Of a stretch of 64,000 bases of DNA, positions 1-64,000 are shown in pieces; positions within the stretch are counted from its first letter, which is position 1; every line of letters starts with the position of its first letter. The DNA is from Leucoraja erinacea (Eukaryota), in assembly GCF_028641065.1 (NCBI RefSeq), contig NC_073394.1, forward strand, positions 16,554,001-16,618,000, written 5' to 3'. A program made the translations under genes and the position numbers. Under the pieces are notes generated by a model that saw only the letters and a list, made by a program, of their open reading frames with translations, was not told the origin of the DNA and did not search any database.

Positions 1-739
1 ATTCCAGGAGAAAGATAAGGTCAATGGCCAGAGGTTAGAGCATATTGTAAAGACCAAACTTCAAACAACACGATATTTAGTGAGATGACATTTCCGCATA
101 TATACATTATGTTGGACAGGCTTGGGTCCAGAGGTCCAACATAAATCTTGCAAGCCAGTGAACAGGAGGTTCATGGAAAAGCATTGAAGGTCACTAGCTG
201 ATGCCATGGCATGTCTAGACCATCCTTGACCTAACAACCATTCCCCAATGGAGCGAAGAACAGAGGAGAGCACAAGGACAGTGCAGTCATCTAATCCTGG
301 AAGAACATTGAAGACTTCACAGCCTTTGATGTGAATGTCCTTCTCTTCATTCTACAGAATGTTATTTATTACAATCTCAATGTTATTGTTAACCCAACCA
401 GAGGTTGACAAGTTGAAAAATAACAAACTCTTTCAAACAGATGAAAGCCCTGCTGTGATAAAGTATCGCCAACCTGAAACATCAGCTCTGTTTCTCTTTC
501 CATGGATGTCTCCTGGTTATTAAGTGTTTCCAGCATTTTCTGTTGTAATATCAAGGTCATAACAAATTCAGTAATTTGGCTGAACTACAAACTATTCTCG
601 GAAGCATACTAAATAAAGATTCGAAAGTCAAGGTATTACTGTACACACCACACAGCAGCATCCCCAAAAGTTAGAATCAATAAAGAGATAATGTTGGAAC
701 ACTGATAAAAAAATTCAAACCATATCTTAAGATGAGTGA

Positions 740-1085
740 TATTCAACAAATTCACCAAATCATTGATTTGGGACCTGAATAGAAGTGGCCCTAGCACCAA
801 CTCCTGCGGAACACTAGTTACTGGCAGCCAAGCAGAAAAAACCCCCTTTATTGCCATTCTTTGCCTTCTGCCACCCAGCCAACCTGTTACCCATCATCTT
901 CCCTCTGATACCATGGGCTCTCATCTTCTTTAGCAGGCTCACATGCAGCACCTTATCAAAGGACTTCTGAAAATCCAAGCAAATAACACCCACTGACTCT
1001 CCTTTGTCTATCCTGCTATTTACCTCCTCAAAAAATTCCAACAAATTCATCCCCTTCACAAAACCATGCTGACTTTGTCCTATGT
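740..1085 (-). mobile_element. CR1 LINE reverse transcriptase fragment
   Basis: [33 protein letters not shown] and WLPVTSVPQELVLGPLLF motifs, with frameshifts. Confidence 0.85.
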
Positions 1086-1104
1086 TATTATGAGCTTCTA
1101 CGTA

Positions 1105-1260
1105 CTCAGGGCAGTCACAGTGGCGCAGCGGTAAAGTTGCTGCCTGATCCCTATTGTGTGTAGGGTAGTGTTTCTGTGCGGGGATCGCTGGTCGGCACGG
1201 ACCTGGTGGGCCAAAGGGCCTGTTTCCGCGCTGTATCTCTAAACAAAACTAAACTAAACC
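1105..1260 (+). mobile_element. tRNA-derived HE1/V-SINE-like element (internally deleted)
   Basis: 5' cacagtggcgcagcggtaaagttgctgcc, 3' gggccaaagggcctgtttccgcgctgtatctct and a (ctaaa)n tail. Confidence 0.75.
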
Positions 1261-1544
1261 TCATCCTTTATAATGGACTCTAAAAGCTTACCAACCACTG
1301 AATTCAGGCTCACTGGCCTATAGTTTCCAGTCTTCAGCTTCACTTCATTCTTGAACAGCAGAGTAATAGTTGCAATTTTCTAATCATCTGGAACCACTCG
1401 TGATTCTTGAAAGATCACAACAAATGCCTCCACAATCGCTGACATCTACTCAATAATGTAACAATTGCCAAGATATATTTTCATTCACAGAAGCAGGACA
1501 ATTCCAACCCAGCTAATTGCCACCCAAATAGTCTATGCTCAATC

Positions 1545-2150
1545 ATCAGTGAGGTGATGGAAGCTATCATCACGAGCATTCTCAAATTCCGCTTATTCAT
1601 GAACAACCTATTAGAAGATGCCCAGTTTGGGTTCTTCCAAGATCACTTGGCTTCAGACCTCATTACAACCTTGGTCCAAACATGGATTAAACAGCTAAAT
1701 TTCAGAGGTGAGATAAGAGTGACTTCCCTTGCTGTCAAGGTAAAGTTTTACAGTGTAGCATGAAGAAGGCTTGGTAAAACTAAAGTCAATGGTCACTAGG
1801 GGTAAAACACTCAAGTGGTTGGAGACATACCTTAATAAAGAAAAATAGTTGTGATTGTAGGCTATCTTAACCCAGGATATCACTGTGGGAGTTCCTACAT
1901 TCAAACATCTTTGTAAGTTTCATCAGTGACTTTGTTTTCAGTATAAGGTCAGAAATGGGGATGTTCCTGATGATTTCACTGGTTACAACAACGCATGTTG
2001 GTAATCCACAACTGCATGCAGCAAGACCTAGATAACATTTAAGCAAAAGTTGTTAAGTGGCAAGTAACATTCATGCCACATAAGGACCAGGCACTGACCA
2101 TCTGCAGCAAGAGAGAATCTAATTACCCATCATTAAAACATAATGGAATT
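1545..2150 (+). mobile_element. Old LINE (CR1/L2-type) RT remnant
   Basis: Degenerate QFGFFQDHLASDLITTLVQTWIKQLNFRGEIRVT motif followed by decayed RT sequence. Confidence 0.65.
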
Positions 2151-2299
2151 ACATTGCCAGATCGCCCAGCATCTGACAAGACAAGAAGAAGGAGGGTCTG
2201 ATGGGATCAGAAGAAGAAAGTCTCGACCCGAAACATCGCCCATTCCTTCTATCAAGAAATGCTGCCTTTGTTACTCCAGAATTTTGTGTCTAACATTAC

Positions 2300-2657
2300 C
2301 ATGAGTCTGGAGTCAAATGTAGGAGGGGAGTCAAATGGGATAGTCAAGGACGGAGTTAAAGGGAAAGAGGGTAAAGGGATCGTTAATGACCCCAGAATTA
2401 ATGGGAAAAGAAGCTCACAAAGGGATAGGAGAGTATGACCAAGTGTAATATGGATCGTTGTGAAAGGTGAGATGCGTAAGGAATTAAAAGTATTGTATAT
2501 GAATGCGCAAAGTATAAGAAGTAAGGTGGATGAGCTTGAGGCTCAGTTAGAGGTTGACATTGTGGGGATTACTGAGACGTGGCTGCAGGAGGACCTGGGC
2601 CTGGGAAGTTAATATTCAGGATTATACATCCTATAGAAAGGACAGGGCAGGTGGGCA

Positions 2658-2688
<31 letters not shown>

Positions 2689-5600
2689 TAGCTCTGCTGG
2701 TGAGGGATGGAATTCAGTCCCTTGCGAGGGAAGACATAGAGACTGACGAGATAGAGTCACTGTGGATTGAGTTGAGGAATTGTAAAGGCAAGAAGACACT
2801 ATTTGGTATTATCTACAGACCCCCAAATAAAACTAGCATGTAACAAAGGTAATGCCACTGTGGTGATGGGGGATTTCAATATGCATGTAGACTGAGAAAA
2901 TCAGGTTCGTTCAGGTCCCCAAGAAAGAGAGTTTGTAGAGTGCCTCCGAGATGGATTCTTAGAGCAGCTTGTAATGGAGCCGACCAGAGAAAAGGCAATT
3001 CTGGATTTAGTGTTGTCCAATGAACCAGATATGATAAGAGAACTCAAGGTAAAGGAACCGAGTTGGCCGATTAGGAAAGGGGGAGATGCAACGAGACCTG
3101 GGTGCCATGGTACACCAGTCATTATAAGTAGGCATGTAGGTGCAGCAGGCAGTGAAGAAGGCGAATGATATGTTAGCATTCATAGCAAAAGGATTTGAGT
3201 ATAAGAGCAGGGAGGTTCTACTGCTGTTGTACAGGGTCTTGGTGAGACCACACCTGGAGTATTGCGTACAGTTTTGGTCTCCTAATCTGAGGAAGGACAT
3301 TCTTGCCATAGAGGGAGTACAGAGAAGGTTCACCTGGGATGTCATGACTTTCATATGAAGAAAGACTGGATAGACTTGGTTTGTACTCGCTATAATTTAG
3401 AAGATTGAGGGGGGATCTTATAGAAACTTACAAAATTCTTAAGGGGTTGGACAGGCTAGATGCAGGAAGATTGTTCCCGATGTTGGGGAAGTCCAGAACA
3501 AGGGGTCACAGTTTAAGGATAAGGGAGAAATCTTTTAGGACCGAGATGAGGAAAACATTTTTCACACAGAGAGTGGTGAATCTCTGGAATTCTCTGCCAC
3601 AGAGGGTAGTTGAGGCCAGTTCATTGGCTATATTTAAGAAGGAGTTGGATGTGGCCCTTGTGGCTATAGGGATCAGGGGGTATGGAGAGAAGGCAGGTAC
3701 GGGATACCGAGTTGGATGATCAGCCATGATCATATCGAATGGCGGTGCAGGCTCGAAGGGCCGAATGGCCTACTCCTGCCCCTATTTTCTATGTTGAACC
3801 GCTGGAGTTAGTGATCATAATATGATTAGTTTTAATCTGCAATTTGAGGTTAAATCGGAAATGTCAGTGATGCAGTTGAACAAAGGGGACTATGAAGGCA
3901 TGAGAGAGGAGCTGGCCAAGGTAGACTGGAAAGGGATCCTAGCAGGAATGACGGTGGAACAGCAATGGCAGTAATTTCTTGGTATAATCCGGACGAGGCA
4001 GGATCATTTCATTCCAAAAAGGAAGAAAAATTCTAAGGGGAGTAGTAGGCAAACGTGGCTGACAAGAGAAGTTAGGGATAGAATAAAACTAAAAGAAAAG
4101 ATGTATAACACAGCAAAGAGTAGCCAGAAGCCAGAGGATTGGGAAACTTTCATAGGACAACAGAAGGAAACAAAATTGGCAATACGGGCTGAAAAGATGA
4201 AGTACGAAGGGAAGCTGGCCAGGAATATAAAGAAGGACAGTAAAAGCTTCTTTAGATATGTTAAGGGAAAAAGAGTAACAAAGTCAAATGTGGGTCCCTT
4301 GAGGGCAGACACAGGTGAAATTATTATGGGCAACAAGGAAATGGCAGAAGAGTTGAACAGATACTTCGGATCTGTCTTCACTAAGGAAGACACAAACAAT
4401 CTCCCAGATGTACTGGAGGACAGAGGATTTAAGGGGGTAGAAGAACTGAAATAAATTTTCATGATGCGAGAAATAGTATTGGGTAGGCTAATGGGACTGA
4501 AGGATGATAAAACCCCTGGGTTCTCAGGGAGGTGGCTCTCGAAATAGTGGACTCATTGGTGATTATTTTCCAATGTTCAATCGATTCAGGATCAGTTTCT
4601 GTGGATTGGAGGATAGCTAATGTTATCCCATTTTTCAAGAAAGGAGCAAGAGAGAAAACGGGGAATTACAGACCAGCTAGCCTGATTTCGGTGGTGGGAA
4701 AGATGCTGGAGTCAATTATTAAAGAGTTAATAATGGGGCATTTGGATAGCATTAAAAGGATTAGTCCAAGTCAACATGGATTTATGAAAGGGAAATCATG
4801 CTTGACTAATCTTCTGGAATATTTTGAGGATGTGACAAGCAAAATGGATGAAGGGGTGCCAGTGGATGTAGTGTATCTAGACTTTCAGAAAGCCTTTGAT
4901 AAGGTACCGCACAGGAGACTGGTGACTAAAATTAGAGCACATGGTATTGGAGGTAGGGACATGGAGAGAAAATTTGTTGGCAAACAGGAAGCTAAGAATA
5001 GGAGTGAATGGGTCCTTTTCAGAATGACAGGCAGTGGCAAGTGGAATGCCGCAAGGCTTGGTGTTGGGGCCGCATATAGTTTACCATATATATTAATGAT
5101 TTGGAAGAAGGAATTAGAAGCAACACTAGCATGTTTGCGGATGACACAAAGCTGGGTGGCAGTGTGAACTGTGAAGAGGATGTTCGGAGGTTGCAGGGTG
5201 ACCAGGACAGGTTGAGTGAGTGGGCAGATACGTGGCAGATGCAGTATAATATAGATAAATGTGAGGTTATCCACTTTGGGGGCAAAAATAAGGGGGCAGA
5301 TTGTTATCTCAATGGGGTTAGGTTAGGCAAGAGGGAGGTGCAGCGAGACCTGGGTGGCCTTGTACACCAGTCACTGAAAGTTGGCGTGCAGGTACAGCAG
5401 GCAGTGAAGAAAGCTAATGGAATGTTGGCCTTCATAACAAGAGGATTTCAGTATAGGAGTAAAGAGGTTCTTCTGCAGTTGTATAGGACTCTGGTGAGAC
5501 CACATTTGGAGTATTGTGTCCAGTTTTGGTCTCCGAATTTGAGGAAGGACTAGTGGAATCAAGGGATATGGAGAGATGGCAGGCACGGGTTATTGATTGG

Positions 5601-5690
5601 AGAAGATCAGCCATGATCACAATGAATGGCGGTGCTGGCTCGAAGGGCCGAATGGCCTCCTCCTACACCTATTTTCTATGTTTCTATGTA
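2300..5690 (+). mobile_element. CR1 LINE (endonuclease to RT to 3' tail), interrupted by a second CR1
   Basis: APE motifs around 2490-3060 (LYMNAQSIRSKVDELE, DIVGITETWLQ). RT in ORFs 4101-4454, 4532-5167 and 5101-5553. (ttctatgt)n tail near 5675-5688. Confidence 0.92.
3061..3795 (+). mobile_element. 5'-truncated CR1 nested in the older CR1, with 6-bp target-site duplication
   Basis: gaaccg at 3055-3060 and 3796-3801 flanks a CR1 3' end (ORFs 3140-3358 and 3405-3719, tail ttttctatgtt). Host sequence resumes at 3796. Confidence 0.85.
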
Positions 5691-6814
5691 GACCAGGTAT
5701 GAGTGAAACATATGAGTTTTTCCAACTTTCTAATCTAATAGTTTCAAGGCTTTCACTATTGAGGTCAATCTTTTTTTAATGCAATTGTCTGAATTGCAGG
5801 ACCAGTAATTTAACTAGCACACTCCCAATCCTAACTGCAGAATTTTGACTCAAAGGAACAAAGAGGGAGAACATACATCCTTCATGTTCCTCCCACTTGT
5901 AGTCAGTGTCAAACAATCTAAACTGTAATGTTCAAAATGAATGCTCGAAGACACTCAAAAAACATTAGTGCAAGCGCTCAGCTTTTGTGCCCATTGGCAT
6001 GGGAGGAGCGTTCTTACAGGATTTATGGACAAATCACTGCCCTACTGGAAGCTTCTCATGTCTCTTGCACCCGCCGCCGTATAGTTGTCTCCTTTCCCAA
6101 ACTGGTGTTGGATCGAACCAATTTCTTGTCGTCAGAGCCAGAAAGCAGCAGGAAGGTGGTTGAACGGCAATTATCTCTCATCGGTGTCAGCTAAATGAGG
6201 CTCTATGCAGGACATGAGATGTAAGCCCTCAGTCAGTTCCAGTAGACTGATGTAAAGACCTCCCACTGGTTTTAAAAATCAAATTTCTATATCACAAAAC
6301 ATCATTTGAATTTCAGTAATAAAATAATGGCGAGTATTACAAATAATAAATTCACAACCAATGTTCAGAAATCTTGTGATCTTTATTTCTTGTTAAAAAG
6401 CAGAAACAAATTTAAGAAAATACATTTTCAATACACAGAGTCCTCACAATGTATTCTATGGCATATGATTATTTAACCACAACATCCTCCCCTACTGCAA
6501 AATTCAACAGGATTATAATCGTGCTTTTGGCTACAGGCTTTATCTCTATTTCTCTCTCCATATATTCTGTTTGAAGAGCTGATTACGTCCAGAATTTTCT
6601 GTATTTTATTAGCTGCTTAACATCTTGATATGACCTTTAAATAAATAGGTGTTGTGATTAAACATAAACCTCATGGAGAATATTGTCTTTAATTATTCTC
6701 ATTGAAACCATTGAATTTGTTTAACTTCAAAGTTTGCTTTGTACAGAGTCAACTGTGTAAAACTGTGGATTGCAATGTAATTGCATCCAAATCCCGTGAC
6801 TGTTATGAGCTTGT

Positions 6815-7020
6815 GTAGGAAGGAACTGCAGATGCTGGTTTAAACCGAAGATAGACACAAAATGTTGGAGTGACACAACGGGCAGGCAGCATCTCTGGAG
6901 AGAAGGAATGGGTGGCTCAGTCTGAAGAAGGGTCTTGACCCAAAACATCACCCATTCCTTCTCTCTTGAGATGTCACCTGTCCTGCTGAGTTACTACAGC
7001 ATTTTGTGTCTATCTACTGT
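6815..7020. mobile_element. Penelope-derived palindromic short element
   Basis: Inverted arms agatagacacaaaatg...tctggagagaaggaatgggtg / cacccattccttctctc...cattttgtgtctatct. Same family recurs at about 2205, 17890, 18120, 20335, 23545, 25960, 42540, 43430, 52130 and 52700. Confidence 0.7.
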
Positions 7021-8814
7021 TGTGAGTTCTGTAATATCAGAAATTAACACTTCAACACAATTCATTAAATTCTACATATGTCTGAATAAAAAATATTATC
7101 CATACATGACTATCCATCACTAACAAAATAACATATTAAATTTAGCTTAAAAATACAAACTATCAGATAACCCCCCAAGTATTCCGCCCATCGCCAAATT
7201 ACCATATTTCAGTTAAAGACAATTTAAATCCTTGCTCTCATGCAATCAAGGACACTTGGTTCTTCCTTAAACATTTTTTTCTATCCATCAATAGCCAGAG
7301 CAATAACATTACTTGTAATTGTATTCGTCCATCTTTTTGTTGCCAATATAGTACAGATGGTAAACAAACACCACACATACAGACTGAAATAGTTGCATTT
7401 AGCCAGTTCCTGTTTTTACTTTGTAGCACCAGATTAAAAAAATGAGTGCACTGGTGTCTACTCTTTGGGATCTTAGATTTCATTTCTGACAGAACTAAGA
7501 AAAATGAACTGGCATTGAAAAAATTAATCTCCACCATGTAAATTGTGCATTTGTGGCTCAATTTAACGGCATTCTGAATAAAAATCAAGTCCGTGCAGCC
7601 TAATCTTATTTTGGTGACATTGCAACCTGGGATTTTTTTTTGTATTTTGATTTGGGAAATAAATTACACCTGCCCAATTTGTTTTAAAGCTTTCTAAATC
7701 ACCCAAGAAACCAGTGGTATATGTTGACAGCAATTTATTTTGTCTGTAGAAAACCATGAATGTACAGCTCAGCTATCAATGGCCAAAAATCATGTGGTGA
7801 CAGGTACTGATCATATCCTTTAAAAAAAAACAGTGCATGTGTGTATTGGCAAAAGTAATGCCACAATGCAACAGCTACATAAAATATGAAATGACAAAAT
7901 TCTAATTTCTATGTCTATAATAAATGTCAGTGACTCTCCGATGAGGTTACTCAAAAATCAAAGCAATATATTTCCATGTAGCATTAGAAATTGACCACAA
8001 AATTACTGCATATAAAATAACTAAGGAATACAAACTTGTTGCTGCCTATTTTGGACTCAGATTCAATGCCATGGAAACAGCACATGTCCATGCAAGAGAC
8101 CTGTGTGTTGGTAGACGCCATTCCTCACAGCTGAGCTGGAATCATTATGAGGTCTTTATCAGTACTCGCTCGAGCTTTCACCTTCACCTCTCCCAATAGA
8201 AGGCATCAATTTGAGCCAAAGCCTTGGCTGCAGGGATCACAAGCTGCATTTCATCTTACATTTTAATTGTTTAAAAAAAAACAATCGTAAAGTTTAAAAT
8301 AAAGCAAATACATTTTTTGTCAGAGAAATCAAGAAATTAGATAAAAATTCAGAAAAGCAAAATATCACAATCGACTGGCACTGCAGATCTTCGTCACTTT
8401 CTTCCCATCAATAACCATGCCATTGTTTATTTTAAAAGGTTTTCATCTGGCATTACGAAAATTAAAAGTACTCCTTCATTTGAAGTCCTCATCTTGCCCA
8501 GTTTTCTTTCATATCAGAACAGAGAATCTAACCAATGTTCCTGCTTTATGTGATTGCCTAACAAGATCCAAACAATACTAAAATGCTCACCAATTTGTGA
8601 TTACTTTCCACTTTGGCTGCAGTTGAGACATGCAGTTATCACTGGCCTTGTTCATCATACAATGACCATATTATTTTAATAACACTACTGGGATTTCTTC
8701 ATCAACACCATCTCTGCTCCCCAGGCTTGGCCACGGCAAACCTCCAGACCATCGGCTGTTCAGCCTCCTGTGGTTAAAATTATTTAGAACCGATTTCAGC
8801 TCCAAGAACTCAAT

Positions 8815-11800
8815 TTAAAAATTATTGGAATCATTTTCATTTATTGAATTATCTTGGCTGATTACTGCATTGTGCACTTCCATGAACCTCTGTAAATATT
8901 TTGAAGTATACAACCAGTGGTGCTTCAGTATATCTTCCAGCTCATAGCTCTTGGACTGCCTTGCATTCATCTTTCTGAAACGGCGAAAGAGTTTGTTGCC
9001 TGATTCATTGCCTTCACTTGCCCATGCACCTATTGAGCCATCTCTTTCAATGATCTCAGGGACATGAGCCAAAGTCTTATGAAGGTAGTTGGTGATCTTC
9101 CCATCATATCTGTACTTGAACTTTGTATTAAGCAGTTCTGCAAATCTCTGGGAATTAAAGCTGTACTGACAAACAAGATCCGGGCATTCTTTGAGTGGGA
9201 ATGTGGATCGCCACACGGGTTTCATGAGAATGTAAAGGTGCATCAATTCCCTGAGAATCTCTCGTCTTTCTTCAGAAGGAATCAGTTCACATACTGCTTC
9301 CACAGTCTCTTCAGTCATTAGTTTCCTTGCAAAGTTTCCATTCAGCCTCATGATAGGTTTCAGGTTTATCTTTTCCCTGAAATGTTTATCAAGCATTGCC
9401 TGCAACCTTTTCCTTTCCTCCTTAGATGGACTAGGATTTTTGTGCAACTCCCCAATCTCATCCTGGAATAGCTTGTAGAATTCAGTTGCATTGCCAATGT
9501 CACAGTGTAGAGCATCTATGGAGGGCTGTGTTTCAATAAATGCTTTTGCTGCAACCCCCTTCACCCTGTCACGTAACTCTTCAGCGGTCTCCTGATATGG
9601 ATTTGTGCGCCAAACTTCATAGCGCTCTAAGTTCTCTTCATGGCTTCGCGTTATGGAATGAAGGGTCAGATTTTGTGAAGCGTTGCTTCGAGTGGCATCA
9701 CAGAGTGTACACACATACATCGAGCCTGATGCTTCAAGGCCTTCCAACTCACGGACCAGCTTTTCATCATAACCCGTGCCTCGAAAGATAAACTTAAAGG
9801 ATCTGGGCAAATCTCCAATTTCAAGGATTAAGTCACTGCTTTTCATTGCTTCTCTTTCGGCGACTAGGGGACCCAGGATTGCCGTCATGGTTTCGTGGTC
9901 AGATTCATCGGCCAGCATCAGGCAAAGTGGCTTGCAGCACAACTCAGAATTTGGCTTTAGCTCCTCAAAGACGTTCACTTTCTCACCATTTTCATTCTCC
10001 ACGCTTATAGTCATGATTGTGAAGGAATACCTCACTGCCTTCTCCGGAACTGGAGGACCACATCCATGTTTTTCACTAACATCGCCCATTCCATCGCAAG
10101 ATTCTTTGATTACCACTGTAAATGGTCCACCAAAATACTCATCGATATTTTGGCATTTCAAACCTTCCAAAATATTATCCTCAAGATCTTTCAGTGTTGA
10201 TACAAGTGCCACATCGTACCTAAATCGTCTTGAAATTGTTTCCATTGGATATTCGTCAACACAGTGTGACCAACCACAAGTACCATCTATTATCCCTACT
10301 TCAGTGTTGGTAGAGACTTGTGGTAGAGGAGGTTCCCATTCAAATGAATAATAACCCGGCAACAAGGTTTTCTCTGCACTTCGGAGTGCATGCAGCGGTT
10401 GGAAGATTTGCTTCCCGGTTGTTGCTTTGACGGTTTTATACATTTTATGATACTGACTGCAACTTAGAAAGGTGCTAACCCTAATGGCAAGACAGACTGC
10501 TGGCTTCAGCCCTGATCCATGTCCTTGCATCAGAGCCTCCAGTTCATCTGCTTGCCTGTGCTCGTTACCAGCTCTCAATGCCAGCACGAACAGAGTAAGG
10601 CACACTGACTTCACATCACCACCTTCCTCCTTGTCCGCAAATGCCTTCACCTGAAGTTTGAGATATCGCAGCCGATGTTTTTGAGCCCGGCGAGTTAGAG
10701 AGAGTAAGTGTTGCCTCGGCCGGCCACCCTTGTTTGTTGGTGAGTAGGCGTGCAGCATTCTTTTCTCTTTGTGATACTTGGCATGGTTGGGATATTCGCC
10801 AAGTCTCACCTCCTCTCCACAATCTGCCACTGGACATTTTAAAACCAATGAATTGAGAACACTTACAAATGATTTTACTGGGCTTCTACACTCTGTGGGA
10901 TCGCAAGGAAACCTGCAAACGGGACAATATTTTCCGAGCACTGCAGTGCATTTGAGAATGCATGTTCTGCAGAAAAGATGCTTGCATGGTGATTGCACTG
11001 GGTCAGCCAGTAAATGTTCACAGACCTGGCACGACACTGACTGAATAAAGTTATTGGGATAATCGAGCATAAGGAGTTTTGTATTTAGGTGGATCTTCTT
11101 GCAGTTAACAATCTTCTTGGCCAATAGAATACTTGTCGAATTTCTTTGATCTGTTCTTTTAGTAATTCTTGATATATCGACTGCCGTTTTGGGCTTCTTT
11201 GCGGCTGGTGGACTTCGTTTGAGAACTTTCCGTTTGCGAGTCCCATTTCGAAAGTTGCAAACATTGCAGAAATTGGAGTGTGGCTTCCACTGAACAATTG
11301 TGCTGATGGGAAAAAATGCATCTTCGTTAGTTGTGTTGTTGATTGTCTGAATAACAATCCGCCAGCAATTGTAGCAAAAGTGGGTGGGATGTCTGGCCTC
11401 TGAGTCCAGCCGCACATCAATATTAAATGTGTTGTGGATGAGCTCAGGCCAAAAACTATGTCCATATCCCATTTTCCTAAGAACCTCTTGTGTGACATCA
11501 TCAACAGGGCCATTGACTGGGTATTTCATGTCATAGCTGTTGGTATTAAAGGAAACTCCACAAATGCGGCAGAGATTTTGTAATCTTAACATGTGATCTT
11601 CCAAAGATTTTGTTTCCATTTGCCTTTCATAGCACTTGGCCTTTGGTGGGATGACCTCTAAAGGCATGTGTTTCAGAGACTTATCTTCCAAAGTCTTCTT
11701 GTCCAAGGGCAATGTCTCCAAACATGTAGATCCCGGTGGCTTGATTTGAGGGGGTGACATTTGCCATATTAGACCATGAACTGGCTGAACAGTTTGTGGC

Positions 11801-11913
11801 TCAAAAACCTTTGGCGCTGAAATCTTGGCTTTCTTTTGGACGTTTATTGTTGGCCTGGTTTCTGAATTCCTGAAATATTCAGGTATTATTTGCAGCGGCA
11901 TCTCCATTTCCAT
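8815..11913 (-). CDS. RAG1: V(D)J recombination-activating protein 1, 1032 aa, single coding exon
   Basis: Uninterrupted ORF with LCRICG and [10 protein letters not shown] zinc motifs, C3HC4 RING (CQVCEH...CKHLFCRTC...CPVC), C2H2 finger and nonamer-binding [21 protein letters not shown]. Catalytic D607 (KESCDG), D716 (GTGYDE) and E970 (EGNESG) match mouse D600/D708/E962. Splice acceptor (ctctattag|) lies 13 nt upstream of the ATG, so the exon starts at 11926. Confidence 0.99.
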
Positions 11914-12532
11914 CAGAAAGTGGTATCTAATAGAGACATAAGAGTGAATTTGATTAAAATAGGATCACTATTCATGCCGTTTATTTAAGTTAATCTCTTT
12001 TGCACTTAATTTTAATTTATAAAACTTACATTCTCACTGCAAAGCGAACATTGTGCTTTTAATTCCAAGAGGCATAAAATTAATCTAGTCTAATTCATCA
12101 GAAAGTTAAAAGTAACTTAATCTACTTGGCACTCTGCCAGAATGTGAAACAGCCTCTTCCACACAGTTTCCCATCAGCGGATTAATGTAAAGTTGCTTCT
12201 GATGTCTTTTGATGACCAGGAAATAACTGAAAATGTTATGCATGCGTTCAAAAATAAGAGAAGGATGAACCTAGCCATTTGTCTTAACCTCAGTGATGGG
12301 AGAGATTAGCATGGGTTGTGAGATGTGAGATGGGGGGTGGGATTCAATGCAGGACTGAGGCTGGTGAGAGTCTGGTAGTCAGTATGGAAGGTGATGAAGA
12401 AAGTTCATCGGACAGAATAGACAGGTGCATGACTAGGAGCGAGGATGGACTGTTGGATTGAATTGCATATATTTTAATGTGAGAGGCCTGACAGGTTAGG
12501 AGGATGAACTCAAGGCATGGATAGGTACATTT

Positions 12533-13690
12533 AACCATATAACCATATAACAATTACAGCACGAAAACAGGCCATCTCGGCCCTACAAGTCCGTGCCGAA
12601 CAACTTTTTTCCCTTAGACCCACCTGCCTGCACTCATACCATAACCCTCCATTCCCTTCTCATCCATATGCCTATCCAATTTATTTTTAAATGATACCAA
12701 CGAACCTGCCGCCACCACTTCCACTGGAAGCTCACTCCACACCGCTACCACTCTCTGAGTAAAGAAGTTCCCCCTCATGTTACCCCTAAACTTCTGTCCC
12801 TTAATTCTGAAGTCATGTCCTCTTGTTTGAATCTTCCCTATTCTCAAAGGGAAAAGCTTGTCCACATCAACTTTGTCTATCCCTCTCATCATTTTAAAGA
12901 CCTCTATCAAGTCCCCCCTTAACCTTCTGCGCTCCAGAGAATAAAGACCTAACTTATTCAACCTATCTCTGTAACTTAGTTGTTGAAACCCAGGCAACAT
13001 TCTAGTAAATCTCCTCTGTACTCTCTCTATTTTGTTGACATCCTTCCTATAATTGGGCGACCAAAATTGTACACCATACTCCAGATTTGGTCTCACCAAT
13101 GCCTTGTACAATTTTAACATTACATCCCAGCTTCTATACTCAATGCTCTGATTTATAAAGGCTAGCATACCAAAAGCTTTCTTTACCACCCTATCTATAT
13201 GAGATTCCACCTTCAAGGAACTATGCACGGTTATTCCCAGATCCCTCTATTCAACGGTATTCTTCAATTCCCTACCATTTACCATGTACGTCCTATTTTG
13301 ATTTGTCCTGCCAAGGTGTAGCACCTCACATTTATCAGCATTAAACTCCATCTGCCATCTTTCAGCCCATTTTTCCAAATGGCCTAAATCACTCTGTAGA
13401 CTTTGGAAATCCTCTTCATTATCCACAACACCCCCTATCTTGGTATCATCTGCATACTTACTAATCCAATTTACCACCCCTTCATCCAGATCATTGATGT
13501 ACATGACAAACAACAAAGGACCCAATACAGATCCCTGAGGCACCCCACTAGTCACCTGCCTCCAACCTGACAAACAGCTATCCACCATTACCCTCTGGCT
13601 TCTCCCATTCAGCCATTGTTGAATCCATCTTGCTATTCCTGCATTTATACTCAACAGTTTAACCTTCTTAACCAACCTTCCATGACTGGG
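12533..13690 (-). mobile_element. 5'-truncated CR1 LINE in RAG1 intron 1, (ATATGGTT)n tail
   Basis: ORFs 13247-13675 and 12614-13228 are in one frame separated by a single TAG stop. GVPQGSVLGP and YADDTK motifs; tail aaccatataaccatat on the plus strand. Confidence 0.95.
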
Positions 13691-13929
13691 ACGGTGGAGG
13701 AATTATGGAATCCTAACTAAGGGAAGGACTGCACCGGCAACTAAATTTTCCAGGGCTATTTGCCTTATGTTCTATTTGCTTTAAAATTGTTATGGATAAA
13801 GACAGGGCAAAACAAGTTAAAATTCTAAAGTGGGGCACGGCCAACTTTGATGGCATTGGACAGGAACTTGCTAAATTTGATTGAAGTAATTCATGGGCAA
13901 AAGAATGTTTGGTAAGTGGTGTACTTCGA

Positions 13930-14260
13930 TCCACATCCCCCCTCTGGCTCTACATTTCACTCCTTTTTCATCTAACAACTTTTGTCTCCTTTTCACTTCT
14001 ACCCTTTGTTACTTACCCCTCCCATCTGCCAACCAACCACACCCCCATTTCACCTGTATCCACCTTTCACTTGTGAGGCATTGCCCCATACCCACAGCTT
14101 TTCCAGCTGTCTTCTCCCCTATTCCAATCCATCTGCAGAAGAGTTCCGATACGAAACGTTGTCTGTCCATTCCCTTTAATATGCTGCCTGACTCATTGTG
14201 TTTCTGCAGAACATTGATTTTTGCTCATCATTCAAGATCTGCAATCTCTTGTGTCTCTTT
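13930..14260 (+). mobile_element. Penelope-like element 3' remnant
   Basis: Pyrimidine-rich tract followed by cagaagagttccgatacgaaacgttg and the tgctgcctgact...gatctgcaatctcttgtgtctc terminus. Confidence 0.55.
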
Positions 14261-14534
14261 AACAGCTGCATTTATTTGATTGGTTTGTATGTTCCACTAA
14301 AGTGACACCAATCTATAAGAGTGATCTAGCTAACAACATTTATTCAACACCCTTAGCTGTTTTGAGATAAAATTCAGAAAATATCGTTTGTGTAATGAGA
14401 CAGACAGCATCAGTTATTGATGTAGTCCTCAAGGGTGATCTTTTTTATTCTATTCCATTGCTGTTGACACAAAGTACTCCTGCATTGGCTGCAAAATATT
14501 ATGTATTTTTGTATTGTAAGCATACACCTATTAG

Positions 14535-15315
14535 AAACATAGAAACATAGAAATTAGTGCAGGAGTAGGCCATTCGGCCCTTCGAGCCTGCACCACCATT
14601 TAATATGATCATGGCTGATCATCCAACTCAGTATCCCGTACCTGCCTTTTCTCCATACCCTCTGATCCCCTTGGCCACAAGGGCCACATCTAACTCCCTC
14701 TTAAATATAGCCAATGAACTGGCCTCAACTACCCTCTGTGGCAGAGAGTTCCAGAGATTCACCACTCTCTGTGTGAAAAAAGTTCTCCTCATCTCGGTTT
14801 TAAAGGATTTCCCCCTTATCCTTAAGCTGTGACCCCTTGTCCTGGACTTCCCCAACATCGGAAACAATCTTCCTGCATCTAGCCTGTCCAACCCCTTAAG
14901 AATTTTGTAAGTTTCTATAAGATCCCCTCTCAATCTCCTAAACTCTAGAGAGTATAAACCAAGTCTATCCAGTCTTTCTTCATAAGACAGTCCTGACATC
15001 CCAGGAATCAGTCTGGTGAACCTTCTCTGCACTCCCTCTATGGCAATAATGTCCTTCCTCAGATTTGGAGACCAAAACTGCACGCAATACTCCAGGTGTG
15101 GTCTCACCAAGACCCTATACAACTGCAGTAGAACCTCCCTGCTCCTATACTCAAATCCTCTTGCTATGAAAGCCAACATGCCATTCGCTTTCTTTACTGC
15201 CTGCTGCACCTGCATGCCTACCTTCAATGACTGGTGTACCATGACACCCAGGTCTCGCTGCATCTCCCCCTTTCCCAATCGGCCACCGTTTAGATAATAA
15301 TCTGCTTTCCCGTAT
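14535..15315 (-). mobile_element. 5'-truncated CR1 LINE in RAG1 intron 1, (CTATGTTT)n tail
   Basis: 255-aa ORF 14628-15395 (RDLGVMVHQSLKV...RPHLEYCVQFWSP...RLRGDLIE); tail agaaacatagaaacatag. Confidence 0.95.
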
Positions 15316-16510
15316 TGAATGTAGACAAAGGACAATTGAAGAGAATGTTGGTTGTGATTCTTTAGCACACCTTGGTATATTGCAATATTCTGCATTCAGC
15401 ATAAATACCAGCTAATTAGCTGGAAAAGGAATCAGGATATACAATTATGCAATTGCTTCAAATGGATTACAAAAGCAGTAAAGAATACATTGTGTCACAA
15501 TATTTGTTCTGTTGTTTAACTAAAGGTTAACCCCAATACAAGAAATGTGTGGTGCTTAGTTTGAAACCCATACAAATTATTTCCTATGTATATACTTATT
15601 ATAATATATCTAGAGCTACCCTGACACCAGGTAACTGAAAACAGGAATGGTGGGGTATCTTAAAGATTTCCGTGCCCTTTTTTAAGAAGTGCAATTTCAA
15701 AACATTAACAACATCAATCCACCATGTTAGAGGTTAATGTTAATGAGTCTGGACTTAATAAAATCTTGAAACACTGAAGATAAACGTATTGCCAAATAGT
15801 TATCAACTGTGTAGGTTAATTGGCCTCTATAAATTGCCCCCAAATGTGTAGGAAGTGTGTAGAATGAGAAGGTAGAATAACATAGAGCTAGTGTGTAATC
15901 GGTGATCAGTGTAGACCCAGAGGGCCGAAGGTCCTGTTTCAATGCTATATATCTAAACTAAATTAGAGTAAATGTTAATATTAAATTATATTTTTTGTGA
16001 AAGGATGTTAGTAAAACAAAACCAAATTTATGAATAGTTCCCTCTACTTTCTCAAAGATCAGTCATTTGGTGGAAATTTCACTGAAATCAACCCCACTAT
16101 TTCACAAAGACAATCCAATTCTCCATTAACTGGGGGATTTACCCTGCCAACTCTTCTCATTTTTGTCAGAGTTCCTTCTAAAGTAAGATATAATATAAAC
16201 TGCAACATAATCTAAAATCCAGCTATGTTTAGGAAAGTAGTGAAATAAACACCTCAATACAATTATTTCATACATATTCTAATTTTAATATATTTAAATA
16301 AAAATCACATTAATATTATATCAATTAAACTGACTGTGTGAAATTGTGTACACTCTTATTGATTTTTATTTAAATATTTTCAACAATGTTATTATTCTTT
16401 TAGCTTGTTGCAATATGTTCAGAAGCTAAATGTCATGGTGGAGTTCTGCTGGCCATCACACTTTTATTATTTTACATTAAAATATATATTATAATAGAGC
16501 CATTTCTTAC

Positions 16511-16585
16511 CTTTCTCTTGCAGATGGTGTTTTTCACAGAGGTCTTCCACCTGTTTCAGATTATGAAGTTAACTCTGCAATAAAC
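16511..16585 (-). other. RAG1: Candidate non-coding exon 1 of RAG1
   Basis: Strong donor AAG|GTAAGA at 16511/16510 on the minus strand and a TATA-like CTATAAG about 30 nt upstream of the inferred start. Gives a 4584-nt intron 1 to the acceptor at 11927. The 5' boundary is inferred. Confidence 0.6.
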
Positions 16586-16690
16586 AGGAACACTCTCTCC
16601 TCTTCAGGCTTATAGTTTGGCACCTGATGTGGTGGCCTGCCTCTCTGACATGCCACTCACAAACTAGTGGTCAGACTTAACCACATTCTC
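16521..16690 (-). promoter_or_regulatory. Candidate RAG1 promoter with E-box, RUNX and ETS motifs
   Basis: E-boxes CAGATG 16521-16526, CACCTG 16548-16553 and CACCTG 16621-16626. RUNX TGTGGT 16628-16633 and ACCACA 16680-16685. CAGGAA near 16585, TATA-like 16609-16615. Non-repetitive island within AT-rich and repeat DNA. Confidence 0.6.
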
Positions 16691-16819
16691 AAACTGTGAA
16701 TGCTTTGTTGCATGATGTTTTCTAACATAATAAATTAAGTGGCGCTTTACATGGCCCGTGATGTCTTTATTTGTATTTCTTATTTAATTGTATTTATCCT
16801 TTTTTATTCTTATACTATA

Positions 16820-17330
16820 CTGACGGTGAATCTGTGGAATTCTTTGTCACAGAAGGCTGTAGAGACCAAGTCAGGGGATATTTTTAAGGCAGAGATAGAT
16901 AGATTCTCAATTAGTACAGGTGTCAGAGGTTATGGGGAGAAGGCAGGAGAATGGGGTTAGGAGGGAGAGATAGATCAGCCATGGTGGAGTAGACTTGATG
17001 CGCCGAATGGCCTAATTCTACTCCTATTCCTTATAACCATTATAACCATATAACCATATAACAATTATAGCATGGAAACAGGCCATCTCGGCCCTACAAG
17101 TCTGTGCCGAACAACTTTTTTTCCCCTTAGTCCCACCTGCCTGCACTCATACCATAACCCTCCATTCCCTTCTCATCCATATGCCTATCCAATTTATTTT
17201 TAAATGATACCAATGAACCTGCCTCTACCACTTCCACTGGAAGCTCATTCCACATCGCTACCACTCTCTGAGTAAAGAAGTTCCCCCTCATATTACCCCT
17301 AAACTTCTGTCCCTTAATTCTGAAGTCAAT
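16820..17330. mobile_element. Two CR1 3'-end fragments, tail to tail
   Basis: Plus-strand remnant 16820-17035 (VNLWNSLSQKAVETKS) abuts a minus-strand copy 17035-17330 nearly identical to 12533-12830. Confidence 0.85.
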
Positions 17331-17489
17331 AAATCATAGAGTCACAAAATCATGGAGCAAGGAAACAAGGTCTTCAGCCCAACATCCATTCAATCAGGTT
17401 TTATCACTGAGCTAGTCCCTTTTGCCTGTATTTGGCTTATATCTTGCAGTTATAGCATGACATCCCAACTCATGTACTCAATACCCTTA

Positions 17490-19633
17490 AACCCCCTTTT
17501 CACGGGGCGACTTGACGCAAGAGGTAACCAGAGTTTAACATCGTGGGAACCTCGTGCGGTAACAGTACGGCATTCGTGGACCACCGTGGCGCTAACGGCA
17601 GGTAATCGTGTAACTTGGGTACTCGGGAGAAAATTCAAACATGTTTGAATTTGTCCAAGAGTGACTTGTACACTTGTGGTTGAGCATTGCAACATTTTAT
17701 GAACGTAGTGGCCAGTGCGATATCCGTAGTAACTCTTGCGGTTACCGTGGGAACTCCTGCGAACGGTGAACCCGGAAGTTGGATAGAGTGAATCCAGCCA
17801 ATTTGCTATTTACATACAAATCTAATAAAACTAGCTAACAAGCATTTCATTAATGTCAGTGTGTCTCTTTTTGTCTGAAAGCAGTTTCTAACTGGAGGAA
17901 CTCCGCGGGCCAGGCAGCATCTACGGAGGGAAATTGACAGGCGAGCCTTTTCTCAGCCTGCCTTATCTCTCTACCCCCCCCCCCCCCCCCCCCAACTCCC
18001 ACCCCCACACACACACAAATGCTGGAGAAACTCAGCGGGTGCAGCAGCATCTATGGAACAAAGGAAATAGGCAACGTTTCGGCACGAAAAGTTGCTTATT
18101 TCTTGTGTATGTATCGGAAGGAACAGCAGATGCCGGTTTAAAGAGAATGAGTTCGACGACAGGCAGCATCTTTTGGGAGAAGGAATGGGTAACATTTCGG
18201 GTCGAGACCCTTCTGATATGCTCTTGTCCCGCTGAGCTACATGTTGTGTCTATCTTCGTTTTAATCCAGCATCTGCAGTTCCTTCCTGGCCGAACCCGAT
18301 TGAAAGATGAGAGGCTGGGCGATAGAAATCATTAATTGAATTAAATAACTAGATACCTGTCTAATCGTATCTACGGGATTGGACAAGCTAGATGGAGGAA
18401 GAATGTTCCCGATGTTGGGGGAGGTCAGAACCAGGGTCCCAGTTTTACAGTCTACCGTGGGAACTCTTTAATTACAGCGGGAACCCTTCAGTTTCCCAGG
18501 GGGTCGGGACGGGACTGGAGTTGGGAGGGAAAGGTGGGGCAGCCGAGGGAGAGGAGGGGGAGACAGATGGGGGTGTCTTCATTTACTGGCGGTGGGTGTC
18601 TGTCACTGAAACAGGCAGGTGAGATTTCGCATTCACCTTGTGTGTGCCTCTCTCTCTCTCTCTCCCTCCCTCCCTCTCACACAGGCATGAATGGAGGAAC
18701 TCCGCTGGCCAGGCAGCATCTACGGAGGGAAATGGACAGGCAACCCATTCTTCAGGCTGCCTTATGTCTCTCTCCCCCCCCCAACTTCCACCCACACACG
18801 CGAATGCTGGAGAAACTCCGCGGGTGCAGCAGCATCTATGGAACAAAGGAAATAGACAACGTTTCGGCCCCGCTGCACCCGCTGAGTTTCTCCAGCATTC
18901 GTGTGTGTGGGTGGGAGTTGGGGGGAGGGGGGGGAGAGAGACATAAGGCAGCCTGAAGAATGGGTCGCCTGTCCATTTCCCTCCGTAAATGCTGCCTGGC
19001 CCGCGGAGTTCCTCCAGTCATGCCTGTGTGAGAGGGAAGGAGGGAGAGAGAGAGAGAGAGAGAGGCAGTCCTGGTCAGTCCTTTGAAGATAGACACCAGT
19101 TGCTTGGAGCAACTCAGCGGGACAGGCAGCATCTCTGGAGAGAAGGAACGGGTGGCGTTTCGGGTCGAGAGCCTTCTTCAGACTGAAAGTTTCACCTGTC
19201 AGTAAATCATAAAATAACACAATCATCACGGTCAATGTGAGACACTGTCTTTATTCATATTTGACAAAATAAAAAGACGACTTCTTGCACATATTGAGAG
19301 AAGGTGCATCACACCAAACAACATTTGTCTAAAAAAACACAGGTTATTCTTCAGCTCATTATAGAGCTCGGGTGAAAAAAACCAATATAGTGTGTGACAA
19401 CAAAGGAACATCATTTGTGCCACGTGATTAACTACACTACAGTCCACGATGTTCATTCACGATTATCGGGAAAGATCGGGAGACGGACAAGTCACTCGCA
19501 AAAATGACAGAATTGCCGAGTACCGTGGGAACTCTTTGTCTACCCCCCCGTTATATCGTGTGATATCGTGCTAGACCACGACCACTCCACTCTGGCTACA
19601 TCTTGCGTCAAGTCGCCCCGTGAAAACTAGCCA
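17490..19633. mobile_element. Non-autonomous PIF/Harbinger-like DNA transposon, 2144 bp
   Basis: Perfect 26-bp inverted repeat ttttcacggggcgacttgacgcaaga at 17497-17522 and 19601-19626, each 7 nt inside the ends. TTA duplication at 17487-17489 and 19634-19636. 22-bp palindrome aaattcaaacatgtttgaattt at 17631-17652. No transposase ORF. Confidence 0.8.
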
Positions 19634-19890
19634 TTACGGATTATGGGACACATTTCAAATACTTTCTGCACCACCCTGTCCGGTATTAACTCATGGAACT
19701 CCCGGTCATTATTGTACAGTAAATATAATATTGATGGATATTTTCTCTTTATTGGTAAAAATTTAATGAACCCCACTGCAATAGCACACATCTCCTTTAG
19801 TTTTCCACCTGCATGCTGCTGCCATCTTCTGGACTGATTTATTATCACAGTATTTTTTTGTTGTTTGTCTCCCAAGTCTGCTTTGCCTAA

Positions 19891-20119
19891 AGGGCCCCGT
19901 CCCACTTGGGCGTCCTTTGCGTGTCATTTACGCGACATCATTTATGCGTCACGATGCATGACACGTGCGTCGTGGCACGCATTACGCGTGCATGGTGTGC
20001 AATATGTGCGCATGGTGCGTGTAGACGTAGGCGTGCGGCGCCCCAGGATTTTGGGATTCACAAAATCTTCGCGGGCAACCTGCGTGACGCGCAAATGATG
20101 CCCACGTGGGACAGGCCCT
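19891..20119. mobile_element. Harbinger-type MITE
   Basis: TIRs agggccccgtcccacttgggcgtc / gatgcccacgtgggacaggccct with TAA duplication (19888-19890 and 20120-20122). CpG-rich interior. Confidence 0.85.
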
Positions 20120-20419
20120 TAACTTCTGCCCCCTGACTCCCTTGAATTTCTGGTACATTACTGGTGTCTTTAACTGTGGAGTGACGCAAAATACCTATTC
20201 AACCTCTCTATTACTCTTTATATATCTGAAAAAACCTTGATGGGTGTGCTCAACGCAGGAGAGAAATGAAGGAATGAGAGGAATCAAGCAGCAGAGTGCA
20301 AGACAGCAGAGTGAACATATGGTTGGAGGGTGAACACAAAATACTGGAGTAACTCAGCGGGACAGGCAGCATCTCTGGAGAGAAAAAATTGCTGACCTTT
20401 TTTGGTCGAGACCATTCGG

Positions 20420-20912
20420 ACATGGTTGGAGGGAGGGGGACTGGGGGTGGGGAGGTGTGGGGGAAGGGGGGGTGTGGAGGAGGGTGTGTGGGGGAGGGGG
20501 GGTTGTGGGAGAGGAGGGGTGGGGGATTGTGTGTGGGAGGGGGGTGTGTAGGAGGGGGGGGTGTGGGGGAGGGGGAGGTGTGGGGGAGGGGAGGTGGTGT
20601 GGGAGAGGGGGGTGTGTGGGGGATGGGGTGTGGGGAAGGGTGGTGTGGAGGAGGGGGGTGTGTGGAGGGGAGGGTGTGTGGGGGAGGGGTGGTGTGGGGG
20701 AGGGGTGTGTGTGGGGGAGTTGGTGGGGTAGGGCGGGTGTGCGGGAGGGTGGGTGTGGGTAGGGGGTTTTTGGGAGGGGGTGTGTGGGGGAGGGGGCGGT
20801 GTGTGGGGGAGGGGAGGTATGTGGGGGAGCGGTGTGGGGGAGGGGTGGTGTGGGGGAAAGGGTGGTGTGGGGGGGGGGGGGTGGAGTGGGGTGGTGTGGG
20901 TGTGTGTGGGAG
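20420..20912 (+). repeat. G/GT-rich low-complexity array (GGGGGAGGGGGGTGTGT-like units)
   Basis: About 490 bp almost free of C, with dozens of runs of 3-10 G. Confidence 0.95.
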
Positions 20913-21324
20913 GGATTCCACTCAGTTGCACCACACAGCACCTCCCGGCTCCACTCAACGGGTTCCCTGACTCCACACAGCATCTTCCCTGACTCCACAC
21001 TTGTGGACTCAATCAGTACGGCTTGCGGACTCAGCCCCGCCTCCGGGATTTATTCTCCTCGCCCCGGAGATTGACAGCGGGTGCCGGAAGGGGCGTTACC
21101 TTCGTGGTGACTGACAGGCGAGAAGACCAATCTGCTGATCTCACGATTTTTTAAGCCTTCATAATATTTGTAATATTTCACCGATCGGAACAAAACTTGG
21201 TGCGCTTGGAGCAAAGGAGAACGGTGAGTACAGTGGCAAAAAAATCCTAGCGTTATAAGGCACCGTATTTGTGCAAATTTTTAAAAAAGGCAAACCGAAA
21301 GAGGACAAGATGAGAGTTTTAGTA

Positions 21325-22981
21325 CAGGTGCACAACCTTTTATCCGACGATCCAAATAACGAAAACCTCCGAATAGCGACATTTTTTTCGGTCCTTGAAG
21401 AAAGGTCCTTGAAAACATTCACCGAGGGCGACCCGCAGAGGTGACAGCGGAACCTCCGGTCGGTCCTCGAAGAAAGGGGAACTAAATCCCCATTCATAAA
21501 AGAGGTGAGGGTATATTGCGCGGGAGGGTTAATAATTTACAATATGCTGCTACCTGCCCGCTGAGTTAAAACGTTCCCACGGTAGACACGATACACAGTG
21601 TATCGTGAGTCTTGCGTGGGAACTTTTTAACTCAGCGTGCAGGCAGCAGCAAATTGTCGCTCCCTTCAGTTTCACCCCACCTACACCCCTCTGCTTCCCG
21701 GCCATGTGTGTGACCCCTTGCCTCCCCTCTCCAGCTCCCCGCTCATTGCACCGGCGCGGGGGCTTTGCACTGTCTTCACGTCGGCGATTCTAGCAGCGCA
21801 GTGCAGTCACCGGAGACGTCAGGACCAACGGGACACCGACCCCCAGGCCCACTGCAAGCACGGAGATCCCAGAGACCCACAGCCAGCAGCAGCCCAGCCC
21901 CGTTCCAACTCCAGAGGAAAACTGCAAACTGGCCGGAGACGTCAGGGCCACCAGAAGCCGCTCCCCGATGGGCCGCTTCGGCGACAAGTGGCAGTTCGCC
22001 CACAGCCCGATCTGCGCCCTCTCATCGGGACACGGACCCCCAGGCCCACTGCAAGTACGGAGATCCCAGATCAGCAACTCCAGCCCAGCCCCGTTCCAAC
22101 TTCAGAGGAACACGCAGTGTATGGGCAGAAGCTGATAGTGTGGAAGGTACTTCTTGTTCTTGGGGTCGCGCAGCTCGGGCTGTGGGCGAACTGCCACTTG
22201 TCGCCATAGCGGCCCATCGGGGAGCGGATTCCTCTGGAGTTGGAGGGGGAGGGAGGTATTGTGCTGTTTGATCGCCCCCTACTATCCCAGGGACAGGGAG
22301 ACAGGACGTTCACCGAGGGCGGCCCGCAGAGGTGACAGCGGAACCTCCGGTCGGTCCTCGAAGAAAGGGGAACTAAATCCCCATTCATAAAAGAGAAGGT
22401 GAGAGTATATTGCGCGGGAGGGTTAATAATTGACAATCTGCTGCTACCTGCCCGCTGAGTTAAAAAGTTCCCATGATAGACACGATACACAGTGTATCGT
22501 GAGTCTTGCGTGGGAACTTTTAAACTCAGCGTGCAGGCAGCAGCAGATTGTCGCTCCCTTCAGTTTCACCCCACCTACACCCCTCTGCTTCCCGGCCATG
22601 TGTGTGACCCCTTCCCTCCCCTCTCCAGCTCCCCACTCATTGCACCGGCGCGGGGGCTTTGTACTGTCTTCACGACGGCGATGGCTGCAGGTCAGTGCAG
22701 TCACCGGAGACGTCAGGACCAATTGGACGTCGACCACCAGGCCCACCGCAAGCACAGAGATCCCAGAGACCCACAGCCAGCAGCAGCCCAGCCCAGCCCC
22801 GCTCCAACTTCTGCCGGGATCAAGGCGCAAACTGGCGACCTTGCGGATATGAGCCGAGCACTCTACCACTGAGCCAGCCATTAAAATCTACGCAAAAAAA
22901 TTTCCATTCCGAAGACCGACAAATTCTGAATTACGAAAGGTGTCTGGTCCCAAGGCTTTCGGATAAAAGGTTGTGCACCTG
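21325..22981. mobile_element. Non-autonomous Tc1/mariner-like element, 1657 bp, with internal direct duplication
   Basis: Perfect 23-bp TIR caggtgcacaaccttttatccga (21325-21347 and 22959-22981) with TA on both sides. Block from about 21419 is repeated from about 22309. No transposase. Confidence 0.85.
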
Positions 22982-23034
22982 TAATAGTATAGATAGGTGG
23001 AGTCAATAATGGGGGGGGGGGGGGGGGGGGGGGG

Positions 23035-23350
23035 GAGTGCTGGTTTGTGTAATGGATTGCGCTACTTCCAGAACTTCCTGCAATTTCTGATGGTTCTGTG
23101 CAGAGCTATTGTCATACCAAGCTGTGATGCATTCAGAGAAATTGCATCTTTGTGGTTGGACCAGGACAAGATGCTGACAATATTTACACCTTGCAACGTA
23201 AATTTCCTGACCGTCTCCACCCCATCACTATTGATGCAGATGTGGGCATGTTCTTCGCCAGCTCCTTTACTGACATGGAGAGAGAGGTTGTTATCTTGAC
23301 ACCATACGAGGAGGATCTCTATCTCTTTCTTGTGCTGTGCCCCATCATTG
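23035..23350 (-). mobile_element. Rex1/Babar- or L2-type LINE RT fragment
   Basis: EIEILLVWCQDNNLSLHVSK...ICINSDGVETVRKFTLQGVNI...LSWSNH motif. Confidence 0.7.
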
Positions 23351-24596
23351 TGTAAGATGTGGTTGTGTGGAAATGTTCCACTCATATTGCCATCAAATTT
23401 TGGTCCTGCATGTACAAAAAAGTTCTGCAGTTACATATACAAGTTGAATGTTGAAGAAATAAACAAAAAATATAAAAGGTTTGAAATTATGGCTTATCAT
23501 TTTGGTGACCGAGTGCTGAAGATATTCTTATAACATTAGATAGAAACAAAGAACTGCAGGTGCTGGTTTAACAAGGACAGGCACAATATGCTGGAGCACC
23601 TCAGTGGATAAGGCAGCATCGTTTGAGAACATGAATGGGTCCCAAAACATCACCTATCCATGTTCTCCACGGATGCTGCCTGACCCGCTGAGTTACTACA
23701 GCATTTTGTGCCATTCTCATAACATTCTTCTTTGTGCGACTTTAGCAGAGGTATTAGCCTGCATAAAATAAAGTGTTAAAATAATATCATCACCAGCAAT
23801 AATTTTCAGCCATCACTGTTAGAAAATAGTTTGCACATCTATATAAAGTGCTGGCCAAACTCTACCTTCAGATATAAAGGAAATGCTTCTCTATATATTG
23901 CACAGAAGGTATAATTTACTATTCTGCACTTAAGTACATATTTAAATCAAAGTAGACTTGGATTTGGCCCCATGGAAATATGCTGATAAAGTAAGCAGAG
24001 GGAAAGTATCTCAACTAATGAAAAATAATACATTTACAGGTAATCTGTATAGGAAATTCAGAAGAAACCATTGAGTGGAAATCACTGCCAAATTAATTGA
24101 ATGTCTACACTGAGAGAAATTAAACAAACATTCAAGGAAGAAAAGAATAAAGGGATAAATGGATAGGCGAGGAAAGATGGGAGGAAGGTCAAGTATATTG
24201 CTTATTTCTGCACTGTATCCTTTATGTAGGTCAATGTAATAGAGATAAACAACTGGTTGTCTATAAAACACAAGAAAACAAAAGTGATAGGTAGATGTAG
24301 ATCATAGATTTTGAAGTGCGTTGACTCCTGAGTATTTACAAAGTGCTTTGCAACATAATACATTGCAATTCAACATCTATATATTATGAGCTTAATGTAT
24401 ATTTAATCTTTTTTTTAATACAACATTCATTGTAAGGGTTTGATCTGTAATAGGAATGTGATTACATTGCCTAGTTATGATGATTACTGATAGCCTAGTT
24501 CCTGAAGAGTGCACGAGTGCATTCTAGCGTAGTCTCTTATTTTCCATTAGGGCCATATTTTTAATCAGGTTGTAATTGATGAGTAAACAAGGATAT

Positions 24597-25925
24597 TTAT
24601 CTCCAGCCATATGCATTCCTTCCAAACTTGTACATTAACCTTCTATGCACCCGTTCCAAATTTCCAGTTTTGTAATAATGCCTGAAAAGCTAAATAAAAT
24701 GAAGTGATCTGTCAACAATTATTTCCCTCTGTAAAATGTGACAATCAGGTATTATTGGCAATAATAAACTACCAGTATTTAGGATTGGTCCATGAGTGAT
24801 TCTATAATTGCAAAGGATTTGCAGCATGCTATCTCTTAACACATATAAACCGGATTTCCATAACCTTTCTTGCACTTACTTTTATTTATGCTCTGGAACT
24901 TGCACCTTCCCAATAGAACAAACCTTTAGCCTCTGCCCATCACTAACTCATAGAGTCATTGAGTCTTACAGTGTGGAAACAGGCCCTTTAGCCTAACTAA
25001 CCCACACTGGCCAACATGTTCCATCTACACTAGTCCCACCTGCCTGCATTTGGCTCATGTCCTCTTAAACTTCTCCTATCCATTAACCTGTTTAAATGTT
25101 TCTTAAACGTCCCAATAGTACCTGCCTCATTGACCTCCTCCGGCAGCTCGTTCCATACACCCACCTTTCTTTGTGTGAAAATGTTACTCATCGGGTTCCT
25201 ATTAAATCTTCCTCCTGTCATCTTAAACCTATGTCCTCTGGTTTGCCCTTGTCCATTGATGGAAGAGACCCAGATTGGGGTCATCCAGACTAGTAACTGC
25301 AGTGCATTTTGTAGACATCTCATACTGCAGCCACAGTAGTGTAGAGATTTAATGGTAAGGGTGGCACAGGCCCTTCGGCCCACCGATACTGCACCGACCA
25401 GCGATCCCCGTACACTAGTGCTATCCTACACACTGGAGACATTTTAGAATTTTACCGAAGCCAATTAACCTACAATCCTGTACATCTTTGGAATGTGTTA
25501 GGAAACTGCAGCACCTGGAGAAAACGCATGAGGACACAGGGAGAACATTTAGTTTTTTCTGGGATATGTTTCTTGCAATGTAAACTGAACAGTGCCTTGC
25601 AAAATCCTTCCCTATTATAACTAGATTGTACATAATTAAAAGTGCCTAATTGTGAAATAAAAATAATTCCAATTTACCAAATCACATTTCTGTTTGGAAG
25701 TTCAGCCTGATACATAGATTGCTAAAGTACCTCAATGCTCTGCTTAGTTTCTCATAGGTCATGTGCTCATTCTTTTTCCTTTGTCCCCAGAGCTTAGCCA
25801 GAGAATCGGACTTCACAACTTTGAATATTCCTTCTTCTATGTCTTCCCATTCCAAAATGGCGCTGTTTTTCTTCGGAGAGTGGAAAGATCGCGAATAAAT
25901 TCCCAAAGGTACTCTCTTTGCAAAC
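24597..25925 (-). pseudogene. ELF5: ELF5-like ETS-domain exons (3' part only; 1-nt frameshift, either pseudogene or assembly error)
   Basis: Exon 25731-25925 encodes [13 protein letters not shown], then after a frame change [51 protein letters not shown]. Last exon 24597-24681 encodes [27 protein letters not shown]. Canonical AG/GT sites. Closer to recalled ELF5 (WGQRKKN, KTGILERVDRRL) than to EHF. No PNT exon found. Confidence 0.75.
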
Positions 25926-26699
25926 CTTCAGGAGAAAGCGAAAATCCCACTTACTCCTATATCTGAAGAAGGGTCTCAACCCAAAACGTAATTCCTTCTC
26001 TCCAGAGATGCTGCCTGACCTGCTGAGTTACTCCAGTATTTTGTGTCTACCTTATATATCTTATGTTCTGCATGTTACAAAAAAAAGAAATCTTCCCACT
26101 CCAGTTACCTCCCACACTACAAAGACGTAAGGGTTTGGAAGTTAATTGGCTTTGGTAAAATTGTAAATTATCTTTAGTATGTGTAGAATAGTGCTAGTGT
26201 CCGGGGATCGCTGGTCAGCACGGACTCAGTGGCCGAAGGGCCTGTTTCCGTGCTGTATCTCTAAACTAAACTAAACTAAAAACTCAATTTTAGATAACAT
26301 GCATCACATTTCAATGCTTGATTGTGCTGTGCTCTGAAGAATAATTGCCCAAATAATACCAACTGAGAGCCACCGCCTACAGCACCACCCCTGGAGCCCC
26401 CTCCTCCAAACACAGTGTACTGGGCTCCATCAGCATGATCTAGGCAGCAGCATGGCCTCCAGTGCTGCACTTAGGGAACCATATTAATGTATTGCCATAT
26501 ATGGCAATATATGTGCGGCCATATTAACGTATTCCCATGCACATCATTGTGAAACGGGGGAAACTAGAGCATCCAGGTGAAACCCACAAGCTGAACATGC
26601 AAAGTCCTCACAGACAGCAGCAGAGTCGGGACTGAACTTGAGCTGGATCTGTGAAGCAGAAGCTCTACTAGCTACCTCCCTAAGAATTTGAAACTGAGC

Positions 26700-26830
26700 A
26701 TCAGCTTGGCACACCACATGGACATTTCCTGTGAAGAAGTGACCCAGCCTGCATTCAACATCTCCAGTGTCGAGGAGGCCACATTGTGTGCATCTGGGAA
26801 CAGTTTGTATTCCTGATCCGCAAGAAGGAA
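26700..26830 (-). mobile_element. Penelope GIY-YIG endonuclease remnant
   Basis: Minus strand reads approximately C-x-RCTQCGLL-x-TG...CRLGHFF, resembling the PLE motif CIRCSQCGLLYIGETKRRLGDRF. Confidence 0.55.
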
Positions 26831-26842
26831 TTGTAAATAGTT

Positions 26843-27205
26843 TGTTCTATGCTCCCCCCAGTCTAGTTTCAGTCAATAAAATACTGAATCAAGCACTTGA
26901 GCAACTAAACTTTATTTTGGATAACACAACTACAGTTCCCTATACAATACCTAACCACCACGGGTTCGATCCTTGTATCTGCTTGGCCGAGCCCTTCCAG
27001 ACTCGTGCAAGCACAGACACTCCAAAAGGTCGCGCAGTCCCAAGCGTTCTTCCAGAAGATTGACATCGGACCTCGTGGGAGCTACCTTTTATAGGTCCCC
27101 GAACCTTGAGGGGCCGAACCACATGGGGGTGGTCTGTTTATAAATCAATCAAACATATTGATAATAACAGTACATAATTGACAGTTCCATAACCCAATAA
27201 TACAA
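26843..27205 (-). mobile_element. Possible solo LTR
   Basis: Minus strand has TATA (ctataaaagg), then AATAAA about 200 nt downstream, ending in ...ACA, with candidate TGT starts at 27123 or 27204. No matching TSD found. Confidence 0.4.
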
Positions 27206-29384
27206 TCTGGAATGCATTGTATTTGAAAGAAGCTTCAAGAAGGAAGCCAACACAGATGAATAGTGCAACATGTGCCCTGGGATTCAAACAGTTCCTCCAA
27301 GGCTCAACATTTCAACCAATCAACAATTAACAGGGCACTCATTTTGCAACATTATTTATACTATTTGCAATGCCTTTGCAGCAATCCAATCGGAATGATG
27401 CATTTAAGGTTAATTTGCAAAACTACTATACATTTTATCAAGTTAGGAGAAACAAGAAGAACACCTGGATCCTTCACCATCCTGCATGTCAGTCTGAGCC
27501 TTGGCTGGCTGGCGCCATCCAAAGCCTGTAAATTTCAACTGACAAGGGTTAAGCAATTCTGACAAGTGCAGGGATCTTCCATTTTATGGTGTCTTTAATT
27601 TGGTCAGTATTAACAGAATGAGTTTGACGAGCCGTGCTGCATCTCCCTAAGTAGCAAAATGGAGATGCTAATGGAAAGGGAATGGATGGTAAATAAGGAA
27701 GAGCAAACCAGGAGTCACAGAAAGATTGGCCCCTTCAAAATTCTTAAAGGGGAGATGGAGAGAAATCTGTCTGATGGTGGAATGTTCTTAAAGGTGGCAG
27801 AAGTTATAGAGATGAATACATGACAATATACTGTTCAAGAATATTAAAATTATAAATTACAAGTCCTTGTGATTTAGTTCCTGCACTCAACCCGAGTCAG
27901 GGGTTCCTAGCCAAGCAACACAGTTAACATTACAATTGCTCCGTACTTAATATTCTACAGATTTCTGCTGCAAAATTCTCAATGACATTTGTCAATCCAC
28001 CATGCTCTTTTCAAGCAGGATGTGATGCATAATTCATGTATGAAATGGAACTCTGCCACTTTGTGAGCATGTTACAGAAGGGTGCTTTTTCACATTGTTG
28101 TACATGATAATGTGATCCAAAGGAATGAATTAGCTTTCATATAAATTAAACATACACGGATATCACCGATAATAACAATTACATGCGCATGTAAGATAAC
28201 ATTCAGGAGAATATAAATGACTAAAGGTCACGTTGCAATTCTCTGCCTGGAGAACATCACTAGAGAGCCCCTTTTCTATTACTAATTTTATTTTAACTTT
28301 CCTCTCTTTCACCACAATAATATCTCATCATGTTATTCATTTAATGAGATTATAATAATGAGAAGGCCTCCCACACATCTTGACAAAACTTTATTTTGCG
28401 TAAGTAGTCAGCCAAATCATTCACCTGAGCTTATGGATGGCCAAGACTCTTCCATTGATGGCTTTTCATCGGCCTTCCGGAAATGTACCTTCAGCAATTA
28501 ATCCGTAGGAGGACCGACGAGATATCAATGAAACTTTGATAAGGAAAGCTTGAAGGACAAATTTATCAATTAAATGTTTCTACCAGGTATTGAAAATTGA
28601 CCTGTCCAGAATGTGAATAGAAACTCACTCAGGAGGCAAAAGTTAATTAAGAATTAACCATTTCTATGTGTCAGTAAAGTGCCAGCATGAAAATGTATGA
28701 AGATTAAATATGGGGCTGTTCAGCAATGAATGTATCAGTTGCATACTTCCTCATCACTGCCTCTTCATGTATTTCCCCCTCCAATGCCTGCAGCCATTTC
28801 TTTGTTGGCATTATCACCACATTGTAAACAGCATTCCTGCACTTCTTGCTCCTCCAGGTCTTTTAAATATCATGACTCATCCTGTTCGGCAGACATTTCA
28901 ATGAATGCTGACCCTCTGGAATTGTGCCATCCATAAATTTAATTTTAAATGACAGCTTTGTCTTCTGTTCTCTCTGCCAACATGAATATGTCACCACATT
29001 CTTTGCGTGGTTATGCATGAAGCCTTCATATTTTATAGCTACCATATTGCATGCATCCTCCATTTGCAGAACAGGCTTAAATATATTTTAAATAAGCTGA
29101 AATGGTCACAGATATAATCTATTAATATATAGTAGAGTGGGTACAGAATCCAGCTCTGTAGCACTGGCTGTTTGAGCTCAGAGGGTGCCAAATTAATTCT
29201 AATTTGCACCACTCTGCAGGCTGAGCCAGCCATCATGTTAGGAAATGTGTTAGCGTGTGCAATGTTAACACCTGCTGGAAGAACACAGACTAGTCAGGCC
29301 ATATCAACAATCAGTCGGCAATGTCACTTTCATGCCAGTACTGCCAAACTGGTGCTTGATGCTCATGCTAATGAGAGCTTGGTT

Positions 29385-29895
29385 TGGGAACAACTCTGCC
29401 CAAGATCGTAAGAAATTGCAGAGTTGTAGATATAGCCCAGACCGTCACACAGACTAGACATCCCACCATTGACCCCATCTGCACCTCACACTGCCTCGGA
29501 AAAGCAGCCAACATAATCAAAGACTTGCTCCTCCCCAGTCATTCCTTCTTCTCCCTGCTCCCGTCTGACAGAAGGTACAGAAGCTTGAAAGCACGCACCA
29601 CTAGACTCAGGAACAGCTTCTTCCCCACTGTTATCAGGCTTCTGAACAGTCCTACCATAAGGTAGGGTACTGGTCGATTCACCCCTATCCCATTGTAATT
29701 TGTCCATGGAACTGATGTAGCCGAAAGCTGAGGAATGTATTCTGCACTCTGTATCTTCCTCTTTGGTCTATCTATACATGTGTCTGACTTGATTGTATTT
29801 ATGTATAATATTATCTGATCTGTTTGGATAGCATGAAAAACAAATCTTTTCACTGTACCTCGGTACACGTGACAATAATAAACCTAAACCTAAAT
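29385..29895 (+). mobile_element. Rex1/Babar-type LINE 3' end
   Basis: HSFFSLLPSDRRYRSLKARTTRLRNSFFPTVIRLLN followed by aataaacctaaacctaaa tail. Confidence 0.75.
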
Positions 29896-32800
29896 CTAAA
29901 TGTGTTCAGATGGACGCGATTGGGAGGAGGAATATTCCCACAAAGTCTATTAAATGGCTCATCAATAACTTGTTTGGTTTCTCACTGATTTCTACTGACT
30001 GTTACTGTAATTTAACAATGGTTTACTGGTTTCTGCAGGGACTAGTACCCAAAGTTTGACTTCAAGCCATCTGGAATAACCAGTTCCTCCAAAGCATGAT
30101 GCATTTGAGGGGATCCATGTGGTACTTGGCATGGCCGAGAGAATGAGTAGTTGCATGCAGGGCAGGGCTGGCAGCTACAAGAGGCAGGAGGAGGGAGAAC
30201 AAAACTCAGCAGCAGGCCAGTGCTTCAAGAGAAGAACTTGCCAATGTGAATCATAGTGAGGAACAGTGGATCAGACATCTCTGCTTAGTAAAGCTCAGAA
30301 AACAATGGAGGTCATATGCACACACATATGCCCTCCTCACTGCACCCCGTTACCATTCCTAATCATATTGACCTAAGGGGCCAGGTATATTTCATATCAT
30401 TCTTGGTCGATTAAGCTGGCAGAACTAAATTAACTTCAGGTAGGTGCTTTTTCCAAACTTAATTTTAATTGACATTAATGTTTTTTATTTAATTAGCATA
30501 TCTCAAAGGTGATTTTTAAGTGATTTTATAAAAATTGTTAATTATGTTTCAGATGCTTTCAAGAAGTATGAGTCACCAGAAAAAATCAAGAAATCCGTGA
30601 GCAAGGCCTTTCTGCTGCGTGCAGTTTGGTTGTCACTCGGATCCACTTTACGTCAAAGAATAATGGCTAGCCAGATTTAGGAGCCATGCAACTGCAAAAG
30701 TCATCCCACCAGAGGCAAACAATGAGCAAGGTTGGGGTCAACCATGATCTGGAGGAGGCTGAGATTGAGTAGGGATATCTTCACTAAAATTTGTCAAATC
30801 CAATTTCGGAAAAGGTAAATAGGGTGAAAGGTTACCGTGGATAGGAGGCAGAAATGGAGAGCTGAGGTTCTAGTGAGATCAGTCCTGGTGGAGTAGGCAC
30901 TAGAGGCCAAGTATACATTCCTGCTCCTGATTCTAGTTCACATGTAATTGCTCATCAACCTCTGGACAGGGCAAGAGCTGATTTGTCACCATGGCCACAT
31001 CACTGTGTCTCTGTATGTCTCAATCTCCTCCAGGCTTGAGCTAGTGATATTTTTAACCTATCAAAGTTTGCCTTCCACTATTGCAAAGACAGAACACTTT
31101 CTGTTCCAGAAAGCTGAATACATCTTCTTGCATATATTACAGGGCAGATATCCAAAGGCAAAACCAATCACAAAATGCATTTGGTCCTATTGTATACATG
31201 TACACAGCACATGCAAAGCACCTTTAACATTGGTGCCTTAACATCAGAGAGCACTTAATTGTTGACCAAGTGACCAACAGGACAACGGAGGCCTCTTCAA
31301 TTATAAGAGAAAGGAGCACTCCTAGCCTCTCCAGTGCTGGGAGTCTGCCACTGAAAATAATCATCAAATTGTCAGTTACCATTCAATCAATTACCTCAGC
31401 ACGTTCTGGCTGAGGCCATCTTTCTTTGTGGCCCAGCCCTGAATTATCCAAAGCTTTGCCCACATCTTCATATCTGAATTCGCAATACATGGTCCATTGG
31501 AGGTTGTGGTGCTGTTTTAATATCCATCCAGCCTCTCCCATCTTGGTTATTCTTCAAAATCTACTACTAGTTCCTTGAATTATCATTGAGAACCCTTTCA
31601 TTAGGGCAAGCGATACTGGCTGTAAATACATACTAATTCAGGGCAACTGCATTGAAAGCTAAAGATTTCATGTTCATAAGTTCTAAGAGCAGAATTAGGC
31701 CATTCGGCCCATCAAGTCGACTTCGCTTTTCAATCATGGATGATCTATCTTTCACTCTCAACCCCATTCTCATGCCTTCTCCCATAACCCCTGACACGAT
31801 ATGATACGATAGAACTTTATTTATCCCAGGAGGGAAATTGATCTGTCACAGTCATAAAAACACAAAATACATGAAACAAACACAAAATACATGAAACACT
31901 GTTGGCTGGCTGCTGTGTGCACAGTGCCTGAACCGGAAACAGTAAGTTTTTTTTTTTTTTTAATGGCCCCTTACTAATTTTTACAATCTTACTAATCAAG
32001 AATTTGTCAATCTCTGCCTTAAAAATATCCATTGACTTGGCCTCCACAGCCGTCTGTCAGAGACATTTATGACACAGACGTACAGAACTACAATCTCATG
32101 ATGCCTAGCAAGGTCCCCTGTGCAGCAACATATTACTGTACCACTAAGGAACCTCTCAGCCACTTTGTCCTTTGCTCACATTGTTTCCAGGAAGTGCACA
32201 AGAGCCAAGAGCGCAGCAATTATTACCCATCCCTAATCACCGTTTGTGAAAGTGATGGTCAGATGCAATTTTGAACCACTGTCTTCTTTGTTGGGAAGGT
32301 ACTCCCCCAATCCTGTTGGTGGACAGTGATAATGATGGAACTATGATGTCTTTCCAATTCAGGATGGTGGGAAGAATCGGTCTGATTTCATTTTGTACAA
32401 TTAATTTCATCAGAGCAAAGTGATCAATCATCTTTATGTTGGGCAATTTTGGTGAGTAATGATCTTGTTTAGCGACTAAGTATAGCTGCTCAGGTTCTAA
32501 GTAACTAGGAAGATATAATCATGTCACCAATCCATTATACAGTTTATTATTACACCCATGCAATTGAAATAAATACCTGTGTGGAACAATTCCTTGTTTT
32601 TCCAACTCCTCTTGAGAGAGTGGTAGACTAACCTGTTGAACGTGTTTTCCATATACAAAGTCAGATAGATGATTGTAATGATGCCAACATCTGACCTAAT
32701 CGACGCTGTTCAAAGTATGCCAGCAGAAACAATTGTTAGCAATAGCATATACCCACTGCCTAAATATTACTATCTGATTTCAGTTATTAATATTAAAGCA

Positions 32801-32980
32801 AAAGAGTAGCTATGTTATTATTTTTGATGTTCTTGAATCAAAGAAACTTCAAATAAATAACACTAATATAGGTCGTATTCTAGATAGTGAAAATGTTTAT
32901 CAATAATTACAGCAGTGTCTTGACTGCAAAATCTGTCCCCAGACAACCTGGTGATCGATCAAGATACACCCAGAACGCTA

Positions 32981-33325
32981 ATGCCCCTGTCCCACTTAGG
33001 AAACCTGAACAAAAACCTCTGGAGACTTTGCGCCCCACCCAAGGTCCGTGCGGTTCCCGGAGGTTCCCGAAGGTTTTTGTCAGTCTCCCTACCTGCTTCC
33101 ACTACCTGCAACCTCTGGCAACCACCTGCAACCTCCGGGAACCGCACGGAAACCATGGGGTGGGGTGCAAAGTCTCCAGAGGTTTCTGTTCAGGTTTCCT
33201 GTTAGAACCCTTTTTAAACAATGGAACAACATGCGCAGTACGCCAATCCTCGGGGACTATTCCCGTTTCTAATGACATTTGAAAAATTTCTGTCATAGCC
33301 CCGGCTATTTCTACACTAACTTTTC
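32981..33325. mobile_element. Palindromic Harbinger-type MITE lacking its right terminus, joined to a CR1 fragment
   Basis: Left end taa-tgcccctgtcccactt; arms aggaaacctgaac...ttcccggaggtt / aacctccgggaa...gttcaggtttcct. Then about 33202-33325 is a minus-strand CR1 piece ([26 protein letters not shown]) closely matching 47600-47720. Confidence 0.75.
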
Positions 33326-33879
33326 TTCAGTAACTGTAACATCAAGCCCTCTGTATTACAGGAATCTCCAAAAGCAGGTCTGGTGAAGCCTCTTGCTTTT
33401 CCAAACGTCCTGTAGACATCCTAACGTTAGCATGTGACCTGTTTTTTTCCCCCCACTGAACCAGCTTTCAGAGTTCAATGAAGATCACACTGCTTTTACT
33501 TCAGAAGGTAAATTGGTTCATGTGCCAAACTGGAAAAAACGTAGACGATAAAGTGGAAGAAACTTAGAAGATAAAGCAGTTGAATCTGAGATTCAACTTC
33601 GAAGATAAAGTGGAAGAAGCCGCAATTAAACACTATCTACTAATAGTCACCAAGAAACAAGCAAATTGAGAACAGGAGAAAAAAGTTAGTTTAATTCTTT
33701 GTGGTAACCCTTCTAGGTTATGAGGAAAGTTTAAGCAAATGACACAAATTTTCAGCTGGTAATTTTCTGCTTGAGTGATATTTAAGAGGAATGTACATAT
33801 ATAGAGTATGGAAAAATGTACTGTGGAGTAGTACTTTAAAATAAACAGCGAGAGTAAGACATTCATATTTTCTCATGTT

Positions 33880-35060
33880 TACTCCCACTGCAGAAAGAGG
33901 ATATTTAGCTCATTGAGCCAGGGCAATTCTCAGAGCAATCCTATTTACTTTCCTAGAACCTATTCCAAAATCAGGCCCTTAGGCCAACAACCACATGTCA
34001 ACCATCAAGTACCGAGCTATATTGACTCCATTTACCAGCAATTGGCGATTCAAGTTTTACCGAACGCCTTCTTGACCACCCTATCTACCTGTGACGCAAC
34101 TTTCAAGAAACTATGTACCTGCATTCTTAGATCCCTCTGTTGTACAACTCTCCAGAGCCTTTTCATTCCCAGTGAAGGTCTTGCCCTGGTTTGACTTCCC
34201 AAATGCAACACCTCACAGTTATCTGCGCTAAAGTCCATCAACCATTTCCCCGCCTACTTGCCCAGCTGGTCAAGATCCTGCTGTAGCATTTGATAACCCT
34301 TTTTGCTGTCTACAATGCCACCCATTTCAGTGTCATCTGTAAACTTACTAATCATGCCTTCCACATTGTTGATATAAACCACACACAGCAATGGGCCCAG
34401 TGGGGATCCCTAGAGGAGCTCCAATAATCACAGGCCTCCAATCCGAAAAATAACCTTCCACCGTCTCCTTCTGCATCTTTCCATGAAGTCAATTCTCTAT
34501 CCAGACAGCTTGCTCTCCCAGGAGCCCATAAGATCCAACCTTCCAGAGTAGCCTACCATGCGGAACTGTATTAAATGCCTTGCTGAAGTCCATGTAGACA
34601 ATGTTTTGCCCTCATCAACTTTTTTGGTTACTTCTCCAAAAAGCTAGTGAGATTTTGAAGACATGATCTCTCATGTGCTAGCCCATGCTGACTATTCCTT
34701 ATTAGCCCATCTATCCAAATGCATATATACCTTATCCCTCAGAGTACTCTCCAGTATTTGCCTACCACAAGTGTTAGGCTCACTGGTCTGTAATTCTCTT
34801 TCTTTTCCTTTCAGCCCTTCTCAAATAGAGGCACAACATTAACCACCCTCCAATATTTCATGCATGTCTAATGATGATTTATATATCTCAGCCAGGGCAG
34901 TTTCTCAGAAACCTGCAATTTCTTCTAGCCTCCCAGTGTCCTCAGATATATCTAATCAGGCCCAGGAGATTTATCTACCTTCATACTCCTCAGGATGTCC
35001 AGCACCTCCTAAACCTCCTCAGGCCATCTCCATTAATTGACCCAGTTCCCCAGTCTCCAT
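33880..35060 (-). mobile_element. Decayed CR1 LINE
   Basis: Multiple degenerate RT motifs, e.g. FSADNCEVLHLG and VASQVDRVVKKAF. Confidence 0.75.
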
Positions 35061-35574
35061 GTCTTTCTCCACGGTAAAAGCTGAGGAGAAATACATCTCT
35101 CCCTCCATATCCTCTTACATACCCATAAATCTCCTCACCACCAAGTCTCCTGCCCCATTCTTCGCTGAAGCTGGGCAATTTCAAAATTCCAGTTTATTTA
35201 AAATTCATTGGTTTTGAAAGACTTGATAAAGGCCACATTTAGATTTGACTCAGTCGATCACTAAACTATAAAATCCAGTACCCAAGCAATATGAACTGTA
35301 AAAACAAAGGAACTGGTAGTTTTTATGGGCCAAATCAAACAGCCTTATCATTATCTCACTATTATTCAGATGTCCAAATTAAAAGTGCAAATTTCACAGC
35401 ACGGAGTTATTAAGAGTTGAAATACAATTAAAGTTACAGCAAAGCAACCTTATACAAGTAATTTATTTACATAAATATCACACAGACCATTTGGTGTTAC
35501 AGTACAACAGCTACTTGGGTCCACGTGAGAAGTGATATTACGCAGAGCCTTCCCTAAGATGCAGCTGTCTCTAG

Positions 35575-38500
35575 TCACTTTGTCTCGGGCTTTTTCTCTC
35601 CAGCGTCAAGTTTTGGTAATTCAACCGGCTCACGATGTGCTGGGAAAGTTTCCCACGGGCTATTGAGGTCAAATTTGCGGAATTCCTGAGATAGTTCAAC
35701 TGGCTCAGCAACCACACGTTTGACTTCATCATCATAACGTACCTGGAAGAAAAGATAACAAGTAACATGGGTGACATACTTCATGAGATCGAACAATTAA
35801 CATTGATGTTTAATTATTTCTAAATAGCGGATGTGCTTGCATTGCAGATTTTTAGAACCTAGAACGTACTGCACAGAAATGGGCCCTTAGGCCCAAAATG
35901 TTTGGGCCGAACTTAGTGCCAAATTAAACAGATCTCATCTGCTTGTACATGATCCATATTCCTCTATTCCTTGCACTTGCATATCTAAAAGCCTCTTAAA
36001 AGCCTCAAATCTCCTCCACCACCACCTCAGGCAATGCCTTCCAGGCCCCCCAACACCGTATACAAAACTTGACATGTATATCTCCATTAAACTTTCCCCC
36101 TCTCACCTTACAACTATGAGCTCCAGTGTTGGACATTTTTACCCTGGGTAAAATGCTCTGACTGTCTATCAAGTCTCCCCTCAACCTCAGACCTTCCAAA
36201 GAAAACAATCCAAGTTTATCCAACTTCTCCTTGTACCTGAAAGCCTCTAAACAAGGCAGCATTTTGGTAAACCTCCTCTGCACCCTCTTCAAAATCTCCA
36301 CATCCTTCCTGTCACTTAGCGACAGAACTACAGGCAATACTCCAAATACTGCACGCAATACTCAAAACTTTTTTCAGAAATTTCAGGAGCAGGGTGAATG
36401 GTAGAGAAAAGCAAAAGTCAATTAAAAAAAATTGATAGCTACACTATTGTAGAAACCAGATGTTATACCTCCACATAGCCAGACAGTGGAAAGTCTTTGC
36501 GGAAAGGATGGCCTTCAAATCCATAGTCTGTAAGAATTCGTCTCAGGTCTGGATGGTTAGCAAAGAATACACCATACATATCCCAAATCTGGAATGAATA
36601 GTAGACATTTCTAATTTAATTATAAACTTTAAATTGTAGACTTAATAGATTCAATATATTTATGAAAGACATCAGAAATTTGTGCATCCAACCTACAAAA
36701 TCTAAAATTATCTACTGGATAAAATGTTTTAAATTATAAAACCATACATAATAAATAAATTACTTAAATGTCACTTCTGAATTAGATCATTTATTGTATC
36801 TTGACTTAATCTAATGTCCTATTTTCCGTGCTTGCATCCCAAAGCGCAGTAGAGTTGTTTTAAATCGTATTATTAATTGTGTGGCTGCTTTTGGAAAATA
36901 AGCATCTTACAACAGTTAAGTCCAATTCAACCCTAAAAGCCTCATGATTTTTCACTTGGAATTCAAATTTTAACAAATCAATGAAGTAAAAGTCACCCAG
37001 TTTATCAAATCTGCTCTTTCCAGATAAATTAAGAGCCATCAAAGGCTGGATGCCCCCAAAACTGATGCCATTCCTCAAATTAAAAATTCAAATCTGTACT
37101 ACTGACATCCACAAGCAACTTTCCTCCACCAAATTAGATAGCCATCCTGAATTTGTACACACAACCTTCAATTGGTATTTGTTACAACGTACAAAGTAGT
37201 TCAGCAAGTTCTATAAAAAAATAAATCATTTAAATAACATCTCTCATCAGAACAGGTAAGAAGTCCCATTGAGACTGGAGTCTACCTTTGGTTTTTAGAC
37301 ATTTAACGATAAAGCAATGATTTGTAGTTTTCTTCATACTGATCTCCAATCCTGCCTACAACTAGCTACCTAAAGCCTTGTTTTCATATTCAATTAAATG
37401 AATAATCTACCCTCATTAATAATTAATAGGCTGTCAGAATGTTGTTGAACCTCTTCTTTGCCGGTCTATCAGATTCTGTCAGCAAGCTCTAGCCTCCGAT
37501 ATCTACTATTGCTCTGCTCTGCTCTTAGTTCAATTATCTACCACTCCTTAAGGTTACATCCCTCCAAGCATTGCACTTTGTCTTGCCTTTCCAGGAGGCA
37601 AACTATTAATAAAACAGGAGAATCCAGGTCTTCTTCTTGCGTATGTCGTGCACAGCCTAAAGTTGACGGACAACTTGTTCTATTTGATCTTATTTGATTA
37701 TGCACGTCAGGTTGATTGCATTCGTTGAAACAGGGCGGACCACGTGAAGGTTGCAACCTCCCACCTCAAGAATTCAGGTCAGCTTATATTCATTGTGAGA
37801 GCAACAAAATCAATCTCAGATCAATGCCCTTTGCCTGAGCTGGAAAAAAATCATTGTATTGCTTCAGCTCACCTCTCTTTCATACCAGTTTGCAGCTTGA
37901 AACACAGGTACTAAGGAATCCAACGGCGTCAACTCATCGGTGTAAGTTTTCACACGTATGCGAGAATTAAACCGCAGCGAAAGCATGTTATATACAATCT
38001 ATTGCAAAAGAAGCAGTTATCTTAAAATTCAATCATGACTATCATTAATCAGAACACTGAAACAAGATACAAGATACACCGAAACAAATGAAAGTCTTGC
38101 ACAAATTGTTAATTTTTGTAAAACTCTGAAATACATCATTGCATATTCTTTATATTTATGCATGCATGGAATTAAACAAGTGATTTGGCAATTTGGATTT
38201 TCCTATCATGGCTTTTGTTTATGATTAACTCTATACTTTTTTAAGCATCAAAAGGAAGTGATGTGTGGAAAAGTGTTCAAACAAAATACGCAAATTTTCT
38301 TTGAGCTTTATTTTCTGATAGGTGATTGCAGTGATATTTGCATGTATGAAGTCTATGCCATCATTCAAGAAATAAAGACGTTGAAGTCCATTCTCAGTGT
38401 AATTGACAATATCCAATTGGCAATGGTGTCTCATTGATAAAGATGCTGTTGTAAGGTTCATTTGAGACTATGCACTCACATGCCGCTCACATGTATTTTT

Positions 38501-41500
38501 GTTAATTTCACTCAAAAGTGTGATCTGATGAAGATTGTCAGAGTCCTGACCTATGCCATTTGCTATTTATTTTGTTCTTAGAGCACTGCACACATAACTC
38601 TTTCACTTCTGTTCTGTTCCTACTTCTCATACAAGATCTACTTTGGAAGGAAGTAGTCTTCCATTTTAGACAACATTTTACCCAATATATTTTATGCTTC
38701 GGCACAAGCAATAAGCATTTTAAGTAAAATCTAATAAATACAAAGTAATTTGAAATTCTCATAATAAAATATGCACAATTTAAAAGCTGCTATATATGTA
38801 ATACTTCATAACTGTAGCCCTGACCCTTTAATCCCATTACCTCAAATCTAAACGGACGAGTTGGGACATCCACTGCAGTCTCATCAGCAAGCGATTTAAA
38901 TTGGGCATTGGTATGATCTCGCAGGAATGTCAGCACCGGTATTATGCCATCTGGATGGATACAGAGTTCCAATTCATTGAAACAAGTTACCTATTGAACA
39001 AAGGCAAGACAAAGATATGTATTGAAGAAAAATAAAAAATAATTGCAGGTGTTGGGAATTTGAAATAAATACAGAAAATGCCAAAAACATTCAGCGGGAC
39101 ATAGAGAGTCACAGAGACATACAGTGTGGAAACAGGTCATTCGGCCTTACTTGCCCATGCCAACCAACGTGTCCCATCTATACTCGTCCCACCTGCCTGC
39201 ATTTAGCCCGTAACCTTCTAAACCTATCCTAAACATGGTAATAGTACATGGCTCAAGCTACCTCCTCTGGCAGCGTGTTTCATAAACTTACCACCCTTTG
39301 TGTAAAAACGTTGCCCCTCAGGTTCTTGATTACTCTATTCTGGGTAAAAGACTCTGTGCATTTACCCTATCTATTCTTCTCATGATTTTATACACCTCTA
39401 TAAGATCATCCCTCATCATCCTGTGTTGTAACGTATAAAGTCTGAGCCTGCTCAACTTCTCCCTACAGCTCAGGCAGCTCATATAGATCATACAGCTTAC
39501 CTGAATGCGTTGGACATATTTGGGAAGAATGTCAGCGACATATTCACCAAACTGGGATAGCTGGTTCCACTGTAGTTCATTCTTTGGTCTGACAGTTGCT
39601 GCAAGATAAAATGCCTGATAAACCACAAGTATGGAGTTTCTATCATATTTTTTTCCCCCATTAAAAGCATCCAGGCTTCTTGGTTCATTTTTCCAACAAA
39701 TCTCAATGTGTCAGTCAATTTATTTTCCAAATCCAAGTATTAATAAATGGTGTTGCAATTGGAACAAGTTAAAATCGGACTTGTCTGCACCTGGTATTAG
39801 CTTTCCGAAACCTCTCCATCACCAAGTCACAAGTCAGGACTGTAATAGAATGTTTTCCATATCTGGATGAGGGAATCTACATTAATCATGGTTCAACATT
39901 ACTTCGATGAAGGTAGATTACCGGTAGGCAACACATCCATTGACTTAATCATCTGCAGCACATTAAGCAATAATTTGCTAAAACCAAAACAGCAGCACTT
40001 CACACAGCAGAAACCTTCATTTACAAGGATAAGGACAGTAGATACGCAGGGTATCACCATGGTGTACCTTTAACACTTGGACCTCAGCAGAGTTAGAAAA
40101 AAGCTCATCACCATTTCTGCACAACCAATGGCAAACACACAATACTGTTTTCATCCTAGAGAACAATGAAATAAAAAATCCCACCTCACATATTATGTTG
40201 CTTAGTTAACTTAAATTTCCAATTCAACCCCAAGCACATGTTAATCATAATGTAAAAGATTAACCTTTATTACATACCACACCACCTTTCCTTGTAACTG
40301 AATCCTCTCTTATGTGGCACTCTTGAAAAATTGTTTTGCTCTCCAAGTAGAGAACCATAATTACTAACTCTCTGTAAAAGAGCGCCTTTACTTGGAAGCT
40401 TCCCAATGTCGTCTGTGGATTTGCATATTAAAACCAAGATACAATTAAAAGAACATTTGGCAGTTACTTACGTCGTGTCTCGGGGGTCGATCCCTCATAC
40501 CTGGTTTGCGATACTGAAACACTCCAGCCCGGGGCTAAGATAAAAACACAGGCAAGATTTTAACATCTCATTTGGATCAAAATAATTTTAAAAATGAATC
40601 TATGTATTTTACATAAACTGAAACTGTAATACAAATCAAAATCACACTTGATAAAGAAACATTAGGAATAAAAAGTGACCGTTAATTAAATGGAGCACTA
40701 GCTGAAAATATAAGTGATATAACTTAAAATATAACGAGTACAAAATTAAAGTGGGATTCTTTAAAAGTCCATCAGCCTTGGCTCATCGAGACACAGGACA
40801 AGTCAAGGTTCAAACAATTTTGCCCATAATCTAGGACTCTTCTGGAGAACTCACGACCCCTACATCTCAAAAGTGACAACGCTTTGTTTTTTATTCTGGA
40901 CAGCTAGATGTAAATAATGTCATGGTATTATACTAGGCACAAGAAAATAGTCTCAGCATCATTGTTAACATTTATCCTATTTAAAAACATTGATTGTTAA
41001 CAGTAATACAAATGAAATAGCCTATTGACAAGTGAAGGTTTTTGGTTAGGAGGTAATATGCAGGTACAGAGAGAAAGAAAATGCTGAACACATCACATAA
41101 CTGAATTAGAGTACTGGTGCCAGCTGGGATCTGTAGCAGGGCTTCAGCGTTTAAACATAGAAAAGTACAATGCAGCAATAGGCTCTTCAGTCCATAATGT
41201 CTGTGCCAAACATGCCAAGAATAAACAAATCTCATCGGCTTATACATTACTCATATCCATTCCTAGCATATCTGTGCCTATCTACCTTAAACACCACTAT
41301 TGTGTCTGCCTCCACCACTGTTCTGGCAGCGCACTCCAAGCACCCACCATCCTCTGTGTAAAACATTTACCCTGCACATCTCCTTTAAACTTTGCCCCTC
41401 TCACCTTAAAGCTCTGCCCTCCAATATTTGAGATGCCCATCCTGTGAAAAAGGTTGACTGTCCACCATATCTATGCCTCTCATAATTTTATAAACTTCTA

Positions 41501-44500
41501 TCAGGTTTCCTCTCAGTCACCAATGCACCAGAGAAAGCAACCCAACCTCTCCTTGTAACTAATATCTTCAAATCCAGGCATCATTCTGATAAATCTCTTC
41601 TGCACCAATTCTAACCCTCCATATCCTTCTTGTATTAGTGTGACCAGAACTCACAGAATACTCCAAATGTGGCCTATCCAAAGTCCTATAAAACTATATC
41701 ATGACTTCCACATTCTTACATACAATGCTCCAACCAATGAAGGCAAGCATACTATATGCTTTGTTTACCACTCTATCTACTTGTGTTGCCTGTTTCAGGG
41801 ACTTGTGGACATGGATCCCAATATCCCTCTGCATATCAATGTTGTTAAGGGTGCCATTCATTCATTATCTTTACATTCGGCCTCCCAAAGTGCCATACCA
41901 CACACTTGCTCAGATTAAATGCCATCCGGCATTTGTCCACCCATTTCTGTAGCTGATCTATATACTGCTGCATACTTTGACAGCTTTCATCACAGTCCCC
42001 AACCCCAGCAATCTTGGTGGCATCTGTAAACTTACTAACCAACTCTTCTACATTTAAGCAGCCAAGGTCTCCAGCCTGAATATTGTCTTTCCATCACAAA
42101 CCTACCCCTTCAAACAGTAAGCGAGTTCTGAACCCAAGTCACTGGTAATCCTGGAACAGTGTCTTACTCTTCTGGATTAGTTTACCGGGGAGACTTTATC
42201 AAATGCCTTACTAAATCCATGTAGACAACATCCATGACCCTCCCCTCATCGATCACCTTCATCACCTCCCCAGAAAACTCAATCATGTCAATCCTTGAGC
42301 TGCTCTACCTTCTCCCTGTTACCCTTTTGCTTTTAAAGTAGGTATAAAAAGCCTTTTGGATTTTCATTAATTTGACTCACCAAATCCATTTTGTGGCCCC
42401 TTTTGTACCTTCTAATTGGCCGATTGAGTTCTTTTCTCCTTGCTTTATATTCCTCAAAAGCCCTGTCTGATTCCATCTTTTTAAACCTGGCATACGCTTC
42501 CTTTAGACACAAGGAACAGCAGTTGCTAGTTTATAAGAAAAAGACACAAAATGCTGAAGTAACTCAGTGGGTTAAGCAGCATCTCTGGAGAACATGAATG
42601 GGCAACGTTTTGGGTTGGCAACATTGGGCAGATGATAGTAGTAGGGGGGAGAAAGCTGGAAGAGACACGGGGATGGGACAAATCTTGGCAAGAGATGGCA
42701 GATACATGTGACGGGTGGGGGGGGGTGGGTGATGATTGATTGGCAATGGGTGGATAAAGGCCAGAGATGAAGAGACAAAAATAGTGAGAAAGGGAGATAA
42801 GAATAGGCTTGAAATTTGATGCCAGAGGAAGTAATATAGGCGGAAGAGGACAGGGACAGGAGAAAGGGAGAAATGGGTACATATCCAGTTGGGGGGCACA
42901 GGGAAGAGAAGGGGGAGGTTGTACGTTAGCTACTTAAAATTGGAGAATTCAATGTTCATTCTATTGTGTTGTAAGCCACTGGAGGAGGCTTAGAACGCAA
43001 AGGTCAGTATGGGAATAGAAAGGGAAGTTAAAACTGTTGGCAACCAGGATATACAGCAAGCCTTGGAAGATTTAGCCGGTTAAAGGAGGTGCATGTGATT
43101 CTCTGTCTAACCTGAAAGGACTGCGGGGACCCTGCATAGATGTGAGGGAGAAGGTATAGGGACAGGTGTTACAGGGGAAAGTACCTGAGGAGGGGGTGGT
43201 CTTGTGTGGGAAGTGATGAGTGAACCAAGGAGTTGTGGAGGGATCTGTGGAAAGTGAAAAGTGGCAGAGGTGGGAAGATGTGGTGGGATCACAGTGAAGA
43301 TGGCAGAACTGTTGGAGAATAATGTGTTGGATATTGCGACTAGTGAGGTGAAAAGTAACGACCAGTAACACTATCCTTGTTCCGTCTGGGGGCGGGGCAG
43401 AATGACACAAGGAACTGCAGAAGCTGGTTGACAAAAAAAGACTAAGTGCTGGAGTAACTCAGCGGGTCAGGTAGCATAGCATCTATGGAGAACATGAATA
43501 GGTGACATTTCGGGTCAGTACCTTTCTTCAGTCTGACCCCGTAGTAGGGCAAGGCAGAGGAAGGTGGAAGAGTGGAGCGGGTGCAAATATGTGAGGGAGA
43601 GTTTCGATTGGCAGCTGGGTGGACTAAGACCGGGGATGAAAAGATAAAAAATGTGAGATCAGGAAAGAAAATGCATAATATATGGATCCAGAAGTAGGAA
43701 TATAGGTAGGTAGGTGGGGTTGACGTAATATTGCAGAATTCAGATCCAAATATCTTGGAATCGTTAAAGCAGTGTTTTCTATTGTGTTAATATGCCCCAG
43801 TATTCACTTCTTCTTCTATGCCTGTTCACATGGTCGTTAATTCCTCAATCTTTCAAAAAATTACCAAATTTTTCTTTAAATGCCTCCTGCGACCTAGCTT
43901 GCATAATTGTCCAGGGTTAGCAAATTCCAGATATGGAAGAATTTCTTTAAGAAGAAATTCATACACACCTCTGTTTTAAATTACTTCCTTCTTTTCTTGA
44001 CATTAGCTGCCCTCGTTCAAGACTCTCCCAAAAACACAATGTTAACTCTATCATATCCCTTTGGATCTTGTGTGACTCAATTTTCTAAACAAACAAAAAG
44101 AGATGCAACTTTTTTTTAGTTTTTGATAGAATAACCCACATGTCCCCTTTAGACTGTCTCCAATGGTAGTATATCCTTTCTTAAATAAGGGGTTCAAAAC
44201 AGTATGCAACAAAACCCTGCATAATTGTAATGATACTTCTCTAAATCTGAACTCTGACTCCCTTGAAATAACACCCAATGTGCCACTTGCATTGTTAACT
44301 ACTGGTTGCACTTAAATGTTATCGTTTTTGGATTTGCAAGCAAGATCCATGCTAAATTCCAAACAATCTCTCAAACGTCTGCCTTTTGAGTTCTCCCACT
44401 GAAGTGCATGGCATTACACGTTCCTACATAAAACTACATTTCCTCTCTCACTCAACCTTTATCTTGTTCAAGAGTTCAAATATCCCCACTACAGTATACA

Positions 44501-47500
44501 CTCTCATATTTTTTACTTTTTCTACTAATTCTGATGACTTACACTCTATCCTACCCTATATTATGAGCAGATAGTTTGGCATGGAGCAGCTGGCAGAGTG
44601 GCTGCCGCTCAGCGCTGGGGAACCGGGTTTGATCCCGTCTGTATGAAGTTTGCATGTTTTCCCTGTGATCGCGTGGGTTTCCTCCGGGTGCTCCAGTTTC
44701 CTCCAACGTCCCAAAGATACATAGAAACATAGACATAGAAAATAGATGCAGGAGGCCATTCGGCCCTTCGAGCCAGCACCACCATTCATTGTGATCATGG
44801 CTGATCATCCCCTATCAATAACCCGTGCCTGCCTTCTCTCCATATGCCTTGACTGCACTAGCCCCTAGAGCTCTATCGAACGTTCTCTTAAATCCATCCA
44901 GTGACTTGGCCTCCACTGCCCTCTGTGGCAGGGAATTCCATAAATTCATAACTCTCTGGGTGAAAAAGATTTTTCTCACCTCAGTCTTAAATGACCTCCC
45001 CTTTATTCTAAGACTGTGGCCCCTGGTTCTGGACTCGCACAACATTGGGAACATTTTTCCAGCATCTAGTCCTTTTATAATTTTATATGTTTCTATAAGG
45101 TGCGGGTTTTAAGTTTGGCAGCACAGTGATGCAGTGGCAGAGATGCTGCCTTACAGCGCCAGAGACTCAGGTTCGATCCTGACTACGGGTACTGTATGTA
45201 CGTCCTCCCCGTGACCGTGTGTGTTTTCTCCAGGAACTTTGGTTTCCTCCCACATTCCAAAAAGAAGTCTGTAGGTTAATTGTCTTCAGTAAAAATTGTA
45301 AATTATCCTTCGTTTGTAGGATTGTGCTAGTGTATGGAGATCGCTGGTCAGCGCAGACGCGGTGGGCTGAAGGGCCTGTTTCCGCACTGTATCTCTAAAC
45401 TAAAACTAAGATAGGACATAATTGAGGGTCAGAAAATGATCCATGTGGCATTCTACTAGTTGCACTCTGTCAGGTGTCACAAAATCTGAGTACATTTTTT
45501 TAAATTCATGGAACCCTGACATTTATCTCACGAAAGTTGTTAAAGAGATTGAAACTACATTCAAAATACTGCAATCAATGGTGGCCTCATTGTTAGGAAG
45601 GATATAAACCTTGAATGTTTCAATATCAAATTTTCAGGAGGATAGGGTCCAGAGATTTGTATTCCCCTGATCAAAAACAACAATTAAAATATGTAATTGA
45701 GTAAAGAGAATCATTTTCTCTGGTGATAGAATTCCACAAGGGGGGGATAAGCTATGTGGAAATGAGCCGTTCTGAAGTATTGTCAGAAAATACAACTTCA
45801 CACAAAAGAAAATATAAAAAGCTCAAACGTACCAAAAAACTGGGACAATTGAAAATGTAAATATGAAATCCATGTAGAGGCATAAAGGGATGTGAAATCT
45901 AACAGTAAGTCGAGTGAAGTACAAATCAGCAATGAACTGGCTAAATGGCAGCCCAGGTGGCACGTACTACCTGAATTTCCACTGTGTAAGGTAAAATGCA
46001 GAGTAATAACATTGATTCAATCATAGGATCAAACGGTAGTGGGGCAACAGCCTTAACAAATTAAATGGGGCAAAATGGAATACCCAAACTAGTCTTTCAT
46101 CTGCCAAATCTTCAGCTTTCCTGACCATGGGAGAGTGTTGCATTTATATGTCAACAATGGAACACATAACAAAGCTTTCTGTTGGAATTATTTGCGGATA
46201 TAAATAAAAGGAGAGTCAGTGTACAAAGGAGAGTCAGTCCTAGAATGTAAAAAGTACAGGGTAGAAAGAAAAGTATTGTTTGTTAGACTGACAGGACTTG
46301 GAGTTGAGGCTTTTTCTGTTTCATCTTTGTTTGGACACAGTGAGAAACATCAACTGATATCCAGGGCTGTTCTTCAATTCCTGCAAGTTACAGGACTGTA
46401 TGTAAGAATTTAGTTCAAACTTTGACCTGTGGAGAGCAGTAATACGCTTAGCAGCGTCTACACTGCCGGAATCCTATAAGAAGAAGAAGTAGAAAGGAGA
46501 GTCAGTGGACGTTGTTTACCTGGATTTTCAGAAGGCCTTTGATAATATGCCACATGGGGCTTCTAAAGATGAGAGCCCATGGTATTAGAGAGAAGACGGA
46601 TATAAGGTTGGCTGAATGGCAGAAGGCAAAGAGTAGGAATAAAGGGGGCCTTTACTAGTTGGTTGCCAGTGACTGGCAGCGTTCCAGAGGGGTCGGTGCT
46701 AGGGCCGCAACTCTTCACGTTGTGTATCAATTATTTGGATGAGGGAATTGAAGGCTTTGTGGTCAAATTTGCGGATGATACGAAGATAGGTGGAACAGCA
46801 GGTAGTGTTGAGAAAGCAGAGACTTTGCAGAAGGACTTGGGACAGGTTGGGAGAGTGTGTTAAGAAGTGGCAGATGGAATACAGTGTAGCAAAGTGTAGA
46901 TTCGTGCATTTTGGTAGTAGGAGTAAAGGTCTAGACTATTTTTTAAATGGGGAAAGAATTAAGAAATTGGAGGTGCTAAGGGACTTGAGAGTGCTGGTGC
47001 AAGATTCTCAAAAGGTTAATTTGTACATTGGATCGTTATTAAGGAAGGCAAATGTAATGTTAGCATTTATTTTGAGAGGTCTAGAATATAAAGACAGGGA
47101 TGTAATGCTAAAGCTTTATAAAGCACTAGTCAGACAACATTTGAAGTATTGTGAGCAGTTTTGGACCATATATCCAAGGAAGGATGTCCTGAGGAGGTTT
47201 ACGAGAATGATCCAGGGCATGATTGGGTTAACGTAGATGAGCTTTTGTGGGCACATAGCCTAAACTCACTGGAGTTTAGAAGGATGATGGGGTACCTCAT
47301 TGAATCTTACAGACTAGTGAAAGGCCTGGATAGTGGATGCGGATAGATGTTTTCACTAGTGGGAGAGTCTAGGACCAGAGGGCATAGCCTCATAATAAAA
47401 GGACGTACCTTTAGAAAGGAGATGATTAGGAATTTCTTTAGTCAGAAGATGATGAATCTGTGGAATTTTCTGGAGATTTTGCAGAGGCCAAGTCATTGGG

Positions 47501-48652
47501 TATTTCTCAGGCAGAGTTTGATAGATTCTTGATTAGTAAGGATATCAAAAAAAAGTGGATAAGTCTCCAGGTCCTGACAGGATATTCCCTAGGACATTGA
47601 GGGAAGTTAATGTAGAAATAGCTGGGGCTATGACAAAAATATTTCAAATGTCATTAGAAACGGGAACAGTCCCCGAGGATTGGCGTACTGCGCATGTTGT
47701 TCCATTGTTTAAAAAGGGTTCTAAGAGTAAACCTAGCAATTATAGACCTGTTAGTTTGACTTCAGTGGTGGGCAAATTAATGAAAAAGATACTTAGAGAT
47801 AATCTTATACAAGCATCTGGATAAACAGGGTCTGATTAGGAACAGTCAACATGGATTTGTGCCTGGAAGGTCATGTTTGACTAATCTTCTTGAATTTTTT
47901 GAAGAGGTTACTAGGGAAATTGACGAGGGTAAAGCAGTGGATGTTATCTATATGGACTTTAGTAAGGCTTTTGACAAGGTTCCTCATGGAAGGTTGGTTA
48001 AGAAGGTTCAACTGTTGGGTATAAATGCAGGAGTAGCAAAATGGATTCAACAGTGGCTGAATGGGAGACGCCAGAAGGTAATGGTGGATGGCTGTTTGTG
48101 GGGTTGAAGACACATTTAGTGTCTATCTTCGATTTAAATCAGCATCTGCAGTTCTTTCCTACACACAAGGTCAGCATGTGAATGGAAGGGGAAGTTAAAG
48201 TGTTTAAAGCCTTCACTCTCCTCGTTCATTCCTGCCACAGGTTAAATGCAGAAAGCAGACAGTACGGGAAGACCTTGGTGTCCTCTGCAGTCTCCACATC
48301 CTCCTACACTCTGATAGGACCCTGTGTTGTTCCGCCACCAACCCTGTCCGTGCCCTGCCTGGTCTCCCCTTCCAACCCCTATTCCCATCAACCCTGTCGA
48401 TCCTCAGTGGCCCTGGACTGGAGCAAGCAGCCAGCAGTGTCACCGAGAGAAGGTCAAACAGCGGCACCATGGCTCACGTCCGCCTTGCCCTGCCTACCCT
48501 CCCACCGCCTGTATGGGCCGGCGCTCCCCGCCACCCCACCGTCTCCACCTCACCACCTTCACCGCCGCCGCCGCCGCCGCCCCCTCCTCACCCGAGTTCC
48601 GGAAGCCTCTCCGCAGCCCAGCGCAGGCCAAACTCACAAGCCTGGCCGCCAT
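35575..48652 (-). CDS. NDUFS3: NADH:ubiquinone oxidoreductase core subunit S3, 7 exons, 261 aa
   Basis: Exons 48592-48652 ([20 protein letters not shown]), 40472-40534, 39501-39598, 38841-38990, 37873-37998 ([22 protein letters not shown]), 36469-36588 ([40 protein letters not shown]) and 35575-35742. All GT-AG, phases consistent, 786 nt in total. Confidence 0.96.
35840..36360 (-). mobile_element. CR1 3' end in NDUFS3 intron 6
   Basis: [14 protein letters not shown]...[19 protein letters not shown]. Confidence 0.8.
41130..42500 (-). mobile_element. Decayed CR1 LINE in NDUFS3 intron 1
   Basis: [13 protein letters not shown]...[23 protein letters not shown] and 3' end motifs. Confidence 0.8.
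42540..43420 (-). mobile_element. Penelope-like element 3' remnant
   Basis: [24 protein letters not shown] motif (pre-GIY-YIG region), pyrimidine tract and terminal repeat. Confidence 0.7.
44720..45095 (-). mobile_element. CR1 3' end
   Basis: [36 protein letters not shown]; tail gaaacatagacatagaa. Confidence 0.9.
45118..45410 (+). mobile_element. HE1/V-SINE-like element (similar copies at about 15760-15965 minus, 25340-25550 minus, 26100-26280, 44565-44720, 59240-59750, 61780-62080)
   Basis: tRNA-like head (ggttcgatcctgac), V-domain-like ggtttcctcccacattccaaa, CR1-like 3' end and (ctaaa)n tail. Confidence 0.8.
46490..48105 (+). mobile_element. Two CR1 LINE fragments next to the NDUFS3 CpG island
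   Basis: ORFs 46663-47532 ([13 protein letters not shown] and 3' end) and 47555-48107 ([15 protein letters not shown]...[13 protein letters not shown]). Confidence 0.9.
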
Positions 48653-49100
48653 GGCAATGGGAACGGAAGCAGCAGCCGGCTGTGCCTCACTAATCCCTCC
48701 CCGCCGCACCAACAGCGGGTCCCACACTAACCCTTCCCCCCTTCACTGGACGCGGAGCTGAGTGCGGCGCCTCTGGCCGACAGGTGACAAACTAGGTAAC
48801 AGCAGTCCTTTTGGCAAAATAATACCAGTGAGTTAACGGGCACTAGGCCCGAGGGGATTTCCTCAATTTTCTGGCTGTGAGAGGACATGGGGCTCAGATG
48901 GACGGCTGTTATATATTCTCCACCAGAAGCCGCTGCCAATCTGTTGTTGTTGGGCTTTTCCAGTCCCTCGGCTGCAGTCACTCGGGCCGCTCACAGGCCC
49001 CGGCTCTTCACGAATGTGTGGCCAGGCTCCCTCAGCTCCGTTTCTACGCCGATGCTCGCCAATAATGTGCAGCCTTTTCCTCCGAATATTTAGGGTGTTC
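48300..49100. promoter_or_regulatory. CpG island / bidirectional promoter of NDUFS3 and KBTBD4
   Basis: GC- and CpG-rich block containing NDUFS3 exon 1, CGGAAG ETS/GABP-type motifs (near 48600 and 48664) and a (CCG)n run at about 48562-48580. Head-to-head arrangement as in human. Confidence 0.85.
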
Positions 49101-50373
49101 TCTTGTCTTTACATTCATTTGCTCGCAGGTTTATGGCAGTAAGCCGAACGTAAAATGTTGGTGTCAAAGTAGCGTAGAAAGGAATCTTCAAATTAGCTTA
49201 TCATTTAAAGAATATAAAATATTGAAGGCACCGAGTGAGTTATTTTATCTTTGGAAAGAGTAAATATGATAGAGTTCTATTGGAAATGTCCGATTTTGAA
49301 AACCGATGTACCTTTTCCGAAATCAAGATGTAATATTCAACGGTGATTTTCTTCATTATACTCGCATATTAAAATGAAAATTCTTTAAAAAAAAAAATGT
49401 TATCTAAGAAAAGCAGTGAATCTAAGGATTGGCAGCATTTTGAAATTCTACAAAGGATGACCAATAAATTACTATAGATACAGGAAAACAGAAACACATG
49501 AAACTGATTATAAGAACCGTAGTTATGTAGATAGGAAAAGATTAGGTGAGTGGAAATTAGGGTCTGGCACAGACCGAGATGGAGAAGTTACATTGAATTG
49601 GGTTAAGAATACTAGAAAATTCTATTCTATTCTCTTTTCTATTTATCATCTTAGAGCAAGTTACATAAATTCTACCAGAAAATTTATAGGCTAAAAAGGT
49701 GGTGCAAATAAGAAAGCAAAAGAAAATTATGCATAAAGAAATATTACTAGAGAAGTATTTATGAGCTGAAAATGTAGGTTCGGAGCACCTGATGATTTAC
49801 ATCCCAGAGGTTTTGGAGAAGTGACTGTCTAAACACACTGGCATGTAAATGATGATGTAACCTCTAGTTGTCATATTACAAAGTTTTGTAGATTCTGGAA
49901 CAATTTGTGCAAAATTTGAGGGTAGCAAATGTGACTCCACTATTTAAGAAAGAAACAAGAGGTAAAATGAAGAATTACCTGACTAAAGTTGTTAAGTGGG
50001 ATAGGTTAAGTAGCTTTTTCTAACCATCACATAAATGATGGACTAAAAGATCCTTGTGCATGATACTACTTCTTATTGAGTCCATATCACAAGATTACAA
50101 ATTGTTCAGACAGAGCTGAACACACTTATCAGCATCTGCAAACAATGGCGTCTTGCGCTTCTTGTGAGTAGTGGTGGAAAGATAGGTGGAAACAGGGCCA
50201 TGACGTGAACGCTCTTTCCTTGACCCCTGCATGATACTGAATGTATGATATAGGGTGTTTGTGTTTTTAGACAAAACAACTTACCAAATATAATATGGTG
50301 ATATTTTGCAATATAGGGGGAAAAAATGGTATTATGAATTTTATTCCCATAGGATCTGATTGTGCCAGTTATT

Positions 50374-53300
50374 ATGGAGCCAGCGAGTGACATGGGAGGT
50401 GCAACCATTGCCGGTTCAACTGAAGAGAGTTATTTTATGAGCTATACCTTCACAGACAGATTACACTCTGTCCGAGTTGCTCAGAGCATAATGGATCTGT
50501 GTCTTGAAGACAGGTTGTTTGCAGATGTTACCATCTCTGTGGAAGGTAAAGAATTCCAGCTTCATAGGCTAGTTCTTTCTGCTCAGAGCTGCTTCTTCCG
50601 CTCCATGTTCACCTCTAATTTGAAGGAAGCTCACAATGATGTTATAGAATTAAAAGATGTGAATGCGAGCGTTTTCCAGCTCCTTGTGGACTATATCTAC
50701 CGGGGAACTGTAAAACTAAGAGTGGAGGACCTTCAGGAAACATATGAAGTGGCGGATATGTACCAATTGACCTCGCTTTTTGAAGAATGCTCTCGGTTTC
50801 TGGCTCGGACAGTTGATATCAGGAACTGTTTACAAGTCATGTGTTTAGCAGATCAGCACAGTGACCAGAAACTGTATACTGCGGCAAAACAGTGTGCAAA
50901 AACACACCTGGCCCAGCTTCACAAGACGGAAGATTTTGTGAAACTGCCCATTAGATTGTTCACGGACATCATTAAAGGTATGTGCTTATCTAACATTTCA
51001 CACGATGGGGACATTTAAACATTTTATTAATTAAAGGAATATATGGGAGAAAATGTATATGCTGTCCAAAATCTAAGATAATTTTACCAGGAGGCTAGGC
51101 CTTTTATGTAACAAATAATGGTGCAGCCTTTCTAGAGAAGAAAAAATGTTCATATTTATTCCTGTATTCTGCAGCAATTGCATTTTATATATACATTTTT
51201 TAATAAATAGTTTTTTCAATTTAGTCTTGGAAATTATGTGATCCTAAATATGCAGCTAACTTCAGGTTTTTAAAAAAATATTTTTACATTTTTATTTTGA
51301 GCTGAAACTTACTAATGACAGGAGTATACAAAACAGGATTGATTATTACTATTAAAATTTATTTGAATGTGTCATGGTGTGATTAAAATAAATAAGTAAA
51401 TAAATCCCTCTTACACAAGAAAACAATAATTAATTTAATTGGCCCTTGAGGATATTGACCAATTAATCAATTTCCTGAAAGACTAATTAAATGCCTTTAA
51501 TGCGTGTCTGAACGTTAAAAAAATGAGACCCATTCTATTATTTTCTAATTAAGCTGTTTATTTAGTTGGCCATGCCAGTTCTGACTCTTTGGAAGAGCTG
51601 TCAAATTAGTCTCTTGTTTTTATTTCCATCAATCCAAACGTTCCATTTTCAATTATATACACAATTCCCATCAGAATGTGCAGATAAATTTGCTTCTATC
51701 ACTTTTCCAGACAGTGTTTTCTAATTAATAACACTACCTCACAAAAATAATCCTTTTGACAGCATCCATTGATTATCAGCCTGCCAATATAAATTGTTTT
51801 TCCTCTTGATGATTTTGAATAACTTTGAAACCTTCCTGTAACCTCTTCACTCAAGGAACATACCTAATGTAACTAGTCATTCCAAGTAATTGAACCCTCT
51901 CATTCCTAGTTTCATTCTAACGTAATTACTCTGTTCCTATTCCAAAGGCTTGATGGCATTTTGCAAACTAATTAAGCTGATTACTCTCCTGGTTTACCAT
52001 TTCATAATCGTAATAATAATCATACTTTATTAGCCAAGTATGTTTTGCAACATTAGAGGAATTTGATTTTGGGAGTCAAATACTGTCAAAATCATTCAAC
52101 TTGTTATTATAGAGGAAACTGAATGTTTCTTGAAGAAGTCTCGACCTGAAATGTCACCCATTCTTTTTCTCCAGAGATGCTGTCTGACCCGCTGAGTTAC
52201 TCCAGCTTTTTGTGTCTATCTTCGGTTTAAACCAGCATCTGCAGTTCCTTCTAGACAAACTGAATGTTTTATTGGGTGGACTTCCTTTGAATTAAATGTA
52301 TTGCATTCACTTATCTAAAATAGGCGCACAATCTACAGCTTTCAGCTTGCCAAAAAAGTTTTGACAAACAAGGATATTAATGGTCTACTGATTTAAGCAC
52401 TTTGAAAAGTAGAATAGTTGACTCTATAATTTTTGTTACGAATCAATTACTTTTGGAAATATGTGCAACACTTTAATACAGTACAGGAAACTGATTAATT
52501 ACAGATGTCTGAAGATTAACCAGGATGAAGGGCAGTAAACAAAGCCATTTAATGTGCTTCCAAGTGTATCTTGCTTTATTTAGTCTAGGTATTTAGTCCC
52601 AAAATCTACAAGGATGTACAAATAATAGGATTAATGAATACATTAGTTTCCTTGATTTTGTTTTCCGCAACAGGAATGAGAGATAGTAGAATTATGTCAC
52701 AAGAAACTGCAGATGCTGCCAGTCTTGAGCAAAAGACAAAGTGCTGGAGGAATTCAGCATGAGAGGCAGTATCTGTGGAGGGAATAGTCAGACCACGTTT
52801 AAGGTCAGGACCCTTCTTCAGACCCAAATCAAAGCAACAGTGGAAAGATTTTCTATTTCACCAAAATCAGGCTAGCATGGCCAGGGAGCTGATATTGTCA
52901 GTAGACCCTGTCATTTCCAAAGTCATAACTATTTAGCCTGAGTAATGGAGTAATGGAGATGCCAGCACTAACTGGGTTACAGCTGGGTTACAGTTCCTCT
53001 TTAGAAGGGCAGTGATGCAAAAATTGTTCATGGGTCTGCAGAAAAATGCTTGCCAGACTTTCTTACAACGTTTGCTTACTGCAGCATTTGATCCCTGCAA
53101 TGCCATCTCCTCGCATGTCATGGACATAATGTGTTGGGAGATTGAGGAAGCAACAGTGGACTTCTGACTAACATTAAAAATTCACATTTACGAGGACCTG
53201 CGCTATAGGGAGAGGTTCGACAAGTTAGGACTTTATTCCTTGGAGTGCAGGATGCTAAAGGATAAGTTTCTAAAGGTGTATAAAATAATGAGGGGAACAG

Positions 53301-56017
53301 ATAGAATGAATGGACAGAGTTGTTTTCCCAGTATAGGAGAATGGAGAACTAGAGAGCATAAGCTTAGTGGGGAAAGATTTAACAGGATAATGAGGGGGCA
53401 ATGTTTTCACATGGTGGGTGCATGGAACAAAGTGACAGATGAAGTAATTAAGTCGGGTACAACAGTATTTTAAAGACATTTGGACCATTTCATGGATAGG
53501 TAAGGTTTAGAAGGATATATAGTGTGGAAACAGACCCTTTGGCCCAACTTGCCCACACAGGCCAACATGTCCCAGCTACACTATTCCCACCTGCCCGTGT
53601 TTGGTTCGTATCCTTCCAAACCTGTCCTATCCATGTTTCTTAAATGTTCAGATAGTTCCTGCCTCAACTACCTCCCCTGGCAGCTTGTTCCATACACCTT
53701 CCATTGTGTGAAAAAGTTACCCCTCAGATTCCTGTTAAATCTTTTCTCCTTCACCTTAAACCTATGTCCTCTGGTCCTCGATTCACCAACTCTGTGCAAG
53801 AGACTCGGTGCATCTTCCTGATCTATTCTTCTCATATGAGCCAGGCAAATCAGACAAGCTGAGATGGGGCATCTTAGTATGCAAGGATGATTTGGGCTGA
53901 AGGGCCTGTGCTGTGTGTTTAAGCCTATATCAAGGCTTACTTCCAAAATACCTTGGTGGAGTCCTAGACAAGAACAATTGGGTCAGTAGTCTGTAGTCCT
54001 GAGCCACAGTCTGGACTCTAGTTATAAATAATAGGAAGATTCAAAACAATAACATTTTCTTTTATGATACTCTAGATGGCGTTCCCAGCTCCCAGAAACC
54101 AGCCAAAGCGATAGAAACCTGGATTGACCATGACAAGGAAGAGCGAGTACAATACTCTGAGAACCTGTTATCCAGTTTAAAGGTACTGTACATTAAAACC
54201 AATAAGTGTAAATGTTTCAACGGAAATAGAAATGTACTGAAACTAAAATTACTTACCAGTGCAAAACTCAAGACAAACTTCACAGATCCAGGGATCTAAC
54301 CTCAAGTGTTATCTGTGTGGAATTGGTTGCACTTGATTCTCCAGTTTCCTCCTTTGTCCAAAAAATTTGCTTGTTGGTTAAATTACTCTTCTAAATTTCC
54401 CCAGATTGTCAAATACACCAGGATGCAATGAAATTCCTTATTTACATGACGGTAACAGAATAAACAGTGTACATACAATAGTGATAAATACAGCAATTAA
54501 TACAATTCCAAGTGTAAATCAGCAGAATATTATTGCTGGTATAGGTGAGTGGCAGGAGATTGAGGGAGACCCATAGGAATGTGAAAACAGATAGCTTACA
54601 AGATGATAAACAGGAGAATGAGTGATTGGGTGCTCTCTGAAAGTTAAGGTTGATGGGCTGAATGGCGAATGTGAGAAACATTTTATATTTTGTATTTATA
54701 TTTTGTTTATTTTATATTTATATTTTATATAGTTTATATTTTGATTGGATCTTCCTTGTCACTGCTACCATTGTCAACAAGAGAAACAAAACTGTAGGAT
54801 ATAATTACTTCTAAATTTTTCTGTGTCACATCACAATATTTGGGCCTGTTTTGTTTCTGTTTGATCAATATCTAGGAATTTCCTGCCCACATGTTAAAAT
54901 ACAGCTATCATAAGAAAAAGAGCTCTTCAAACTCTGGCAACTGAAGATGAATAATAAATTCAGCCACCTTAACATCACTCACATTCCAACAATCATGTTT
55001 GCAGGGAAAAACTCGCCTAAGTGGAACCGGCCCATTAATCATTCAATCTAAAGATAAGCTTCTGGTGTATGTCCAATAATAAGTTTTGCCTTCAATTGCA
55101 TTTATTTAAGCTTGTTAAATAAATACCAAAATAACAATGTTATTTTATATTTCAAACAGGAAATTGGTGAAATAGTTCATATTTATCTGATTGGAAAGGA
55201 AGACACACGGACACACTCACTGGCTGTTTCTTTGCACTGTGATGATGATGCTATCAGTGTCAGTGGACAAAATAGATTACGACAGCAGATTACCGCTGCA
55301 TGCAAGCATGGAAGTGACCTGTATGTTGTGGGTGGCCCTATCCCACGTCGGATGTGGAAATGCAACATGGAGACAATGGACTGGGAACAATGCGCATCAC
55401 TACCAAGAGATCGCCTGCAGCACACGCTTGTATCTGTCCCAAGTGAAGATGCCATTTACTCATTGGGTGGAAAAACCCTTCAGGATACGCTCTCCAGTGC
55501 TGTTATTTATTATGTGGTCTGTGATAATGTGTGGGTCGAAACAAATCAGCTGGACACTGCAGTGTCATGCGCGGCTGGTGTTAACCTTAATGGAACTATC
55601 TATCTACTGGGTGGGGAAGAGAATGACCTGGACTTCTTTACCAAACCATCGCGTCTCATCCAGTGTTTTGACACAGGTACCAGAATGTGCCAGTTAAAGT
55701 CGTATCTCCTCCCTTTTGCAGGCCGTATGCATGCTGCTATTCACAAAGACCTGATTTTTATTGTAGCTGAGGGAGATTCCTTGGTATGTTACAATCCACT
55801 GCTTGACAGCTTTACCAGACTGCGATTCCCAGAGGTTTGGAGTCGTGTGCCCTCCCTGTGGAAGATTGCTAGCTGCAATGGTTATATTTATGTTTTCAGG
55901 GATAAGTGCAAAAAGGGTGATGCCAATACATTAAAATTGAACCCAGCCACTTCTGTGGTCTCTGTGATAAGTGGAATTGAGATATTGCTGACAAATTGGC
56001 AATTTGTTTTGGCATGA
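50374..56017 (+). CDS. KBTBD4: Kelch repeat and BTB domain-containing protein 4, about 522 aa from ATG 50374
   Basis: Coding exons 50374-50977 (acceptor at 50353; BTB LFADVTISVEGKEFQLHRLVLSAQSCFFRSMF), 54076-54182 (DGVPSSQKPAKAIETWIDHDKEER) and 55160-56017 (kelch repeats, GGPIPRRMW, ending QFVLA*). Exon 1 is probably in the CpG island but was not pinned down. Confidence 0.96.
53185..53910. mobile_element. Opposed CR1 3'-end remnants in KBTBD4 intron
   Basis: Plus remnant about 53185-53520 and minus remnant about 53520-53840 ([29 protein letters not shown]). Confidence 0.75.
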
Positions 56018-59000
56018 ATCTAACCAAATACTGACTAAACATGCAGTAATATAGATTTCAGGACAGTTTTGCATTATGAAAATTTATAAAGATTGAATGT
56101 CGCAATTTAATCAGTATTTCAGTCAACCTATCATCTTTTTTCAAAAGCTGATAGTGATCGATTACTGTATATATCAGGCCAACATAGAATTTAATTGCAA
56201 TTTTTAGGTACTTGTTGGCCACAAAATTATTTTTTTAAACTTCTGCAATTAACAAAACTTCAGTACTTGTTTTGTTTTCTAATATGTTAATTGACTGAAC
56301 AATCCCATAAATATTTTGACATGTTCTATCTTTAAAACTGGGGCAGTACTAAAAGAACCAACAAAATGCAAATCTAAATTAGATTGACACGTTATACACA
56401 AATATTTCCAACAAAGTACATGACATTGTTAAACATAATGAAATGTCAGTTACTTACAAAAAAATGAACCACAAATAAATAATGTGTTTATATAGCAGTA
56501 TGTGCTCTAACAAATGCAGTCTTGTTGTTTTAAACTTGTATTGGGGATGTTTCTTTATGTCATTGTAGATGGGTAATTATTTAAATCTAAAACATTTATT
56601 AATATACATAGTTTATTTACAATATGATTTCACTTAAGTACATTGTTTGTAATGATCTTGTGGAACTGTACTCTTCACCTTTAAATAATTGGTAGTTTGC
56701 ATCCATAGTACCAACACCTACAAGTTTTTAATTTGCTAAGTTTTCTAATGTTCTCATTTCTCATAGCATGTTCCTATCACTTTAGCTTGGAGTAGTGCGT
56801 AATACAGAGCAAAAGGGGGCAAAAATGGTAAACAGAATTATGGAAAGAGTTGATTTGCTGTTAAGTCAGCTTTGCTAATTTTCCATGAGATGAAAAATTC
56901 CAGTATCTGAAGATTTAAATTCACTCAATCTCACAAAGGAGGCAGAATATGTGTTCATGAGGCAAGTCAGTGACCTTTTATTATCAATAGAATGCGTCAA
57001 GATTGTTACATGTTACCCATACAAAATAAGATCAGACACCATGCCAATACTAGGTTTTAAGAATGCAAACTAGATTTGACTAAACGTACTATTTTACTAC
57101 ATAAACTTTTACTTTGACTGCCCTTGGTGAGTTTAAAAATCTACTTCATGGCCCATCTATCAGTAAAATAAGCAAGTCCATGAGGGTATTGTTGCAATCA
57201 TTTAGTATTTGCCTTATTCTCTACTCAAGAGCTATTTGGATGAAGTATTTTTTAACCAAAATAACAAGTTAACATTTTAAAGAAAAATTTTAAAAAGTTA
57301 ATTTATTTATTTTCATACTTTCTTATTATAGTACAACAGTGCATAATTGGCTCTTAACCTTGCAGAAAGGCAAAATCCTCCTTTGATCACACTTCTCGAA
57401 TGACAGCTCCGGAGAAAACACATGAACCTCCTTCTTAGAAGATGATTTGCTAGCACTTTAATCAACGCCATTGCAAAGTTGAATTACCGGCATGGGAGAA
57501 AATGAAAGTTACTGAATTGTTTTAAAACCCATTTTATTCCCTAATAGCTTTTAGGTTTATTATTTAGGTTTATTATTGGCCAGCTGTACTCATTCTTAAC
57601 AAACGCTGATGCCTTAGAAACATAAATAGGTGCAGGTGTAGGCCATTCGGCCCTTTGAGCCAGCACCGCCATTCAATATGATCATGGCTGATTATCCAAA
57701 ATCAGTACCCTGTTCTGGCTTTTTCCCCATAACTCGCTTAAAAACACTTTAACAACTAATAGATCTTATGCAGCTGGACATGAACAATAAGTACATTCTT
57801 GCCCGCTCCATCCAACTCCAGGAACAAATAGAATTAAAGAAAGGTGATCAACAATGTCACCAATCAGAATCCGAAGAGTTTCTGGTGATGGAACAAAATG
57901 ACAATAGATCAATCTACTCGTTTGCTTCATTATACCAGTGACATTTGAGATGTAGCTTACAGGGTTTCTTAATCGGCTTTATAGCCTCAGAAAGGTCCCT
58001 CATATAAATTCACAACCCATATTCAGGCTCATTCCCTCGAACTTGCCAGCCAAATGAAAATGCATTTTCCTGATCCCATTCTAATCTATTTAATCGGATC
58101 TAAAAAATGTAATGCAATTACTTCTCTTTGCCTACCAAAAATGTTACCTCGATTTCCAACCAGGATCTATTCCAGGTATCCCATTTCTCACCTCCATGGT
58201 GTCCCTAAGAAACATTAGAAAAAACATCACTTTCCACATGTGTGATGCTCCACAGAAACGTCCCATAACTACACATTGGGAATACAGTCATTGTGTCACT
58301 TTGTAGCTACTGACTCCATCTTCCCTATGAAACTGTCTACAGCTATAGTATCATATTTGAATCTTGGATGAACCTCAGACCACAGATTTGGACCATCCCT
58401 AGGGCAGCATATTTCAGCTTCCACTACATGATTTCATTCCACTCTGGCCTCTGCTTAGCCGTAATATTTGTTACCATTTCAACTCTGTTCTAGTCAGCCT
58501 TTCCTCCTTACACTCTGAAAACACGACATAACGCGATGTCTCAATCACCCACCATCCATTACTTTCGGACTTTGGCTCCTGGTTAGCCAAAGCCTTGATC
58601 TTAAAATACTACTTAATTTCAAATCCTTCCTTTACCTCATCCTCCCTATTTTTATAATCTTATTTTTTTACAATCCTGAGAGATATTATTGGTATAAGGT
58701 ATCAGCTTGAAATCTGGACTTTATGTCATCTACAAATTTAATCACCATTATTGGTCACTTTAGGCAACCAAAACCTGAGCTCTGAAATTCCTTCCCTAAA
58801 CAACACTTTCATTCTTTCCTCTCTTAATATGCTTTAAAATTTCTTTAACCAAGGTTTTCATTCATCTGTCCTCATAGCTCTTGCAATTCTTGAAACATTT
58901 TATTTGATAGCATTCCAAAAGGCACATTTGAATATTTAAATGTTAAAGGTGTTATATGGCACATTGTTGTATATAAATTCAAGTTCCTTGCAACATTGTA

Positions 59001-61275
59001 TTCATCTTGCTGTTGTTATTTGCTGTGTTAATGGTTTTATATACCCTAACTCCAGATTAAATGTACAATTTAATCATGAGATTTCATGTATCTTTTTTCA
59101 AAATACACGTTATATAAAAATGCGTATTAAAAGCACATTTTTGAAATTACACAAGAGAATGTACGATATCTTTTTAGATATATTTAAAACCAGTTGCCTT
59201 ATTCTGACAAGTCATTGCTAGAGGGTTAGCTTAGAGATACATTATGGAAACAGGCCCTTTGACCCACTGTGTCCACTCCGACCATCGATCACCCATTCAC
59301 ACTAGTTCTGTTATCCCACTTTCTCCTACACACTAGGGACAATTTACAGTGGCCAATTAACCTATAAACCCACACGACTTTGGGATGTGGGAGGAAACCG
59401 GAGGATACCCATGAGATCTGAATGTGCAAACTTGTTACAGACAGCAGGCATAGTGCCGCAGCAGTGGAGCTGCTGCCGCAGAGCGCCAGAGACCCAGGTT
59501 CAATCCTAACTACAGGAGCTGTTTGTGTGGTGTTTACACATTCTCCCTGTGATCACATGGGATTCCTCCAGGTGCTCCAGGTTCCATATACCAAATACGA
59601 GCAGGTTTGTAAGTTAATTGGCTTCTGTAAATTGCCTCTAGTGTGTAGGTTGCAAAAGTGGGATAACATAACACCAGTGTACGCATGATAGTCGGCATGG
59701 ACTCAGTAGGCTGAAGGCCTCCATACTGTACATCTAAATTAAAACTGCAAGCAAGATCAGGATGGAACCCTGATCTCTGGCATTGTGGGACAGCATTTCT
59801 ACCAGCTGTGCCACTGTGCTACCCTAAGTTGTGGCAAACACTTGTTATATGCAATTGGATATTAGATCAAAGGAAATAGTATTATTGCAACTGTCTATAA
59901 TTAAAGTATAGACTTAAAAGTATCCAAACTTCAAACTGAGTCCCATTGGGTGACTATAAGTAAACTATAGAATTATACAATAACAGACTTTGAGGATCTG
60001 AATATTAATGCTTCTACCAAGTTGCTGGAATAAATCATTCCACAATATTGGAATACTACAACACAGGAGTGCGTATATATATTTAATATTGATTCCCAGC
60101 CATCAGACACAGAAAATATTTTTATCAAACAGGCATCCATCAAAAGCAAAAGAAGGAACATTTACAATAGTTTGGGATTACTCTAGATATGTTAATTGTA
60201 ACTCCAAAGTGCCAATTAAATATTTGTTAAGACTGATGAAAGGTGCAATAATGTTTTATAACAAACTTAGATGCCTCAAATGCCTTCATATATCTTTTTC
60301 ATTGATATAAGATGGTTCGAACTGGTGAGATCAAATTCCCTTGTCAGATAGTCTCACGGGAAAAGCTTTTAAATGGTCTCAACTTGATATCTAGTATAAA
60401 AACATTCCACATATACAAAGCTATTTAACTGTTGGAATAAAGATGTATTTTTTTTAATAACACTTTAAAACACTTTTTTTGCATAACACTTCCCATTTGA
60501 AAATACATTATAGAATGTTATATTCACATATATATCCAATGCTTTCAAAGAACTCTAAATGTCCACAAAAAAAATCAAAATTTCCTGCTCATACCTGCAA
60601 TTTAAGAAACATCTAATTTTACCATACACAAATAACTGATGTGTAAATGTATTTATTTATCATTGTATCACAACAGTTATTTTGTACATTAATATATCAA
60701 ACCTTTTTATTTTATAAAAATGTATTTGTCGGAATAATTCTGCAGTTCCAAATTCTCAACAAAAGTGCAATTTAAGCAGCCCTGTTTGGGTACATGAAAT
60801 TATGGAATTAATCCCTTTCATATAACATTTACAATCATATAAATAACAAAAATATTTGGTTTATTTCAAGACTGAAGATAACAACTTGGTTTCATGAACA
60901 AACAATATGGAAAATGTATTTTTACTGGCACAAGATGATAGTGATTTTGAAACACTGCAATGTAGCAGTTACTATACAGTGTTCAGAGAGCTAGCATGGT
61001 ATTTTCCCTGAAATTAACTATTTTAACATTTTAAATTATTTAGCACAATCTATAAATAGCAAACATTTCAACAAAATAAATAGTTCAAAATAGAGATAGT
61101 TTTATCAGTACATCCAGAACAAAACTTCTCCAATTATGTACAAGAGTGAACAAAGATCAATTCATGACTAAAATCCGGTGATGACCAGAACCCAGCTGTA
61201 ACTCTCTTTTGTTGATTTCTATCAATAGGAATCACTTTTAGTAATTAGTGTATCAAAGGCCAGAACCAGAATGCT

Positions 61276-63133
61276 TTACGATTTGAAAGCAGTACTTCTT
61301 GTTTCATACAAGATATCAGGATCCTCTGAGAATATTTCACGATAATAGTTCCTCAGAATCTTAAATTGTCCACTGCGAATAATAATGCGAGGTCTGATAG
61401 ATGCTAGATATTCACATGCCCTCTTTGGATTCCAGTGATGCAGCTAAAAATAAATTTGGAACAGTTATAAAAGGATTATTTTCTAAACATGATTAAATAA
61501 ACTTAAAAATGCTATAGCTCAATGTATTCAATATCATTACTTTACACAAATGAATGAAAACTTAGATTGATCAAATATTTGTTATTAGAGACAAAAAATT
61601 CCATGCACTTACTCATACTAAAACAGAGGGGAATATTTGGCAGCAGAAGACAATGTTACAATTGTGCCTGAGTACTGGCTTGAAGTTGGTGGAGTTGTGG
61701 GAAACAGGAAGCTGCAGAAATCCATTTTGGATATGAAAAGGACAACCCGATATAATCGTATTTTGTTTAGCTTAGTTTTGAGATACAGCGTGGAAACAGG
61801 CCTTTTCCGATCACCGGTCCGTGCCAATCAGCGATCCCTACACATTAACACTATCCAATACCCACTAGGGACAATTATTTTACATTTACCAAGCCAATTA
61901 ACCTATATACCTGTAAGTCTTTGGAGTGTGGGAGGAAACCGAAGATCTCGGAGAAAACACACGCAGGTCACGGGGAGAACGTACAAACTCTGTACAGACA
62001 GTATCTGTAGTCAGGATGGAACCCGGGTCTCCAGCATTGCATTCGCTGTAAGGCAGCAACTCTACCGCTGTGCCATCGTATGGAACGACATGGGACAGGA
62101 TTGCAAAACATTTCTGCCTGGTCAAAACTATCTAACTACAGCAATTTCAAGGGACACACATTAATAAACTTAATAAAGAATAACAGTATATACTGTAGGT
62201 CACAATTGCAGCATTGTTCTGCAAATATACTATGCATTAGAATTGAAGAAATGAAAGAGTTTAATTAGAATATCAGCTTATGATCCAAATGAAAACATCC
62301 TGACAGAAATGAGAATTACAAATTCCTCCTAATATAAATAATTTTGGACATAAGAACCCAATGAATAATATGGGATGGTTGATGCATTCCATATGTTCCA
62401 ACTTGCCAAAATTAGAATTAGGAGTTGAAGACTCAATCCTATGAACGAAAATGTCAAGTGTATCAATTAAAAGAATGCACCTGGCACAAGATTTTAGGTA
62501 TACTCAAAAAAGCCTTACAGCCATACAAAGTAATTCTAGCAGTAGGTTTCCCAATTGATCTTTGGAAAGCTAGCCTTCATCCAGATAACCTATTCTTTGT
62601 ACTACATTAAAAATATGCCATTATTTGGAGCAAAGCCAAATTTTTGCATTCAAACTTGCAATTGTAAAATTGAGATTTAGAAGCTAAACATCTTGTGCTA
62701 AGATTAAACTTAATATGGTTTAACACTGAAGTTTCACTAATTATAAACAATTAGAACGTGATATAGCAAATCTATAAAGTTGAATTGCTGATGTAACTTT
62801 GGGTAGATACCAAACTTAAAAAATTATGTTGACCCCACTGTTGTAAATCCCATGATTTTAGCATCAAACTGCCTCAGAACACAGATATAAATAAAGCTGT
62901 TGCACATTTACGGTTATAAGATTCAGCATCAGTCAACATACGTGAATTAAGTATGCTGCCACCATCGTGGCACTACGGGAGCGTCCAGCCTTGCAGTGCA
63001 CATAGACACAACTTCCATTTTGGTGATATTTAGAAATGAAATCAACGCCCTTTTTGAGGTCTTCCATTTTCGGGACACCAAATATATCAATTGTGCTGAG
63101 TCTTAACTGTTCAACTCCAACTGACTTCCATTC
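61276..63133 (-). CDS. PTPMT1: Mitochondrial phosphatidylglycerophosphatase, last two exons (5' exons beyond the window)
   Basis: Exon 62942-63133 (EWKSVGVEQLRLSTIDIFG...VYVHCKAGRSRSATMVAAYLIH, intact CX5R). Exon 61276-61443 (LHHWNPKRACEYLASIRPRIIIRSGQ...*). Tail-to-tail with KBTBD4 as in human. Confidence 0.93.
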
Positions 63134-63839
63134 CTGAAACAGAAACTCCACTAGGAAATGTGCAGCGTTGAAATGAAAGCATACAGACAAGCATGTGTTA
63201 TTTTTTTCAATAAATGCTCCACCTTCTGTTAAATCTTAATCTCAGGGTAGAATTTCTCATTGGCTACATCTCCCAAAAGTACTGTATAAATTCTCTACAT
63301 AAAATGATGACACAGTTTCAATTCACCATAACTGGCTCCAAGTTGAAACATTATTTGTCTGACATACAGTACTGGATTTGAAAAAAGAAATTCTTCCAAC
63401 TAAATATTGGAATAGCTAAAAGCTTTACCTTCAGTCTACCTCACATATCCCAAACTTTCTACCCAGTGCGTCTTTCTGCCAACTATCTGAAACGTATCCA
63501 GTGTGTTTGCAACCTCATATCTGACCTAGGTTGGAGCATACATCCATAAAATCACCAAGGCTGGTAGAATCTGTGTTCTTAGATAAAGTTGCTTCCAGTC
63601 ACATGACAAAGTTGCACAATATTAACATGAGTAATAAAGTTCGAACAAATTTACATTAATTGCATTAATTTACCTTGCTCTCTGTAATTGCTTACTGCAA
63701 TATAGAAGTAAATTGAACAAATTTACGAAAAGCAACAACAATAAAAAAAAAATAACTGCTGCTATATAATGGCATTCCAAATGATTACTATATAGTTGCT
63801 GAATATTCTTTCATGTCAGTGAGAACATCTATGTCAGCA

Positions 63840-63976
63840 GAGTCAGGGGATATGGGGAGATTTCAGTAACGGGGTACTGATTGGGGATGATCAGCCATGA
63901 TCACATTGAATGGCGGTGCTGGCTCGAAGCGCCAAATGGCCTATTCCTGCACCTATTGTCTATTGTCTATTGTCTA
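63840..63976 (+). mobile_element. CR1 3' end with (TATTGTC)n tail
   Basis: gatcagccatgatcacattgaatggcggtgctggctcgaag...cctattgtctattgtctattgtcta. Confidence 0.85.
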
Positions 63977-64000
63977 AAACAGATAAAAACAAGCACTCAT

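Follow-up and report, generated by a model that had tools for sequence, protein, structure and literature searches.

The RAG1 locus in Leucoraja erinacea, the little skate: a canonical convergent RAG1-RAG2 pair with a 5' flank unlike that of bony vertebrates

A 64-kb stretch of the little skate genome (Leucoraja erinacea CM054024.1:16554001-16618000; the whole stretch analyzed, henceforth the window) almost certainly carries this species' one V(D)J recombinase locus, in canonical form, with RAG2 just outside and only the 5' flank unlike that of bony vertebrates. The RAG1/RAG2/IFTAP locus is already annotated in RefSeq and is an ordinary one. RAG1 is transcribed toward RAG2, and the locus has the RAG1/RAG2/NWC trio that is conserved in jawed vertebrates. 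The spacer between both genes is stretched by LINE insertions, as expected for a large elasmobranch genome, and on the 5' side a degenerate ELF5-like gene, on the RAG1 strand, together with an NDUFS3-KBTBD4-PTPMT1 block occupies the place of TRAF6. This is an old elasmobranch order that most likely arose by intrachromosomal rearrangement within the linkage group matching human 11p.

The first-pass annotation of the window had described an intact RAG1, and Pfam analysis finds all domains in the 1032-aa ORF.

8815-11913, minus strand: RAG1 coding sequence, contained in one exon (1032 aa plus stop), uninterrupted ORF

The RAG1 profile matches residues 390-1016 (E=0, 1231 bits), and the N-terminal modules RAG1_imp_bd (7.8e-60), zf-RAG1 (1.2e-09) and zf-C3HC4 (RING; 4.4e-07) are also recognized; the domain set of vertebrate RAG1, consisting of the core, the importin-binding region, RING and zf-RAG1, is complete. 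Alignment to the 1040-aa RAG1 chain 9jpu_A shows that the catalytic DDE triad D600, D708 and E962 (mouse RAG1 numbering) is kept, and the motifs SCDGMGD, TGYDEK and GNESGN at the triad positions are identical in both proteins. Judged from its sequence, the window RAG1 would be an active recombinase. Invertebrate ProtoRAG/RAG1L (PDB 6b40) has a homologous recombinase core, which the window RAG1 matches at 1e-78. Nevertheless, the window gene is a genuine vertebrate RAG1: its protein scores 1490 bits against mouse RAG1 versus 268 bits against RAG1L, and the vertebrate N-terminal importin-binding and RING regions are present. A solo RAG1-like element or RAG2-less paralogue was also considered as a candidate and rejected, as the RAG2 partner is 14 kb away and the protein, 98% identical to Amblyraja RAG1, sits on a short branch.

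An exact look-up of the window RAG1 protein returned one place only, CM054024.1. The protein is identical to the sole L. erinacea member (P0309) of the Amblyraja RAG1 cluster obtained by 90% clustering, and among the best 120 of 228 RAG1 matches it shows 98% identity to that of Amblyraja. In a maximum-likelihood tree of RAG1, which reproduces the species tree, the window copy and Amblyraja are sisters (support 99/99) within Rajidae (100/100) and chondrichthyans (100/100), and the terminal branch of the window copy is 0.008. Based on the 98% identity to Amblyraja, the agreement with the species tree and the presence of the exact protein on one contig, the window RAG1 is the orthologue, almost certainly the normal single RAG1 of the little skate.

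The absence of RAG2 from positions 1-8814, reported by the first-pass annotation, is real: none of the RAG2 queries used in tblastn (gar, coelacanth, bichir) gave a match in the 64-kb window or in the next 1,186 bases to the left. As a side observation, sarcopterygian RAG1 queries rank chondrichthyans above teleosts; in a separate search with gar RAG2, chondrichthyan RAG2s were absent among the 120 matches listed. Sequence to the left of window base 1 was retrieved and examined (locus L006). The last 4,749 bases of this locus (24059-28807) are identical to window positions 1-4749.

L006:17248-18807 (window -6810 to -5251), plus strand: RAG2 ORF of 519 aa, the annotated L. erinacea RAG2
L006:1-10301, minus strand: IFTAP/NWC (PF17722), a gene call
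1-8814, no strand: the 8.8 kb nearest RAG1 in the 14,065-bp RAG2-RAG1 spacer, filled with LINE/reverse-transcriptase fragments and free of RAG2 sequence

The window cut thus leaves RAG2 just beyond its left edge, as the first-pass annotation had allowed for in a caveat: RAG2 ends 5,251 bases left of window base 1. RAG2 and RAG1 are convergent, tail-to-tail, with 14,065 bp between their stop codons, and the L. erinacea RAG2 isoforms XP_055505353/4 map to the same chromosome as the window RAG1. IFTAP lies on the strand opposite to RAG2 and overlaps the 5' part of the RAG2 model (L006:10001-18807, plus strand). Accordingly, two features of a canonical RAG locus, a close and convergent RAG2 and an NWC/IFTAP gene overlapping it on the opposite strand, are both found here. 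All full-length RAG2 proteins fall in a single 50% cluster, and the fragment clusters are from teleost, bird or unnamed sources. Two reports describe a third gene, NWC, that is conserved and overlaps RAG2 (PMC4157847, PMC3035778). The mammalian RAG locus resembles that of the skate in having convergent RAG1 and RAG2 genes, each essentially one large exon, in having NWC/IFTAP on the opposite strand and overlapping the 5' part of RAG2, and in the conserved DDE triad.

The 14,065-bp spacing of the little skate is typical. In thorny skate (Amblyraja radiata) the layout is the same and the RAG1-RAG2 gap measures 16,403 bp, the convergent genes of the elephant fish (C. milii) are 4,732 bp apart, and the gap in gar is 7,866 bp. 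As a side observation, the 1098-aa RAG1 gene model of C. milii seems to require a GC-AG intron. In Carcharhinus plumbeus, the sandbar shark, according to a passage in PMC1513397 that cites Schluter & Marchalonis 2003, the spacer measures 9.4 kb (about 10 kb) and holds seven CR1-like elements. Close linkage is thus common to this shark and the skate, and the shark spacer, which that passage describes as full of CR1-like LINE/SINE elements, compares with the reverse-transcriptase debris of the skate, where an RVT_1 Pfam match is found at window positions 4532-5167. The shark spacer is nevertheless shorter than those of both skates (14.1 kb in little skate, 16.4 kb in thorny skate).

On the 5' side of RAG1, Pfam and motif scans agree with the earlier assignment of ELF5-like, NDUFS3, KBTBD4 and PTPMT1 neighbours.

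24597-25927, minus strand: last two coding exons of an ELF5-like ETS gene, between NDUFS3 and RAG1
25685-25927, minus strand: Ets-domain exon (Pfam Ets 9.1e-18, covering only profile positions 13-64 of 81)
24597-24680, minus strand: ETS C-terminal exon, closed by a stop codon ('[26 protein letters not shown]')
35575-36615, minus strand: 3' end of NDUFS3 with its final two coding exons mapped, on the RAG1 strand
36466-36615, minus strand: NDUFS3 exon (Complex1_30kDa 2.3e-17)
35578-35796, minus strand: NDUFS3 last exon, 86% identical to the last exon of whale-shark NDUFS3
50362-56017, plus strand: KBTBD4-type gene, head-to-head with NDUFS3
50362-51018, plus strand: KBTBD4 BTB/BACK exon (Pfam BTB 4.7e-28, BACK 6.6e-09)
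55112-56017, plus strand: KBTBD4 Kelch exon (Pfam Kelch_6 1.9e-14)
62936-63235, minus strand: PTPMT1-type dual-specificity phosphatase exon (Pfam DSPc 7.9e-14; catalytic HCKAGRSRS motif)

The ELF5-like gene is truncated or degenerate, and the RAG1 ATG follows 23.7 kb downstream of the NDUFS3 stop codon. The order in human is TRAF6-RAG1-RAG2. In line with the first-pass annotation, which had noted the absence of TRAF6 upstream, no Pfam match to the TRAF/MATH family was obtained among the long ORFs and recognized exons scanned, out of about 240 ORFs in all, in the 52 kb upstream of RAG1. The bony-vertebrate arrangement, with TRAF6 next upstream of RAG1, is therefore not seen among the long ORFs scanned in the window. 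Unlike mammals, the skate thus shows no TRAF6 within 52 kb upstream by this long-ORF scan, and the ELF5-like relic and NDUFS3-KBTBD4-PTPMT1 are found there.

The same order recurs in other elasmobranchs. In a whale shark sequence (L003), the last exon of NDUFS3 (1-175), a decayed ETS relic (4585-4686) and RAG1 (10001) follow each other on one strand within 10 kb. The gene tables of whale shark, horn shark and red stingray list no other gene at less than 10 kb from RAG1, in keeping with the RAG1-RAG2 spacing given above. Thorny skate (CM021385.1) carries RAG1 and RAG2 genes that are each 98% identical to those of the little skate, in the same orientation, and the same ELF5-like exon (L002:1-282), at which a 131-aa gene is called. 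It differs in transposon content and in the distance from the ELF5-like exon to RAG1, which is 10 kb compared with 12.7 kb in the window. Apart from transposon insertions and deletions, window positions 2318-24878 align collinearly with the A. radiata chromosome. Since the order is shared with whale shark and the ELF5-like exon is also found upstream in thorny skate, NDUFS3 > ELF5-like > RAG1 is an elasmobranch-wide arrangement, not peculiar to the window copy, and predates the split between sharks and batoids. The suggestion of a clade-specific arrangement in the first-pass annotation is consequently upheld for the 5' side, in whale shark and thorny skate, but does not extend to the RAG1/RAG2 pairing, which is itself canonical. 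In the paper library searched, no paper combines RAG1, NDUFS3 and synteny, and a paper on amphioxus yielded nothing about synteny of the shark RAG genes.

A sub-question of the canonical-locus explanation is whether NDUFS3 > ELF5-like > RAG1 is ancestral in jawed vertebrates, the TRAF6 adjacency being derived in bony vertebrates. We consider this unlikely. It gains from an order older than the shark-batoid split and from neighbours that, in human, all lie on one chromosome arm (RAG1/2 at 11p12, ELF5/EHF at 11p13 and NDUFS3/KBTBD4/PTPMT1 at 11p11.2). However, the C. milii sequence examined (L007) reaches just 1.3 kb upstream of RAG1, in gar the 10 kb upstream of RAG1 hold no gene call, and elasmobranchs stand alone on one side, making a derived state equally parsimonious. 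Somewhat less likely again is the fuller proposal that the skate and shark order NDUFS3 > ELF5-like > RAG1 > < RAG2/IFTAP is the one in which the domesticated RAG transposon stood in ancestral gnathostomes, with a TRAF6 adjacency derived in bony vertebrates and an ELF5-like relic, kept just upstream of RAG1 from a time before the shark-batoid split, that might persist as host of RAG1 regulatory sequence.

It is very improbable that the NDUFS3/ELF5-like neighbourhood reflects a chimeric assembly in which the RAG locus was fused to an unrelated block. This was considered since the order departs from that of bony vertebrates, and it has no direct support. Neither the window nor L006 contains any N (gaps), the independent whale-shark assembly has NDUFS3, the ETS relic and RAG1 arranged likewise, all on one strand within 10 kb, and the independent A. 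radiata assembly is collinear with the window as described above.

The least tenable reading, that of a second, RAG2-less RAG1 paralogue relocated beside NDUFS3, was raised by the first-pass annotation and draws on the lack of RAG2 inside the window and on the unusual 5' neighbours, but it has virtually no chance of being correct given the convergent RAG2 that follows 14,065 bp downstream, next to IFTAP and without a break in the sequence (the finding that the first-pass annotation itself had named as refuting), the single place returned by the protein look-up, the 98% identity to the single annotated Amblyraja RAG1, the short branch at the species-tree position, where a RAG1 tree had been suggested as a check, and the same layout in A. 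radiata. If true, such a gene in a cartilaginous fish would be of note for RAG transposon history; it is ruled out here.

With the canonical single locus as the preferred explanation, our understanding of V(D)J recombination is unchanged by the skate locus. The comparative point is a modest one: the gene preceding elasmobranch RAG1 is a decayed ELF5-like one, with NDUFS3 next, not TRAF6. This 5' order may be of use for reconstructing the ancestral RAG neighbourhood or for seeking conserved RAG1 regulatory elements.

Regarding expression, essentially no reads fell on the RAG1 coding sequence in one polyA RNA run from a related skate (unrecorded tissue, approximately 6% of the run read), and parts of the coding sequence and of the 3' flank are covered by small contigs from what may be an RNA run.

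Finally, a repeat is located close to the RAG1 start codon.

12536-13682, no strand: interspersed repeat of 1.15 kb, very high copy, inserted upstream of the RAG1 ATG at a distance of about 620 bp

Thorny skate is devoid of this repeat, as its blastn alignment skips from window position 13683 to 12535, and so is a contig from a related skate, in which window position 12531 is joined to 13683. Summed read depth over the repeat, at 12.4-13.8 kb, reaches 10^5-10^6 in DNA runs.

The longest ORF of the window encodes RAG1, and the following features were placed on it and upstream of it.

8815-11913, minus strand: RAG1 CDS (1032 aa)
12536-13682, strand not assigned: high-copy repeat of ~1.15 kb, inserted ~620 bp before the RAG1 ATG
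24597-24680, minus strand: ELF5-like ETS exon, stop-terminated, upstream of RAG1
25685-25927, minus strand: ELF5-like ETS exon (Pfam Ets, 9.1e-18, profile positions 13-64 only)
36466-36615 and 35578-35796, minus strand: final two NDUFS3 exons; the stop codon falls just below 35578
50362-51018, plus strand: KBTBD4-type BTB/BACK exon (Pfam)
55112-56017, plus strand: KBTBD4-type Kelch exon (Pfam)
62936-63235, minus strand: PTPMT1-type phosphatase exon (Pfam)

The RAG1 translation matches the Pfam RAG1 core over residues 390-1016 (E = 0, 1231 bits), RAG1_imp_bd (7.8e-60), zf-RAG1 and a C3HC4 RING, and the solved 1040-aa RAG1 chain 9jpu_A aligns to it over its full length (1492 bits). As the window also contains no N bases, RAG1 is real and intact. 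In the structure-sequence alignment, the motifs surrounding D600, D708 and E962, the three catalytic carboxylates of mouse RAG1 (mouse numbering), are identical to those of 9jpu_A. Judging from this conservation, the protein would function as a V(D)J recombinase.

The first-pass annotation had weighed a clade-typical arrangement against a second, RAG2-less RAG1 paralogue, and had reported no TRAF6 upstream. The absence of TRAF6 holds within the window as far as the long ORFs show: over the 52 kb on the 5' side of RAG1, none of them matches a TRAF/MATH family. Only ETS-domain exons represent the ELF5-like gene between NDUFS3 and RAG1; its first ETS helix appears degenerate, with the customary LWEF motif unrecognisable, and the gene looks truncated or degenerate. 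The moderately GC-rich stretch that separates NDUFS3 from the KBTBD4 BTB exon contains a 182-aa ORF with an ATG start (48182-48730, plus strand) and no Pfam match; this ORF could represent the first KBTBD4 coding exon or be located at a bidirectional promoter.

This neighbourhood is not special to the RAG1 copy of the window. In the thorny skate Amblyraja radiata, transposon insertions and deletions aside, the 10-kb region 5' of RAG1 is collinear with the window; it opens with the same ELF5-like C-terminal exon (L002:1-282), at which a 131-aa gene model was called. In the whale shark locus L003, the last NDUFS3 exon ends at 175, an ETS exon lies at 4585-4686 and RAG1 starts at 10001, all on a single strand. 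The ETS exon is decayed (56% identity over 34 aa, with a stop ahead of the conserved MTYEKLSRA motif) and is a pseudogene relic. The ELF5-like gene keeps its position in the thorny skate and survives there as a relic in the whale shark, supporting the clade-typical arrangement. Being common to the whale shark and skates, the order NDUFS3, ELF5-like, RAG1 predates the shark-batoid split.

In human, RAG1/2 lie at 11p12, ELF5/EHF at 11p13 and NDUFS3/KBTBD4/PTPMT1 at 11p11.2, on one chromosome arm, the last three in the relative order and orientation of NDUFS3 (minus), KBTBD4 (plus) and PTPMT1 (minus) in the window. The simplest reading is that macrosynteny was conserved and local order changed. 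The order may be either ancestral or elasmobranch-derived; the locus of the elephant fish Callorhinchus milii (L007) reaches 1.3 kb upstream of RAG1. The RAG1 gene model there (L007:16296-20237, 1098 aa) gains 42 N-terminal residues from an upstream exon, and the sole single-intron solution matching its recorded length has a GC-AG intron of 645 nt. The RAG locus genes of the little skate already carry annotations in public records. The small remaining novelty is the presence of ELF5-like/NDUFS3, not TRAF6, upstream of elasmobranch RAG1, on which our literature search found no paper.

With RAG2 of gar, coelacanth and bichir as tblastn queries, no RAG2 was detected in the 64-kb window or in the 10-kb RAG1 flanks of little skate, thorny skate and whale shark. 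Positions 1-8814 hold only short ORFs resembling LINE debris, one with an RVT_1 reverse-transcriptase match, in agreement with the reported absence of RAG2 from the window. Gar RAG2, taken from the gar RAG1 locus, was the first protein query, and chondrichthyan RAG2s were not among the 120 best matches listed. Because sarcopterygian queries had placed chondrichthyans above teleosts in a RAG1 trial, coelacanth RAG2 was used second; the matches listed include RAG2 of Amblyraja, Callorhinchus, Heptranchias, Mobula, Scyliorhinus, Narcine, Mustelus and Chiloscyllium. Two L. erinacea isoforms, XP_055505353.1 (586 aa) and XP_055505354.1 (519 aa), fall in the Amblyraja RAG2 cluster; both map to the 41.9-Mb chromosome. 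The longer is recorded at CM054024.1:16529943-16558749 (locus L006), of which positions 24059-28807 are identical in every base to window positions 1-4749.

L006:1-10301, minus strand: IFTAP-family gene (PF17722), overlapping the start of the RAG2 model
L006:10001-18807, plus strand: longest RefSeq RAG2 model (586 aa), comprising the 519-aa single-exon ORF and upstream coding exons
L006:17248-18807 (window coordinates -6810 to -5251), plus strand: RAG2 ORF (519 aa)

RAG2 therefore sits just outside the window, as had been suspected, convergent with RAG1 at a stop-to-stop distance of 14,065 bp. The N-terminal extension of RAG2 is putative and derives from the gene model; one added exon (L006:12731-12883) has a counterpart in A. 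radiata (L005:5344-5496) with 90% protein-level conservation. The overlap of IFTAP with the RAG2 model start matches the arrangement described for mammalian NWC (PMC4157847 and PMC3035778), which has been termed the 'third gene of the RAG locus'.

RAG1-RAG2 gaps
Thorny skate: 16,403 bp (CM021385.1; RAG2 17668944-17670503, plus; RAG1 17686907-17690005, minus)
Little skate: 14,065 bp (L006 and window)
Sandbar shark: 9.4 kb, containing seven CR1-like elements (PMC1513397, citing Schluter & Marchalonis 2003)
Gar: 7,866 bp (gar RAG1 locus)
Elephant fish: 4,732 bp (C. milii locus)

The little skate spacing is not unusual and fits a large, repeat-rich genome. In whale shark, horn shark and red stingray, no gene is called within 10 kb of RAG1.

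On record, the window's exact RAG1 protein occurs at a single place, chromosome CM054024.1 of GCA_028641065.1 (Leucoraja erinacea), and its coordinates put the window at CM054024.1:16554001-16618000, plus strand. The single L. erinacea member of the 90% RAG1 cluster is this same protein, from one contig. Among the best 120 of 228 matches, the closest proteins track phylogeny (98% identity to Amblyraja, 84-85% to rays, 80-82% to sharks and 59-73% to bony vertebrates). A maximum-likelihood tree built from 22 RAG1 sequences places the window copy as sister to Amblyraja (99/99) within Rajidae (100/100) on a terminal branch of 0.008, and recovers the species order Rajidae, batoids, sharks, then Callorhinchus. 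The window RAG1 is the orthologue, with its own RAG2. A divergent RAG1-like fossil may exist elsewhere in the skate genome. The convergent RAG2 just left of the window refutes the idea of a RAG2-less paralogue, by the criterion that the first-pass annotation had itself set.

The repeat at 12536-13682 reaches a summed contig depth of 10^5-10^6 in DNA runs and is plentiful in polyA RNA reads; a 204-aa ORF within it (12614-13228) has no Pfam match. The repeat is missing at the RAG1-adjacent site both in A. radiata and in the contig of a related skate, and is therefore a recent, lineage-specific insertion beside the RAG1 5' region. In the part read of one polyA run of a related skate, RAG1 reads are almost absent and only the repeat, at 12.4-13.8 kb, is heavily covered; a run that may be RNA yielded small contigs over parts of the RAG1 CDS and its 3' flank. 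These data speak neither for nor against RAG1 activity. The GC-rich 20-22 kb stretch contains a G-rich minisatellite (20442-20914; period ~16, ~28 copies, consensus TGGGGGAGGGGGGGTG), which accounts for overlapping long ORFs in multiple frames there and is predicted to be a potential G-quadruplex former.
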